A stretch of 64,000 nt of DNA from a virus: IMG/VR virus record IMGVR_UViG_3300017917_003607, positions 1-64,000 of that record. The stretch is one strand, 5' to 3'. Below the pieces are notes generated by a model. It ran no database searches and was not told the DNA's origin. It saw only the letters and a program-made list of their open reading frames with translations. Below, in pieces: positions 1 to 64,000 of the stretch. The position numbers were made by a program, and so were the translations under genes. Numbering within the stretch: position 1 is the first letter of the stretch; the number at the start of each line of letters is the position of its first letter.

Positions 1-392
1 CACTTGTTCCTGAAGAACCTGATGTTCCGCTTGAGCCAGAACTACCTGATGTTCCGCTTGAGCCAGAACTACCTGATGTTCCGCTTGAGCCAGAACTACC
101 TGATGTTCCTGAAGAACCACTGGTTCCTGAAGAGCCTGAACTACCGCTAGTTCCTGAAGAACCACTTGAACCTGAAGTACCTGAGGAGCCACTTGTTCCG
201 CTAGAGCCTGAAGAACCCGAACTGCCTGATGTACCTGAAGAACCTGATGTTCCTGATGAACCACTTGAACCTGAGGTTCCTGATGAACCACTTGAACCTG
301 AAGTTCCTGAAGAACCACTTGAACCTGAAGTGCCGCTTGACCCAGATTTTCCTGAACTACCACTAGACCCTGATGTACCACTAGTTCCTGTT
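1..392. repeat. Coding 9-bp-period repeat (G-S-S/G-T-S) including three exact 27-bp tandem copies at 21-101
   Basis: gatgttccgcttgagccagaactacct x3 with no spacers. Confidence 0.9.
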
Positions 393-1030
393 GTTACTCC
401 CGTGATAGAAATTGTACCACCTGTACTATTAAATAATTCAATGGTGGATGCGCTTAGTACATAGGTACCACCTGTTATTTGAGTGTCTGTACCACGAAAT
501 ATTCTCCATCTAGCGTTATCTCGAGTAACCCCATTTTGTCCCTCAATTGTTGAGCCAGTCCAAGCACCAATGAAATCACGACCTGCTTGAGAACGGCTAT
601 TAATTACTGTGGAATAATCTGTTGTTGTAATTGCCGAACTACCAGTAAGTCCTGTAACCGCATTCCAAAGAGTATCGTAGTTAGGAATTATATATTGGTA
701 TACTAAGTCTGTCTCATACACATAAACTTGCATACCCAATCTTCTTCTTCCTGATGATACATTGTCGGAGTTAAGAGAGATTGAATCGGGAGAAAATGCT
801 GAGCCAGTACCTTTTGTAAAATTAATAGGTATTGTGTTTGCCGATAACTGAATTTGTGATGGGTATGTATCAGCGGTTAGTGTTAAACTTAAATCTGATA
901 AGTGTAAAACTTCCATGTATCCACCCACAGACAAAACTGAAAAATTAGTTCCATAAACGACGGTCCTTGGAACACTGTCTGGACCTGATAATTGTACTGA
1001 GGTTATTGGATTTTTATATGGAATAGACAT
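1..1030 (-). CDS. Virion fibre/adhesin protein with G-S-S/G-T-S repeat; partial, runs off the left edge
   Basis: Not in the ORF track. ATG at 1030 (MSIPYKNPITSVQLSG...), open to the window edge. RRRLGMQVYVYE segment is followed by a long Gly-X-Y Ser/Thr tract. Confidence 0.8.
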   Translation of the reverse strand, partial: MSIPYKNPITSVQLSGPDSVPRTVVYGTNFSVLSVGGYMEVLHLSDLSLTLTADTYPSQIQLSANTIPINFTKGTGSAFSPDSISLNSDNVSSGRRRLGMQVYVYETDLVYQYIIPNYDTLWNAVTGLTGSSAITTTDYSTVINSRSQAGRDFIGAWTGSTIEGQNGVTRDNARWRIFRGTDTQITGGTYVLSASTIELFNSTGGTISITGVTTGTSGTSGSSGSSGKSGSSGTSGSSGSSGTSGSSGSSGTSGSSGSSGTSGSSGTSGSSGSSGSSGTSGSSGTSGSSGSSGTSGSSGSSGTSGSSGTSGSSGSSGTSGSSGSSGTSGSSGSSGTSGSSGTS

Positions 1031-1059
1031 TCGTTTCTAATTTGTAATTACACTTTAAT

Positions 1060-2085
1060 TTATGATTTTGTATCACCTTTGATAAATATTGATGAGTTTA
1101 AAATTGGTAATGGTCCAAGGGATGGATATCCTAAAATATTTGGTAACCATAGAACTCTGTATGTGCCTGATGGGATTGCACAACCTGAAGGAACTGTAAC
1201 ATTTATCCCCGCATTTGTAGTATCGGGAATTCCATTATCAACGATAGATACTGAACATGCCGTACTTCTACCAGCATCTACTGTCATATTTGTCATTGAC
1301 CCCCCTACACCCGCTAATGGTATCCAAATAGAATACGCATATTGTATGTCAGGGTCTACCATAGTTGTTGTAATTTCTACAGTTCCAAAGACATATTGGT
1401 TTTGAGGACATGAGTAAGAGTCGGTACCAACACCTGATGATTGTCTGATTGCACTTTTAATTGTACCAACGTTTGTTATAAAGTTACCTGAAGAACCAGT
1501 CCAACCTGAGTATTGAACATATATTCCCAAATTGCTCGCATAATTTGCACCTGATGGGTATACACCATCATTACCATAACCAAACCATGTAGAACCACTA
1601 TTCGATAGATACTGTCCTAAATCCAATTGAGATGTTGCATCTAAAGGTTCAGGGAATATATATGCGTAGTATGGTGCTTGAGATGGTGTTACTGTCGGTG
1701 TCGGTGTTACAGATGTCGTTGTTGTTGGTGTTACAGATGGTGTTGGTGTTACAGTTACTGTATTTGTTGGCGTTGGAGTGAGTGTTGGTGTTACAGATGG
1801 TGTTGGTGTCGGGGTAGGTGTAGTTAAACATATTGGGTCATTATTGTATACAATAATTGGTAACCCCGCCACCATTTGTGTTCTCGTAGCCGCTGAATAT
1901 ATTGCAGTGGTACCTGTAGAACCACTATAAACAGCAAAAGGTCCTAAGGCGTTGGATTGTGAACTTATTTTTACTAAATAAGTTTCAGAACATGCTGTCG
2001 TTGTAATTTGTGATTGTATTGTTGTTGCCGAACAGGTTGGGTCATTGTTAACAACAAAAATATTGAGGGTATATGCCGATGCCAT
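1060..2085 (-). CDS. Putative virion surface protein with Pro-Thr linker
   Basis: 341 aa; two beta-rich domains joined by a TPTPTPS tract; lies in the fibre cluster. Confidence 0.65.
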   Translation of the reverse strand: MASAYTLNIFVVNNDPTCSATTIQSQITTTACSETYLVKISSQSNALGPFAVYSGSTGTTAIYSAATRTQMVAGLPIIVYNNDPICLTTPTPTPTPSVTPTLTPTPTNTVTVTPTPSVTPTTTTSVTPTPTVTPSQAPYYAYIFPEPLDATSQLDLGQYLSNSGSTWFGYGNDGVYPSGANYASNLGIYVQYSGWTGSSGNFITNVGTIKSAIRQSSGVGTDSYSCPQNQYVFGTVEITTTMVDPDIQYAYSIWIPLAGVGGSMTNMTVDAGRSTACSVSIVDNGIPDTTNAGINVTVPSGCAIPSGTYRVLWLPNILGYPSLGPLPILNSSIFIKGDTKS

Positions 2086-2183
2086 TTAAATCCTTTATAA
2101 CATAAATACAATAAGATTTAAAAGTGGGTTGTAAATTTTAATCAATAATTCTTTTAATTGATTGTTTGAATAAAATAAAATTT

Positions 2184-2843
2184 TTAAACACAAGTACAAT
2201 CGACATAACTACTATGAACTAAGTGGGTTACAAGTCCTGAATAATTACTCAAAACCTCATAGCAACCAGCAATTGGTGCACCCATAGGAGTTGTTTTTAA
2301 TTTTACAAAATCTCCGACATTAGCCGTACCATATGCAATTGTTTTCAAATTCAATGGGTCTGAACATTCTCGTACTAACATCGCATTAAAACCAGACGTA
2401 CTTGGCGTAATTGTTGGTGTAACCGACGGTGACACTGTAACTGTTGGTGTAATTGAAGTTGTAATTGACGGGGTTGGTGTTTGTGTAATTGTTGGAGTTA
2501 CAGAAGGTGTAATAGATGGTGTAGGAGTATTTGTTGGTGTTGGTGTCGGTGATACAGCAGTGATTGAAATACAAAACTGACACTGTACTGAGTTAATGAT
2601 TACATCAAACGGACAAGTTGTATCACAAGTTAGTGTTTTAATTACTTCACATCCATTATTATCAATCATTTTCAAAATTACTTGTGAAGCCCCAACAAAT
2701 ATTGATGGTAAAACAAAAGTTAGTGTTGGTGATGTTGTACTACCTGTACCAATCAAAATACAATTATTTAGGTCCAACCCACACATATAAAATGTGTATG
2801 GTGCGGTTCCCGTTACTGATGTTATGTATAATTTCGCGCCCAT
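2184..2843 (-). CDS. Cys-containing virion accessory protein with Pro-Thr linker; paralog of 6897-7451
   Basis: N-terminal domain shares the VTGxxPY...C...C and IDNNGCE motifs with 6897-7451. Confidence 0.65.
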   Translation of the reverse strand: MGAKLYITSVTGTAPYTFYMCGLDLNNCILIGTGSTTSPTLTFVLPSIFVGASQVILKMIDNNGCEVIKTLTCDTTCPFDVIINSVQCQFCISITAVSPTPTPTNTPTPSITPSVTPTITQTPTPSITTSITPTVTVSPSVTPTITPSTSGFNAMLVRECSDPLNLKTIAYGTANVGDFVKLKTTPMGAPIAGCYEVLSNYSGLVTHLVHSSYVDCTCV

Positions 2844-2972
2844 TTAATTTTCTTCTTTAATTATTGTATAATCCAAAATATTACCGTAAATATCTAACCA
2901 ATCAACACACTCTTGATATGTTTGATATTTTTGAATTACATTACCTGAATTTATTTCAATTATACTATACAT
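2844..2972 (-). CDS. Small hypothetical protein (42 aa), possible fibre-associated chaperone
   Basis: Below the ORF-track cutoff. MYSIIEINSGNVIQKYQTYQECVDWLDIYGNILDYTIIKEEN fills the gap between two genes. Confidence 0.6.
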   Translation of the reverse strand: MYSIIEINSGNVIQKYQTYQECVDWLDIYGNILDYTIIKEEN

Positions 2973-2974
2973 CT

Positions 2975-4771
2975 TTAATAAAATTTAAGAGTTAGGGTCT
3001 GCGTTGCTGCACCAACTGTAGAACCAATGCCTCCCCAGTTTGAGTTGTTAATCCATGGTCTTAAGGCCGCGGTGCTGCTTCCACTACACAAAGCAACATT
3101 TGCAAATTCCACTGCACCATTTGCTGTTCCTCCAGCCCTACAAGTACAACAACCAACATTCCATGTTACACCACTTATTGTAGTTGCAAATGTTATACCT
3201 GTAGTACCCGTTCTCAATGCATTTGCAATTTGTTGAACTTTAACCGAGTCTGTAATTCCAGTATACCCTTGTCCGTTTGAGCTTGTAAAATCAAATTTTG
3301 TGTATGTTCCTGTAAGTTGTTCTCTAAAAGTTGTCCAAGCAGTTTCTATTGTAGTACCAGGCGCTTGACCTGATGTAAATGTTTGTGAGAAAGTAACCGC
3401 TGAAGAAGGTGGTGGAGTTGTACTTGGTGTTACTGTGTTTGTGGGTGTTATTGATGGTGTTACCGTAGTTGTTGGCGTTATTGATGGAGTAACCGTAACC
3501 GATGGTGTAGGTGTTACCGAATTTGTTGGGGTTACAGAATTAGTTGGAGTTATGGTGTTTGTTGGGGTTACTGTAGGTGTTGGTGTTGGTTCTATAAATC
3601 TTGGAGATAAGAAATCATATTGTTGAGTTATTTCAGATGGTGTTAAAGACCTATCATAGTAGTACATGTTTGCAACGTATCCAAATGGTTGACCAGGAAT
3701 GGAACCCCAATAATCATGTCTATTTCCTCCCGCATTATAAGATACTGTACCAACTTGACTTGAGTTAACATAATAGGTACTTCCTGTAGAATTCGCAACT
3801 ACTGTAAGTTGGACCCATGTGTCCACAATTGGTGTAACATCATAACCAGCGTTTATAAAACTTGCTGTGTCATTATCATAGAATCCTAAATTATTTGAAC
3901 CAACCGCAACTAATAATGGGTGGTCATTTGGTGCCGTTCTATATAATGTCCTCCAAGTTGAGGTACCACTCTTTAATCTCACCCAAGAGATGTATGTATA
4001 TCCTGATGTTGGAAGTGTTGGACCTGTTCCAACATTTCTAATATATGTGTTAGAAGAACCATTACAATCAAAACACTTAATTGTATTCAATATTGTATAT
4101 GGTGCATTTGTTAATGTGTGGTTGTAAGTTCCTGGCGATTGTAAATTAACAACAGTTGTTCCTGAACCAGGATAACTTTCAGTAGAATACGCATCAAGTT
4201 GGATTACCAACCCTGAAGTTACAATATTAGGTGTTGGAGTAATTGTTGGAGTTACAGTTGGTGTTGCGGTAGAACTTGGTGTTTGAGTAACTGTTGGAGT
4301 TGGAGTTACTGACTTTGTTGGTGTTGTAGTAACTGTTGGGGTAGGTGTTATAGTAGAACTTGGTGTTTGAGTTACCGTTGGTGTTATTGTTGGGGTAGGT
4401 GTAGGTGTTGGACTAACATTAACAAATGATGTCCAATATCCATTGTTGTTTAAATATGTTTTCGCTGTTGTGGTATCGGTAAAATTCTGCGTTTTAATTA
4501 CAGAATTACAAAGAGCAATAAACTCTTGGTCTGTAATTGTTTTAGTCCTCCAAAACTGAACATATCCAAAACCACCATATGGTGTTGGTTGTGTTCCTCC
4601 ACTTTGTGGATAAGCAATTACATAACCCAAATCCTCATCGGGACCATTCCACCATTGTATACCTGTTGATTCAAAACCACTTGTGGGGACACCAATAGCA
4701 AGGTTACCAACTTGTTCGGTACCTGATATTGTTGAACCTGTATTGTATGCAAATGGTCTTGATGTTGGCAT
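2975..4771 (-). CDS. Multidomain adhesin with LamG/ConA-like lectin domain and Pro-Thr linkers
   Basis: IVTSGLVIQLDA...YPGSGT start and YYYDRSLTPSEITQQY end are typical of phage LamG-like domains; two PT tracts. Confidence 0.75.
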   Translation of the reverse strand: MPTSRPFAYNTGSTISGTEQVGNLAIGVPTSGFESTGIQWWNGPDEDLGYVIAYPQSGGTQPTPYGGFGYVQFWRTKTITDQEFIALCNSVIKTQNFTDTTTAKTYLNNNGYWTSFVNVSPTPTPTPTITPTVTQTPSSTITPTPTVTTTPTKSVTPTPTVTQTPSSTATPTVTPTITPTPNIVTSGLVIQLDAYSTESYPGSGTTVVNLQSPGTYNHTLTNAPYTILNTIKCFDCNGSSNTYIRNVGTGPTLPTSGYTYISWVRLKSGTSTWRTLYRTAPNDHPLLVAVGSNNLGFYDNDTASFINAGYDVTPIVDTWVQLTVVANSTGSTYYVNSSQVGTVSYNAGGNRHDYWGSIPGQPFGYVANMYYYDRSLTPSEITQQYDFLSPRFIEPTPTPTVTPTNTITPTNSVTPTNSVTPTPSVTVTPSITPTTTVTPSITPTNTVTPSTTPPPSSAVTFSQTFTSGQAPGTTIETAWTTFREQLTGTYTKFDFTSSNGQGYTGITDSVKVQQIANALRTGTTGITFATTISGVTWNVGCCTCRAGGTANGAVEFANVALCSGSSTAALRPWINNSNWGGIGSTVGAATQTLTLKFY

Positions 4772-4781
4772 TTATAAAATA

Positions 4782-6869
4782 TTATACTCCTTCGTAAGAA
4801 CCGTTAAATTGTAAACTATCTCCATCACCAAAAGAAAAAGGAAATATCCCTGATACTCCTTCTGATGAATTTGAACCAGCAGATTGAGCAATAATTCCAG
4901 TATAAGTTGTTTGTCCGAAGTATGTTCCATTTACAGTTCCTTGATACCAAGCAAGTCCATTGTTCAGCATTGAACATGGAAACTGTATTGTTTCTGAACT
5001 TGCAGCTTGTATTGGTAAACCGAATTCCCAAGCTCCATTTCCAACTGTTGTTGTAGTACCCAACAGTAATTTTACCCTAACAAATACTGTTTTACCAACC
5101 GTTGTGTAATAACCTTCTAAAGTTCCATTTCCTATAGATGGTTGTGGGGGGCCGCTCTGAGATGTCCAAGTAACAGGATAACTAACCCATGCAGTTGATG
5201 GTACGGTACCGCTTGTTCCGCTTGTTCCACTTGAGCCTGAGCTACCTGAAGTTCCTGAAGAACCAGATTTACCTGAAGAACCGCTTGAACCTGATGTTCC
5301 TGAACTACCTGAACTACCTGATGTCCCTGAACTACCTGAAGTTCCTGAAGAACCACTTGAACCTGAAGTTCCTGATGGTGTTTCTAGCGTTGTTACTAAA
5401 TATGAATAATGTAAAGTACCTTCGGAATAGAAAGTCACCGTTCTGTTTTGATTGTCATTATTATTAACATATAAATCAACAATTATTCTATCAGTAACAT
5501 CAAGAACAGCAGTGGTTGGTAATCCATTAATTTTAATCTCTACTGGTGTTGTATTGTTTGTATCCCACCCAATTTGAACCGCGCTTGATGTAAATAAAGT
5601 AGTTTTAGTACCACCAGTTGTATACTTAGAGACCACATAATATACACTTAAATTATCATTTTGAGTGTTCTTTGTAAAGTAACAGTAAGCATGCCACAAT
5701 CCATTAGGTATTACAACCGCATTTGGTAAACCTGAGTCAGTAATAAAACCCCCATTAACTAAGACATTTTGTTGGTTTGGGGTTAAATTTACCACCACTG
5801 TAGATTCGGGTTGACCGTCAGTAAATTCACCTAATTCTTTATATGGACTTACATCCTGAACGACTGATTGATTGAAAAATAAATTTTGTCCACCTGATAT
5901 ACCATCTTGTCCACTTGTTCCTGATGAACCTGAACTACCTGATGAACCTGAACTACCCGATGTTCCTGATGTCCCTGATGAACCTGAACTACCCGATGTT
6001 CCTGATGAACCTGATGAACTACCAACAGCGACCCCAACTTGTTTGAATATGAAAATTACAGATGGCGATGAAGGTCTTGTTGGTGTTGTTTGGATTGGAA
6101 GTGCGGCAAGTTGAACATCAGCATCATTTGCAGAACAATAAAGTTCAACGTAATCGCCAGCATTTAAATCAAAAATAAATGGGACAAATGGTAATTGATA
6201 CGCGCTGTTTGAAACTAAAGTAATAGTTGATGTTGTACCCGTTGCTGGAGTTCCATTTATAGCAATCCAAAACGAAATGTCTGTTGAAGTACCACCTTGT
6301 GTTCTTTCAACCTGTGCCGAAAAACCGAATTCATATTGACCGTCGTATGGTACTGTAAATCTACTGTTATTTACCAATGATATTCCATATTGATAATCAA
6401 TAGTATTGGCCGTTATTACCGTGGCAACATCTTCACCTATTAGTTGATTGGTTGTATCTGAATATTGTGCAGCCCAGTTAGCTATACCAGCACCACTTGT
6501 ACCTGGTGCACCATTAGTACCACTAGTTCCTGATGTTCCTGAAGAACCACTTGTTCCACTTGAACCTGATGTTCCTGAAGAACCGCTTGAACCTGAGGTT
6601 CCACTAGAACCTGAACTGCCTGATGTTCCTGATGAACCGCTTGAGCCTGATGTTCCTGAACTGCCTGAACTGCCAGATGTTCCTGATGAACCGCTTGAAC
6701 CTGAAGTTCCACTAGAACCTGATGAACCACTAAATTGTTGTGTTAAGGCTGAAAAGGGTATTGAATATGTCACACCAGATGCTACAACGTCATAATTAAC
6801 TATGACCATCAAAGAATCAGGTGAACCTGATGTTGCTAAAGGTAATTGTGATATTGGTAAATTTGCCAT
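4782..6869 (-). CDS. Collagen-like fibre protein: three G-S-S/G-T-S tracts, a C1q/TNF-like domain and a C-terminal tip domain
   Basis: N-terminal PISQLP fibre motif; Gly every third residue in the tracts; FTVPYDGQYEFGFSAQV is C1q/BclA-like. Confidence 0.75.
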   Translation of the reverse strand: MANLPISQLPLATSGSPDSLMVIVNYDVVASGVTYSIPFSALTQQFSGSSGSSGTSGSSGSSGTSGSSGSSGTSGSSGSSGTSGSSGSSGTSGSSGSSGTSGSSGTSGSSGTSGTSGTNGAPGTSGAGIANWAAQYSDTTNQLIGEDVATVITANTIDYQYGISLVNNSRFTVPYDGQYEFGFSAQVERTQGGTSTDISFWIAINGTPATGTTSTITLVSNSAYQLPFVPFIFDLNAGDYVELYCSANDADVQLAALPIQTTPTRPSSPSVIFIFKQVGVAVGSSSGSSGTSGSSGSSGTSGTSGSSGSSGSSGSSGTSGQDGISGGQNLFFNQSVVQDVSPYKELGEFTDGQPESTVVVNLTPNQQNVLVNGGFITDSGLPNAVVIPNGLWHAYCYFTKNTQNDNLSVYYVVSKYTTGGTKTTLFTSSAVQIGWDTNNTTPVEIKINGLPTTAVLDVTDRIIVDLYVNNNDNQNRTVTFYSEGTLHYSYLVTTLETPSGTSGSSGSSGTSGSSGTSGSSGSSGTSGSSGSSGKSGSSGTSGSSGSSGTSGTSGTVPSTAWVSYPVTWTSQSGPPQPSIGNGTLEGYYTTVGKTVFVRVKLLLGTTTTVGNGAWEFGLPIQAASSETIQFPCSMLNNGLAWYQGTVNGTYFGQTTYTGIIAQSAGSNSSEGVSGIFPFSFGDGDSLQFNGSYEGV

Positions 6870-6896
6870 TTTATATAAATATATTTTTTGATTTTA

Positions 6897-7451
6897 TTAT
6901 GCGGGGTTCCAAATTATTTTATCACCACTCTCTTGTAATATGAAATCTCCATTCTCCTGTAATAAGAAGAACGTCTCAAAACCAGATGGTGTTATTGTTG
7001 GGGTTGGAGTGTTGGTTGGAGTATTAGTTGGTGTATTAGTTGGTGTCTTAGTTACAGTGATTGAGGGCGTAACCGTAGGAGAAATAGTTGGTGTTACTGA
7101 TGGTGTAGGAGTGTTGGTTGGTGTAACCGAAATAGATGGTGTTATACTTGGTGTTGGAGATGGTGTAACATCAAATAAACACGGATAGTTTGTTTCATCA
7201 TAAAGAACTACTTGGAATGTGCAATTTTCATCACACATAATTGTTTTCTTTATCTCACATCCATTATTATCAATTAATTTTACCAATATAATTGGTGCAG
7301 TATCAAATAAGGATGATAAATAAAAAACTTGACCTAAAGTATCACCACTAAGTACACCAAGGTATTCACATAATACTTCGAAAAGATTACATACGTAAAC
7401 ATCATACGGAGTACTTCCCGTAACATTTTGTATGATTAATCTCGCTGCCAT
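6897..7451 (-). CDS. Virion accessory protein: Cys domain, PT linker and LLQENG motif
   Basis: Paralog of 2184-2843; ends [18 protein letters not shown]. Confidence 0.65.
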
Positions 7452-9568
7452 TATGTTTCACAATTGATATCATAATTAATTATCAATCCGCTTATGAATT
7501 CAGAATCACTCAATTGGTCCGTAGTTCCCTCACACGCCGACTTCACTTGAATTGTGTTTGTTACTGGATTTACAATATATTCCGCAACACCAGTTATACC
7601 TGATATTAATCCTTCTATTGTATCAACCCATAGACTCTCAGATGGTACATCAGAAATTGTAGTTCCTGTATAAAAATTTTGAGTAAATGTGTTACCCGAA
7701 ACCTTAACAGTTGCAGTAAAAACCGCTGTTGACAAAACACAATTTGTATTTCCCGATGTTAAATCATAAAATCCTTCATTCAACATTGAGCTAATGTCTC
7801 TCTCGTTATTATATGTTGTTTTGAAATTGTCGCTAACAATTGGAATTGTTTGATAACCTGTCACTGTTGGTGTACATGGTACTATAACACTTCTTGTTAA
7901 TGTACAACCACTAGCATCTGTGATGGTCAAATTATATGTTCCACCACTAAGACCTGACAAATTTGGTGAGTTTGGTAATGAATTGTCCGACCATAAATAA
8001 TTAAAAGGTGGTGTACCCCCAACTATTGTTGTTACTATACTTCCCTCATTATTACCTGAACCACAGTTAGTTGCAACCATACCAAAATCTAAAGATTCTG
8101 AATCAGATATTACAAAATTATTTATTACCGAGCAATTGTCTTGGTCTCTGACTTGTAACTGATAAACACCAGATGTAAGTCCGTTAAAGGTTACTGCAGA
8201 TTGAATAATATCGATATACTGTGTTATTGAAACATCATTTTTGGTTAGTATAAAATCTAAAACTCCCGTGTATCCCGAACCAACAATTACATTACATGTA
8301 CCATTATCTAAACCACAAGTAGTCCCTGTGGTACTTGATGTTACTGAAAATTTATCGTTAGTATATATTGTAACCTCTTGTTGGTAAGTACAATTAGAAC
8401 CGTTACTAATTATAACTGTGTAAGTTCCTGATTCTAAATCAGTGTATGTTTGTTTAGTTAAGTTAGAAACTATTTGTTGGGATGATGAGTCAGGCTTAAT
8501 AAGTGTGTACGTAAAAGGTGTATTACCAATAACGTTTACTGTTATAGTCCCGCCACTCACCGAGCATGTTGAATTTGTTGCGGATATACCAACAACTGAA
8601 AAACCAGCTGACGCCTGTAGATATGTTGTACCCGTTACATTACATAAAGTGGCATCTGTAACAGTTACTATTGTTGTTCCAGGGCTAAATCCTGAGAATG
8701 TTACGTCAGTGGCATAAGATATTAATGTACTTCCATTACTCGCGGAATAATAAAATGGTCCCGTTCCTCCTGTTACAATAATTCTAACAGTACCATCACC
8801 TGAAAAACAAGATGGGCTTGTTGTTTGAATTGATGCAATTGTTAATGGGTCTGCGTTGTTAACTACAGCATCCTTTACAACTTGACATCCGCTTGAATCA
8901 CTAACCGTTACGGTGTATGTGTCGGCAGTAAGACCTGTAATTGTCGTACCTGTAGAGCCGTTATTCCAAAGGTATGTAAATGGAGGAGTTCCTGTTAATC
9001 CTGTTATTTGGACTTTACCAACATTGCCATAACAATTAGTGTCGTTAACAATATAAAAACCATAATCTAATGGTGTTGAAGGTAATACAATTATTGATTC
9101 TGAATATCCTGAACACCCACCATAATCTTCATAGTAGGCATCATATATACCACTCGGAAGTGAGTTAAATTCTAAAGTACCATCAGTTGTTGAACCTGAT
9201 TTAACTACGGTGGAACCCGAAAATAATTTAATAGTAATTGGGTAAGCTGTTGAAGCTCCTGTTATTGTTATTATTCCATTGTCTAATCCGCAAGTTGTTG
9301 CAGATACACTCGCAACATCTAAACACCCACCACTCGAGACAATTGCATTTATGTAAAATTCATTGTTTACATCACCCAACGCATCGTTAGCTCTAATGAT
9401 GTAAGCACCTGCCGACAATCCTGTTTTAGTTGAGCCTGTACCTAAGTTTGGTGTTACAAAATCGATAGTATATGGTTCAACACCACCCGAAATGGTTACA
9501 TTAATAATTCCCGAACCATTGTTCGTACAATCACCAGTAACATAAAGATTATAACCAAAAGCCGCCAT
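7451..9568 (-). CDS. SprB-repeat-containing virion protein
   Basis: Repeated G.I.V...GGT.PY/F.Y.W...GL..GTY.VT..D..GC units. Confidence 0.75.
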
Positions 9569-12525
9569 TAACTACAAGAAATTTCTACGTTTATACCCAC
9601 ATTTAAAGTAAGGGTTTTATCTTTAAATAGTTCGACACATCCCGAGTTAGAAATTATTAATCTCTCACTATTAACATTATAGTTCATACCATATTGATAT
9701 ATTGTTTCAAGATAGGTGTCTAACGCATCAATCCATTGTTGTTCTGTTGGATATTCTAAGAACCCATAACCAACAAAAAATGGTTGTTTAATTAGTTGTA
9801 GGTCATCTAATTTTAAATCAACATACCAAGTCGACTTAATAGAATTTAAGTTACAATTTGATAAAGTGTACCCACTTTGGGTTACAACAAAATTTGTGGC
9901 AATTGATAAAGCATCTGAGAATGAATTTAGTATTGATGTCGTTCCACTCCAAGGAATTGTACTTGCAGAAATTGTTTCATCAATGCAATCATTGGATAAT
10001 ACAACACCATCAAACACACACGGTATACATTCTACCGCTGTGACAATACAACCTCTTTGTCTTCTGTAAACATATTTTTGTCTGTGAAAAGCTGAGTTTT
10101 CAAATTTGAGTCCTCCATTCCAAATTGTTGAGGATGGTATTACTTGTTCAACTAATTTTGTCCAGTAATCACCAATACCTAAACAATAATCAATCATCTT
10201 TTGATAAGTGTATTTGTTGGTTTGAATTCCCTTATCTTCCAAAGATTTTAAGTAGTTCCAATAAACTAATTGTAATGTTGGGTATCCTGACGACTTACCG
10301 TCAGTTGTAAACCATCTATTTCTAACATTTATCATGTTATGATAGAAATCTTGTGCAAATTCAGCAAATGTTTTTGTTTGTGGTTGTGGATTAACAAATG
10401 TCCAATCTATATTACCAGGTGATGGGTAAGGTGTTGTAAGACCAGTGTATGGTATTGGATAATCAGTTAGATTAGATTGTTCCCACACATCGTAAGTTAA
10501 ACCTTGTCCGACGTTTAAGAATAAATCTACGTTCTTTACATTTATTGCCAAACTATCATCCAAATTCAAAACATTTGTTGTACTGGCTGCGGCTTTAGCG
10601 GTTTCTTTTCTCGCTGTGACATTAAAACCAATACCATCCAAATTAGGAAACTTTCTGTATCTTTGTAAAAATTGTTGTCCAAATGATGGAGCTTGTTTAA
10701 TTACTTTAACACTTGGTGTTGTACTTGTATAGGTAAGTGTTGTCGTTTCAACTAAATTCTCACTAACGTGAAATGAATTTTGTTCGAACCAACCTTGACC
10801 TTTTTGGAAAAAGAAATTGTTTGTTTGGTCAGGTGTTTTAGGATACCCTGTTTCTGTTATTGGATAATCTAAAATATTAAATGTAGACGCAGATGAAACT
10901 ATATTGGTTGTAAACGCACTATATGTTTTACCCTTAATATTATATTCACTATTAACTAAATAAGAAGGTATTGATTGGTTATATGTACCTCCTGAAATAT
11001 TTGCAAACTTTTGTAAAAAATCTTCGTAAGAAACTTTTCTATCCGCCAAGTAAACGGTTTCGTTAAATTCTATTAGAGCATCTGGTGCTCCAACCATTCT
11101 CATAAGAAACTCAACAGATTTCCTCGTACCTTTAGATTTAAATAAATTTGAAGCGTTTATAACTAATTTTTTATAAAATTCAACATTTAATTCAGCAGGT
11201 GTTTGGTCTCGTGTCCAACCCTCATAAATTGATTTGTTTTTAACACCATAAGTTGATTCAAGAAAATCTTCATTAGAGATTGGTGATATATTTGTGTTCC
11301 AACCCAAAGTGTTTGCCAAATTAACGTACAAAGCCGATGGTAAGTCATTTTTAGAGATATACTGAAACGAATTCATTTTTGCCAACCCATCAATGAAAAG
11401 TTTTGTCTCATCAAAACTTCTACCGTAGATTTGAATAATCTTTTCCATTCTTTGGTCAGGAGTATCAAATTCTTTGAATGAGTCGGTCAAAAGGAATCTA
11501 CTAATTACATTTGTTTTGAAATTGTCTATTTGATTTGCAAAAGTATTTAACTTTTCCAAATAAACCGTAAATGCGTTTGTGATTACATCCAGATTCCAAT
11601 TTCCATATAAAGGCCATGTTAAGAATTCATATGATGTATAAAATTGTCCATCTTCCGTTTCTTTTGGTACCTTAAAGGTGGCTGTGTATTTTGGTATTAC
11701 AAATCTATTTAATAAAAATTCTTCAACAGGGTCCATATAATCCATAAAGGACATTTCTGTTTTAAGTTTGTTTGGTCTAATAATTAAAGATTTTGTAGTA
11801 CCAACCGATGTATATGTTTTGGTTTCTGCGGAATTAGCAGACAATCCAAAAGCGTCCCCTTCAACCCAAAATGTTAATTTACCCTCAGTGGATGTTTGTG
11901 ATGGAACAAAATACTTTACCTTATATTCGTTTGATTCTCCACTAAAAAATAATGCATAGTCAGTATAATAAGTTGTGAGATTTCTTAAATAACTAACTTC
12001 GGTTGGTCTTAGCGCGATGTTTCTTGTCGCATTTTCTGTAAAATCGATATCAAATATATTTTTAACAATCTCAACATTTATATCGAAACTTGTATAGTTT
12101 TCGTTCTTATTAAAAAATATGTTTGTTGCGGTATATCCTGTTGTATAATCAATATACAAACTATCCACCTCTAAAGCCGCGGGGAAGTAATTTATTATGT
12201 GAGTTACTGAAGTTGATAATCTTTTAGCCAATGAACCATATTGGGTAAAGTTGGTTACGTCTGTAAGGTCATAAGATGGATAAACTCTTAGGTCAATTGA
12301 TACCGCTTTCCTTGCTTGTTCAATATCTACCTTTAATGAATCTAAAGTTATTGGGTCCGAAAAAACTCCAGTTGCATAATCTTCATCAATTTTCTCAGTA
12401 ATACCATAACTCCAAACAAAGTTAGTATTGGTAAGTCCTCCACCTTGGGTGGTCTGAAAACCTACTAAATCTTCGTTGGGGTCAACAAACCCCGCTCCTA
12501 CGTTTGGAATTACAATTTTAGTCAT
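9568..12525 (-). CDS. Baseplate wedge protein (T4 gp7 / P2 gpI-like)
   Basis: LFKSKGTRKSVEFLMRMVG motif; baseplate context. Confidence 0.6.
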   Translation of the reverse strand: MTKIVIPNVGAGFVDPNEDLVGFQTTQGGGLTNTNFVWSYGITEKIDEDYATGVFSDPITLDSLKVDIEQARKAVSIDLRVYPSYDLTDVTNFTQYGSLAKRLSTSVTHIINYFPAALEVDSLYIDYTTGYTATNIFFNKNENYTSFDINVEIVKNIFDIDFTENATRNIALRPTEVSYLRNLTTYYTDYALFFSGESNEYKVKYFVPSQTSTEGKLTFWVEGDAFGLSANSAETKTYTSVGTTKSLIIRPNKLKTEMSFMDYMDPVEEFLLNRFVIPKYTATFKVPKETEDGQFYTSYEFLTWPLYGNWNLDVITNAFTVYLEKLNTFANQIDNFKTNVISRFLLTDSFKEFDTPDQRMEKIIQIYGRSFDETKLFIDGLAKMNSFQYISKNDLPSALYVNLANTLGWNTNISPISNEDFLESTYGVKNKSIYEGWTRDQTPAELNVEFYKKLVINASNLFKSKGTRKSVEFLMRMVGAPDALIEFNETVYLADRKVSYEDFLQKFANISGGTYNQSIPSYLVNSEYNIKGKTYSAFTTNIVSSASTFNILDYPITETGYPKTPDQTNNFFFQKGQGWFEQNSFHVSENLVETTTLTYTSTTPSVKVIKQAPSFGQQFLQRYRKFPNLDGIGFNVTARKETAKAAASTTNVLNLDDSLAINVKNVDLFLNVGQGLTYDVWEQSNLTDYPIPYTGLTTPYPSPGNIDWTFVNPQPQTKTFAEFAQDFYHNMINVRNRWFTTDGKSSGYPTLQLVYWNYLKSLEDKGIQTNKYTYQKMIDYCLGIGDYWTKLVEQVIPSSTIWNGGLKFENSAFHRQKYVYRRQRGCIVTAVECIPCVFDGVVLSNDCIDETISASTIPWSGTTSILNSFSDALSIATNFVVTQSGYTLSNCNLNSIKSTWYVDLKLDDLQLIKQPFFVGYGFLEYPTEQQWIDALDTYLETIYQYGMNYNVNSERLIISNSGCVELFKDKTLTLNVGINVEISCS

Positions 12526-13436
12526 TATGGTATGATGTTATTAAAGTCAACTGTGAAATCTACGTTATTTTGTCTATCCTGACGAATCTCATATAATATA
12601 TCACCAAAATCATTTCTAACCTCGAACAAGTTATATTGTTTATATATTCTACTTTCTGAGTCGTATATTGTATATAAACCAGTTTCTGATGATTTACTTT
12701 GGTTACCATACAACGCAATTGCCACACTATTTAAATCATATTCGGCCATCTCTATTTCGACAACAAACGGATTGAAATATGTGTTTGTTAGTATTACGTT
12801 TTGGCCAGGTTGTCCAATATATGGTATTGCGTTTGGGTTATTTGATGGTGCACTTGAGGGTGATACAGTACAAAAGACTAAGTTTCTTGCCGAAGGTGCG
12901 TCAATGTATCTATATCTAACTGAACTAATATTACTAGCGCCAGGTTGACTTACCACCGCATCCACAAAAAAGGAAGAGGTAACAATTCTATAAAAATTTG
13001 GTATCTTTTCACCATCTGAATTTAGATATTCAACTCTATATCCAACTAAACCTTGACTTACAAATCTATTTCTAAATTGTGAGGGAACGTTATTTGTATC
13101 AATAACTAAACCTTTAACACTTGGTAATGCAGATAAAACACCACAATCAGTTAAATTTGTTCTGATTTGTACAGGTCTAATCATTAATGTGTAGATACCG
13201 ATTTTGTTAAATTCATTTGCGGGTAGTTTCATATTGTATAAACCACCCAAGATTTCATCTGTTCCACCACCAGTGCTGGCATTGTTAAAATAAGGTGTTA
13301 GAATTTGAGACGCGTTTAATTTTTTTATAATGGGATTTGATGTAAAATCCCTTGATGGTGTATAAATCATAATGATTTCTACATCTTCAGGTGCCATGTC
13401 GGCTGGTCGTGTTATACCGTAGGTTCCAAGTGCCAT
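12525..13436 (-). CDS. Hypothetical virion structural protein
   Basis: 303-aa ORF coupled by TAATG to the next gene. Confidence 0.55.
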   Translation of the reverse strand: MALGTYGITRPADMAPEDVEIIMIYTPSRDFTSNPIIKKLNASQILTPYFNNASTGGGTDEILGGLYNMKLPANEFNKIGIYTLMIRPVQIRTNLTDCGVLSALPSVKGLVIDTNNVPSQFRNRFVSQGLVGYRVEYLNSDGEKIPNFYRIVTSSFFVDAVVSQPGASNISSVRYRYIDAPSARNLVFCTVSPSSAPSNNPNAIPYIGQPGQNVILTNTYFNPFVVEIEMAEYDLNSVAIALYGNQSKSSETGLYTIYDSESRIYKQYNLFEVRNDFGDILYEIRQDRQNNVDFTVDFNNIIP

Positions 13437-13505
13437 ATGTTTTTTTTACTCTTTAGTTTTTGCTGTTTAGCGTGTTATTCATAAATACTCAATTTAAAAA
13501 AATCC

Positions 13506-14630
13506 TTATTGTTCAATTATCTTAAAATATCCGTAACCGTATTTTGTAAGGTCACCTAAATTATCAATCTCACCTAATCTAAGAAAACTTTCTGTCCCCG
13601 ACAGTTTGCCTCTGTCAATGAAAACGTCAGATTGAATTTCTGTTCCGTTTACCATACCAATTAATATTTCTTCTTTAACTACGGGAACTGGTGTCATATT
13701 GTATTCGGTAAGACCTGAAACTATTGGAATTACTTTATCAGGTTGAGTTGGGTTTATGTATCCTGTTATAAACAAGGTGTACCCTTGTGGAAAATCGTAA
13801 TACAAAATATTATCGTATGTATACCCTGTAAAATCAGGACCTAAGTTTGTAACCCATCCCGCCAATTTATCTTTTTGATATACAGGTGCTCCAACCACAT
13901 ATGGATAAGGTCCGTATTGTTTTAGTTGTGTTAATTTAGATTGTGTAAAACCAGTGACAAAATAAGGAACTGTTGTGTAATTAGAACTCTTTTGTGCCTG
14001 AACTGAGTTATAACTGTCTCCCGTAAAAATCCATTTGTATGATATTGGTGTCGCAGACCAAACACCTGTATTCATCACAAAAAAATATTCTCCTTCAGGA
14101 TTTTCAAAACTCATTTCTTTGTAAGGTATTGTTATGTTTTTTACAGTCACGGTTGTTCCCCAAGCCGCAGTACCACTCAAACTAACACTATAAATTTTTG
14201 ATTGTCCATTACTTAAAGATGGATAAGTATGTTCAATAAAACTAGGGTATTTTTTTGTAAATGTTTCTACAGGTGAATCATCTCCCCAATTTATATCATA
14301 ACTGACTTGTTGTGATAATTCTTCGGATGTATTGTAAACATATAGGTTATATGGGGAACCTGTTGTTGCCGAGTATATAAAGTTATTGTTAATATCCTTT
14401 TGATATATCGCTCCGTCAAAACCTGAATAATATCCTATGTCTTTATAAGTTTGACTAAAAAAAACAGGTATAGTCAATCCTGTCAATACAGAATCACCAT
14501 TTGTACCACCCGATAACAAGTAGGTTAATCCTGTCCAACCACTAACTGTTTGACCAGAAATTTCTTGTGAAACAATTGCAGATTTTAAAACCTCCTGAGA
14601 TATTGTAATATTATAAGTTTCAGTTTTCAT
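13506..14630 (-). CDS. Structural protein with PKD-like domain
   Basis: YDINWGDDSP...IEHTY PKD-like signature. Confidence 0.55.
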   Translation of the reverse strand: MKTETYNITISQEVLKSAIVSQEISGQTVSGWTGLTYLLSGGTNGDSVLTGLTIPVFFSQTYKDIGYYSGFDGAIYQKDINNNFIYSATTGSPYNLYVYNTSEELSQQVSYDINWGDDSPVETFTKKYPSFIEHTYPSLSNGQSKIYSVSLSGTAAWGTTVTVKNITIPYKEMSFENPEGEYFFVMNTGVWSATPISYKWIFTGDSYNSVQAQKSSNYTTVPYFVTGFTQSKLTQLKQYGPYPYVVGAPVYQKDKLAGWVTNLGPDFTGYTYDNILYYDFPQGYTLFITGYINPTQPDKVIPIVSGLTEYNMTPVPVVKEEILIGMVNGTEIQSDVFIDRGKLSGTESFLRLGEIDNLGDLTKYGYGYFKIIEQ

Positions 14631-15484
14631 GGATTAACATATTCATACCATTTAATTGGGGCGGTTCTAGTCCCTCTTCTGTCTGAAAAAGAATTGACAT
14701 CTGTTTCATTATCAAATACTTGATATTGATAGGTATCATAATCTAATTTCAATACGTAATAAAAATATTCTTCTTGAGAAAAATTAAATTTATTTTGTAA
14801 CTCACCTTGGGGTTGTTTAATCATTCTTTTAAATTGTCCAATGCCAGCGTCATAATATTTACAACTCATATATAAAGTACCAGCATCTATAAAGTCTCTA
14901 TTTTTTAACCAATAAACATAATATCCTTCTTTATCACCTGTGTGATTAAGAGAAAATTTAGGTTTTCTAATTTTAACAATATTTTGTCCTATAACCGCAT
15001 CAAGGGTTTCGCCTTGTTGTACAGGTATTATAATTGTTAATAAAATTTGTTGACTTGTACTTTTAGTTGAATCATAAAAATCTAATTTAAAATAAGATTT
15101 TGAAAATACATTTTCATAATAGTAAATTTGTTGGTTGGTATAACCGTTGGCTCTATAATCAATAACCCAATTATCATTATTTGTAGTTGCGGTTACTGAT
15201 GAATTTGTAAGAGCAGAATAAAAATAAAACTCGTAGTTAATTGATGTATTGTTTGCTGGTCCATGAACCACACCTCTCCAAGCAGAATGTGAGTATCTTA
15301 TAGTTTCTAAATCATCTATTGGATTGATGCTTGCTCTTATAATTTCGTTTTCATATTCATCAATACTTTCGTTAACACCTGTAAAATCAAAAACAGATGA
15401 TATTGGTATTTTAATTCCAATATCATTAGTTGCACCAGTATTTGTTAGGCTGATTGGGTTGTATCTAAATCTGTAATTATTCAC
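14627..15484 (-). CDS. Hypothetical baseplate-region protein
   Basis: 285-aa ORF overlapping both neighbours. Confidence 0.55.
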   Translation of the reverse strand: MNNYRFRYNPISLTNTGATNDIGIKIPISSVFDFTGVNESIDEYENEIIRASINPIDDLETIRYSHSAWRGVVHGPANNTSINYEFYFYSALTNSSVTATTNNDNWVIDYRANGYTNQQIYYYENVFSKSYFKLDFYDSTKSTSQQILLTIIIPVQQGETLDAVIGQNIVKIRKPKFSLNHTGDKEGYYVYWLKNRDFIDAGTLYMSCKYYDAGIGQFKRMIKQPQGELQNKFNFSQEEYFYYVLKLDYDTYQYQVFDNETDVNSFSDRRGTRTAPIKWYEYVNP

Positions 15485-17240
15485 AATCGTCTTTTATTGG
15501 TTGTGTTACCACGGGTGGGTTAAAGTTTAGGTTTTTATACGGTGTCGATAACATAAACGTTACATTTGTGAAAGGATAGTGTGCGTCATTTAAATATGGG
15601 TAGTTAACACCTAAATCCCCATCAGCATCACCGTATGGTATTATATCACGCCATATCCATCTATTTAAATTTTCAGAATAATAAGCCCAAGGTTTTCTTG
15701 TTGTTGAAACTTGACCTGTTGATTCTGAGAGAGTTGAATAAAAATCTCTGAGTTTTATTGGATAATGTGGTTGATAAAAATATCCTGGTGGGTTATCTGA
15801 ACCATTATCCTCTGTTTGGTACAATGCGTCGTTAAATGTTATTTTATGTTGACAGTTTGAAACTACGTATTCTAATTGTTCAATTTCATTATACTCACAG
15901 AAGTCGCCAACAAGTACATCTTCTTTTTTTAGTGGGCTATTATAGAAAAATCTATATGTTTTATTATTAGAGAATCTTGTATATGACTCTACAGGAATCT
16001 CTTCTAAACTGTCTATATTATTTATTTTCCACCAATCATCAATAGAATCTTCATGAAAGTTAAAATTCCAACCATACTGAAGTGCATTATTCGTATTAGA
16101 TAATGGTTTATTGAACCATCCATAATAACCTTTATTAACAATAGTTAGATAATATCTTGTAATTGGTTTTAAATTATTATCATAGTATTCGTCAATATTA
16201 AAATCATTTCTAAACGTATAACTATATGTTTGTGTACCCTCTTTTATTGAAACTCTTTGTTGTAGGTTTGGTGTAAGAGCGGAGTATTCAAGTTTTTGTT
16301 GTGTGCTAAATGCGTTGTTTTCAAATGCTAAATTATTAACATTTGAATCAGTTTCATCTGTTATAATTTTATGTAGTCTAACATAGTATCTTGATTTTGT
16401 TTCTGCAGAGTTTTCTATGTTTACTATTCTTTTAAAAGTTCCCGTAACCCCGTTAACAAATGTTGTACCTGTATATCCAATATCAACTATCGAAAAACTT
16501 GTTTCGTTATTTGAAAATCCAGGTTCACCAACAACGTCAACCCTAAAAGTTTTAATTCCATTATATTCAATTGATAACTCAACAAATTGTGAAACTGTCA
16601 AATTATGATTACCACCACATCTAAAAGTTATATATTTACTTCCGTTAAAGACATTATTGATAATCGTAAAAGGAATTCCATCCATAGCTTTAAATGTTAT
16701 GGTATTACCACTTAATTGTTTGTCAACATATGACATTCTTTGTTCTGTAATTGATGAAAACGGGTAACTTAAATATACCCCCCAATTATATGTTGACGCA
16801 CTTTGTGGTAGAACTCTAATGTGTGGATTATCATAATCGGTCCTTATGAAACTGAATTCATTGTATTGCGGATATCCATTCCATCTTAATCCAAAAGTAT
16901 CAGGTACTCTTTCAAAATTATTAAAAAGGGTTTGGTTTTTTTCCAAAACCTCTATAGGGTTAGTTAAAAATAAGAAATTTTTATAATTGTCATAATCTGT
17001 GGAGCCAATAATTGAATTTGAAAAAATGTTTGTGAGTTTACCACTTATTCTGAATATTGACGAGTTTTGCCTTTCAACCTCTGATTGTGTTAGTAAGTTC
17101 ACATTTCTAGTGCGGTCCGATTCAATTAATTCTTTTTGGTCAGATACAAACTCAGTAGGAATAGATATTATTCTTTCAGTCGCCCCTTTGTATCTGAGGT
17201 TTCCTTTAATTATTGTTATATCACTTTGATACGATGCCAT
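15477..17240 (-). CDS. Hypothetical baseplate-region protein
   Basis: 587-aa ORF, translationally coupled. Confidence 0.55.
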   Translation of the reverse strand: MASYQSDITIIKGNLRYKGATERIISIPTEFVSDQKELIESDRTRNVNLLTQSEVERQNSSIFRISGKLTNIFSNSIIGSTDYDNYKNFLFLTNPIEVLEKNQTLFNNFERVPDTFGLRWNGYPQYNEFSFIRTDYDNPHIRVLPQSASTYNWGVYLSYPFSSITEQRMSYVDKQLSGNTITFKAMDGIPFTIINNVFNGSKYITFRCGGNHNLTVSQFVELSIEYNGIKTFRVDVVGEPGFSNNETSFSIVDIGYTGTTFVNGVTGTFKRIVNIENSAETKSRYYVRLHKIITDETDSNVNNLAFENNAFSTQQKLEYSALTPNLQQRVSIKEGTQTYSYTFRNDFNIDEYYDNNLKPITRYYLTIVNKGYYGWFNKPLSNTNNALQYGWNFNFHEDSIDDWWKINNIDSLEEIPVESYTRFSNNKTYRFFYNSPLKKEDVLVGDFCEYNEIEQLEYVVSNCQHKITFNDALYQTEDNGSDNPPGYFYQPHYPIKLRDFYSTLSESTGQVSTTRKPWAYYSENLNRWIWRDIIPYGDADGDLGVNYPYLNDAHYPFTNVTFMLSTPYKNLNFNPPVVTQPIKDDCE

Positions 17241-20200
17241 TATAAATCAATTAAATTTCTCTTAACAAATATGTCATATGCCGTTTTACCCGCCTTTAAT
17301 CCAAAATAAAAATGGAATGGAGCCCCAACCATTATTTCATTTGGACTGCCAGGGTCGGCGAATCCATCAAAGGTAAATCCTGTTACTACTCCTTTTGAGT
17401 CGGTAAGTCCACTTGAATCGTAAATATATCCAGGTCTTTGTGTTGTTGGATTTTTTACAGAACTTTTATAGTATGTACCATCATTTAATCGGTCTATTCC
17501 TTGGTATGGTGTAATTACAAACTTATTTGGGTCGTCTGTCAACCACTCATTTTTTTCCGAACCAAATATACTTATTTTACCATCAATCACTGTTTGATTA
17601 TCTAACTTCCATCTATACATCGGTACAATTTGTGATTTAATACCAAATGTATCATAAGCAAATTTAGTTGGTGTATCGATAAATATTTGACGACCAGGTG
17701 TTATATAATCTCTAGTTGTTGTACTTGCGGTAAAAAACACACCAATAGTGGCATCAGGTCTACCATCATAAAAAAGATTTTCATCTTTATATGTTTCAGG
17801 TGAAAATGGAGTGACCCCAATTTCACTATTTATACTATTCAATTGTGCAAAATCACCATCTATTTTTTTACCATTTCTACTAAAAAGTTGAGATACACTT
17901 CCTGATTTAGCTGAAAACATTAATTGTAAAAATTTAGCATTTGCCAATCTGCTTACCACAAAAAATTGTGCCAAGTCAGAAATACTGTTATATGAACTAG
18001 GTTTCAAGGTGTCCATATAGTATCCTTGAAATTCTGGTTTGGCGCAAACGAATTTTATTAAGTTGTCTTTCGGTCCCAAGTCAACAATCGTTGTTGGGTT
18101 CCCTAAGAAGTATTTGTTAGAACCAATTTTAGGGTCTGTTTGACCACTATCTTTTCCTATAAATTTTCCTTCTATTTGATTAAATGGTGATGACCTATAA
18201 AAGAAAGAATTATTTTCTAATCTAAATGTAATTTTATCTTTACAAAAATCGTAATTTCCAAAAGCGTTTGGTCCCGCGCCAGGTCTTGAGGTTGTATCAA
18301 GGCCTCGATAAATTCTGTCGTTTTGGAATCCTGGCATATACAATACACCATTTACCCATTGGTTTGTGAATGTCATTCCAAAAATATTTCTACACAAAGC
18401 AAAACCTAAAATGTATCTTGCTTTCCATTCTGAAAATACTTCCAAATCACCAGCGATTGCTAAATCTCTTTCACAAACAACATAACATCCTTTTACTACT
18501 TTAGGGAATCCTTGCACACCGCCATTATCATATACAGGATTTGGTTTTGGTTTAATTCGTAAAGCCTGACCTGGTAATTGTTCGTAGGCACCCAATGGTA
18601 CAATTGAGTCACAACTAAACGAACTTAACACCGAGGTTACTTGCGAACCGTAGTCTTCTTGGAAATCTTCGGATTGTCCTCTACTAAAGTCATTTGCATT
18701 TGCAACCGCAACCAAAGGAACATCCGCATATCCTTTATCGGGTACTACATACATTGCAAACGCTTTGTTTTGAGCCAATACAAAATTATTATCAAACGCA
18801 TCAGACCTTGGTAGTCTGTCAGTCCTCATTACTATGTTCACATTTGAAGACATGTTAAGTGTGTTACCCGTTGGGGTATAAACGCTTCTATAATATTTAC
18901 TATCACCAACGTCTTCATTTCTTTCGTTTTTTCGTTTGTATTCACCATCATCGTATTTCAAGTAATAACCTACAGGTGTTTTGAAAAATACTCTTGCCAT
19001 TTCTGAACCACCGCCAACATATTCAAATGGGTAATATCCATCAATACCTGGTGTTAAGAATTTATTACCTTCTTTATCGTTACCAGTATTTTTACTACCA
19101 TTATAAGAACTATAAAGTCTATGGTTATTAGTTGTAAACGCGGAATATCTCCAATTTTTTTCTGTTGTTGTTTGTGTTGAAGGTGTGAAAAAATATGATG
19201 GATAGAAAATTTGTGTTCCAACATTTGAGGTATAATCTGTGTGTTGTTTTAAGTTTAAATCAGGTTGTATTGGTATATTTAATTTGTATTCCAAATCCGT
19301 GACCATAGTACCTTCTTTAGTACCAAAAACTCTTGATACATCAATTTTAGTTCTTTGCCTAGGCGAATATGGGTCAACACCTTTCATCATTACAACCGCC
19401 ACTAAATTATTTCTTATTTCTTGAGGAATTTGGTCAATAGCAATTTGTTTATCAACCCCATTACAAAATGAGTTACCAATTACCCTATCATTTTCTTCAT
19501 CTCTAAAAGCCCACGCCACATTCATTTCTCCCTTTATTACTCTTCGATAAAATGAATTATTATAGTAGGAATAATCAATAGTATTACCATTAACTATTTG
19601 ACTTAATTGTAATAATGTATATCCTGTTACAATTTGATAATATTCAATATCCGATGGAAAATTATAAGATGTAACACCACTGTATAAGTTTTGTTGAATT
19701 GTGAATTGTTTAGTTATTGGTATTAAATTACTTGAGTTGCTTGGGTCCGCATATTGTATTGTAATTTTTGTAGTTCCTAAAGTTGGTGTAGAACCAGTTA
19801 CGTTTCTAGTGCCTAATAAGTTTTTTTCTGATGTTACACCTGAAACATTTATGTCTTTAGTATTATTTGCCGAAACAAATGATAACATAGTACCCGCACT
19901 AAACGTAGATAAAAATCCTCTATCACAAAGAACAACCAAAGGTTGGTCTTCGTAAAAAGCGGCATTGGTGTAAGATGAAACAGTTGCACCATTACCTGAG
20001 TAATTTGGGTAAATTTTAATTCTATTACTCATACCACCTGAAGTGTTATTAAAATAGTGTGCCTTTGTGTTATATAAGTTTACTCTTTCAGGTATTGGTA
20101 GTGTATATTGTTGTTTATCCTCTGTTGCACAATCATCCCCATTACCTGTTTGGTCAGGGTCAAGTTTACCCGATGTCCAATAATCATTATTCCTAAATTC

Positions 20201-22630
20201 ATATCTAGGTGTTCTAGCTCCATCGGCTTCACTATCTGAATCTTTATCATCTCTACCCGCAGCAATTTGACCATACCCTTGGGATATAAGAACTTCAGTA
20301 AATGGTCCTTCAGTACCATATGGTTGATAAATTGATGGTGTATTAATGTCAGCTAAATAACTTGTATTTATTTCACCAATTGGTGGTCCGTCAGCAACTT
20401 CATAATCACCACAATCACATGAAGAACAATCAGGGTAGGTAATCATAGGAAACTTTATAGGTCCTAATCTCAATCTTGTAATTTTTTTGAAAAATGCACC
20501 TGTAAGGACTCCAACCGCAGCCCACACTAATAGTTCTAAACTTTCTCTCAAAATAGAACCTAATACAGGTCCACCAGCATTTATTAAACCAGCGATTACC
20601 ACACCTGTAGTAACCACCTTATAACCACAATACGCAATAAAAAAGGCGGCGATGAAAACTGCAAAATTATTCCATAAAAATTTTACTAAACTATAAACAG
20701 GTATTAAAATGAAAGCTAAAATACTAATTATTTGAAATAAGCTTTGGATTACTAAAAATAACAAATCAAAGTTTCTAACACCGTCGTTTACGGGAAATTT
20801 GTTTACTTCGCTCTCACAACTTCTATCTAATATTTCTTTAATTGATAAAAATCCACCTGAATTTTTTCCTTTCCTATATTCATCAATTAACTGTGCCGTT
20901 GTATAAACTTTATTGTATGTGAATTCATAGAAAAAATCTTTACACGATATTGCCTCTTGTTTATCAGGATAATCATTCCAATTCAATGAAAAGGAATATG
21001 ATTTCTGTAATAAAGCTTTTCTATAATCCAATCTTGTAAAATTCAACCTAACACTGTAGTATGAATTGAAAGTTTGTGTTCCCGAACCAAAAGTTATTGT
21101 TTTTCTTTTCTTTTGTAAAATAATCTTTAACTGACCTCCGTTTGGTATATCTAACCACTTTGAATTTACTTTTTCAAAACTGTCGGTTGCGTTTGGTCCT
21201 TTGATATAAAACTCAAGTTTCTCGTACTGTCCTTCGACTTTATCAAGAACTAAAGTTGTACCTTGTGGGTTATTAAATGGTTCGGTAATTTCTTCTGTTT
21301 GAAGAGACTCGTTAGTAAATGTAAAGGTTTCGTATGTGTCTACAATTTTATTTGGGTCGTCAGTACTGTTTTCCCACCCGTACTCCTTAATGTTTGGTAT
21401 AAGGTAATTAGCTCGTTGTAACTCCCCTTTTGGATTAAATGCTTGTAGGTTCAAAAGACCAGGACCTATTAAACTTTCACTTGTTTGAATTGCACCTAAT
21501 TCTTTTTCACCATCTTCCCACTTTATTTTAAATCTGTACTTACCTTTTGTTGGTATACCAATTTTTGGGTCATTTGATAATGTTAATTCTCCAAATTCAT
21601 TTGTTGTTACATAATCTAAATTCATTGGGACATCGACAACAAATGCGCCGTTTTCATCAATAACTTTACCACCTTGTTCCAACTGATATTGTTCTAAGAT
21701 TGGGTCTCCATCGGCATCTGAACGTATTGTTTGTCTTATCGCTAATATTCTACCAGGACCTGCAACCATACCACATAGGTCACCTTGTTCAGATTTTGGT
21801 TTACAACTTTTTCTCAAATACGTTTCCTTACTTGAGGACATTATTGACCCCATGAAAGTCGCAACAGGTTCTATTGTAATGTTTGACTCCCTCAAATCAA
21901 AATCGACACGGGTAATTCCAACATCACACTGTCCTTGTACACCCCAAAAACTTGAGATAGCAACAGACTTTGTTTGTGTTACAATTTGTGGTAAAGAAGC
22001 TAAATCTTCAGATGTTTTAAATTGTGCACCATCAAATTGTTTTTCATTGGCTCTACCCATTCTAATTAGGTCCGTTGGTCTCAACGAAAAACAACCCATG
22101 TCAGATAAGTCAACATCCAAAAATATTTGTTGGTTTCCTAAAGGAACTCCTACAATCATGTAATCACCAGATTCATTTGTCTTTACTGTATACTTGTAGT
22201 ACTTGTCATAGATTTTAAGAACTTCTTTTCTTGTTAAAACATCTTCCCTTGTTGGAAATGTTCCTGTGGCTGCATGTCCATCATATGATGGGCTATATGG
22301 AAGAAGGTTATATCTATAACCATCTTCATTTTTGTCAGTAATACTTTTGTAAGGGTATAGTGTGGAAATTACAGGGTCGTTCTCGTCCAAATCATCCAAA
22401 GGAACAAAAACGGAAACTCGTGCGTTCGGTACCCCAAAACCACCATTGGCAACAACTCTTCCAACAATAACACCATAATCAGCACAAAAACGTTGGTATA
22501 CATCAGATTGAGTTAACTTAAGTGATAATACCTCCAAGAAATCAAAATCTTGGTCTATCTGTACTCTTATTGTTTTATCTGAACCAGGTGTACCATCAAC
22601 AGACGTTCTTATCCTATAACTTTTCGGCAT
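17240..22630 (-). CDS. Very large baseplate-associated protein with an internal hydrophobic (TM-like) segment
   Basis: 1796 aa, directly downstream of the gp6-like gene; about 90-aa hydrophobic stretch followed by CSSCDC. Confidence 0.6.
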   Translation of the reverse strand: MPKSYRIRTSVDGTPGSDKTIRVQIDQDFDFLEVLSLKLTQSDVYQRFCADYGVIVGRVVANGGFGVPNARVSVFVPLDDLDENDPVISTLYPYKSITDKNEDGYRYNLLPYSPSYDGHAATGTFPTREDVLTRKEVLKIYDKYYKYTVKTNESGDYMIVGVPLGNQQIFLDVDLSDMGCFSLRPTDLIRMGRANEKQFDGAQFKTSEDLASLPQIVTQTKSVAISSFWGVQGQCDVGITRVDFDLRESNITIEPVATFMGSIMSSSKETYLRKSCKPKSEQGDLCGMVAGPGRILAIRQTIRSDADGDPILEQYQLEQGGKVIDENGAFVVDVPMNLDYVTTNEFGELTLSNDPKIGIPTKGKYRFKIKWEDGEKELGAIQTSESLIGPGLLNLQAFNPKGELQRANYLIPNIKEYGWENSTDDPNKIVDTYETFTFTNESLQTEEITEPFNNPQGTTLVLDKVEGQYEKLEFYIKGPNATDSFEKVNSKWLDIPNGGQLKIILQKKRKTITFGSGTQTFNSYYSVRLNFTRLDYRKALLQKSYSFSLNWNDYPDKQEAISCKDFFYEFTYNKVYTTAQLIDEYRKGKNSGGFLSIKEILDRSCESEVNKFPVNDGVRNFDLLFLVIQSLFQIISILAFILIPVYSLVKFLWNNFAVFIAAFFIAYCGYKVVTTGVVIAGLINAGGPVLGSILRESLELLVWAAVGVLTGAFFKKITRLRLGPIKFPMITYPDCSSCDCGDYEVADGPPIGEINTSYLADINTPSIYQPYGTEGPFTEVLISQGYGQIAAGRDDKDSDSEADGARTPRYEFRNNDYWTSGKLDPDQTGNGDDCATEDKQQYTLPIPERVNLYNTKAHYFNNTSGGMSNRIKIYPNYSGNGATVSSYTNAAFYEDQPLVVLCDRGFLSTFSAGTMLSFVSANNTKDINVSGVTSEKNLLGTRNVTGSTPTLGTTKITIQYADPSNSSNLIPITKQFTIQQNLYSGVTSYNFPSDIEYYQIVTGYTLLQLSQIVNGNTIDYSYYNNSFYRRVIKGEMNVAWAFRDEENDRVIGNSFCNGVDKQIAIDQIPQEIRNNLVAVVMMKGVDPYSPRQRTKIDVSRVFGTKEGTMVTDLEYKLNIPIQPDLNLKQHTDYTSNVGTQIFYPSYFFTPSTQTTTEKNWRYSAFTTNNHRLYSSYNGSKNTGNDKEGNKFLTPGIDGYYPFEYVGGGSEMARVFFKTPVGYYLKYDDGEYKRKNERNEDVGDSKYYRSVYTPTGNTLNMSSNVNIVMRTDRLPRSDAFDNNFVLAQNKAFAMYVVPDKGYADVPLVAVANANDFSRGQSEDFQEDYGSQVTSVLSSFSCDSIVPLGAYEQLPGQALRIKPKPNPVYDNGGVQGFPKVVKGCYVVCERDLAIAGDLEVFSEWKARYILGFALCRNIFGMTFTNQWVNGVLYMPGFQNDRIYRGLDTTSRPGAGPNAFGNYDFCKDKITFRLENNSFFYRSSPFNQIEGKFIGKDSGQTDPKIGSNKYFLGNPTTIVDLGPKDNLIKFVCAKPEFQGYYMDTLKPSSYNSISDLAQFFVVSRLANAKFLQLMFSAKSGSVSQLFSRNGKKIDGDFAQLNSINSEIGVTPFSPETYKDENLFYDGRPDATIGVFFTASTTTRDYITPGRQIFIDTPTKFAYDTFGIKSQIVPMYRWKLDNQTVIDGKISIFGSEKNEWLTDDPNKFVITPYQGIDRLNDGTYYKSSVKNPTTQRPGYIYDSSGLTDSKGVVTGFTFDGFADPGSPNEIMVGAPFHFYFGLKAGKTAYDIFVKRNLIDL

Positions 22631-22701
22631 GTGCTAATCTTTTCCATAAATAGTTTATGTGTGATTTTAATAAAATAGTCAAAGTAAAAACCTTGTGAAG
22701 A

Positions 22702-24522
22702 TTACTGTTGAACTCTAATACCTATATCGTTGTTTGGGAATCTGATTTGATAAAATTCTGTTGGTTGCGCATAAACAATATCATTAATCAATTTAATTTG
22801 TTTAGTCGCTTTATCTTCATATTTTTGGGATGTTTGTGATGAAGAATATTTCCCACCGACTCTATTGAAAACGTTAACAGTTGATACGTTCGCAACTCCT
22901 TGTATTCCTTGTACAATTCTTTTGATTTCAGATACCAAAACATTCTGACCAAATTCTCTTGATTGTGGTAACATATAATCATTAACTTGAGAAACAATTT
23001 CTGAGATTATTGCATTTTGGTTTGATGTTTTTAATAGTGAAACATATATCTCAAAAGCTAAATCAATTGCCTTTCCAGTATCAACTTGTATGTAATCATT
23101 CATCATCCTATAGTTAGATAGATAAGTTGCAATGTTATCTTTCATAACTTGAGGTACATTTTGGGTCATTTTACCATCAGAATCTTGATTCAATAAAATT
23201 ATATTAATTTTATTGTTGTTTTCTAATACACCAACTTTCGCGGGTACACCAAATTGACCAGGCATTTTAGAAAGTAAAAGATAATAATCACCGATTGTTA
23301 CTGCTCTGTTTTGTGATGAAAAATTAAATGTAACAAGTTGTCTAACTTCTTCAACTGATGGTGGGTTCGCACCTCCAATAGCCGCTGTAACATTGTTTAC
23401 TTGTATTGAGTTTCTAACTGCATTTGCAACTTGTACTGAATTACCATTAACCACAAAATCTACGGTACCAACAGTATTAATTGTATTTACCCCCACGTTA
23501 CTTGCTAATCCTCCGCCAACTCTATATTGTATAAATAAAGTTGTATTTGCCTTTGGTATTGTTCCTAAACTTAAATTATTTTGATAGTCATTTAATCGTA
23601 ATGGAACTCCTGTTTGTGCAAAATTTGCCAACTGAGCATTTGTTGTTGTATTACCACCACCAAATGTAATTTTCATAAAATTTTCAGGAGTAAACTCAGT
23701 CATGAATTTTGTTTCAGGTTTGATGTATCTACCTACTTTAATCCCTGCAGCATCTACTGGTTTTGTTGGGTCGGGAACAAACACATATTCTTCAGATAAA
23801 GAAGGAACTTCGTACCATTTACCTATTGTTGATAAAAATTCCGAATTAGATGGAACATTGTTATATGTAATACCGTCCTTTTGAATTATTGCTGTTACAC
23901 CCAAAACATTTCTTTCAGGTAAAAACAAACTTAAAAATGGAGTGGCGTCGGCAGGTGTAATTACTTTTTTGAATACTTTGGTAACACCGTTAACTAAAAC
24001 TTCTCTTTTAGTTATGTTATAACTACTGTAATTACCTTGAGCATCAAGTACAGGTATTACCTTTTGGTTTGGTATTCCATTTGCGTCAAAATTAGATGCA
24101 AAATTAATATCATTTACGTTTTCAAAAGTTTGCCCCGCTCCAATGAATTGTGAACCAGCCTTAATCACACCCATATAATCTACGTTAGGAAATTGTCCTG
24201 TTGAAACAGGGACGTTAATACTTATGTCACAAACAACCACTGATGGTCTATTTCCTGGTATTTTTAAACCGTATGTTCTGGCTATATTGTAAATTGAGCT
24301 TCTTTGTTGTGCAAATTCTAAAACTGTCTCTTGGATACTTCTATCTATGTGATAATGTAGGTTGTCAGTTACAGCCGCGTTTAGGTCCATTAAAACAGAA
24401 TAAATTGAAGCGTCGTTAAAATTATCAATAAGGTCAGGGTAATACCTTCTTGTATAATCAATTAATTCTTGTCTGAGAGCCGCAAAATCTCTGACCGTAT
24501 ATGATATTCTTCTTTCTGCCAT
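22702..24522 (-). CDS. Baseplate wedge subunit (T4 gp6 / baseplate J-like)
   Basis: RDFAALRQELIDY, QETVLEFAQQRSSIYNIARTYG, GGANPPSVEEVR and QNRAVTIGDY motifs. Confidence 0.9.
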   Translation of the reverse strand: MAERRISYTVRDFAALRQELIDYTRRYYPDLIDNFNDASIYSVLMDLNAAVTDNLHYHIDRSIQETVLEFAQQRSSIYNIARTYGLKIPGNRPSVVVCDISINVPVSTGQFPNVDYMGVIKAGSQFIGAGQTFENVNDINFASNFDANGIPNQKVIPVLDAQGNYSSYNITKREVLVNGVTKVFKKVITPADATPFLSLFLPERNVLGVTAIIQKDGITYNNVPSNSEFLSTIGKWYEVPSLSEEYVFVPDPTKPVDAAGIKVGRYIKPETKFMTEFTPENFMKITFGGGNTTTNAQLANFAQTGVPLRLNDYQNNLSLGTIPKANTTLFIQYRVGGGLASNVGVNTINTVGTVDFVVNGNSVQVANAVRNSIQVNNVTAAIGGANPPSVEEVRQLVTFNFSSQNRAVTIGDYYLLLSKMPGQFGVPAKVGVLENNNKINIILLNQDSDGKMTQNVPQVMKDNIATYLSNYRMMNDYIQVDTGKAIDLAFEIYVSLLKTSNQNAIISEIVSQVNDYMLPQSREFGQNVLVSEIKRIVQGIQGVANVSTVNVFNRVGGKYSSSQTSQKYEDKATKQIKLINDIVYAQPTEFYQIRFPNNDIGIRVQQ

Positions 24523-24528
24523 TTAATA

Positions 24529-24987
24529 TTAAATATTGATAATTATAAAATCCCTTGACTGAAATGTATTATCACTAATAGTATAGTCAATCCTCATTTT
24601 AGCGGTATATTCTTCAGTCCCTCTTCCCGCAACCCTGTAAACACCACTACCTAAATTTTCTGTATTGAGTGTTCCCTCAGACTCATACTCGTTATAAGGT
24701 AATATTATTATATCATTAATAATAAGGTTAGGAATATATTTTGCAACATTATCTCTAATGTCATCCTTCAAAGCTTCAAATGTTATACCGTCTAAAGGTT
24801 CAAAAATAAATTCGAATATTTTTGTACCAAAATCAGGTAAATAATATCTACTACCTTTTCTAGTTAAAATTAAATGAACTAAATTACTTCTTATTTCCTC
24901 ATCGGGATTTTGTGATAATGAAACATAGTCCCCTTTTATTGAATTTCTGAAGGGAAAATTTATACCGTATGTAACTCCATTAGCCAT
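24529..24987 (-). CDS. Baseplate wedge / sheath initiator (T4 gp25-like)
   Basis: LILTRKGSRYYLPDFGT..FIFEP motif; start revised to MANG at 24987, just after a TATTTAT motif. Confidence 0.9.
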   Translation of the reverse strand: MANGVTYGINFPFRNSIKGDYVSLSQNPDEEIRSNLVHLILTRKGSRYYLPDFGTKIFEFIFEPLDGITFEALKDDIRDNVAKYIPNLIINDIIILPYNEYESEGTLNTENLGSGVYRVAGRGTEEYTAKMRIDYTISDNTFQSRDFIIINI

Positions 24988-25192
24988 TTTCAATAAATAT
25001 AGTTGTGTTCCCTTTTTTGTGAGCAGGATAAAAAGGACAATGTCTACAACCCGAACCACAACAATATCCTCGTTTTAAATGAAATTCTTTTGTAAATACA
25101 TATTTTCCATCTTCAATGTAAAAAGAAGAAGGGGAAAGTTGTTCACTTCCCCCCTCCTGTTTGGTTTCAATGTTGATTTTATTTGATTTCAC
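24980..25192 (-). CDS. Small Cys-rich DUF5522-like protein
   Basis: YIEDGKYVFTKEFHLKRGYCCGSGCRHCPF; only GTG starts (25192 or 25207), both inside the nrdJ 3' end. Confidence 0.75.
   Translation of the reverse strand: MKSNKINIETKQEGGSEQLSPSSFYIEDGKYVFTKEFHLKRGYCCGSGCRHCPFYPAHKKGNTTIFIENG
25120..25158 (-). terminator. Terminator-like hairpin after nrdJ, inside the DUF5522 ORF
   Basis: AGGAGGGGGGAAGT-GAACA-ACTTTCCCCTTCTT, 14 bp including G-U pairs, followed by CTTTTT. Confidence 0.6.
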
Positions 25193-27038
25193 AAGCTCCG
25201 CCAGCACAAGCTAATTCACCACTTAAATCAGTTTCATCAGACATCTCAACAACTTTTGACAAATCAATTGTGTTAAGTTTTGAGAATAATCTTTCGTATT
25301 CTTCTTTCGTACAATCTTCAAATGGTGCTTGAATATAAGTTCCGCCATCGTAAGGAAGTACTGACAATCCGTTATAGAAGTCACGATTTTCCCACATCCA
25401 CTCACCAGCTAATTCCCAATCTTCAGGTTTTAAACTGATAGTTGCAGATACGTTGTGTGTGTTTGAACCTGTTCTGTGACCAGGTCTTACCCATTCTTGA
25501 GTAATCTTTTTAACACGGTCTAACAATTGGAATGGTGATTCTGTTCTCAGAATTGCTCCTTCAGGTGCTTTTTGTGGTACCGAAATAACCGCAGTATCGT
25601 GTGGTCTGAAATATTCATCTTCAACCAATTCAGGATGGAAGATAGACAAATATTGGTAAATAGCCTCATTCTTACCTACACGGATTCTACGAATGTAGTA
25701 ATCATTATGCCAAGCGTGAATACCTGAAGATGTACCCAAAGTCAACGAAGTTGTACCTGCTGGTTTTACAGTTGTTGTACGAGCCGATTTGTTGATACCA
25801 ATAAGTTCAGCAACTCTTGCATTTTCTTCTTTTACAAGTTTAGCAGCTTCTTTCATGTCGTAACCTAAAACCACGCCCGAACCAATACCTGTCATTGATA
25901 CACCGATAAGAGCTTCTTTTTCAGTTGTACGTTTCCACACATCTCTCAAGTAATGGAAATCAGTATATCCAGCTTGAAGTGTTCCTATAAACGCTGCCGC
26001 CTTGACACGATTGTTTAAATCTTCTTGTGATTCAATATCAGAAACATTTACCTCACAAAGGTTACAGAATTGATTTGGTCTCAAAGCAATTTCACAACAT
26101 GGATTGGTTCCCCAATCTTTATCGTTTGTAAAATAGATACCAGGTTCACCCGCACCTGAAGCTTCAACACGTTTCCACAAATCCATAAAAAATTCTTTTG
26201 TAATTTTGTGTCTAACCAAAGCTGCTGAGTTGTTTGCTCTACCTCTTTGTGGGTTTGTTTCCCACCACGCACCTGACTTACAAGCAATCATTTCATGGTC
26301 ATCAGCAGAGAACAATGAAATCAAAGCGGCTCTACGAATACCACCTGCAAGAACTGCGTCTGCAATGTGACATACCATATCATGTACTTCAATTGGTGTT
26401 AGTTTATCACCATCTTCTTTAGCATCTAACATTCCCTTCAATTTGTGAAGACAATCTTTTAGTGGTTGAGGACCTGGTGCTTTACCACCTGATGTTACAA
26501 GTTGTGCTCCTTTTGGTCTGATATCTGAAAAATCAAAATCAGGTGTTGATAGGTTTTCACCGAAGTATGACTTCATCAATACTTTAATTGCGTCAGCCCA
26601 ACCTTCGATAGAATCACCAACCAAGAATCTTCTTGTTCTGTTTGAATTTGGTTTTCTAATCTCAGGTAATTTATCTACGTGATGTTTTTGCACTGAATAC
26701 CCAACACCTGTTCCACCCAATAACAAAAACATTGTTTCTGAAAATGCGTCCAAGTGGTCGATAGGTAAATAAGCACAGTTGTAAATTCTGTTTGGTGAAA
26801 TTTCAATTGGTTTTCCACCGAATTGCATTGACCTCATAGAAGGTAATACTTTTTTATCATAAACATATTTGTATACCTTCATAATTTCGCCACCTAAATG
26901 TGGGTACTTTTTGATATGCATGTTCATGTTTCTTGTTACTAGTTCTTCCCAAGTTTCTCTTCTGTTAAACTCAGGTACAAATTTAGCGTACTTCATGTGG
27001 ACAGTTAAGTCCGACAGTATCTTTTGTGATGCGTCCAT
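25179..27038 (-). CDS. nrdJ: Class II (adenosylcobalamin-dependent) ribonucleotide reductase
   Basis: IYNCAY, TNPCCEI and TTVKPAGTTS motifs; C-terminal CAGGAC; no beta-subunit gene nearby. Confidence 0.9.
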   Translation of the reverse strand: MDASQKILSDLTVHMKYAKFVPEFNRRETWEELVTRNMNMHIKKYPHLGGEIMKVYKYVYDKKVLPSMRSMQFGGKPIEISPNRIYNCAYLPIDHLDAFSETMFLLLGGTGVGYSVQKHHVDKLPEIRKPNSNRTRRFLVGDSIEGWADAIKVLMKSYFGENLSTPDFDFSDIRPKGAQLVTSGGKAPGPQPLKDCLHKLKGMLDAKEDGDKLTPIEVHDMVCHIADAVLAGGIRRAALISLFSADDHEMIACKSGAWWETNPQRGRANNSAALVRHKITKEFFMDLWKRVEASGAGEPGIYFTNDKDWGTNPCCEIALRPNQFCNLCEVNVSDIESQEDLNNRVKAAAFIGTLQAGYTDFHYLRDVWKRTTEKEALIGVSMTGIGSGVVLGYDMKEAAKLVKEENARVAELIGINKSARTTTVKPAGTTSLTLGTSSGIHAWHNDYYIRRIRVGKNEAIYQYLSIFHPELVEDEYFRPHDTAVISVPQKAPEGAILRTESPFQLLDRVKKITQEWVRPGHRTGSNTHNVSATISLKPEDWELAGEWMWENRDFYNGLSVLPYDGGTYIQAPFEDCTKEEYERLFSKLNTIDLSKVVEMSDETDLSGELACAGGACEIK

Positions 27039-27062
27039 ATAATTTTTTTAATCTCCTTAAAT

Positions 27063-28442
27063 TTAATTTATTGTTTGTTGTTGTTTTCTTTTCGCCAATA
27101 ATTCATTGACTCTGTTTCTATTTCTTTCTTCCTTTTGTTCCTCTAATCCTAAGAATGTTACCGAACTTTCAGTATCAATTTGCATTAGTTCGTTATCAAA
27201 TTTACAATTTTCAAACACGATACCATCACGACCAATTCTTGATTTGGTAATAGCTATTGTCGCGAGTTTCATTTCTTTTTGTTGAAGACTCTTTGCAACT
27301 GAAATAATAACGTGTCCTACTTGTGCTTTCTTGATTGAACCGCCCATTTGGTCTGTGGTTACAACATCTGAAGAAATAGAACTTCTGTTTCCTTGTGTCG
27401 CGGTCCATCCCGCAACATCAAGTTCGTGACACAATGCCTCGTAAGCTCTCATAACTGAGCCTTCACTCTTCCACTCGTCACCTAAATTTTTATCAGGTAC
27501 TATACAATCAATATAATCCAAAACTATCAAATCAATCTTATTACCTTCAGCAATCATTTTTCTTACTTGGTTTTTGATTTGAGACATAGTTAAAGTGTCT
27601 GAGGGATATTTTTTCAAAATTAATTTATTTTTAGTATTTTCCCTAATTTCTCTAACTTTTTCCATAACTTCTTCTTTGTAGAAAGATAACTCATCAGGCG
27701 CAATACCTGTCCACATTGTGAAGTGTTTTCTTTGGATAATTTTTGGGTTGTCTTCAAAGAATATTTGAAGAACGTTGTAACCCAAATTGAATGCATGGTT
27801 TGCGATTTTTGAAAGTACTGTGGTTTTACCTACACCTGTTGGAGCCAATATTACCCCTAATTCTCCCTTTGCCAATCCGCCTTTTAATAGGTTGTCAATA
27901 CCTGGGATTCCAATAGGAATTGGGTGACGGTAATCATCATCTAATACTTCATCTAAGTTTGTAAACACATCTTGTTCACCCTCCTCAATTTCACCTACCT
28001 GAAGAGCTTTATTAACCATTTCTTCTAATTGGTCATAACTTTCGAAATCACCTTTGTCGATGATTTTTTGGGCCTTAGTCATTACTTTCTGTAGCTCTTG
28101 TTGCTTACAGAACTTAAGTGCCTTTTCAATTACGAACTGATGACCTTCTAAATTAGAATCTTTGATTTGAATTAATGTGTCTTGTACTATTCTTCTCGCA
28201 GCCTCTGATGCGATTTCGGAACGAGTCAATTGGTCTAATGTGTCAAATGAGGGAACACTCTCATACTTCTTATAATACTCTTTAATCATTTGAACGATGA
28301 TTTTGAAGTACTGATTATCGAAATATTTTGAATCCAAAACGTCAATAATAGAACGAGCAAAATCTTTGTTAATGATTAATTGATTAATAAGTTGTATTTG
28401 AAAAGTGTTACCTAAATAACCGAAATTTTTGTCGTTCCCCAT
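27063..28442 (-). CDS. Replicative DNA helicase (DnaB / T4 gp41-like)
   Basis: APTGVGKT Walker A, IVLDYID Walker B, TATQGNR. Confidence 0.92.
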   Translation of the reverse strand: MGNDKNFGYLGNTFQIQLINQLIINKDFARSIIDVLDSKYFDNQYFKIIVQMIKEYYKKYESVPSFDTLDQLTRSEIASEAARRIVQDTLIQIKDSNLEGHQFVIEKALKFCKQQELQKVMTKAQKIIDKGDFESYDQLEEMVNKALQVGEIEEGEQDVFTNLDEVLDDDYRHPIPIGIPGIDNLLKGGLAKGELGVILAPTGVGKTTVLSKIANHAFNLGYNVLQIFFEDNPKIIQRKHFTMWTGIAPDELSFYKEEVMEKVREIRENTKNKLILKKYPSDTLTMSQIKNQVRKMIAEGNKIDLIVLDYIDCIVPDKNLGDEWKSEGSVMRAYEALCHELDVAGWTATQGNRSSISSDVVTTDQMGGSIKKAQVGHVIISVAKSLQQKEMKLATIAITKSRIGRDGIVFENCKFDNELMQIDTESSVTFLGLEEQKEERNRNRVNELLAKRKQQQTIN

Positions 28443-28475
28443 AACTATTTTTTAGACCTGTTTTGATAAATACTA

Positions 28476-28931
28476 TCAAGCGAGTTGATAGTTCAAATAT
28501 GTTTTAGAAAAATTTTTGCCTGAAAAAATGTCAGTCAATTCAGCTAGTATATTTTTTATGTCTGGTCGTATATCCACGGTGTATCTAGCCTTTGGTGGGT
28601 ATGGTTTTGCGTCAAACCCTCTCTGACAAATTGTCTGTTCTCCAAGTTTGATAGAGACGTTGAACCACTCGGGTCCATCGGTTTTTGATGTGTTCATAAC
28701 TGAAGGGTCGTTGATAATCAACTCCTTGTTTTCGTTCATGTAATCGTGGGTCTTTAACCATAACTGGTCTTGGAGAACCTCACAAACCCACGATAGTGCT
28801 TCGTTAATTTCTAAACTATAACGACACTCCTCGTTAAAGTTCCTGACATTAAAAAATCTCTGCACTACGATGTTTTCGTTAAGTTTTACCAAGAATTCCA
28901 CTTTCGTCGCGTCCATTTGTTTTTCTTTCAT
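28476..28931 (-). CDS. Hypothetical protein
   Basis: 151-aa ORF within the replication operon. Confidence 0.6.
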   Translation of the reverse strand: MKEKQMDATKVEFLVKLNENIVVQRFFNVRNFNEECRYSLEINEALSWVCEVLQDQLWLKTHDYMNENKELIINDPSVMNTSKTDGPEWFNVSIKLGEQTICQRGFDAKPYPPKARYTVDIRPDIKNILAELTDIFSGKNFSKTYLNYQLA

Positions 28932-28932
28932 A

Positions 28933-29934
28933 TTACTTATTTTTAAATCTACTTTTTTCTTTTCTTGTTAATTTTAATATTGGTTGTAAAAATTCTACCC
29001 ACACATTGTCTTTTTGTGGTAGATATTTAAAAAATCCATCGTCTATCATCATTCTCATTAGATTTTTGTAACCCCTACCTTCAGGGTCCATATCTTCTGA
29101 AAAATAAAGTTCAACTTCTTTTTTCGCTTCTTCTGTAATTATTGGGTTTGACAAGCTAACAATCTTTTCCCTAAGTGAAAAGTATTCCATTCCTTCTGAA
29201 CCTGATTTGGTTCTACCTGATAATAAATTTTGAATCGGTTTTTGAGTTTTGTCATTTGTGATTAATTGTTGTCCCTTTTCCAAAATATCATCAATAGAAA
29301 TTACTTTATCAAGGACCTCAGGAAAATACTTTATAAGTTTCTTATCACCCAAACTATAAATCCCTTCAATATTATCAGATTTATCACCCAATAATATTTT
29401 AACTAATTTAACATTTTGTACGGGAATTTCTAAGGTTCCAATTTTGACCTTGTGTTTGTCTGTAATCCACTCTTTTGCAATTGGTGAGTAGATGTGTACT
29501 TTTGGGGTGATAAGCTGTGTAAGGTCCTTGTCTGATGATAATATGGTAATCTTTTCATCACTTACCTGACAATAGTGTGCAATTAGGTCATCACACTCGT
29601 GGTCGTCAATACAAATCTGTCTGACGAACATTTCTTCTAAGTATTGTCTGACTCTTGTCTTTTGAGAATAATAAGATTCTTTCTTATCCTCGTTCATCGT
29701 CAACCGACGATTTTCTTTATATAACGGGTAAAGTTTTTTTCTTTGAGATGCGTTGTTATTACCATCCCAAAATACAATAATTTTGTCGTAATTATAATCC
29801 GATAAAAATCGTTGAATTACATTAATGAAGTGGTAAATTCCACCAATATGTTTCCCTTCGTGGTAGAAATCTCTAACCCCGTGAAATCCAATCTTAAATA
29901 AGTTGTCTCCGTCAACTACTAATGTTTTTACCAC
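28933..29934 (-). CDS. 5'-3' exonuclease / flap endonuclease (T4 RNase H / PolA N-terminal-like)
   Basis: VVDGDNL, ECDDLIA, SSDKDLTQL and GDKSDNIEGI motifs. Confidence 0.92.
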   Translation of the reverse strand: MVKTLVVDGDNLFKIGFHGVRDFYHEGKHIGGIYHFINVIQRFLSDYNYDKIIVFWDGNNNASQRKKLYPLYKENRRLTMNEDKKESYYSQKTRVRQYLEEMFVRQICIDDHECDDLIAHYCQVSDEKITILSSDKDLTQLITPKVHIYSPIAKEWITDKHKVKIGTLEIPVQNVKLVKILLGDKSDNIEGIYSLGDKKLIKYFPEVLDKVISIDDILEKGQQLITNDKTQKPIQNLLSGRTKSGSEGMEYFSLREKIVSLSNPIITEEAKKEVELYFSEDMDPEGRGYKNLMRMMIDDGFFKYLPQKDNVWVEFLQPILKLTRKEKSRFKNK

Positions 29935-29945
29935 TTCAGTTTATT

Positions 29946-30959
29946 TTATTCTAATACCCTATCTTCTTTTTCCTCTTTCAAATCGAAGTCACCTTCAACT
30001 CCGATAATCTCACTCCAATAATCTGCGTATTCTTTTTTGTACGCTTCAATCGAAGCTTTTTCTTCTGTCGAGTCTTTACCCGCCAAGAATCCGTGAGGTG
30101 TAACAATAATCTTACCATCCTCATATCCCAAACCATTAATATGGTTTTTCAATACAGAAACTTTACTACGGATTGCAAACTTAACACTACGTTTGTCTTT
30201 GGTTGCGGTAATCTTATTTGTACCCGCACCTTTTTGATTTCCAAACAAGAATACCAAAGATGAATTCAACCAAATTGCTTCACCACCTTTAGCTTTAATC
30301 TTAGGTTGACCAAATGGATTATCAGGAAGTTCAACCCATGGCTGATTAATAATAATCAATGTGTTTTCATGTTTTGAATCCGATTTTCTTGAACCTGAAA
30401 TTCTTTGGTTAATACCCATACCAATCTTGTCAGCAAGAACCGCTGCATTATGTTGTTTACCACCTTTACCTTCATAAGTCATCTTACAAGGTACTGAACC
30501 AACTGAATCCCAAATAAAACACAAATCATAATCCAACTCACCTTTGGACTGAGCATCCAATAATGAATTAATATAATCCGTAATTTCTTCTATGTAATTG
30601 AAGTTGTTGTTGAAGATATAAAATCCATCCCAATCAGCTTCACCTGTTTCTTGGTCTACAACTTCATCACATTCAAAACCCATAAGTTTTGCGTGTTCGA
30701 AACTCCACTTCTGTTCTGTAATAATGAACACAGGAAGAACGCCCATCTTTTGAGCGGCCACTGCAGCTTTCACCGCCGCAGTTGTTTTACCAGTATCTGA
30801 GTGACCCAAGAACATATTCAAGTGTCCTATTGCAGGACCTGGTAATCCCACCGCATCCAAAAAGTCTTTACCTAAATCAAGGTATCTTTGTGGTTTGTAT
30901 TTTGCAGAAGTTGAGAACTTCTTTTTAATTGTACTGAAATCGTTTTTCTTAATCGCCAT
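29946..30959 (-). CDS. RecA/UvsX-like recombinase
   Basis: GHSDTGKT, FIWDSVGS, IINQ, KGG and KNHI motifs. Confidence 0.88.
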   Translation of the reverse strand: MAIKKNDFSTIKKKFSTSAKYKPQRYLDLGKDFLDAVGLPGPAIGHLNMFLGHSDTGKTTAAVKAAVAAQKMGVLPVFIITEQKWSFEHAKLMGFECDEVVDQETGEADWDGFYIFNNNFNYIEEITDYINSLLDAQSKGELDYDLCFIWDSVGSVPCKMTYEGKGGKQHNAAVLADKIGMGINQRISGSRKSDSKHENTLIIINQPWVELPDNPFGQPKIKAKGGEAIWLNSSLVFLFGNQKGAGTNKITATKDKRSVKFAIRSKVSVLKNHINGLGYEDGKIIVTPHGFLAGKDSTEEKASIEAYKKEYADYWSEIIGVEGDFDLKEEKEDRVLE

Positions 30960-31170
30960 AATTGTATTTGTAAAACTCTTTTAATGTTTCCAATTTATCA
31001 TTTGCATTTGCCAATTTTTCAACAAACTTGTCCATTTCTTCCAAGTGTTGTGGATGTTCTCCAATACCAACAGCGTTTTCCATGTAAACCATAAGTGTTG
31101 CTTCTGCTTCTGCGATTTCACTCTCATATTTTTTTGTAAGAGAGTCATACATCAATTTTCTTATTTTCAT
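30949..31170 (-). CDS. Conserved T4-like phage small helical protein
   Basis: AVGIGEHPQHLEEMDK motif; start revised to MKIRK at 31170, downstream of the terminator. Confidence 0.65.
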   Translation of the reverse strand: MKIRKLMYDSLTKKYESEIAEAEATLMVYMENAVGIGEHPQHLEEMDKFVEKLANANDKLETLKEFYKYNYGD

Positions 31171-31189
31171 TTTGTTTTTTCTTTTTAAT

Positions 31190-31230
31190 AAAAAAAGCTT
31201 GGACACAATGTCTTAGTATGTGTCCAAGCT
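31190..31230 (-). terminator. Rho-independent terminator after ssb
   Basis: AGCTTGGACACA-11nt-TGTGTCCAAGCT followed by a T-run. Confidence 0.8.
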
Positions 31231-31241
31231 CGTAAGTTTTT

Positions 31242-32081
31242 TTAGAATGGTAATTCCTCGTCAGCGTCCATTCCCGCTTGTGGGTCTTTGTAGTTTCCAC
31301 CACCAAGAACTTCCATAGACTCATCACCATAAACATACTTTTTAGCTTCTGAATCCCAACGTGGAACTTCACCACGAGCAATTGCCTCCAAGTACTCAAC
31401 GGGTTTCTTTGAGTAAACATCTTCCCAAGTTGTGGTATCGTTTTTCCACTCTTCCAATTGAGTTTTGTCTTGTGAAAGTGCGCTTGGGTCATCGTGCATA
31501 ATAGTCTGAATTGTGGTATATTCTTTACCTTTTGGGGTTTTAGATTTTACCAACTGAATAATTAAGTCACGACCTTCGTTAACATCAGTGATGTTTCCTT
31601 TGGACCTCCAAATAGGAATAATCTTGTCCAACACACCATCTTGTTTGTAATTGTGTTTGAAACGCCAGAATTTAACTCCTTCGTCTTCGTGGTCACGGTC
31701 AATTACTTTTACAATGTAGAATTTACGTGCCTTATACTGTTTGGCAAGTTCTTTGTCAGATTCCTTACCTGTCTTCATCAATTCTTCGTAAACTTCTGTG
31801 AGGGGTGAACGACCGCCTTCATTTTTGTCTGGGTCGTAGAATTTGTTGTAAACTCCATTAACTTGGATTTCATGGAACCATACTTCTTTAAATGGGGAGC
31901 TACCATCTGTAGTAGGAAGAATACGAATTCTTCTTTGTCCTGAATTTTCACCTTTAGGTAGAATTGCTGCGAAATATCGCTTCATTCTTTCCTCCTGTGT
32001 CATAGGGGTTGAATCACCATAAGGTTTTGTGTTTTGTTCGTACTGTGCCAATACGGCATCAAATGTTGAATCTAGCATCAT
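31242..32081 (-). CDS. Single-stranded DNA-binding protein (T4 gp32-like)
   Basis: RIRILP and VIDRDHEDEGVKFWRF motifs; acidic tail ending DEELPF. Confidence 0.85.
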   Translation of the reverse strand: MMLDSTFDAVLAQYEQNTKPYGDSTPMTQEERMKRYFAAILPKGENSGQRRIRILPTTDGSSPFKEVWFHEIQVNGVYNKFYDPDKNEGGRSPLTEVYEELMKTGKESDKELAKQYKARKFYIVKVIDRDHEDEGVKFWRFKHNYKQDGVLDKIIPIWRSKGNITDVNEGRDLIIQLVKSKTPKGKEYTTIQTIMHDDPSALSQDKTQLEEWKNDTTTWEDVYSKKPVEYLEAIARGEVPRWDSEAKKYVYGDESMEVLGGGNYKDPQAGMDADEELPF

Positions 32082-32115
32082 AATCTTTGTTCTTAAAACT
32101 GTTATTTATTTATAA

Positions 32116-32146
32116 CAAGTATAACAAAGATTCTCAATAAATCAAA
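32116..32146 (-). promoter_or_regulatory. Bacteroidota sigma-A-type promoter for the ssb-recA operon
   Basis: TTTG-19nt-TATACTTG versus the consensus TTTG-N19-21-TAnnTTTG. Confidence 0.55.
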
Positions 32147-32821
32147 TTACTGTGCCAATCCTTGGTCAAAAGTTTTTCTGATTTCTCTATGGTCCACATC
32201 TTCAACATCTTCAGGTGTTAAAATATACTCATTTTTTCCTGTCTTTTCCATGTCTTCACTTTTTTCACCAAAGAAATCAGTAAGTTTTTGATTGAAGGGG
32301 TATGAATCTAAAGACCTTAGTTGTAACTTTTCTTCAGGTGTTTTAGTTCTATACTTTTCAATTTTTTCTTCAATGTTATTTATCTTTTCAAAGATACTAT
32401 CCATTTGAGAAAGTTTTTGCTCTAAATCATCCAACTTGGACATCATTGAGGTCATATACTCCTCTTGTTTTGTTTCTACATTTTTTTGACTTTTTACCAA
32501 TTCAGTAATATCTAACTCTTCCGTACCACTATCTTCTTCACTATTATCTTTTGGTTCATCGGTAGATTCTTCTTCATCACCCTTTATTTCTTCAACATCA
32601 GGGTCATTAGCAACATCGATTGGTGCACCAGGTTCAGCCGCAGGTTCTGATGGTGGTGGAGTTGCACCTCCCAAAGTGGTATCACCAGGTAATGTTGGTG
32701 TTACTTCTGCCTCATCCGCAGGAGGTTCTGCCGCTGGTGCGTCTTGCTCAACAATATATTTGTTAATTTGATTGTGTCTATTTAATTCTTCTAGTAGGGC
32801 TTGTGAAACTGTTTTTTTCAT
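32147..32821 (-). CDS. Acidic coiled-coil protein, possible prohead core/scaffold-like
   Basis: Amphipathic leader ending IVEQ, Pro/Glu-rich linker, coiled coil. Confidence 0.45.
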   Translation of the reverse strand: MKKTVSQALLEELNRHNQINKYIVEQDAPAAEPPADEAEVTPTLPGDTTLGGATPPPSEPAAEPGAPIDVANDPDVEEIKGDEEESTDEPKDNSEEDSGTEELDITELVKSQKNVETKQEEYMTSMMSKLDDLEQKLSQMDSIFEKINNIEEKIEKYRTKTPEEKLQLRSLDSYPFNQKLTDFFGEKSEDMEKTGKNEYILTPEDVEDVDHREIRKTFDQGLAQ

Positions 32822-32825
32822 AATA

Positions 32826-33053
32826 TTAATCTTTTAGTAACGTTTTAACACCTGTTGGCGTTTCTACTTTTAATGTTCTATTCAATTTTTTAGTATTGTC
32901 GACACGTTCAATAAGACCATCTTTCATTCTTACAGTGTAACAATCTCCAGTTTGAAGGTCGCAAACTTCTTTGTATCCATTACCTAAATCTTTTTCTGCG
33001 ATAACAACGTCTTTATTAAGATAGTTATCCAATAATGTTTTTAGAGTATTCAT
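32826..33053 (-). CDS. Small hypothetical protein
   Basis: 75 aa, preceded by TATTTAT. Confidence 0.6.
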   Translation of the reverse strand: MNTLKTLLDNYLNKDVVIAEKDLGNGYKEVCDLQTGDCYTVRMKDGLIERVDNTKKLNRTLKVETPTGVKTLLKD

Positions 33054-33089
33054 ATTTTTTATTTATAAATATTATGATTTTTCAATTTA

Positions 33090-36000
33090 TTACAAACCTA
33101 ATATAATTGCTTGTTCTATTGCCCAATCTAGTGTAGTTCTCCACCCTGAATAATTTTTATCTTTATCTAACGGATTAGAAGTTGAGACTGGCGGACCTGA
33201 AGTATACCAGTTTTCATAAAATACTTTAAGAAAAGCTTCAATTACATCACCTGTTTCATTTTTATTAATTTTATCAAAATCTATGGTTTTGTTTTTAAAA
33301 TATGAGGCAACCATGTTAATGTGTTCTCTTATTGTGTTAAAACTACCAAATGGTCTTGTTGTTCCATTTACTGTTTTTAAACATTTGAAGGCGTTAATGG
33401 TTCCTCTCATCGATACAAAATTATCAACATCTAAAATAACACCATATAAATTATTGTTTTTATAATTCAATGACTGTTGAATATTTGTTTCATACCCCTG
33501 TAAATAAATCATAGAGAATAAAAATCTTCTTGTTAGTATGTCCCTATCTGTTGTACCTACAACCGCATTTTTTATTTCCTCTACAAGAGCTTTTGGTTTT
33601 ATTGAACCTTGTCTGTCTTCAGTGTCAGCACTTAGTGACCCGTAACCCGCGTTAACATTATCTATACAATCTTGATTTGGTGAAAATTCCGTTCTCGCCA
33701 TAAAACCCAAATATGGAATTGTTCCTTGTAGTATGAATTTTTTTGCGTCATCCCCTGACAGATACTGATTTATGTTTTGGTCAAAAGTAACCAATGTATT
33801 GTTATCAACAAATTGTTTAACTTTATCTTCTAATTTTTTTGAAAAGTCCTCATTAACACTCGCCAAGTCATCAGATATTGTTGTATTTATGTTTGCCGAA
33901 ATTCTTTGACCTTCAAACTCCGTGTTGAAACTACCTGAACTTATATTGTGTTTTACATTTCTAATTACATAGGTCCCATTAAACATCGGCATATGTCTTA
34001 AAACAAAATACATAGTGGGTTGTATCATCATATTACCCAATGTTTTTACCGTACAGTTATATGAACGGTTTTTATAAAAATCAAACAAAGCTGTAGTCTG
34101 TTGCATTGTTTTTTTACCCGCACTTTGGTTACCCATATCTATAATCGTTTGAATTTGTTCGGAAGATGTTACACCTTGTTCTTGATTAATGTCTACCGAT
34201 TTAAAAACACTTTGGTCCATAGTCGCAAAATCGACAACAAAGCCAACCGCTTTATTGTTTGTGTTTTGGTTTGCTGGTTGTTGTGTTTGTCTTATAGGGT
34301 TGTTTGTTGGATTACCCAAATCAAAACTATCGTCCTTGAATGGGTAATTTGGGTCGTTATCTAATGATAATGTTTGGGATGGTCTGTCAATAAATTGACA
34401 CAAAAATTTAGGAGAAAATGAAGTTTCATCAACATAATTAAAGGTACCAAACACGTCATTCGCATTATTCACTATTACTTGCGGTTTATTTGACGATGCA
34501 CCATAAAAATTAATATATGCTGGCATTACAAAGAAGTTCATTCTATTATTAACCAAAACTTCTCTAATTAAACTCATAATTGATGTAGAAGCGTTGTCCC
34601 AATTACAGAATTTTCTAATTGTGTCAACATTAATAACTAAGTCATCACCTATGTCTCTATTTGCTCGGTCAAAAAATAAAAATTGGTCAAAAAGTAATTT
34701 ATTGTTAAAGTTTACACCTGAAACCCATTTGTCATTTATACTTTTAAACAATTCGTATTGTTCAAGTTTCACAACATCACCATTAAGTTTTGAATTATTA
34801 GATTCCGTTTCTACCGTTGGTATATTTTGTATTGAACCTAATTTTGGTCGCAATACATTTTCAATTTGTTGTCTTTTATTTTCTAACGGAATTAATATTT
34901 GCTCAGATATTGCCTTTTGAAATTTTTCTTTGTTATATCCGTTGTCTAATTTTTTTTGTGTTGCGTAAATTTTAATTAGTGGGGATAAATTTTTTATATT
35001 ATCAACTGTAAATGGTATATTGTTGTCGATAAAAAAATCGTATATTGTTGATGTTTGACCGTAGGATATTCCATCAATTGTTGAAAAACCAACATATTCA
35101 TATAGTGCTGCCCACTCGGATTTATATGAGTTTTTTGACGCTTGGAGTGTTAAAGTGGTTGACGGTAATTTGGGTTTTCCAGGGTCCAAATAATTACCAC
35201 CATAAAAGTTTTGGGGTACTTGAGGTGAGAATTTAGGGTTATTTGATATTACACCAAATTGGATTCTGTCAAACTTTTTTGGGTTACCTATTTTAAGATA
35301 AACATCTATATCTATAAATTTACTTATAACTTCTGTTAAGGTCGCAATTTGCGCGTCACCAATTTTTTTAGCATCTACATCTGCGGTTTTTATAATAAAC
35401 ATTTCTTTCAGTAAGTTTATTATGTTTTTGTACTTACTGTCCTGTTCTTCAGGTTTAAATATTTTTGATTCACCTTCTTCTTTGCAAAATTCTAAGAACT
35501 CGTACTCAAAAGTATCAAGCTGTTCTTTAGTGAACACGCCAAATAGGTCCTCAATAGAACTATAATTTTGACCAATATCAAAATCACTTTGTTGAGATTT
35601 TGAAGGTTCAACATATTTCATGTATTCATATGGTGTTGGTTTTCTAAGTTGTGTGTTATCAAACCATCCAAAATTAGGTGAGTTCCACAAAGCTCTAACA
35701 CTACCATTAAACATAGGTGTAGAAGAAATTAATTCTTGGTATGTGATATTATTGAAAGTGTTGTTTTCGTTTCTTATTTCAAAAAAACTTTGTTCAAATG
35801 GTAGGTATCCTGCCGAAGGAAACATCAACTTATAATCAACTTTTGACGGGTCAAAATATTTTTGATATGTTATACCAATATCCAAATAACTATAATATGA
35901 GTTCATTGGTCCACCAAATTTAACAGATGGACTCGTATTTGCCTGTATTTTTAGGTTAGTAAAAACTTCTGTTTCTAAATCAAAATTACCACCACCAGAA

Positions 36001-39000
36001 TATGATGAAAATAAATTTCTTTTTGTTAATAATTTGTAAAAACTATTAATAACCAAAGGATAAAATCCATTTTGTATATTATTACCATTACTCAATTGAT
36101 AATTCCTTGGTTTAGTATCCGTTGTTCCGTAAGGAATTTTATAAACCCTGTCTGTTTTAGAATTTTTTGGGTCGTAGGCCTTTCTATAATCAAAGTCTTT
36201 CCATATTGAATCCAGTATATCTACATTAGTGTTTACATATTTTTTGTACCTGTACCAAACTGACCCCATTTTTAATATCCAAGCGTAAGGTAATTTATGA
36301 ACTCCTGAAAATTTATTCAAACCTGCATATGTGAAATCTTTAAATGTATTATCCTTAGTTTCTAATAGTTTCTCATATAGCGTTGAGAGTGGCAATGAAT
36401 TAAGTAGGAGGTATCCTATTTTAGTATATGATTCGTTTGTTATTGTGTTTGCGGATGTTGCGTCAATAACCGCATTTACAAAGTAGGGTGTATTTAAAAT
36501 ACTTGTGGATTGAAATGTTCCAATGTTTTGGTCGGAGGCGTAGGTAACTAATCCTTCTGTGAAAAAATTATTTATTTGTCTTGAGGAATAAAAATTAACT
36601 ATAGTTTGATGACTTAAGTTATTTGTATCAGTAAATCCTTGTGTGGTTTGTGTACTTCTCGTGTATGGTCTAAGATTTTTTGTAGTAAAATTAGTAATCA
36701 CTAATTTTTTATCGTCAAAATCATACGTGTCTAATGTTTTATATCTATCGGACTCATTTGGTTTTTGAACCATTTTTTGACCAAAAGAATCTATTCTAAA
36801 AGGATATGTATCAAACAAAGAAACCTGTTTTGTTACATCTTCTTTTAAGAAGTTACCAATATTAGATAAACTTTCTAAACGAACAGGATTTGGACTTGAA
36901 GCAACAAATTCTTTTGGTGATAGGATTTGGAAGTTGTTTTCTACTAATTTTTTGATGTAGTCTTTAACAAAATTTTGTGATACAAAAGTTGTCCATAAAT
37001 TACCACCGTCACCATTCCCTTTTGTTTTATTTAACCAATCATATAAGCTTGGGGATTTTGAAACCTCATTAATTAAAACATCCCTAAGACTTCCTTGTGG
37101 ACTAGATTGTCTAATGTTTGAAATTTCAATATCATAAACGGTTGATTCAAGTTTGTTTCTTGTATTACCAAACATAAACAATCCCGAATAAAAAACGTTC
37201 ATGTATAATCTTTCATACATTTCATAAACATATTCTTCTGTTGGTTGTTGTTTGTAAACATTATCTTTTAATGGTAGTTCAATTGCGTGTTCTGGAGTAT
37301 ATTTTAGTGATATTGTTTGATTGGGTAATACATCACTATTAAATGTTTTGTCTTTATTTATAACACCCTTAAGATACTCCTCAACAAATTCTACCTCGGG
37401 CCAAATATTACCATCTATCGCCTTGGTAAAGTCTTTAACAGATTCGGCACCAGGATATGTTACCTCATATTGTGTTTTACCTTGTATTTCCTTTTTTTGT
37501 ACGAACTGTGGCCATGGATATACAAAATAATTAGGGTTGTTGATTGTGGTATTTTGTACTGAATTTTTACCTTCTTGGGATGGTGCGTCAGTTATTACCG
37601 ATTTCAATCTATTAATATCTTCTTTTTTTGTCCACGCTTTATCATGTACATCGGACATTAATTGGTAAAAAGCGTCAACAGATGCCATTAAAACACCAAT
37701 CACGTTTCTTACCGTTGGTCTAAAAGACAAATCTTGTACATTACCATTTGTTCTAATTTTTGACTTCAAAACATTGTTTAATCGGTCTACCTCTTCTTTT
37801 CTTTTTTGTTCTATTTGTGCCTTTATATTTTTTGTATTCGCAATTTGAAAATCAAGGGTATAATATAGTTCGTTTTTTTGAGCAACTGGTACTGTTTTTG
37901 CCGAAGATTCTTTTATTAATGCACCAATATTTTTTATTTCATTTATTTTTTCTGTTGACCACCTTTTGTAGTTTTCATCTGTGTTTGGATTTGTTACTTC
38001 AAACCCTGTATTATCAGTATAAGTTGCAGGTAAATTAATGTCCGATTCTGTGAATTTTAGTTTGAACTTATCAACAGTAAAATCGGAATCATTAATTGTT
38101 ATTTGTTTTGCAACGGAGCCAGGTACAGAACGAAATATTTTTAGGTTTCTTGAAAGTATTTCGTTTAGTTTTGTTTCCGCTCGTTCTTTTGGTGTTTTAT
38201 TCTCATCAACCTGTGATGTGTTTATTGTATTTGTTTTTAATGGATAAATCTTTTGTTTATTCAATTTATCGCTCAATATCAAAGGTACTTGGTAGTCTAA
38301 ATATTCCTGTCCCCATTCAACTAATTCATTACTAAATGTATTGATTGAGTCGTTATACCTGTCTAATGCAACAACATTTGAAAAGTCTAATTTTTCAAAT
38401 TCTCTATTTAAAAATTCGGTGTATCTTTTCAGTCTCTCGGACATTTCATTTATCGTCAGAACAGGAACATCTTTATCTATTAGTCCTTTACCATTACCAT
38501 AAAAATTTTTGTATTTTTCAAAAACTTGTTTAAGTTTAGAATATCCTTTAGATGTTGGTGTTACTGTTAGGTCTTGGGTTGTACCAGCACCTGTACTTTG
38601 TACCGTTGCGGTTGCGGTACTAGTAGTATTAGGTATTTGTGGGTTTGAAGTTGTATAAGTACTATACATGTGTGGAAGAGCATATAGATAACCTAATCTT
38701 ATGTCATCTAACATTGCACTTGTCCTTGATATAAATTTTAAATTAACTATGTAGTTTCCTGAACTAGCCTCAAAAGATGCCTGAAAATTTAACAACATTA
38801 ATTCATAGGTTATCGACTTACCATAAAACCCTTTAAGGGTAAGTCTAAACATCGGATAAGGGTAATATAAGAAAACAGAATATGGTGAGTTACCTCCCGT
38901 TTGGAACAAACTTCGTCCTTGAACATCAATTAGAGTCATTGTTACTGTTGGAACCCCATTAAACTGAACTTGTACATTAATATCTCGTATACCTAAAATT

Positions 39001-39398
39001 TGTGTGTCGACATAATTTGTTAGTTGTGGATTTTGTCCTTGATTAAATTTAATTTGATTTATTGTTCCACCTTGTGCGTTTCTAGCACCTGTAACTTCAT
39101 CAGTATAACTTGTATCAAAATAATTTTTATCTTTTGGTCTTAAAAAATTTAGTCGATTATCTATTGATGCAATACTAACCGTGTTTGAAACTCCTGTTTC
39201 TAAATCCTGACCTATTGCTAAACGTGTTCTTGGAACCACATCCGCTTCTAAATTGGCATACATAATTAGATTTTCCTGTTTGATAGTTCTAGGTTTTTTT
39301 ACACCTCGAGAATCTACCACAGCGTTTGGGTCAATCAAAACTATGTTAAAATCGTCCTCATAATAAATGTTTTCAATACCTGTTAAGTTATCTGCCAT
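33090..39398 (-). CDS. Large baseplate hub-like protein (gp27-like architecture with long insertions)
   Basis: C-terminal CTVKTLGNMMIQPTMYF...GTYVIRNVKHNISSGSFNTEFEG hub-like motif; start revised to MADNL at 39398. Confidence 0.6.
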   Translation of the reverse strand: MADNLTGIENIYYEDDFNIVLIDPNAVVDSRGVKKPRTIKQENLIMYANLEADVVPRTRLAIGQDLETGVSNTVSIASIDNRLNFLRPKDKNYFDTSYTDEVTGARNAQGGTINQIKFNQGQNPQLTNYVDTQILGIRDINVQVQFNGVPTVTMTLIDVQGRSLFQTGGNSPYSVFLYYPYPMFRLTLKGFYGKSITYELMLLNFQASFEASSGNYIVNLKFISRTSAMLDDIRLGYLYALPHMYSTYTTSNPQIPNTTSTATATVQSTGAGTTQDLTVTPTSKGYSKLKQVFEKYKNFYGNGKGLIDKDVPVLTINEMSERLKRYTEFLNREFEKLDFSNVVALDRYNDSINTFSNELVEWGQEYLDYQVPLILSDKLNKQKIYPLKTNTINTSQVDENKTPKERAETKLNEILSRNLKIFRSVPGSVAKQITINDSDFTVDKFKLKFTESDINLPATYTDNTGFEVTNPNTDENYKRWSTEKINEIKNIGALIKESSAKTVPVAQKNELYYTLDFQIANTKNIKAQIEQKRKEEVDRLNNVLKSKIRTNGNVQDLSFRPTVRNVIGVLMASVDAFYQLMSDVHDKAWTKKEDINRLKSVITDAPSQEGKNSVQNTTINNPNYFVYPWPQFVQKKEIQGKTQYEVTYPGAESVKDFTKAIDGNIWPEVEFVEEYLKGVINKDKTFNSDVLPNQTISLKYTPEHAIELPLKDNVYKQQPTEEYVYEMYERLYMNVFYSGLFMFGNTRNKLESTVYDIEISNIRQSSPQGSLRDVLINEVSKSPSLYDWLNKTKGNGDGGNLWTTFVSQNFVKDYIKKLVENNFQILSPKEFVASSPNPVRLESLSNIGNFLKEDVTKQVSLFDTYPFRIDSFGQKMVQKPNESDRYKTLDTYDFDDKKLVITNFTTKNLRPYTRSTQTTQGFTDTNNLSHQTIVNFYSSRQINNFFTEGLVTYASDQNIGTFQSTSILNTPYFVNAVIDATSANTITNESYTKIGYLLLNSLPLSTLYEKLLETKDNTFKDFTYAGLNKFSGVHKLPYAWILKMGSVWYRYKKYVNTNVDILDSIWKDFDYRKAYDPKNSKTDRVYKIPYGTTDTKPRNYQLSNGNNIQNGFYPLVINSFYKLLTKRNLFSSYSGGGNFDLETEVFTNLKIQANTSPSVKFGGPMNSYYSYLDIGITYQKYFDPSKVDYKLMFPSAGYLPFEQSFFEIRNENNTFNNITYQELISSTPMFNGSVRALWNSPNFGWFDNTQLRKPTPYEYMKYVEPSKSQQSDFDIGQNYSSIEDLFGVFTKEQLDTFEYEFLEFCKEEGESKIFKPEEQDSKYKNIINLLKEMFIIKTADVDAKKIGDAQIATLTEVISKFIDIDVYLKIGNPKKFDRIQFGVISNNPKFSPQVPQNFYGGNYLDPGKPKLPSTTLTLQASKNSYKSEWAALYEYVGFSTIDGISYGQTSTIYDFFIDNNIPFTVDNIKNLSPLIKIYATQKKLDNGYNKEKFQKAISEQILIPLENKRQQIENVLRPKLGSIQNIPTVETESNNSKLNGDVVKLEQYELFKSINDKWVSGVNFNNKLLFDQFLFFDRANRDIGDDLVINVDTIRKFCNWDNASTSIMSLIREVLVNNRMNFFVMPAYINFYGASSNKPQVIVNNANDVFGTFNYVDETSFSPKFLCQFIDRPSQTLSLDNDPNYPFKDDSFDLGNPTNNPIRQTQQPANQNTNNKAVGFVVDFATMDQSVFKSVDINQEQGVTSSEQIQTIIDMGNQSAGKKTMQQTTALFDFYKNRSYNCTVKTLGNMMIQPTMYFVLRHMPMFNGTYVIRNVKHNISSGSFNTEFEGQRISANINTTISDDLASVNEDFSKKLEDKVKQFVDNNTLVTFDQNINQYLSGDDAKKFILQGTIPYLGFMARTEFSPNQDCIDNVNAGYGSLSADTEDRQGSIKPKALVEEIKNAVVGTTDRDILTRRFLFSMIYLQGYETNIQQSLNYKNNNLYGVILDVDNFVSMRGTINAFKCLKTVNGTTRPFGSFNTIREHINMVASYFKNKTIDFDKINKNETGDVIEAFLKVFYENWYTSGPPVSTSNPLDKDKNYSGWRTTLDWAIEQAIILGL

Positions 39399-39705
39399 AA
39401 TAATTGAATCTAGAAAGTACTGCATTATTATAGTCCTGTAATGATGCAATTAAAGGGAATGGTATTATAATTATTGAATTGTCAGGAATACCCCATTCTA
39501 AACCACCATATTCTGGATTAGCTTGTTGTATCAACCAACCGAAAAATGGAGAACCATAATATTCTTGACTTATCTTATCCAACCTACTCATACCCGCTTT
39601 GTATATGTACTTTATGTCTGTGGTTTTTCTTGGTAATACAAGTCCAGGAACAACGGTTTGTTCACCGTTTAATAAAAATTGATTATATCTATTGTAGTAT
39701 TCCAT
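39388..39705 (-). CDS. LysM-like baseplate protein (T4 gp53 / P2 gpX-like)
   Basis: RLDKISQEYYGSPFFGWLIQQANP. Confidence 0.8.
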   Translation of the reverse strand: MEYYNRYNQFLLNGEQTVVPGLVLPRKTTDIKYIYKAGMSRLDKISQEYYGSPFFGWLIQQANPEYGGLEWGIPDNSIIIIPFPLIASLQDYNNAVLSRFNYYGR

Positions 39706-42700
39706 TAGAATGTTACTTTACCGTTGAATGTGTTAGTGCTTGGGTCCGAATTTTGACTAGTGTACAAATCTTTGAGTCTTTGTATTTCTTGGTCAGTTGG
39801 TCCTGACTTAAGAGTAATGTTAACTTCTCTTTTGTCTTTTTCCATAGTGGCAATATTTTCTGGTTTAAAATTCTTAACCGCGTTTTGGCTCTTTGAGTCG
39901 GAGAACACTTTTTTCATTACTTTGTATTCGTTTAGCGTTTCTTTTTTTATTTTTTCTATTTCCCCTTTAACAAATTTTTCCCACGAAGATTTATTTTTTT
40001 GGTCAATTTTAACTATTAATGATTCTACAAAAGCGTCTGAATCATTTGCAATGTCTTTTCCAAAAACCAAATAAAACCTTTTGTCCGCAGGACTTGATTG
40101 AAACCCTGAACCTGGTAGTTGGTAACTTTGGTCGTCATTATAGTTATCGGAAATAATTGCGGTATTTTTTGTCTCACCATAAACAGGATTATTTAAAGAA
40201 GCGTAGAACGCATTTATTTTGTCTCCAAAACTCAACAAATCAACCCTCAAACCATCAACAGTACTTCCTGATGTATCATATATTTGTGCAACACCTTTGG
40301 TATCAACATAACCATCAGTATTCTGTAAGACATAATTTAGTTTGTCTATTTTTTTGGTCATGTTAAGTTGTAATGTACTTAAATCATTAGTAATTTGATT
40401 TAGTTTATTAGGGAAGTTAACCTTTTTTTCTCTTGTTAAGGTGGTCAAATTATTTTTAAATATGGTAAAATCTTGTTCTCTGAAAGTGTTAGTTGATAAA
40501 TTAAGTTGAGCGGCAGTTAAAATAGTCAGACTGTTTTCATCAATATTTTTTTGTAAACCGTCAAACAGTTGTGTTATTCTACCCTCATAAATTGATTTAC
40601 CAAATATTTGTACATCCTTTGCCGAACCACCAACTTCCCATTTGTTGATTTTCCCATCTATGTATTCTCTAGCTCCATTACTTGATTTTGTATATAACAT
40701 CAATATTCCATCGTTATACTCATCATGTACCTCTTTGAGTTTATTTTGTACACCCTCAACATACGATTCAAACGAACTTACAAATTCATTAAAGATAGGT
40801 TTGTAACTTAATAATGCTGTTGTTCCTGAATTTTCAAAAGCACCCTGTACTGACCCTATAGTTGTACCCGCATCATTTTGTAATGTTGAATTTGTGTTTA
40901 CGGTGTTTTCACCAGTATTTTCTGTCTGTTCAATAAATTCTTTATTGTATGCTGATAAAGTTGATGAATCAGTAGCTCTTTCATCGTACATTTCAGTATT
41001 GGCATAAAAATTAAATGAAAGTGCATTTTGTAATTCGTCAATTGGTCCACGTAGTCCTTGACCTCCAATAAACTTGAAGTTTATTGTAACACCGACAATC
41101 ATCGGTTGGACACCAATACCTTCAGGGTTTAAATCAAATTTACTGTCGTCGTAACTAAAACTAACCCCATCCAAAACTACTTTAGAGTGGAAGAAATCAC
41201 CTACTCTCAATATACAAACAGGGGGTGCTCCAAATGACGTGTTTCTTGCATCTTTGTCCACTAATGTGTTATCGGACTTTTTCGTAGGTATTGTATCACC
41301 AGGTCTTACACATTGATTTAAAAATGTTAATCTTTCATTCAACCCTTCAGGGGTCATAGAGTGAAAAGCTGGGTGAAAATATTTTAATTTTTCCCTCAAA
41401 GAATCGTATACAAATGGGTTTGTTTCTTTTACAAATTGGAAATAATCCGCTTCGGATAATAATTTTCTTATTACTTTTTTACTTATTTGTTCTTGAGTTA
41501 ATCCTTGTTGAGTAGTACTTGTTGGTGATACTAATCCTCTACCCGCGGCTAATATCCTATCAAATCTTGTTGGTTGACTTGTTGTTACACCTCCATTTGG
41601 ATTGTTAAGGTTGGGAATTGGGGTTTCAATAATGTCAGTAATTACGGCTCTTCTACACGCGACAGGACCAGTTCCATATGGTGAATTGTTTACTGTGTTA
41701 CAATCATATGCTGGCGATGTTAATGTTTCTAATGTTGAACCAACTAATTCATCAACAAAAGTAACCTTTGGGTTATTTTTTATTAAGTCTTTTATTGTTG
41801 ATTTTAAACATAGACTTCTGTTTTCTTGTACCTCTTGTCCTTCGTTATAACTTGAACCCCCTTTAATTTTTATTTGAATCTTCACATTGTTATTGGATTC
41901 TAATAAATTGGTAATACTTTGTGTAAAAGCGGTCAACACGTTTGTTGATTCGGCGATTTCGTTTTTTTGTGTGTCATTTATTAAATTATTATAACTATTT
42001 GAATTAATATAACTTTTGGTTAAGGACACATAGTCTGATTGTGCGGTTGGTAGGTTTTCATCAAAATAAAAAACAGAGTTTTTAAATTTAGTTAATTGGG
42101 GAGTATAAACTTGTTCTCCAACCGAGTTGTTGGAAGTCATTGAGCCACCAGCTCCGTCACCACCAGGTGTAAGTGTTGAGTTAACCGCGTCTTTTATTTT
42201 TTCTCTATTTCCCGAATTGTTAATTAAGTTTTGTAACTCAGCTAGTTCTGTTTGAGAAAAATTTGTATATCTTTTTGATAGTTCGTAAATGTCAAATTTA
42301 GTTAGTCCCGCAAAAAATGAATCCAATACTTGGTCTGCAACCTGATTTGATGCTGGGTTTGTTAAAACTTTATTTACCAAAACGTTCATAATTGATGGGT
42401 GGTCAACAACAATTTTAAAACTTATTTGTCCTGTTCTTTCAGTACTCTGATAAGTGTATATAGGTTCAGGTCTACCTAAGAAAGTATTTTTTTCCCACCC
42501 TGTTGAACTACTATCTGAAAAATTTAAATCATATGGTGGGAACCACATTATTCTACCACCGTTAGGTCCTTTTTCTGATTCAGGTAAATCGTTATATGTT
42601 ACACCAGCTCTTCTTGAGCTTCTCCATGCTAAATTCTCCAAAGACAACATGTATTTTTTCACTGAAGCCCCACCCAAGGTAGTTGACTCAGGACCCGATG

Positions 42701-44411
42701 TTGGGTATATGTTTAAATTATATGTACTGTTAAGAACTGAAAATGGATTTTTTCTTATGTTCCCATCCACTTTTTGTAATTTATTCATGTCCAAATATGG
42801 AATATCTTTTGCAAAAACTCTACCATATTCTTCTCCTTTAAAAGTACCGTTGTTATCTATGTATCTAACAACACGAGAACCTTTAGTTATTTCTTTATAT
42901 CCGTCATTGAACACTTTGGATACTTGGTCAATTGCATTTCCAACATGTTGTAATCTTTTTCCTCCATTTGGGGGTTGGGATTGAATTATTCTTTGTGTGT
43001 CGTCTAAAATTGAACCTCTTTTAAGTGGGTAATTTACTGATTGACTACGGCTATACTGTGCGTTTATTTGTGGGAACGCATCGTCTTGACCAAATGTTTC
43101 ACCACCAGGTCCAGTCTTTTTACCTGCATTTCCTTTATATTTTGGTGATACCCATGTAAATCCACCCTGTACTCCACCACCTTCTATTGTTGGTATAGAG
43201 TTCAAACCAAATTCAAAATTTACGTCGTTTTCGTAAAGTTTACCTAAAACACTTGGACCATAAACATTTGTTTCTACTTCTACACCAAATTCATTTACAG
43301 GTATCTGACCTGAAGGTGAAACAATATCTAAAGGTTCTGAGGTACGGCTACCAATGTAATAGTTACCAGGGGGTGCTGTTAAATTAAGATTTCCTAAAAA
43401 ATTTCCTTTATAATCAGGTGCATATCTGTTTGCTCTTAAATTAGAAAATAGAGCTTTTCTCTGTCCTCCACTTGTAAAAGACAAGAAAACATCTGATGAG
43501 CTTTTTCTTTCAGGTAGTACTTTCGGAAACCCAAATAATCCCGCAACGGTGTTAATTACTTGATTTGTAACACTTTTATTTTGTACAGTTGAGAAGTAAT
43601 CTCCAGGTATAATTGAATATGGTGAGTATAATCCCGCAATTCTTGATATAAAATCTATACCTCTACCTATTAATGTTGACGGAACGGTAATCTTGTAGTC
43701 GGGTTCAATAAGTGAATCTCTACCTGTTGCAAGGTTTAGTATTCTATATGGGTCGCCATTTGTTTGTAAAACATTTGCCCTACCCAATGTTTGTTGGTAG
43801 GTCTCAAAAGCAATTGACTCTTGAAATAGTTTCTTAAGGCTTTTAGCACTTAGTTGTGCCAATGTAGAATCTTGAGATAATCTACCGTCACTACCTACAG
43901 GGTTAGGTGAAATTAAAACGTTAAATGGTGAATAAGATGATGGAATAAAATTAAAATATTCGTCCCTTATACTTGGCTGTCTTATGTTAACCTCTAAATT
44001 TGAAGAGCCATCTTCCCAACCATCTTGTGGACCATATTGGTTTGTTACTATTAATTCTTTTTGTTTTAAAGCACTTTCTACAAATTTTTTTGTTTGACCA
44101 TTAAACCACTGAAATTCTCCTTGGTTGGCGCTTTTTACCAAAAGTGGTAGAGTTATAAAATTTCTATATCCTCCTGTTGGTCCATACTGATTTACACCAT
44201 AAAGTCTTGTTTTTTCAGGTTTACCTGTATCAGCCAAATCTGGTTGATTTATTAATGGTACTTCACTAAAAATAAATTCCTTTGTACCTACTTGTGACTT
44301 AGGTATCAATTGAGTACTAGAATTTCTTACAAAGTAGGGCTCTAAATTCCTTACTAATAAATCTTTTCTAAGTTTTTCGGTTGCAGAAAAAGAAAGGTTA
44401 CTTATTGCCAT
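39705..44411 (-). CDS. Tail tube initiator-like protein (gp48/gp54-like) with a degenerate OmpA-like insert
   Basis: FLGRPEPIYTYQSTERTGQISF and PPVCILRVGDFFHSKV repeats; follows the tape measure gene. Confidence 0.6.
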   Translation of the reverse strand: MAISNLSFSATEKLRKDLLVRNLEPYFVRNSSTQLIPKSQVGTKEFIFSEVPLINQPDLADTGKPEKTRLYGVNQYGPTGGYRNFITLPLLVKSANQGEFQWFNGQTKKFVESALKQKELIVTNQYGPQDGWEDGSSNLEVNIRQPSIRDEYFNFIPSSYSPFNVLISPNPVGSDGRLSQDSTLAQLSAKSLKKLFQESIAFETYQQTLGRANVLQTNGDPYRILNLATGRDSLIEPDYKITVPSTLIGRGIDFISRIAGLYSPYSIIPGDYFSTVQNKSVTNQVINTVAGLFGFPKVLPERKSSSDVFLSFTSGGQRKALFSNLRANRYAPDYKGNFLGNLNLTAPPGNYYIGSRTSEPLDIVSPSGQIPVNEFGVEVETNVYGPSVLGKLYENDVNFEFGLNSIPTIEGGGVQGGFTWVSPKYKGNAGKKTGPGGETFGQDDAFPQINAQYSRSQSVNYPLKRGSILDDTQRIIQSQPPNGGKRLQHVGNAIDQVSKVFNDGYKEITKGSRVVRYIDNNGTFKGEEYGRVFAKDIPYLDMNKLQKVDGNIRKNPFSVLNSTYNLNIYPTSGPESTTLGGASVKKYMLSLENLAWRSSRRAGVTYNDLPESEKGPNGGRIMWFPPYDLNFSDSSSTGWEKNTFLGRPEPIYTYQSTERTGQISFKIVVDHPSIMNVLVNKVLTNPASNQVADQVLDSFFAGLTKFDIYELSKRYTNFSQTELAELQNLINNSGNREKIKDAVNSTLTPGGDGAGGSMTSNNSVGEQVYTPQLTKFKNSVFYFDENLPTAQSDYVSLTKSYINSNSYNNLINDTQKNEIAESTNVLTAFTQSITNLLESNNNVKIQIKIKGGSSYNEGQEVQENRSLCLKSTIKDLIKNNPKVTFVDELVGSTLETLTSPAYDCNTVNNSPYGTGPVACRRAVITDIIETPIPNLNNPNGGVTTSQPTRFDRILAAGRGLVSPTSTTQQGLTQEQISKKVIRKLLSEADYFQFVKETNPFVYDSLREKLKYFHPAFHSMTPEGLNERLTFLNQCVRPGDTIPTKKSDNTLVDKDARNTSFGAPPVCILRVGDFFHSKVVLDGVSFSYDDSKFDLNPEGIGVQPMIVGVTINFKFIGGQGLRGPIDELQNALSFNFYANTEMYDERATDSSTLSAYNKEFIEQTENTGENTVNTNSTLQNDAGTTIGSVQGAFENSGTTALLSYKPIFNEFVSSFESYVEGVQNKLKEVHDEYNDGILMLYTKSSNGAREYIDGKINKWEVGGSAKDVQIFGKSIYEGRITQLFDGLQKNIDENSLTILTAAQLNLSTNTFREQDFTIFKNNLTTLTREKKVNFPNKLNQITNDLSTLQLNMTKKIDKLNYVLQNTDGYVDTKGVAQIYDTSGSTVDGLRVDLLSFGDKINAFYASLNNPVYGETKNTAIISDNYNDDQSYQLPGSGFQSSPADKRFYLVFGKDIANDSDAFVESLIVKIDQKNKSSWEKFVKGEIEKIKKETLNEYKVMKKVFSDSKSQNAVKNFKPENIATMEKDKREVNITLKSGPTDQEIQRLKDLYTSQNSDPSTNTFNGKVTF

Positions 44412-44449
44412 ATTCTACTTTATGTATAAATAGAATGAATGTGTTTTTT

Positions 44450-46042
44450 TTATCTTGTTGCGGTACCAGAAGAATAACCTCTTGCATTTAGTTGGTTAGA
44501 TACTTCAGTAACTATTGTTGTTTTAATTACATCAGCCAATTTTAAATCAATTCCTGTAACGTTTACATCTAATGAGCCTTTAACTATGTTGCTAGCGTCA
44601 CCTGTTTTACCTGCTAAAATTCTATCTACCGCAACACTAAACCCTTCTGTTATTGCGGTTGTATAGGTATCCATTTTACCTTCTGCGGAACCAAGTAATC
44701 CAGTAGTTCTGTTAGAAACAGCACCTACTAATTTTGTAAACTGTTCTGTAACTGAACCCGCAATTGTTTTTAAACTATCAAATGATTTTGATAAATCATC
44801 TTGTTTTAAAATTGATATTGTATATGCATTATTAAGTTTATTAGTTGCAAGTTGTAGTTGTTCGTTTGCAGACAAATTGTTTTGTATTGCATCGACATTC
44901 TTAGTTACTGAATTTTGAAGTCTTTCATCTTCTTTTGGTCTTAGTGTTTCTAACAATTTAGTAAAATTTGTTTCCTGTGTGACTTTTTGACCCTTTATTT
45001 CAACAACACCACCCTTAGTTATCTGAGCGTAATTGGCAATAAGTTCTTTATCCTCATCTTTTAGATTTTTAAATCCTGTTGGACTAAAATTTAATTCTTG
45101 TATTATTTTTTCTTGTTTTGCCAGTTTAAGAGCAGTTTCCTCAATTTTATCAACGTCTAAATTAAGATTCTTAAGTTGTTTTAATCTCAACCTTTCATTC
45201 GCACTTATTTGAAATTGTCCCGTTTCTTTATTAAATGTTGCAATACCTCTTGTTGCGTTTATAATTTGGTCTTGTAGACCTTTTAAGTCATTCTGAGCCA
45301 TATACAAGAGTTGAGCGCCATCACCTAATTGAGAAAATGAACCTCCTAAGGTTTGGAGTTGCGCAGCGTATTCGTAGGCTTTTTCGGGACTATCCATAAT
45401 TGAGTCGGCAAACCCTTGTGCAACACTTAAAGTGTCTCCTAAAATTTTTGATTTTGCAACCATAGACGCCAAATCATCAACACCTTTTGGGAATCCATAT
45501 TTGTTTAATTTGTCCATTTGAGACGCCACATCCTGAACAAATTTACCAGCGTTTAAACCATAGTCCTGAGCTGTTCTAACTAATTCTATAGTTTGTCCCA
45601 TTGCTTGGTCCATTCCTCCACCAACTTTATCAAAAAATTTAACAAATGTACTTATTGTTTCCTCTCCAACACCAAATTGTTTTACCGCTTGTACATTACT
45701 TAGAAAGTCAGATGAAAAATATGTTGTTCTTTCTAACGCCGAATTCATTTTTTCTAAAACAACAATTGCGTCTCCTAAATTACCACCCAAATAAACAGTA
45801 TTAATTGCTGCCTGTGCAATTTCTTTTTGAATACTTTTGGTATAATTTACACTTAAACCTAAAGTTCTATTTGTAACAATAAGTTTTTCTTCGAAAGCCG
45901 CTGCATTTTCAATACCCTTTTTCATTACTTTAGGTATTACACCATCAAGTTCACCTAAATCTTTAATTGCGGTTTTTATATTATCTAATTTTGATGTTGA
46001 AGTTGTTTCTGCTTGTTGTATACCTGTATCATTACTTGCCAT
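44450..46042 (-). CDS. Tape measure protein
   Basis: Helical A/G/L/Q-rich sequence; position after the tube and chaperone genes. Confidence 0.7.
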   Translation of the reverse strand: MASNDTGIQQAETTSTSKLDNIKTAIKDLGELDGVIPKVMKKGIENAAAFEEKLIVTNRTLGLSVNYTKSIQKEIAQAAINTVYLGGNLGDAIVVLEKMNSALERTTYFSSDFLSNVQAVKQFGVGEETISTFVKFFDKVGGGMDQAMGQTIELVRTAQDYGLNAGKFVQDVASQMDKLNKYGFPKGVDDLASMVAKSKILGDTLSVAQGFADSIMDSPEKAYEYAAQLQTLGGSFSQLGDGAQLLYMAQNDLKGLQDQIINATRGIATFNKETGQFQISANERLRLKQLKNLNLDVDKIEETALKLAKQEKIIQELNFSPTGFKNLKDEDKELIANYAQITKGGVVEIKGQKVTQETNFTKLLETLRPKEDERLQNSVTKNVDAIQNNLSANEQLQLATNKLNNAYTISILKQDDLSKSFDSLKTIAGSVTEQFTKLVGAVSNRTTGLLGSAEGKMDTYTTAITEGFSVAVDRILAGKTGDASNIVKGSLDVNVTGIDLKLADVIKTTIVTEVSNQLNARGYSSGTATR

Positions 46043-46070
46043 AATTTATAAATATAAATCAAAGTTTTTT

Positions 46071-46238
46071 TTACTCTTCTTTGTTCCTATCATACTCCTC
46101 AATCATTTTACCCAAAAAATATTTTCTTTGATACGTAGGCATTGAATATAAATCCGAATATGTGAAGTTCGAATTTTTAACTAAAATATAAATTTCATCT
46201 AAAATTATTTTTCTATAGTCCAAAGAAAGGGCGAAAAA
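46071..46238 (-). CDS. gp51-like tail/baseplate assembly chaperone segment, probably reached by frameshift
   Basis: Unannotated +1-frame ORF FFALSLDYRKIILDEIYILVKNSNFTYSDLYSMPTYQRKYFLGKMIEEYDRNKEE with the MP..R motif; no ATG at its 5' end. Confidence 0.75.
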   Translation of the reverse strand, partial: FFALSLDYRKIILDEIYILVKNSNFTYSDLYSMPTYQRKYFLGKMIEEYDRNKEE

Positions 46239-46974
46239 ACTCAACCCCAAAGCCGATATTTACATCAACTTCTTCTCCTGACGGGGCTTTAACTTTTTTC
46301 TTTAGGTCTAAACTTGGTTCGGAGTCCAACAAAAATTTTCTAATGTGTTTTGAATCTTTTATTGGCATTTTTTGTACATACTGTGAAATAAACATTTTTT
46401 CAGAGTTACCATTAATTGATACAATTTGAGTTTCTAATTTTTTAGTCACTTTTGGTACCACCATATTTTTCGGATATTTATCCATTTCAGCGTCTATCGC
46501 ATTTTCTTCACCGTATGTTAAAAAACGCAATTTTACATTATCTCCACTAACGGGAAGTAATGTATCGATATGACCATTACTGTCAGGTACTATATTATTA
46601 TTTCTAATATTTAATTCACTCAAATCTAAAGTCAATTCAAACGGTTTCATAGTTCCTGGGTCAACAACACGAATTGTATAATCACTACCAAATGCGGTAT
46701 TCCTTAAAAACAATAAAACCGCCTCTACATCACCCGCTAACATTTCATCAATTTTAAATTCAGGTTCGTATATTTTAGACCTCAACAAAGTACTAATAAT
46801 CTGTGTAGGGTCCATATTGGGTGAGGTTAGAAGATTTTCATCTTGTGCGGTTAAGTAACCAACCTTAACACTTTTCTTTTTATTTTTGTAAAAAATTCCT
46901 TGTGAAGGTAATGGTACCACATCGTGTGGTAAATTAAAATCCATTTGTCCGTATTTGATTTCGTTGTTTTCCAT
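46213..46974 (-). CDS. Tail assembly chaperone / baseplate hub assembly protein (T4 gp26-like)
   Basis: VPLPSQG, LTAQDENLL, GDVEAVLLFLRNTAFG; ends EFFRP. Confidence 0.8.
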   Translation of the reverse strand: MENNEIKYGQMDFNLPHDVVPLPSQGIFYKNKKKSVKVGYLTAQDENLLTSPNMDPTQIISTLLRSKIYEPEFKIDEMLAGDVEAVLLFLRNTAFGSDYTIRVVDPGTMKPFELTLDLSELNIRNNNIVPDSNGHIDTLLPVSGDNVKLRFLTYGEENAIDAEMDKYPKNMVVPKVTKKLETQIVSINGNSEKMFISQYVQKMPIKDSKHIRKFLLDSEPSLDLKKKVKAPSGEEVDVNIGFGVEFFRPFFGL

Positions 46975-46977
46975 AAT

Positions 46978-47004
46978 AAAAAAAGCCAGAGTGACTCTGG
47001 CTTT
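46978..47004 (-). terminator. Terminator-like hairpin between the tube and chaperone genes
   Basis: GCCAGAG-TCA-CTCTGGC followed by T7, then ATT-ATG. Confidence 0.7.
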
Positions 47005-47036
47005 AAATATAAACTGACTTTATTTTTTTGTAAATA

Positions 47037-47525
47037 TTAGTATACAAGTATACATCTATCAGGTCTCATGGTGCAAGAGATTGTCTGTAATCCATCATCT
47101 GAATATGTTACCGCTTGGAAGTCCACGTCTGTTAAGAAACATCCTTGCATAATCCACTTTTCCACCGCAACACCTGTTGGGTCCAACATTTCTAATGTTA
47201 CGTCTTTTTTGTAACCAGCAGCATAACCCATACGTCCTGTAACTGATTCAGCGTGTAAACGAACCCATTCCATTAGAGCTTGAGCCGCTGATGGTCCGAT
47301 TGGGTCACGGAATGTAACGGAGATAGGTCCCCATTCGAAACTACCTGCAACATAAGTTTTTGTGTTTAGGAACGGAATGTCCTTAGATTGTATTGTAATT
47401 TTTGGTCTTGCAGTAGATTCTACATACCAAGAATTGATACCCAATGAAGAAGGAAACGTCAAAATAAATCGGTTTTTTTTCTTTGGTTCATACGGGTCGG
47501 GCATTTTCATTAATAAGTCAGCCAT
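47037..47525 (-). CDS. Tail tube protein (T4 gp19-like)
   Basis: YEPKKKNRF, W..I.VTFRDPI and YKKDVTLEMLDPTGVAVEKW motifs. Confidence 0.88.
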   Translation of the reverse strand: MADLLMKMPDPYEPKKKNRFILTFPSSLGINSWYVESTARPKITIQSKDIPFLNTKTYVAGSFEWGPISVTFRDPIGPSAAQALMEWVRLHAESVTGRMGYAAGYKKDVTLEMLDPTGVAVEKWIMQGCFLTDVDFQAVTYSDDGLQTISCTMRPDRCILVY

Positions 47526-47639
47526 GTGTATATCTTTTTTTTAGTTTTTCTTGTTTATTTTTATTATAAATATTGACTACTTGGTTTTTTTTGTCATATA
47601 TTTCCTAGGCGTTCTAGTTTGTTATTTAAATCTAGTTTA

Positions 47640-48494
47640 TTAATATTTTATTTTAGTATTTGCTTTTGTTAAATAAGTTTGCACTGGGCTTTGTTTTCCA
47701 AATTCCTTATTTAAAAATTCTTTAACCTTTTCTATATTTTTTAAGTCGTCATCGGAAAACCCTATTTTTGGAATCACAAAATTATTGGTCACGTCATTTT
47801 TAAACAACACTTTACCCCCAATTTGTTGTGATAGTTGTTTTACATATCCGATAAATTCACGAAGTGCGTTTATTTTACCCTCTTCAGGATTTGCTTCAGC
47901 ACCTGTACCAAATGACACAGGATAAAACCTACACATATCCAAATAGTCCGAAATCATTGTGTCATCACCTTTCATCTCTTCACCAGCGATTTCTCTATAA
48001 TCTTTTAATGATTGAACTAATTTTTCTTGGTCAATACCTCCTATATCATTTTTGATTAAAATATAGACTGCTTGTTTAAGTGTGTTTGGGTTGTGTCCAC
48101 GAGCGGTGATGATTGAAAAAATCGACCCACCATTAATACACTCAACAAAATCGTCCCACGATGGACCGAAACTAGCTAATAATACGTCTTTTAAAAATTG
48201 TTGGTCACCACCCTCTCTGAAAAATCTAAAAGGACCTTCAGCATACCCGACAATATTTTTTCCATCATAGACAAATGGTTCTTTACCTAAAATGTGTCTA
48301 TACTCAGCAAAATCTTCAGTAGACAGACCAACCTCTGTACCGTTTTCATCTACTACCATTATTTTTGTTGGCATGTTCATTATGTTATCATCCCAATCAA
48401 ATGCATAGTATTTGTGGTCTGGTATTTTATTAGGGTCCAAACCTTCGTTTACTAAACTTAATAAATTTTGACGTACAATCTTGTGTAGAGACAT
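47640..48494 (-). CDS. HAD-superfamily phosphatase
   Basis: FDWDD (motif I), ITARGH (II), K (III), FSDDD (IV). Confidence 0.8.
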   Translation of the reverse strand: MSLHKIVRQNLLSLVNEGLDPNKIPDHKYYAFDWDDNIMNMPTKIMVVDENGTEVGLSTEDFAEYRHILGKEPFVYDGKNIVGYAEGPFRFFREGGDQQFLKDVLLASFGPSWDDFVECINGGSIFSIITARGHNPNTLKQAVYILIKNDIGGIDQEKLVQSLKDYREIAGEEMKGDDTMISDYLDMCRFYPVSFGTGAEANPEEGKINALREFIGYVKQLSQQIGGKVLFKNDVTNNFVIPKIGFSDDDLKNIEKVKEFLNKEFGKQSPVQTYLTKANTKIKY

Positions 48495-48637
48495 TATTTC
48501 TTTTTGGACAATTTAGCAATTATTCTTTCTAATTGTGATTCAGTTACAATAACCGACTGCGGTTTTTCAGAAAACGTTTTTAAACCACTTAATTTAACGT
48601 TCAAATTTTCGAGTAAAACTTTTTTTTCGAATTTCAT
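48494..48637 (-). CDS. Small protein (47 aa) with IVTESQLERII motif
   Basis: Not in the track. MKFEKKVLLENLNVKLSGLKTFSEKPQSVIVTESQLERIIAKLSKKK, coupled by TAATG to the HAD gene. Confidence 0.65.
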   Translation of the reverse strand: MKFEKKVLLENLNVKLSGLKTFSEKPQSVIVTESQLERIIAKLSKKK

Positions 48638-48655
48638 GATATTTTTTTTTAATTT

Positions 48656-48678
48656 GGGGGTAGGAATGACCTACCCCC
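48656..48678. other. Perfect 9-bp GC-rich hairpin after the sheath gene (stabiliser or terminator)
   Basis: GGGGGTAGG-AATGA-CCTACCCCC; no U-tail on the coding strand. Confidence 0.55.
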
Positions 48679-48692
48679 GTTTATAATATGTA

Positions 48693-51600
48693 TTAGATAT
48701 TTTCAAAAGAAGCACCTGTTGGAGTAATTAAGAATTCAATATCTATAAATTCAAGTGCTTTAGTTGGTTTAAGGTAAATTTTACCTGTTAAAGTATTTCT
48801 GTCTAAGTCTTCAGGTGTATTTGTTACAACAACTCTAAAGTCAATCAAACCTCTATCTCTTCTTATTGAATCCAAAATTGGGTTAACAGAATCCAAGAAG
48901 TCCTGTCTAACTTTATCGTCGTTTTGTTCAAACAACAACCTTACAGCCACAGCCGAAATCAATTTACGAGCTTGTAACAACAATCTTCTTACGTTGATTC
49001 TATCAAGAGCTGATTGTGCAACTTGTGTTGTTTTATTACCCCAAATCAAAGTTCCCACATCAGAGAAAGTTGCAATTGGGTTAATTCTTCCTTGATAAAG
49101 TGTATCTCTATCATCTTGTGTAAGTTTTTTACGTGCTTTGATTGAACTTACGATACCTCTTGTGTAACCCGCAGATGCGAACCATGGGAAAGAAATATTA
49201 TCAGTTAACGCTAAGTTTTTACAAACCTCAGCAGTTGGAGGTAAATAAATCTGTGTATTGTTTACTGTATCTCTTGTTAATACCCAAGGATAATAAGTTG
49301 CGGTGTAATTTGAATCTATACCCGCAGTATCTAAGTTGTCTACCGCTTCTGTTGGGTAAATCAAATCAGTTGCTGGTGTTGTTGAGGTAGGTGCAAATAA
49401 ATCATAATCAGGACATGTCATGATGTATAATGAATCCGCTCTTTGAGATTCAATCATATCAATAGCATCTGCAACTAAATTAGAGTTATTAACAAAATCA
49501 ATACCTGGAGTAACAAAAACGTTGATATTTGTAGCTTCAGGATTTGCAAATGTTTCTTGTCCTAAAAGATATGCGTAATAGTCTGTGTTTGCCCAATCAG
49601 TTGCGTTGTTGTTTATTACTATTCTTTTGAATGCTCCCCAACCTGTCGCGTCAGGAAACTGAGATGAAGGTGCCGCTCCTTTTTTATAGTTACCACCACC
49701 TAAAACATAATCATCACCATTAGTTCTATATTTTCTGTAGATATCCCATCCGTCAAAACCACCATTTACAAATAGAGTAAATTTACGTGATTGTAATCTG
49801 TAGTAAGGGTCTGTAGAACTTGTTGGGTCAGAGGTAAAAGACGCAGCTCCAACCTCAAACGCCGAAGTTCCTGAAGTACTAAATGACGATGAAATAGTTA
49901 CAACTGTTGCCCCACTATCCATATGGAAACCTTTAGATTTGTAATCCCAAGGTGTTGAGGTTGTTGCCTCTGCAATATCACTAGGTGTTTGTTTACCCTT
50001 ATAGTCAAAAAACTCAGAGTCATAACCTATTGTATCTGAAAGACCTAAGAAAGTTCTATTTATTTTATCACCCGAACTTCTTTGTACTGAAGAAAATGGT
50101 GGTTGGAAAGTAATTTCACCAGCGGTAAAATATTTAGTTTTGTATGTTGGGAAAGGAGTTAAAGCTCCATTATAATTTCTCATTGAGTATCCTTCAAAAC
50201 CACAAGGTAGTGCGTCTACAGGTGCTTCAGGATTAATTTCCAACATTACAAACTTAGACCTCTGTTGATATTCGCCATCACTTGTTCCTATTTTTACACC
50301 CACAAAACTGTTTGAATTTGGGTTCATAGAACAATTTGTAAATTTCTCCAAATATACAGGGTTAGCGTCAGTGTCGTTGAAAGCTCTAATACCAACATCA
50401 AAAGTTCCGTTGTTAAATGATATGTTGAGTATTGATATTTTTATTTCTTGGTTTGCTGCGTTACCGTCAGATATTGAAATAAATTTAAATAATTGATAAA
50501 CTTTATTACCTCTCAATTCTGAAACCAAATAAGGTGTTTCAGGAGTTTGGTATTGTTCTAAGTACCAACCAATTGATGTAAGCGTTCCATTATCGTCTTG
50601 TGCAGAAGGTAAAGAGGTCAAGTTAGAACTTATACCTCTAATATAACCTTTCTTATAACCGTAGTTTAATAAATTACTAAATTCTTCTTCAACAAATAAA
50701 GGTACTTGTTCACTTGGTTTTGCAAAGTTTGAAAGACCTAAAACTCTAGAAATGTAATTACTATCTGTCGAGTCCATAGAAACTTTAAACTCAAATGAAG
50801 TTCCGTTATTTGAAACCCCTGATATGCCAAATGGTGAATAAGGACTAAAAGTCGCTGCTGAATATACGCTATTAAAATCTAAAGTAACATCACTTGTTCC
50901 CGATACAACCCAAACAGGATTTACCGAAGATGTGTATGTAGAAACACCTCTTGAGCGAAGTGTTGCAACTACCACATTATTATACTCAGTAAATGCAGTA
51001 CCGATTTGTGTGAAACCTGAAACAGAAACTGAACCTGAGAATTGTCCTGCGACACCATAAGTAGTTCCTGACAAAGTATTTACCCTTGAAATAAACGAGT
51101 AACCTGAATAAGCGTTTCCTGTTGTAGGTTTAAATTGTGCGTAATACCAAGCGTCGTTATCTCTACTACCATAAGTGGTCAAACTATCTTTAACACTTGG
51201 TACATTATATACGTTAGTAATTCCTGTCCATCCCGCACCTGTTAGGGCATCATATCTTGCATCTGGAACCGTACCGAAAACATATGCTGATGTACCACTT
51301 GTTGCAGGTGTTGCAAATACACCACTTAGTAAAGATTTTAATTTAGCCGAAATACTTGTTGAAGTACCATTATTTAAACTTAATACTCTATTCAAATCAG
51401 AATTAAATATTGCGGAAGAAGTTGAGCCAAGCTCAATTGTTGAGGTTCCGCCAGTTGTTCCTGTAAATGTTACGATTACTTCAGTGAGTGAAGAATTCTG
51501 AGAAACAGAACCACCACTTACGTTTGCTATTGTTTTGATTGACCAAGAAGGTCCCGCATCATAACCCGAAAGTCCTAATACTCTTGTAACAAACAATTGA

Positions 51601-51866
51601 TTAGATTGTTGTAAATAAGCCTTTGCAATATAGGCCGCTTCGTATTTAGGGATTTGTGTTTCCACGAATTTTTCAGGAGTTGTTCCACCAAACACTGTTT
51701 GGAATTGGTCAAAATCTGAAATGAAAATAGGTTCAAATGCTGGTCCCTTTAAGGTTTCACCAACAATGCCCAAAGTTGTAACACCTACACTTTGTGCTAC
51801 GAATGATAAATCACGTTCTGAAGTATAAACTCCAGGTGAAACGAATACTTTATTGGATGTTGCCAT
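48693..51866 (-). CDS. Contractile tail sheath protein (T4 gp18-like)
   Basis: FVSPGVYTSERD, PWFASAGYTRG, WGNKT...RINVRRLL and LEFIDIEF motifs. Confidence 0.95.
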   Translation of the reverse strand: MATSNKVFVSPGVYTSERDLSFVAQSVGVTTLGIVGETLKGPAFEPIFISDFDQFQTVFGGTTPEKFVETQIPKYEAAYIAKAYLQQSNQLFVTRVLGLSGYDAGPSWSIKTIANVSGGSVSQNSSLTEVIVTFTGTTGGTSTIELGSTSSAIFNSDLNRVLSLNNGTSTSISAKLKSLLSGVFATPATSGTSAYVFGTVPDARYDALTGAGWTGITNVYNVPSVKDSLTTYGSRDNDAWYYAQFKPTTGNAYSGYSFISRVNTLSGTTYGVAGQFSGSVSVSGFTQIGTAFTEYNNVVVATLRSRGVSTYTSSVNPVWVVSGTSDVTLDFNSVYSAATFSPYSPFGISGVSNNGTSFEFKVSMDSTDSNYISRVLGLSNFAKPSEQVPLFVEEEFSNLLNYGYKKGYIRGISSNLTSLPSAQDDNGTLTSIGWYLEQYQTPETPYLVSELRGNKVYQLFKFISISDGNAANQEIKISILNISFNNGTFDVGIRAFNDTDANPVYLEKFTNCSMNPNSNSFVGVKIGTSDGEYQQRSKFVMLEINPEAPVDALPCGFEGYSMRNYNGALTPFPTYKTKYFTAGEITFQPPFSSVQRSSGDKINRTFLGLSDTIGYDSEFFDYKGKQTPSDIAEATTSTPWDYKSKGFHMDSGATVVTISSSFSTSGTSAFEVGAASFTSDPTSSTDPYYRLQSRKFTLFVNGGFDGWDIYRKYRTNGDDYVLGGGNYKKGAAPSSQFPDATGWGAFKRIVINNNATDWANTDYYAYLLGQETFANPEATNINVFVTPGIDFVNNSNLVADAIDMIESQRADSLYIMTCPDYDLFAPTSTTPATDLIYPTEAVDNLDTAGIDSNYTATYYPWVLTRDTVNNTQIYLPPTAEVCKNLALTDNISFPWFASAGYTRGIVSSIKARKKLTQDDRDTLYQGRINPIATFSDVGTLIWGNKTTQVAQSALDRINVRRLLLQARKLISAVAVRLLFEQNDDKVRQDFLDSVNPILDSIRRDRGLIDFRVVVTNTPEDLDRNTLTGKIYLKPTKALEFIDIEFLITPTGASFENI

Positions 51867-51991
51867 TATTTTTAATTTTTCTTTTTACGGTTTTATTTTT
51901 ATACATAAATATTGTTGATTTTTTCAAAAAACTTTGTAACGCATTTATATTTATAAAGTGGTGGGAATAAATTCTGCCTTTTTTCTACCAT

Positions 51992-52162
51992 ATGAAAAAA
52001 ACACCCAAGAAGATAAAAAACATAAAGATTTCTATAGAATCACATCAGATTCTTAAAGATTACTGTAATAAAAAAGGATATAAGATATACGGTTTTTTAG
52101 AAGAACTTATTAAGAATAATTGTAAAATAAAAACCGACCTATATGGTGACCCATTAGATTAA
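51992..52162 (+). CDS. Small ribbon-helix-helix-like DNA-binding protein
   Basis: Not in the track. KNIKISIESHQILKDYCNKKGYKIYGFLEELI gives a strand-helix-helix pattern; TATTTAT upstream. Confidence 0.65.
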   Translation: MKKTPKKIKNIKISIESHQILKDYCNKKGYKIYGFLEELIKNNCKIKTDLYGDPLD

Positions 52163-53197
52163 ATCTACTTTAAATAGAATATTTGCATCTTGTCCGACAA
52201 CTTCTTTTGTTACATTAATTCTTAAAGTGTCATTAGTATTAATTTGAAAATAAGTTAAATCGTTCCCAATCAAATTACCATTAATTAAAACTTCATAAGT
52301 CAAAACATTTTCTGTTTTTACTAAATGATAATCGTAGTTAGCACTTACCAAATCAATTAAAGAATTGTTAGAACCTAAAAACTGAAAATTACCAACTATT
52401 GTATTTTCGTTTGGTTGTAATGATGTTGCTTGTCTAGCTCTTGTTTTGGTAGATATATCATACATCGTTAAAACTCTTGAAACCGCAGGAGACACCTCAA
52501 ATTGTTCTTCATCTAACAAAATACCCAACATCTTAAAAGTGTAGTTTTGTATGTAGTATCTTCTTTTTTGTAATTCAACAACGGATTCATCAGAAATCGA
52601 ATCCATTATTATTGGTATGTATCTTCCTTTTATTAATGTATATGCTTGTCTTGAAGAAAATTTTTCCAACACTTTTTTATTGAATGAATTTATTTCTCTC
52701 ATTCTATTACAAAAGATTTTAACTTCATATGTTATATCTACAGGAATTGGTTGTGGTATTTTATATACATCATATCCATTTCTTGTACCATCAAAATTAG
52801 GGACCAATGAGTATTGAAAAAGTGGTCTACCTGGAATTCTATAAGCATTTGCACCTTGATTTGTACCATATGGTGTCTCAGGTTTTCTTATAGTCGCAAC
52901 AAATGGTGGAGAAATATTATTATCCAAATCATTAAAATTCCAAGTTTGAGTAAACTGAGCCCAGTTTTGTGTGGTAATCAAAACGTCAACCGTGTTAACT
53001 TTTTTTCCGTCAACGGATATACCAAGGTCATCTTTTACAAAATCTAACATTCCCCTATCTAAATCCGCATGATAAATACCCTTAGGTAAATAAGTACCAT
53101 CCTTTTGTATTTGTTCTAAAAGCTCTTCTCTTCTCTGTTGTAGAATTTTAGGAGAAGTTAAATTAATCGTTTTTAAAAGTTTTTTTGGAGTTGCCAT
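52154..53197 (-). CDS. Tail terminator / sheath stabiliser (gp15-like)
   Basis: IPQPIPVDITYEVKIF; position between the neck and sheath genes. Confidence 0.6.
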   Translation of the reverse strand: MATPKKLLKTINLTSPKILQQRREELLEQIQKDGTYLPKGIYHADLDRGMLDFVKDDLGISVDGKKVNTVDVLITTQNWAQFTQTWNFNDLDNNISPPFVATIRKPETPYGTNQGANAYRIPGRPLFQYSLVPNFDGTRNGYDVYKIPQPIPVDITYEVKIFCNRMREINSFNKKVLEKFSSRQAYTLIKGRYIPIIMDSISDESVVELQKRRYYIQNYTFKMLGILLDEEQFEVSPAVSRVLTMYDISTKTRARQATSLQPNENTIVGNFQFLGSNNSLIDLVSANYDYHLVKTENVLTYEVLINGNLIGNDLTYFQINTNDTLRINVTKEVVGQDANILFKVDLI

Positions 53198-53709
53198 TAT
53201 ATACCTCTAAACTCATCTTCACTTACTGGTGTACAAATAAATGTTTTATAAAACGGTTTATAACCACCATAAGTATGTTTATTGTCCGAAACAATCCTAC
53301 CATCATCAGCAACAGAATAATATCTCATTCTACTTTCAGTTTCAGCATAACCAATATAATCACCATATTGTACTTGAACATTTAATTCTTCCAAATGATG
53401 TAAATACACACTAAACTTCATGTTACCAGGTTCTGTTTGAGTTAATCTAGAATTCCCAAACGTAGGATTTTCGGGTGCTAATATTTGAAGGAACCCTTTA
53501 ACCTCAACAGGAGGTAAAAAACTAATTGAGTCTTTTAATGCCTCACCATACACATCGTCTTGATTTGTTTTTGACCTATCTATTCGATATAGTACTACAC
53601 TAAAATTCATATCTCCAAATAACCATTCTTCACCCAAAGAAATATTTAATTGAAAATCTTTCTCTCCAAAAAACCTTGAAATTCGCGTAATTGGGACTTT
53701 GTTACTCAT
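53197..53709 (-). CDS. Head closure / neck protein (gp14-like)
   Basis: VVLYRID...DDVYGEA motif; start revised to MSNK at 53709. Confidence 0.65.
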   Translation of the reverse strand: MSNKVPITRISRFFGEKDFQLNISLGEEWLFGDMNFSVVLYRIDRSKTNQDDVYGEALKDSISFLPPVEVKGFLQILAPENPTFGNSRLTQTEPGNMKFSVYLHHLEELNVQVQYGDYIGYAETESRMRYYSVADDGRIVSDNKHTYGGYKPFYKTFICTPVSEDEFRGI

Positions 53710-53751
53710 TATTGATAAATACACTAAAATTGATTATTATTATAAGGATTA

Positions 53752-55521
53752 ATGTCAGATAATTCACCAATAGAATTAGTTTCACTTGTTGAACAAAAAG
53801 CTCTGAATGTTTTAGAGAACTATAACGGTGCAAATAACTATATACTGAAACTTAAAAATATATACGGACCTAATAAAAAAGGTATTCCAACGAGAAGTCA
53901 ATCTGATTATATTATAACCTATCAAAATACAGTTCCAAAAATAGCTCGTAAGTGGGTAGAATTAGATAGTTATTTTTCTGAAAAAATCGCAAACGAAAAA
54001 TTATACACCGAACCCCCAAAACAAGTTTGGGTAGAAAAGTTATTAGTTGAAAAAGACAAATCATATCATGTGTGGGGTAAATTCCTCGAGAGTGAACAAC
54101 TATCAGAATTTTGGATTCCAAAAGTTGCGATTATTAAAAACCCCGAACAATACTATAAAGAAATAGATTTTTCAAAGTATTCACATAGACCATTATTATC
54201 ACATCAAATAGAAGCGGTAAACAAACTTGTAAGAACAAAAAGATTTATATTAGCGGATGATATGGGATTGGGAAAAACTACATCAACTGTGGTTGCTGCG
54301 TTAGAAACCGAAGCCAAAAAAGTTTTGGTAATTTGTCCTGCATCGTTAAAGATAAATTGGCAAAGAGAAATACAAAACTATACAGATAGACCAACTTTTA
54401 TTTGTGATGGAAAAAAATATGAAGATACTGATTTTGTAATAATTAACTATGATATCATTAAAAATTTTCATGACCCCGAAAATGAAAAAGAATCTTTAAT
54501 ATTAAAAAGTAAATTTGATTTAATAATAATTGATGAGGCACATTACATACAGAATAAATCAGCACAAAGAACAAAATTAATCAATAGTTTTGTTAAAGAT
54601 GTTGATAGATTGTGGTTACTAACAGGTACACCAATGACCTCAAGACCCATGAATTATTATAATCTTTTAAATCTTGTTGAATCACCCGTGGCGGCAAATT
54701 GGATGGCTTACGTTAGAAGATATTGTAATGGATACCAATTCAAAGTCGGAAATAGAAAAATATGGAACGTCACGGGCGCATCAAATTTAGAAGAACTAAG
54801 AGACAGAACATCAAAACAAGTTTTACGTAGATTAAAAACTGAAGTGTTAGACTTACCTGATAAGATTATAACACCTGTATATTTGAGATTAAAATCAAAA
54901 GAATATGAAAATTTAATGGGTGAATATTATGATTGGTATGATAAAAATCCCGATGAAAGTACATCACTAACCGTCCAATTTACAAAACTTACAAAAATAA
55001 GACAGGTAATCGCAAGTGAAAAAATAAACTCAACAATAGAATTAATTGAAAACATTTTAGAACAAGATAAAAAAGTAATAGTTTTTACAAACTTTACAGA
55101 GACATTACACACAATACATTCACACTTTGGAAAAAAATCGGTTTATCTTGATGGTTCTTGTAGTCCAAAACAAAGACAGGACGCGGTAGACAATTTTCAA
55201 AACAATGAAGAAATTAGAGTGTTTGTCGGAAACCTGAAAGCCGCGGGTGTTGGTATTACACTAACCGCGGCTGAGGCTGTTATTATGAATGACTTATCAT
55301 TTGTACCATCAGACCATTCACAAGCTGAAGACAGAAGTTATAGATACGGACAGAAATCAAATGTTTCTGTTTATTATCCAATATTTGAAAATACAATCGA
55401 AGGAGTTATATACGATATACTAAATCATAAGAAAAATATTTTTGAGACTGTAATGGGTGATAATCAATCAAGAGCGGATGTTGTACAAGAAATAATGAGT
55501 CGAATTAATGAACGAATGTAA
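53752..55521 (+). CDS. SNF2-family (HARP/SMARCAL1-like) helicase
   Basis: LADDMGLGKT, DEAH, LTGTP and QAEDRSYRYGQ motifs. Confidence 0.92.
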   Translation: MSDNSPIELVSLVEQKALNVLENYNGANNYILKLKNIYGPNKKGIPTRSQSDYIITYQNTVPKIARKWVELDSYFSEKIANEKLYTEPPKQVWVEKLLVEKDKSYHVWGKFLESEQLSEFWIPKVAIIKNPEQYYKEIDFSKYSHRPLLSHQIEAVNKLVRTKRFILADDMGLGKTTSTVVAALETEAKKVLVICPASLKINWQREIQNYTDRPTFICDGKKYEDTDFVIINYDIIKNFHDPENEKESLILKSKFDLIIIDEAHYIQNKSAQRTKLINSFVKDVDRLWLLTGTPMTSRPMNYYNLLNLVESPVAANWMAYVRRYCNGYQFKVGNRKIWNVTGASNLEELRDRTSKQVLRRLKTEVLDLPDKIITPVYLRLKSKEYENLMGEYYDWYDKNPDESTSLTVQFTKLTKIRQVIASEKINSTIELIENILEQDKKVIVFTNFTETLHTIHSHFGKKSVYLDGSCSPKQRQDAVDNFQNNEEIRVFVGNLKAAGVGITLTAAEAVIMNDLSFVPSDHSQAEDRSYRYGQKSNVSVYYPIFENTIEGVIYDILNHKKNIFETVMGDNQSRADVVQEIMSRINERM

Positions 55522-55562
55522 AGTTTTGTGGAACTCTATTTATTTATAATAAAAGTAGAGAC

Positions 55563-57125
55563 ATGAAATTGAAAAAGTTAGAATCCGAAATTGAAGAACT
55601 ACAAAGTATAATCGAAGGTACCGAAAACACACAAGAAATACTTCAAGAGCAACAAAAAGAAATTATTAACGAAATGAAGAAAATAGGTATTGAAAAATTA
55701 CCTTACTCTTATTCTTCACTCCAACGATTCATTGACCCAAAAACAATGAATATCCACTATAACAAACATTACAAAGGATATGTGGATAAACTAAACAAAG
55801 CATTAGAAAAACAAAAAGACAACGATTTAGACCTCGAAGAGATAGTTAAAGGTATTTCTCGTTTTAGTAAAACCGTTAGAAATAATGCTGGTGGGGCTTT
55901 TAACCACGCATTGTTTTGGAAAATGTTAACACCAAAAAAACAAAAGATTAAAGGTGAAATTTTAGAAAAAATCATTAAAGATTTTGGTTCATACGAAGAA
56001 TTTAAAAAACAGTTCATTGAAAAATCAAAATTAAATTTTGGTTCAGGTTGGTGTTGGTTGGTTATTACAAAAACAGGTAAATTAAAAATTGTAACCACGC
56101 CAAATCAAGACAATCCATTAATGAATGTTATTAAAGATGGCGGATACCCACTTTTGGGGTTAGACCTTTGGGAACACGCATATTATCTTAGATATCAAAA
56201 CAAAAAAGATGAATATATTGAAAAGTTTTTTTTAGTTGTTAATTGGGAATTTGTAAATTCTCTATATACGGCAAAAACCGAGAAGAAATTAAATGAAGAA
56301 AAATTAGTATCACAAATTTTAACAGAAGAACAAAGAAGTATGGGATGTAATTCATCACAAGTGAAACAAATTAACAGATTGTTTTCAACAAACCCACAAG
56401 TAAAATACAAGTTTATGAACACCATTAACACAATATTAAAAAGTGTTTATGCCGAATATTGGAAAGAAAAAGACGAATATGAACCAGGTTCTATGTCAGG
56501 AATATATGATTTTGGTACCAAAGGACGTTCAGTTTTAAATAAACTAAACACAAACTACAGTTCATTTTGTATTTTAATGAACGACCTCAATATTTTTTTA
56601 ATTTCAAAAGAAAAACAACCAATTATGTTCTCTATGAACAATAAAGAACAACAACTACAAGAGGTTGAAAGATTTTGTAACTATTTGGAGTTACTCAAAG
56701 ATAGAATTTTTAATTTGTCTACATCGAAAACATTCCAAGAAATTTTCAAAAAATTAAAAGAGACTGACCAAAGAGGTGAAAAAAGAGAAGACGATACGGT
56801 AATACAACTTAAAAAAATATTCAAAACCGATAAAGTTGAAAAAATTGGTGGTCTTGGGAATGAAGAAGATATGATTTCAGGTGTAGACGCAATTATTGAT
56901 GTTAATGGTGAAAGGAAAACCGCACAAATTAAACCATTTAGTTACACTAAAGACATCTCAGATAATGAAGTTATGGTATTTGGTGCTAGTGCACCTAAAA
57001 AATACAAAACCGATTTTATTGTTTTTAATAACCCAAGTAGAACTTTGGTTTTTAAAAATCAAGGAACAAAAATATTAGACGGAAATTACGTTTTTCCAAA
57101 AGAAAGCGAAATTAAATCTGTTTAA
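55563..57125 (+). CDS. Fe/Mn superoxide dismutase fused to a C-terminal PD-(D/E)xK-like domain
   Basis: HYNKH, NHALFW, FGSGW, TPNQDNP, DLWEHAYY; C-terminal G..RE...DMISGVD...TAQIKP. Confidence 0.85.
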   Translation: MKLKKLESEIEELQSIIEGTENTQEILQEQQKEIINEMKKIGIEKLPYSYSSLQRFIDPKTMNIHYNKHYKGYVDKLNKALEKQKDNDLDLEEIVKGISRFSKTVRNNAGGAFNHALFWKMLTPKKQKIKGEILEKIIKDFGSYEEFKKQFIEKSKLNFGSGWCWLVITKTGKLKIVTTPNQDNPLMNVIKDGGYPLLGLDLWEHAYYLRYQNKKDEYIEKFFLVVNWEFVNSLYTAKTEKKLNEEKLVSQILTEEQRSMGCNSSQVKQINRLFSTNPQVKYKFMNTINTILKSVYAEYWKEKDEYEPGSMSGIYDFGTKGRSVLNKLNTNYSSFCILMNDLNIFLISKEKQPIMFSMNNKEQQLQEVERFCNYLELLKDRIFNLSTSKTFQEIFKKLKETDQRGEKREDDTVIQLKKIFKTDKVEKIGGLGNEEDMISGVDAIIDVNGERKTAQIKPFSYTKDISDNEVMVFGASAPKKYKTDFIVFNNPSRTLVFKNQGTKILDGNYVFPKESEIKSV

Positions 57126-57137
57126 TATTTATAATAA

Positions 57138-58265
57138 ATGGCAGTAATACAAGAACCCGAAAGAAGTAAATTATACAGACGTATCCGTAATCTTCTTGGT
57201 GCACCTGTTAGGGGTGTTGAATTGGAGGACGAACAAATGGATGCATTGTTAGAGTTGGCTATAGGAGACTATACTCAATATGTTTTAAATTGGTTAATTG
57301 ACGCTCAATGGACATCTCTTAATGGTTTGAATTTGGATGAGCGTTCAGTGGCAAATGCTTTGATTACTCGTAGTTTAGATTGGGAAACTCAATACACATA
57401 CGCTTATTCAAAAATAGTAGGGTTACAAGCTGGCGGACCATGGGTATTAAAAAAGGATTATTTTGATTTAGTCCCTAATCAACAATTATACGAGATACCT
57501 GCTGGTAGAGAAATCAATGAGTTGTTATGGTTTCAAAGAGCCGAATTAAATGACACGTTTTTTGACCCATTTATGGGTGGATTGTATGGGTTTGGAGGTA
57601 CTGGATTAGGAGGTCCTGCAGGATACTCACAGTTTGGTGTTGGTGGTAGTTATTTTATGATGCCAGCATTTGATGTTCTGTTGAGAATGGCGGACAGAAA
57701 TATAAAACAGAGAATCATAATTGGTGATTTAACTTATAGAATAACCGCAGCTCCTGATGGTAAAAAAATAGTTCATTTGTACAACGTACCTGGTGGGAGA
57801 TTTGATTTTTCAAACATTTCTTTTAATAAATACAGATGTTGGTATTGGTATTATGATACTACAGATGCAGATAGAGATGATTGTTTGAAAAAAAATCCAG
57901 ACATTGTTAAACTACCTTCAGATGTTCCTTTGGATGAATTAAGTTGGTCTGAATTGAATACTCCCGCACAACAATGGGTGAGACGTTGGTTTACCGCCTA
58001 TTGTAAAGAAACCTTATCACGAATTTGGGGTAAGTATCAAGGAAATATTAAAACACCCGATTCTGAACTTACTTTGGATTATGCATCATTAGCCACTGAG
58101 GCTAAAGATGAAAAATTAAAATTAATGGAGGATTTAACGGGTCCTGAAGGCACTCTCACAAGGCTCAGACCTGACAAAGTCATGGAAAGAGAGGCTTTAA
58201 TTGCTGAAAACTTAAATAAACAACTTAAGTTTAGAGCTTTTCCTGGTAATTTTTATGTAATATAA
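57138..58265 (+). CDS. Neck protein / head-tail adaptor (T4 gp13-like)
   Basis: LLGAPVRGVELEDEQM; WVRRWFTAYCKETLSRIWGKY. Confidence 0.8.
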   Translation: MAVIQEPERSKLYRRIRNLLGAPVRGVELEDEQMDALLELAIGDYTQYVLNWLIDAQWTSLNGLNLDERSVANALITRSLDWETQYTYAYSKIVGLQAGGPWVLKKDYFDLVPNQQLYEIPAGREINELLWFQRAELNDTFFDPFMGGLYGFGGTGLGGPAGYSQFGVGGSYFMMPAFDVLLRMADRNIKQRIIIGDLTYRITAAPDGKKIVHLYNVPGGRFDFSNISFNKYRCWYWYYDTTDADRDDCLKKNPDIVKLPSDVPLDELSWSELNTPAQQWVRRWFTAYCKETLSRIWGKYQGNIKTPDSELTLDYASLATEAKDEKLKLMEDLTGPEGTLTRLRPDKVMEREALIAENLNKQLKFRAFPGNFYVI

Positions 58266-58600
58266 TGGCAGTTTTACGAAGTATACCATCAAAAAAAATA
58301 GTAAATGGTCACGAGATAACCACATCAGAAAATTTACTAATATCAGAATCATTTTACAAAACAAATGGTGAATATGCAATTGTAATAAAAGGAGTTGATT
58401 TCTGTGAATTAATTTTAAATAGTGATACTTCAGACCACGTTGTTGTAAAAGCTTTGACACATGTTTTAATTAAACCCGATAAAAACAAAATTGATGAGGA
58501 ATACGATGAAGTAGAAATCAACAAAGGTGCTTGTGTCGAGTTCTACTTCATGGGTGGTTGTTGGTATATCCTTTCCTCAGACGGACTCAAATTGAGTTAA
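58265..58600 (+). CDS. Hypothetical beta-rich protein
   Basis: 111 aa, coupled by TAATG to the neck gene. Confidence 0.6.
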   Translation: MAVLRSIPSKKIVNGHEITTSENLLISESFYKTNGEYAIVIKGVDFCELILNSDTSDHVVVKALTHVLIKPDKNKIDEEYDEVEINKGACVEFYFMGGCWYILSSDGLKLS

Positions 58601-61309
58601 CTTGTCTTCCCAACCTTCTTCAGCTAATTCGTATATGTAATTTGGTTCTAATCCTCTTTTATTCCAATATTTAACCTCATCAGGTGATATAATCAAAACG
58701 TCTTCATCAAGTCTATCTTGGTCACCATCACCTAATGGATATCCATTCACTAATTCACATTGTTCTTTAGTGTAAAACTCTCTTTTAGTTGGGTCATCAA
58801 TTAATAAAGTTTCTCTAACATCATCTTTAAAAACAACCATTAAAGGTTCTAATCTTTTGTTAAATGTAGCAACCGCTCTAGGTACATTATACTCCCCAAC
58901 CATATCGGGATTTTTTTCTAACTCATCATTTTCTAATCTGTAACAATTTATTTGAATTGTGTCACCTTTCTTTTGAACGTCACCATGAGATGCTCTTGAG
59001 CCATTATTAACGTAATAAATCACATCCCCCAAATTAACATTAAGACCATCTCTAATTGCCAATTCCATATGTGCCATCCGAGACATCAGATTTCCTGCTT
59101 TTGTCTTTTGAGTACATCTTGTTCTGTAATCGTCTAAACTAAGTTTTACCTTCGCTCTTGAAGCAATCAACTTAAGAGGGATTTTCATACTAACAATTTT
59201 TTCCAAATACTCATAGTAATACTCAACAAATTCTTGTCCCTTACCATTTAGTAAAAGTTTCAAACCTTTATCCAAAAATTCTTCAATATATAGAGGTAGT
59301 TTCTTTGATTTAATTGTATTGCCAACAAGTTTGATTTTTCCTTTATCGGTCATAAGAGCGTAGTTTTTACGAGCCACGTTAATACATGATGGCCAAACAC
59401 CATCGTTATCTAAAGCCATTTCACCTCTCATGAATATGTCATTATATTCGGCAATATCGGCAGCGGCTCCTGTATATTCTTTACCCTCTTTAACTTTCCA
59501 ATTGTTTCCACGACCAATATACTTGCGAGTCTCAATATCAGAAGGTGCGGAGAAGTTTACACCGTCCGTGTCCATTACAAGTGGTTGATAACCACGAGTC
59601 ATGAAGAATTTAATCATTTGACGTAGGTACTGTCTACCTGTACAGGTAATTTGTTCTCCCATGTACATATCACCCCAATGAAACACCTGAGGAGCGGATA
59701 AAGCACCGAACATTGAGTTAATAAAAATCTTAATTGGTAACTGTTTGTTTGAATATGTTTCAGAAAGTTTTGGGTCTGTTTTTTCGTATTTTTCCGCCAA
59801 TTCTTTATAGTGAATACGGGTGTCACGGAAATATTTTAACATTCCTTTCATTGCACCTGTTACATCACATTTTGGAAACACATCGTGAACCAATTGAATT
59901 GATGGATATAGTGAACTAAAGTCAAGTTTCAATACGTTAGTTGAGTAACCAACTTTTAGTAATCGTGACAAACCACCAACAAAGTCTGTCTTACCTTGTT
60001 TTTCAGGAATAGCCAAACCATGTTTGTAAGACCACGCAACCATCAACATTTTCCAAAGAGTTGCAGTACCCATAGTAGATACACGTTCATAAGTTGTTGG
60101 AATCATGGATGCAAGTAAGAAAGATGCTTGGTTAAATTCTTTATCAACCAACAGAGTTTCTTCCAAGTCATCATCAAGATATCTTTCAACTATATTATCA
60201 CCCGTGGTCTTAAGGTAAGTGTCACTTCTTCGAGAACAAATGTCATCAATTTTTGGGTCCAAACCAACCTTTTTGTAATTACCATTCTTAATATTTAACC
60301 AATATTCTTCTTTCTTTTTATATAAAGAACCAATATCTGTGTGCTGAATATAAACACGGTCCTCAGCTTCGAGGTCCAAATATTGTGTAATATATTTCAA
60401 ACCAGCGGCTTTAATGTTGGAGTTAATTGCTTGTGCTCTACGAACAGAGTGTAGGATATCAATTACATTATATCCCCAAATTGAAGTTTGTTGATAATCT
60501 TCTATTTCGTTAGCTAACTTAAGTATTTGCTTTGTTTGAGTTATACTCTTTTCAGGATTGAGTGAGTGACACACTTTTTTTATATCCAAACCAAGAGCTT
60601 TACATCTTTCAAATATCCAATACCAGTCAAAGTTAAATGAGTTATATCCACCAATAATTGAAGGTCTAAGTTCATCAATTACTTTGAAAAATTCAATGAT
60701 ACCTTCTCTTTCTTGGTCTTCTTCCATACATTCAATCACCCTGTGGTAACCCTTGTTTGTTTTTAATCCAATCATGAATATACGACCATCCTTTGGTTCA
60801 AGTGAGGTCGTTTCTAAGTCAAATACCAATCGAGTTACTTCATCGTAATCTGCAAAACCTTTGAATAATCGTTTTTCTTTCTGAACTAAGAATTGTTCTA
60901 CGGGCGGTAACATCAAGATTTTATCTTTCATTTTTTCACCCCAAGGGTCTAACCCTCCATCCCTAAAAAATTGAATTAGAGTCCTATATCCTTTGAGTGA
61001 TTTAACCATAAATGTAAGACCTCTTTCAAGTCTCTCATCACCCATAGTTTCAAGTTTGTCAATTACAATACCATACTTGGTCATTGCTTCTTTTTGTAAA
61101 CCTTTAGAACCTTGATAAAAGTTTAATCCTCGTAAATCACCAACCCATGCAAAAGCAACAAAAGTATCCCTTTGAATGACTTTTCCCTTACCAGGAATTT
61201 CTTTAATTTTGTAAATGTAGTCTGATTGATAATCGAATTCTATCGATGTGATGAATTCTTCGGGGTCAGCACCCTCCAAAAACTGCTTAATTTCTTCTTG
61301 TGATATCAT
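58577..61309 (-). CDS. polB: Family B DNA polymerase with 3'-5' exonuclease
   Basis: DLETT, YNSFNFD, DFSSLYPS, KIFINSMFG, MDTDG and RKNYAL motifs. Confidence 0.95.
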   Translation of the reverse strand: MISQEEIKQFLEGADPEEFITSIEFDYQSDYIYKIKEIPGKGKVIQRDTFVAFAWVGDLRGLNFYQGSKGLQKEAMTKYGIVIDKLETMGDERLERGLTFMVKSLKGYRTLIQFFRDGGLDPWGEKMKDKILMLPPVEQFLVQKEKRLFKGFADYDEVTRLVFDLETTSLEPKDGRIFMIGLKTNKGYHRVIECMEEDQEREGIIEFFKVIDELRPSIIGGYNSFNFDWYWIFERCKALGLDIKKVCHSLNPEKSITQTKQILKLANEIEDYQQTSIWGYNVIDILHSVRRAQAINSNIKAAGLKYITQYLDLEAEDRVYIQHTDIGSLYKKKEEYWLNIKNGNYKKVGLDPKIDDICSRRSDTYLKTTGDNIVERYLDDDLEETLLVDKEFNQASFLLASMIPTTYERVSTMGTATLWKMLMVAWSYKHGLAIPEKQGKTDFVGGLSRLLKVGYSTNVLKLDFSSLYPSIQLVHDVFPKCDVTGAMKGMLKYFRDTRIHYKELAEKYEKTDPKLSETYSNKQLPIKIFINSMFGALSAPQVFHWGDMYMGEQITCTGRQYLRQMIKFFMTRGYQPLVMDTDGVNFSAPSDIETRKYIGRGNNWKVKEGKEYTGAAADIAEYNDIFMRGEMALDNDGVWPSCINVARKNYALMTDKGKIKLVGNTIKSKKLPLYIEEFLDKGLKLLLNGKGQEFVEYYYEYLEKIVSMKIPLKLIASRAKVKLSLDDYRTRCTQKTKAGNLMSRMAHMELAIRDGLNVNLGDVIYYVNNGSRASHGDVQKKGDTIQINCYRLENDELEKNPDMVGEYNVPRAVATFNKRLEPLMVVFKDDVRETLLIDDPTKREFYTKEQCELVNGYPLGDGDQDRLDEDVLIISPDEVKYWNKRGLEPNYIYELAEEGWEDKLTQFESV

Positions 61310-61321
61310 ATTTTCCTTTCC

Positions 61322-61365
61322 GAGTGGTGTATTAGCTGCCGTGGTTCACGACATTTACCTTACTC
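61322..61365 (-). promoter_or_regulatory. Structured 5' leader RNA of polB
   Basis: GAGU-AA-GGU/ACC-ACUC outer stem and UGUCGUG/CACGGCA inner stem, between a promoter and the ATG. Confidence 0.5.
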
Positions 61366-61374
61366 ATTCATGGA

Positions 61375-61405
61375 TAAATATAATTTGGTGAAGTTGTATT
61401 ATCAA
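61375..61405 (-). promoter_or_regulatory. Putative polB promoter
   Basis: TTG-20nt-TATATTTA, Bacteroidota-like spacing. Confidence 0.5.
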
Positions 61406-61782
61406 CAACAGTATTGAGTTTTTATAAACGAATCTGTTACGTTTATGTATAGGTTTTCTCTTATTGGAACAATTAGTTCACCCTGAGATGTTGTCACACT
61501 AAATTCCCCTAAAAATCTACCTGTAGATTTTGTGTCTTTATCTGTGAACTGATAATAGATATAATATTCTGTTGGTGCATCAGGATTATCCAATATTTTT
61601 TCAACAATATATGCGGGTTTGGATGCAATCTTTAAAACACCATCACCTTCATTTCTCATCGAAAATGTTATAACTGCATTTTCCAAATCCTCCATAAAAT
61701 TACGAAAATCATTTCTACCATCCTTAACTATTTGCATTTTAAGAATAGGAAGAGTAGCACCTTTTTTGATAAAAAATTCCAT
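61402..61782 (-). CDS. BppU N-terminal-like small virion protein
   Basis: FFIKKGATLP...YQFTDKDTKSTGRFLGEF pattern. Confidence 0.55.
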   Translation of the reverse strand: MEFFIKKGATLPILKMQIVKDGRNDFRNFMEDLENAVITFSMRNEGDGVLKIASKPAYIVEKILDNPDAPTEYYIYYQFTDKDTKSTGRFLGEFSVTTSQGELIVPIRENLYINVTDSFIKTQYCC

Positions 61783-61817
61783 TATATATAAATATTATGT
61801 TTTGTTAATTAAAAATT

Positions 61818-64000
61818 CTATCCAATATTTAATCTTAATGTTCCTGCGTTGGCACCACTACCCCAAGTATAGTCATATGTTCCTGTGGTTACACCTAAGG
61901 TTGATAATGTTTTTCCTGTAAAAGTTGATTGAGTTGTTAAAGTCGTATTTGAAGTGTATCCTGAAGGAACCACTAAATAATATATTAGTCCTTGTTTAAT
62001 AACACTTACTAAATCTCCGCTACCAGAATTAGCATTTGTAAGACCTGAAACACCAAAATTAGTTGGGAATGTAAGTGTTGAACCCGTGTATAAATCAACA
62101 GGTTTTGTTGAAATACCCGTTCCTGAGCTAAGTGATGCGGTATTTGGAGTTACAAAACTATTAAAATTACCAGATTGTCTATAAGTCAAATTAGTGAGAT
62201 TAAACTTACCCGTACCCGATAATATTACATCAGAACCAGATTCAAATAACCTCATTTCAAATGAAGAACCCGACACACTTGTACTACTTGGTGTTGGAGT
62301 AATTGTGTTTGTTGGTGTCACACTGGGTGTATTGGTTGGTGTATTAGTTGGTGTATCTGTAATTGTAGGGGTTATTGAAGGAGTTACAGAACTTGTTGGA
62401 GTATTAGTTGGTGTTTCAGTTGGCGTTACCGTAGGAGTTGGGGTTATCCCACCATTAATTGTTAAACTCACATAAACAGTTACTCCCGTAACCCATTCGG
62501 TTGTTGCGGATTGTATTAAAATTGCACTTCCTGAAGGTGTTCCAAGAGGTGGCACTCCAATCCCTGTTCCAAACACAAATCCAGTTCCAGGAACGCCAGG
62601 AGGTGTACCTGTATTGCCCGACCAAAACTTGAATGCGTTTGTATCTCCTGAATAAATTGCTGTACTTCCTGTTTGACTTAAAGTAATTGTAATACTTTGT
62701 CCTGTAAATCCTGAAAAATAATTAGTTCTGTCAGTATTGGTAGTATCAATTGAATTAAAGTAAAAACCGTTTCCTGTGATTGAGAATACGTTAGGGTCTG
62801 TTGTACCAGTTTGTCCACCCAATGCTTGTTCTGTCATAATTGTATTTCCTGATGATGGGAAATTATACGGAAGAACAATTAAATTATATCCATAACCCGT
62901 TACAGGTATTGGTGTTGATGTTGGTGTTGGTGTATTGGTTGGAGTTACAGTACTCGTAGGAGTTTCTGTTACAGTTGGTGTTACAGTACTTGTAGGGGTT
63001 TCTGTCACAGTTGGAGTATTAGTTGGTGTGCTGGTTGGTGTATCTGTAATTGTAGGAGTTATAGATGGTGTTATCGAACTTGTTGGAGTATTGGTTGGTG
63101 TATCTGTAATTGTAGGAGTTATAGAAGGTGTTATCGAACTTGTTGGGGTATTGGTTGGTGTGATGGTTGGGGTATTTGTAATTGTAGGAGTTATTGAAGG
63201 TGTTATAGAACTTGTTGGGGTAATTGTGGTTGTACTTGTTGGGGTATTTGTAATTGTGGGGGTTGCGGAAGGTGTTATAGAATTTGTTGGTGTATTGGTT
63301 GGTGTTGTTGACGGAGTTATTGTATTAGTTGGACTAACTGTTGGTGTGTTGGTTGGGGTTTGAGTTGGCGTCTTAGTTGGTGTTGGAGTTGGTGTTGGTG
63401 ACGGGCACATTCCCAAATCAACAATTGTTAAAGAATTAACACCGCCAGTTCTAACAATACTATTTTTCTTAGCACATAGATAAAAATCAGGATTTGGTCC
63501 TAATATATTACCACTGATTAGGTTACCATCACAATCTATATATGAATAAATTACACTACCTAATATTGAGTCGTTAATTAATTGGTATCTCTCACAACCT
63601 TGATAATTAATTGTAGACGTAACACTAGGTGTGATTGTTGGGGTTTGAGTTGGTGTTTTTGTTACCGTTGATGTGACTGTCTGAGTTAATGTTTGTGTCG
63701 GTGTTGGGGTTGGTGTTGGCGTAATCATTTGATTAACGGAAATACTAACATAAACTGTTTGACCTGTCACCCACTGTGTTGTTGCTGATTGTATCAAAAC
63801 GGCATTTCCTGAAGGTGTATTAGATGGTGGTACACCTATTCTAGTACCGAAAACAAAACCAGATTTACCTGATGTTGACCAATATTTAAATGAACTTGTG
63901 TCCCCTGAGTAAATCGCCACACTTCCACCTTGATTTAAAGTAATTGTAACACTTTGACCCGTAAAATTCGAGAAATAACTTGTTCTATCAATACCATTTA
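61818..64000 (-). CDS. Large multidomain adhesin with duplicated domains and PT linkers; partial, starts beyond the right edge
   Basis: Frame is open to 64000 (NGIDRTSYFSNFTGQS matches the internal copy NTDRTNYFSGFTGQS). Confidence 0.8.
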   Translation of the reverse strand, partial: NGIDRTSYFSNFTGQSVTITLNQGGSVAIYSGDTSSFKYWSTSGKSGFVFGTRIGVPPSNTPSGNAVLIQSATTQWVTGQTVYVSISVNQMITPTPTPTPTQTLTQTVTSTVTKTPTQTPTITPSVTSTINYQGCERYQLINDSILGSVIYSYIDCDGNLISGNILGPNPDFYLCAKKNSIVRTGGVNSLTIVDLGMCPSPTPTPTPTKTPTQTPTNTPTVSPTNTITPSTTPTNTPTNSITPSATPTITNTPTSTTTITPTSSITPSITPTITNTPTITPTNTPTSSITPSITPTITDTPTNTPTSSITPSITPTITDTPTSTPTNTPTVTETPTSTVTPTVTETPTSTVTPTNTPTPTSTPIPVTGYGYNLIVLPYNFPSSGNTIMTEQALGGQTGTTDPNVFSITGNGFYFNSIDTTNTDRTNYFSGFTGQSITITLSQTGSTAIYSGDTNAFKFWSGNTGTPPGVPGTGFVFGTGIGVPPLGTPSGSAILIQSATTEWVTGVTVYVSLTINGGITPTPTVTPTETPTNTPTSSVTPSITPTITDTPTNTPTNTPSVTPTNTITPTPSSTSVSGSSFEMRLFESGSDVILSGTGKFNLTNLTYRQSGNFNSFVTPNTASLSSGTGISTKPVDLYTGSTLTFPTNFGVSGLTNANSGSGDLVSVIKQGLIYYLVVPSGYTSNTTLTTQSTFTGKTLSTLGVTTGTYDYTWGSGANAGTLRLNIG
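62920..63410. repeat. Coding Pro-Thr repeat with near-exact 60-bp tandem units
   Basis: ggtgtatctgtaattgtaggagttataga.ggtgttatcgaacttgttgg repeated at about 63037 and 63097. Confidence 0.85.

Follow-up and report, generated by a model that had tools for sequence, protein, structure and literature searches.

Known glycosylation systems and their relation to this locus

To our knowledge, a few mycobacteriophages are the only phages for which virion glycosylation by their own enzymes has been documented chemically, and an acceptor motif has yet to be defined. In the account given for Che8-type phages (Freeman et al. 2023, summarized in PMC12619734), the glycans were measured and lie on the C-termini of capsid and tail-tube subunits. 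The phage analyzed here resembles these mycobacteriophages in encoding its own glycosyltransferases (GTs), which are proposed to modify structural proteins of its own virion in the cytoplasm. It differs from them in that capsid and tube are not enriched in the candidate tag, whereas the carriers are tail-periphery proteins with a dispersed four-residue word, known from sequence. In the chlorovirus PBCV-1, a eukaryotic virus, the capsid protein Vp54 is glycosylated autonomously through N-linkage to Asn (PMC7019647, PMC4691112). Common to PBCV-1 and this phage are many virus-encoded soluble GTs, a GDP-mannose 4,6-dehydratase, no ER- or membrane-type machinery, and non-classical acceptor sites; the motif of this phage, in contrast, lacks Asn and occurs in bacteriophage tail proteins.

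The autotransporter heptosyltransferases (Aah/TibC, BAHT) are cytoplasmic GTs that read a short loop between beta-strands of a beta-rich surface protein. The idea of a strand-loop-strand acceptor read by a cytoplasmic GT is shared with the present case, but the carrier folds differ and no BAHT homologue was found in the record (TIGR04414, E <= 0.1). In BclA of Bacillus, Thr-rich collagen-like regions are O-glycosylated. Like BclA and collagen-like phage tail fibres, this phage has tracts that match Pfam Collagen and PHROG collagen-like families, but they consist of Ser/Thr triplets (GSS/GTS) only and never contain the refined motif described below. The general O-glycosylation system of Bacteroidota also uses a short, three- to four-residue Ser/Thr acceptor word in many unrelated proteins. 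Its word, D-(S/T)-(A/I/L/V/M/T), is not enriched here (24 observed against 24.6 expected, 0.98x), and that system uses lipid-linked glycans and modifies exported proteins outside the cytoplasm, whereas the operon described here has no predicted membrane protein. The predicted hosts of related phages may be Bacteroidota, as far as the account in PMC12619734 goes.

The DNA studied is a window of 64,000 nucleotides, positions 1 to 64,000 of IMG/VR record IMGVR_UViG_3300017917_003607 (G000), which represents about 36% of a genome. All window features with coordinates below lie on the minus strand.

A Thr-terminated four-residue motif is enriched in tail proteins

A first-pass annotation had proposed that the word S/T-G/A-x-T/S saturates structural proteins and is nearly missing from RNR, PolB, and DnaB. 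Our counts agreed on both points, with 10 hits in a 374-aa protein, 25 in an SprB-repeat protein, 11 in a 985-aa protein, and 12 in a 1796-aa protein, against 1, 1, and 0 in RNR, PolB, and DnaB. The composition-preserving shuffles that the annotation had suggested placed the enrichment beyond chance. Pooled over the 13 ORFs of positions 1-22630, with collagen-like and Pro/Thr tracts masked, the looser motif of the annotation occurred 109 times against 31.8 expected (z 14.5); for the refined [ST][GA].T the count was 92 against 17.6 expected (z 18.9), the maximum among 500 shuffles being 34. Thr at position 4 was upheld and Ser was not: SG.T, TG.T, and SA.T were each enriched 5.4-5.9x, while TG.S, SA.S, and TA.S stayed at about 1x, making position 4 essentially Thr. 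Across 15 proteins, [ST]G.T reached 99 against 17.5 expected (z 20), and overall enrichment ranged from 5.2 to 5.7x across tests (z 19-20). Permutations of the same composition (G[ST].T, T.G[ST], [ST].GT, and [ST]G..T) reached only 1.0-1.5x, and half-motifs 0.85-0.9x. In an unbiased scan of 24,000 three-position patterns, TG.T, SG.T, and SA.T ranked as the top three (p 5e-15 to 1e-11), with the next pattern at p ~1e-4.

Such counts could be inflated by Ser/Thr/Gly richness, collagen-like tracts, Pro/Thr linkers, or duplications; two proteins draw most of their loose-motif matches from GSS/GTS tracts, and one carries a duplicated domain. Nevertheless, the pooled z was still 19 after masking of the tracts, the permuted motifs lay near 1x, and ten ORFs were individually significant at p < 1e-3. 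Per-protein shuffles, both global and within local stretches of 30 residues, gave z 3-14 for most ORFs of positions 1-22630 (z 3-10 for the local shuffles alone), and no enrichment was seen by global shuffle in 2184-2843, 6897-7451, and 12525-13436. The known sequons D[ST][AILVMT] and N-x-S/T (1.13x for the latter) remained at about 1x, so general Ser/Thr richness does not account for the signal. The possibility that composition or repeats created it, to which we attach almost no probability, is refuted by masking, local shuffles, and the permuted-motif controls.

Codon use at motif positions equals background, so selection on the motif acts at the protein level. The flanks carry at most 0.27 bits of information per position, with a hydrophobic preference at -1, where an aromatic or aliphatic residue usually precedes [ST]-[GA]-x-T. 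BLASTP among the carriers detected no homology except one N-terminal pair and one internal duplication, and at least 12 non-homologous proteins have the motif in common without an extended flank signature. Across many non-homologous proteins of the outer tail, the motif behaves as a selected short linear tag.

Distribution of the motif among structural proteins

The contig starts inside a collagen-like tail-fibre protein (2..1030; the ORF runs off the contig start), which matches Pfam Collagen (E 9e-19) and PHROG tail-fibre families and joins a 129-residue GSS/GTS tract to a globular part with nine [ST][GA].T sites. Pro/Thr linkers occur in a 341-aa protein (1060..2085), with 7 refined sites against 1.2 expected; in a 219-aa protein (2184..2843), with one site and an N-terminus homologous to that of a 184-aa protein (6897..7451; also with a linker, 2 sites against 0.1 expected); and, as two linkers, in a 598-aa LamG protein (2975..4771; Laminin_G_3, PF13385, E 1.9e-10), with 12 sites against 2.8. 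A 695-aa tail fibre (4782..6869) has three collagen-like GSS/GTS tracts and 5 refined sites, all in its globular parts. The 705-aa SprB-repeat protein (7451..9568; Pfam SprB, E 8e-14) holds 20 refined sites against 4.2 expected, some of them spaced with its repeats, and its syntenic homologues in IMG/VR hold 21 against 3.9.

The 985-aa protein of the baseplate/fibre module (9568..12525) has 8 sites against 1.7 expected, and its 1949-aa homologue in G001, a complete syntenic 345-kb relative, has 24 against 4.6. A 303-aa protein of the same module (12525..13436), with no refined site and one loose match, is an internal negative. The 374-aa protein (13506..14630) carries 9 refined sites against 0.9 expected, and its residues 25-53 hold five (SGQT, SGWT, TGLT, SGGT, and TGLT). 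Next to it lie a 285-aa protein (14627..15484) with 3 sites, a 587-aa protein (15477..17240) with 5 against 0.6 expected, and the 1796-aa baseplate protein (17240..22630) with 11 against 2.4, all within residues 911-1750. The 1796-aa protein further contains two paired hydrophobic segments (residues 620-675).

The motif reaches beyond positions 1-22630. A 1057-aa tail sheath (48693..51866; PHROG tail sheath) has 8 sites, of which 7 fall in a lineage-specific insertion (residues 103-412) and one at residue 651; the conserved core (1-102 and 761-1057, ranges aligned to T4 and other phages) is free of them. An 878-aa Pro/Thr-linker protein with an internal domain duplication (61818..64000 in the window, gene end at G000 64454) has 18 sites against 3.7 expected. 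Two proteins outside the window, of 634 aa and 497 aa, are also enriched; for the 634-aa protein no homologue was found in 50,697 phage records.

The first-pass annotation took the SGSSGTSG tracts for concatemers of the motif and envisaged a glycan coat over the whole particle surface, and neither proposal was supported. The tracts match Pfam Collagen (E 1e-19 to 4e-23; PF01391 scores of 67.4 and 81.3 bits, above the 27.2 cut-off) and PHROG collagen-like tail-fibre families, and consist of GSS and GTS triplets only, over 129, 81, 42, and 57 residues. They matched the looser motif 42 and 49 times and the refined motif 0 times, and are a feature separate from it. As for the particle, the major capsid protein was at background by the looser motif (4 against 2.2), as were the giant 2119-aa and 1568-aa proteins (4 against 4.1 and 6 against 5.0). 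Portal, tail tube, and the gp6-like and gp25-like baseplate wedge had no site; the wedge genes (22702..25059; PHROG and Pfam matches) border the module that bears the motif. The motif is carried by outward-facing proteins: tail, baseplate periphery, fibres, and the sheath insertion. Cytoplasmic phage proteins do not avoid the motif (29 against 20.3), and their ratio of 1.43 equals the control-phage baseline.

Conservation and clade specificity

Motif sites persisted in more than 100 homologues, down to 43% identity, when two carrier families with 1,627 and 914 database matches were searched. At sites fixed across homologues, S and T interchange at position 1 and G and A at position 2, x is free, and the final Thr is fixed. 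In homologues below 70% identity, the position-4 Thr was kept in 67-77% against 39% for other Thr, and the position-1 Ser/Thr in 72-84% against 53-54%, while position x was not conserved. Purifying selection is thus confined to the hydroxyl positions. In the 374-aa family (n = 121), sites were kept in 53-117 members, except for SGWT at residue 30 (3/121).

The whole-genome ratio of observed to expected motifs was 3.5 here and 1.7 in G001. No comparable signal was seen in the control phages, which comprised T4, RM378, and one phage each of Flavobacterium and Microcystis; T4, immuto, Mel-JY01, and RM378 gave ratios of 1.15-1.47 with no significant ORF. Judged from these genomes, the motif signal is clade-specific.

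Predicted structures and a possible structural role

Site placement was read from the DSSP strings and pLDDT of AF2 models rather than from coordinates. In two models of mediocre quality (pLDDT 65 and 60), most sites fell in hairpin turns or in loops that directly precede a beta-strand. Thr readily forms beta structure, and Gly or Ala suits a tight turn. Hydrophobic-[ST]-[GA]-x-T may on this basis be a purely structural, unmodified loop-to-strand or hairpin turn element of beta-rich tail proteins, with the sugar genes described below acting elsewhere, for instance on phage DNA or on glycans of the host surface. Such a role would fit the residue preferences of the motif including the one at -1, the high conservation of individual sites, the sites in step with the SprB repeats, and the lack of avoidance in cytoplasmic proteins. 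We nevertheless consider it rather unlikely. T4, immuto, Mel-JY01, and RM378 also have beta-rich fibres, baseplates, and sheaths, yet these are not enriched, nor are the beta-rich tube, gp6-like wedge, and capsid of the same virion; the motif recurs in the non-homologous carriers with no extended flank signature; and about half of the 18 sites in the AF2 model of the 634-aa protein lie in low-confidence loops. If the motif is structural, it would still be a striking lineage-specific signature, useful for recognizing the outer tail proteins of the clade.

A glycosyltransferase operon beyond the window

No GT lies within the window, as the first-pass annotation had noted. A search of the rest of the record for GT and sugar-nucleotide genes, which it had advised, revealed a block of about 19 kb at G000 68.9-87.6 kb, with GTs beginning 4.9 kb past the window and matches to GT2, GT4, GT11, GT1-like, and PF13712 at 68.9-86.8 kb. 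In this block, a hypervariable sugar cassette is bordered by four soluble GTs that are conserved. The conserved GTs are a 404-aa GT-B, a 546-aa fusion of GT-A (PF13712) and GT4, a 351-aa GT that matches the glucosyltransferase 8xsg (E 1.5e-7; PMC12159676), and a 269-aa GT2. Here the cassette comprises a GT2, a GT11 fucosyltransferase-like protein, three FkbM methyltransferases, GDP-mannose 4,6-dehydratase, a DegT-like protein, a hexapeptide acyltransferase, FabH, and PhyH. Since this large GT gene block lies in the same genome, the tetrapeptide may be a sugar-attachment tag, and this part of the glycan-coat proposal is retained. No match to PF11397 (GT60 polypeptide alpha-GlcNAc-transferase) was found in the record at E <= 0.1, and a hydropathy scan of the operon ORFs showed no membrane-spanning segment in this record, such as the membrane-bound flippase or oligosaccharyltransferase of a Bacteroidota-type system would have.

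In 69 related loci, the conserved GT flanks and hypervariable cassette adjoin the most motif-dense protein, and wherever enough flank was available, both GTs and the motif-rich neighbour were present in the same arrangement (58/58). Four outgroup phages have neither the GTs nor motif enrichment, which amounts to a single evolutionary contrast; because all co-occurrence falls within one clade, it offers no independent contrast between GTs and motif.

Taken together, we give roughly even chances that [ST]-[GA]-x-T is a putative O-glycosylation sequon on tail, baseplate, fibre, and sheath-insertion proteins, with a conserved phage GT as its reader. In the cytoplasm, one of the four conserved soluble GTs would recognize the tag, on proteins already folded or still folding, and attach the first sugar to one of its Ser/Thr residues, and the hypervariable cassette would then build a lineage-specific, partly O-methylated 6-deoxyhexose glycan. 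We infer the sugar attachment, the residue bearing it, and the identity of the reader GT. In favour of the sequon are the size and order specificity of the motif, its top rank in the unbiased pattern scan, its short linear form, the protein-level selection with constraint at the hydroxyl positions only, its clade specificity, the absence of enrichment of known sequons, its outward-facing carriers, the large GT/sugar operon without a predicted membrane protein, and the conserved GT flanks beside the most motif-dense protein in related loci. Against it, the sites are strongly position-conserved and, in the models, mostly loop-to-strand or hairpin, as a structural turn motif would also look; capsid and tube lack enrichment, unlike the mycobacteriophage precedent; cytoplasmic proteins do not shun the motif; co-occurrence with GTs is confined to one clade; and the operon promoter is unlike that of most structural genes. 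The operon starts with a sigma70-like promoter resembling that of the gp32 gene and without the TATTTAT word that precedes most structural genes.

Another trans-acting reader, be it an enzyme of a different modification (phosphorylation, acylation, or hydroxylation), a chaperone of fibre assembly, a host factor, or a lectin, is improbable in our judgement. Short-motif statistics show that something reads the word, not what, and the acyltransferase, FabH, and PhyH dioxygenase of the operon could point this way. The set of acyltransferase, FabH, DegT-like protein, and GDP-mannose 4,6-dehydratase, however, suits sugar-nucleotide tailoring, and no kinase or chaperone candidate appeared among the ORFs scanned, which is weak evidence because the record holds only a part of the genome.

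If the sequon reading is true, bacteriophage particles would have their first defined O-glycosylation sequon, glycosites would be predictable from sequence in motif-carrying families, and the layout of the sugar operon, with conserved flanks around a variable centre, would be explained. More broadly, and with somewhat less than even confidence, we suggest that a widespread uncultured aquatic jumbo-phage lineage decorates the periphery of its tails with O-glycans at hydrophobic-[ST]-[GA]-x-T, a conserved soluble GT reading the word and the cassette making strain-specific glycans. Phage tails would then have glycan "serotypes" like bacterial O-antigens. A sequon would also point to a role of glycans in abundant aquatic phages, either shielding the host-recognition apparatus or mediating its adhesion.

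The conserved GTs could also act on DNA or on host lipid-linked glycans. Genes for a dUTPase and an exonuclease sit between them, an arrangement that favours the structural role of the motif. For a DNA-hypermodifying system, enzymes that produce a hydroxymethyl-pyrimidine acceptor would be expected; ThyA/ThyX homologues were absent from the fragment, and in G001, whose genome is complete, the single ThyA-family gene carries the canonical LPPCH and PFN motifs and resembles that of an ordinary thymidylate synthase.

Enrichment of a tetrapeptide motif in tail proteins

The first-pass annotation had described the tetrapeptide [S/T]-[G/A]-x-[T/S] as saturating unrelated structural proteins encoded at 1-22630, and our recount gave the same motif counts. 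When each protein was shuffled, both globally and within 30-residue blocks, z-scores of 3-14 were obtained for most ORFs of this region; the ORFs at 2184-2843, 6897-7451, and 12525-13436 showed no excess over the global shuffle. In replication genes, zero or one match was present per gene, equal to expectation. For a pooled test, we used all 13 ORFs of 1-22630, a set predefined by the coordinates of the original finding, after masking their Pro/Thr linkers and every collagen-like (G-X-Y)n stretch. The loose motif was observed 109 times in this set against 31.8 expected (z 14.5), bearing out the proposed excess over shuffled sequences, and the refined form [ST][GA].T was observed 92 times against 17.6 expected (z 18.9), with a maximum of 34 among 500 shuffles. 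When all 24,000 three-position patterns were ranked without bias in the same masked set, TG.T (35 vs 6.5), SG.T (30 vs 5.1), and SA.T (20 vs 2.7) came first, with p-values from 5e-15 to 1e-11; the fourth-ranked pattern had p of approximately 1e-4. Neither known sequons nor words put forward for other phages were enriched (D[ST][AILVMT], N-x-S/T, [ST]P, G[ST].G[ST], and [TVIL]SA), and the literature searched contained no description of the present motif.

The enrichment depended on residue order. With Thr at the fourth position, SG.T, TG.T, and SA.T were each enriched 5.4- to 5.9-fold; with Ser there, the values were 3-fold for SG.S and approximately 1-fold for TG.S, SA.S, and TA.S. Permutations of equal composition (G[ST].T, T.G[ST], [ST].GT, and [ST]G..T) reached 1.0- to 1.5-fold, and neither half-motif was enriched by itself. 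Trp, Tyr, Val, and Phe were preferred at position -1, while the remaining flanks carried at most 0.27 bits per position, hardly more than in a null built around randomly chosen Thr. Codon usage within the motif did not differ from background, which excluded a DNA-level cause and places selection at the protein level. BLASTP among the carriers revealed no homology beyond an N-terminus common to one pair and a duplication within one protein; a hidden common domain was ruled out by these all-against-all comparisons together with the flank information content. An artefact of composition, low complexity, or repeats was likewise ruled out by masking, local shuffles, and permuted motifs.

The SGSSGTSG tracts, previously read as overlapping concatemers of the motif, turned out to consist only of GSS and GTS triplets, giving 42 and 49 matches to the loose pattern and none to the refined motif. 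They are collagen-like repeats, a separate feature that is likewise hydroxyl-rich. Five tail-module proteins (1060-7451 and 61818-64000) also contain long Pro/Thr linkers (TPTPTP..., with 57-291 residues masked in each), and these linkers, a second hydroxyl-rich tract type, could be glycosylation targets too.

Distribution of the motif across the virion

The record is 111,691 bp long, and the window covers its first 64 kb; a CheckV completeness of approximately 36% for the record indicates a fragment of a jumbo phage. Its relative IMGVR_UViG_3300037466_003310 is a complete 345-kb genome with terminal repeats, and synteny between the two spans the entire record. All genes of 1-22630 lie on the minus strand, immediately downstream of the gp25-like (24529-25059, minus strand) and gp6-like (22702-24522, minus strand) baseplate wedge genes. 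Their products are two collagen-like tail fibres, which match Pfam Collagen and PHROG tail-fibre families, one LamG and one SprB-repeat protein, several Pro/Thr-linker proteins, and large proteins that match no family. In the 1796-aa baseplate protein (17240-22630), residues 620-675 (20606-20773) form two adjoining strongly hydrophobic segments, with Kyte-Doolittle window means up to 2.5; this is the strongest membrane-like pair of the record, and three other ORFs have one weaker segment each.

Outside this region, the tail sheath (48693-51866) carried eight sites, seven of them inside a lineage-specific insertion (residues 103-412); the core alignable to T4 gp18 had none. The 878-aa Pro/Thr-linker protein at 61818-64454 had 18 sites against 3.7 expected, and two proteins beyond the window, of 634 and 497 aa, had 17 against 1.2 and 7 against 0.9, respectively. 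The motif had been proposed to decorate the whole particle. That extent did not hold: the major capsid protein (far-T4-type, 95979-97829 of the record), the portal, the tail tube (47037-47525), the gp6/gp25-like wedge, and the 2119-aa and 1568-aa proteins were all at background, so the pattern is one of the tail periphery rather than the entire virion. Portal and terminase genes were both found in the record. The gp23-like capsid protein, 616 aa in length, aligns to its relatives in two pieces only (approximately 55% covered), indicating a large insertion particular to the lineage; this insertion showed no motif enrichment.

Conservation in homologues and control genomes

Database searches returned 1,627 matches for the 634-aa family, none of them in cultured phages, and 914 for the family of the 374-aa protein (13506-14630), which has five sites within its first 60 residues. 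All listed members were enriched, with 8-23 sites against 0.5-3.4 expected in the former and 3-10 against 0.4-1.2 in the latter. Single sites survived in homologues with as little as 43% identity; position 1 alternated between Ser and Thr and position 2 between Gly and Ala, and position 3 varied freely. One example was kept in 41 of 41 sequences as TGVT, TGIT, TAVT, TAST, TAIT, or TAFT. Certain sites were restricted to close relatives. Among homologues below 70% identity, the motif Thr was kept in 67-77% of cases vs 39% for other Thr, and the position-1 Ser/Thr in 72-84% vs 53-54%, with no conservation at position x. IMG/VR contigs with syntenic fibre modules displayed the same motif pattern.

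We compared whole-genome observed/expected ratios, counting ORFs as significant at p < 1e-3. The ratio was 3.53 in the record (10 significant ORFs) and 1.72 in the 345-kb relative (4), vs 1.15 in T4, 1.47 in Flavobacterium phage immuto, 1.30 in Microcystis phage Mel-JY01, and 1.35 in Rhodothermus phage RM378, all without significant ORFs. These four control genomes ruled out the motif as a general property of myovirus fibres. Genome-wide unbiased scans placed SG.T, TG.T, and SA.T ahead of every other pattern in the record, and SG.T and TG.T second and third in the relative; T4 gave no comparable signal, and in immuto TG.T alone was raised, 2-fold. Sheath homologues from outside the clade had the motif at expectation. 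Two fibre-like ORFs directly upstream of the immuto sheath gene (140382-144586) showed a weak excess (10 vs 4.0 and 5 vs 1.4), and immuto, being cultured, might serve as an experimental handle. In RM378, a different word, [VILY]-T-x-S, was strongly over-represented across a dozen large ORFs (VT.S, 36 vs 9.2, p 2e-11).

A conserved glycosyltransferase locus

As the first-pass annotation had stated, no glycosyltransferase (GT) gene lies within the window. Searching the remaining record for GT and sugar genes revealed a block at 68,889 to approximately 87,600. Its GTs comprise a 404-aa GT-B (68889-70103 of the record), a 546-aa fusion of PF13712 and GT4 (71775-73415), GT2 genes, a GT11 gene, a GT1-like gene, and a 351-aa GT (84965-86020) with similarity to the glucosyltransferase 8xsg (PMC12159676). 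The block also encodes three FkbM methyltransferases, a GDP-mannose 4,6-dehydratase, a short DegT-like protein, a hexapeptide acyltransferase, FabH, and PhyH. None of the operon proteins scored as a membrane protein by hydropathy. PDB sequence searches with the 404-aa and 546-aa GTs returned nothing informative. As candidate readers of the motif, GT60 (PF11397) and BAHT (TIGR04414) were rejected, neither having a match in the record.

Gene order was invariant in 69 related loci. The left flank holds the 634-aa family gene, five small genes, the 404-aa GT, an exonuclease, a dUTPase, and the 546-aa GT; the centre is a cassette of approximately 8-12 genes, mostly without BLAST match to our record; and the right flank holds PhoH, the 351-aa GT, a 269-aa GT2 (86023-86832 in the record), and a homologue of ORF 86829-87590, which has no family match. 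Such conserved flanks around a cassette mostly without BLAST matches between relatives (68889-87590 of the record) resemble the architecture of O-antigen loci. The 634-aa family (64454-66358; 4454-6358 of locus L001), the most motif-dense protein, adjoins this operon. Both conserved GTs were present in 58 of 58 loci with sufficient flank beside the 634-aa homologue, and outgroup phages had neither these GTs nor the motif.

Alternatively, the operon could act on DNA or host glycans. The dUTPase and exonuclease between the conserved GTs fit such targets, as does a sigma70-like word, TTGATT-N16-TATAYT, found ahead of both the gp32-like gene (32145) and the first GT (68840 of the record). Against a DNA target, the sole ThyA-family gene of the complete relative appears canonical.

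Interpretation of the motif

In its statistics, the motif resembles a short linear tag recognised in trans: it is sharply order-specific and context-free, occurs on unrelated outward-facing proteins, and is constrained only at its defining positions. It is restricted to a clade that also retains four soluble GTs beside a swappable sugar cassette. From these sequence patterns, an O-glycosylation sequon would be the most economical reading, one to which we give roughly even credence. Virus-encoded cytoplasmic glycosylation in chloroviruses (PMC7019647) and in mycobacteriophages (summarised in PMC12619734) offers a parallel.

A purely structural turn element is a somewhat unlikely alternative with several points in its favour: the strong conservation of the sites, the hydrophobic residue at -1, and a GT-motif link seen in one clade only. 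In two mediocre AF2 models, the sites are predicted to fall in hairpins or in loops immediately before strands, as a turn would. The 374-aa model was poor (pLDDT 60, pTM 0.33). The 634-aa model suggests a jelly-roll/lectin-like fold, Foldseek giving only weak matches of that type (best E 1.6e-3); this family has Cys-rich conserved loops in which C288, C290, C300, C360, C366, and others are invariant. Also consistent with a turn, there is no avoidance of the motif in cytoplasmic proteins of the phage (ratio 1.43 in the record). Pooled over 80 related loci of close kin, the two conserved GT families had one site against approximately 15 expected each; we do not count this depletion as evidence, because among such close kin most ancestors would have had zero sites. 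Across the same relatives (60-77 pooled), a DUF3721 protein, ORF 57138, and these GT families had 0-1 sites against 13-16 expected, a shortage that avoidance or shared ancestry may explain.

The clade may correspond to the 'moraphage' lineage, which includes aquatic members, is predicted to infect Bacteroidota, and has four core GT orthogroups (PMC12619734). Within the sugar operon, the DegT/aminotransferase-like ORF (80280-80879 of the record; 4280-4879 of locus L002) encodes 199 aa, approximately half the family length, and immuto has a similar short form at 30% identity. Finally, TATTTAT, a candidate late-promoter word, precedes 31 ORF starts by 7-90 nt, mostly those of structural genes.
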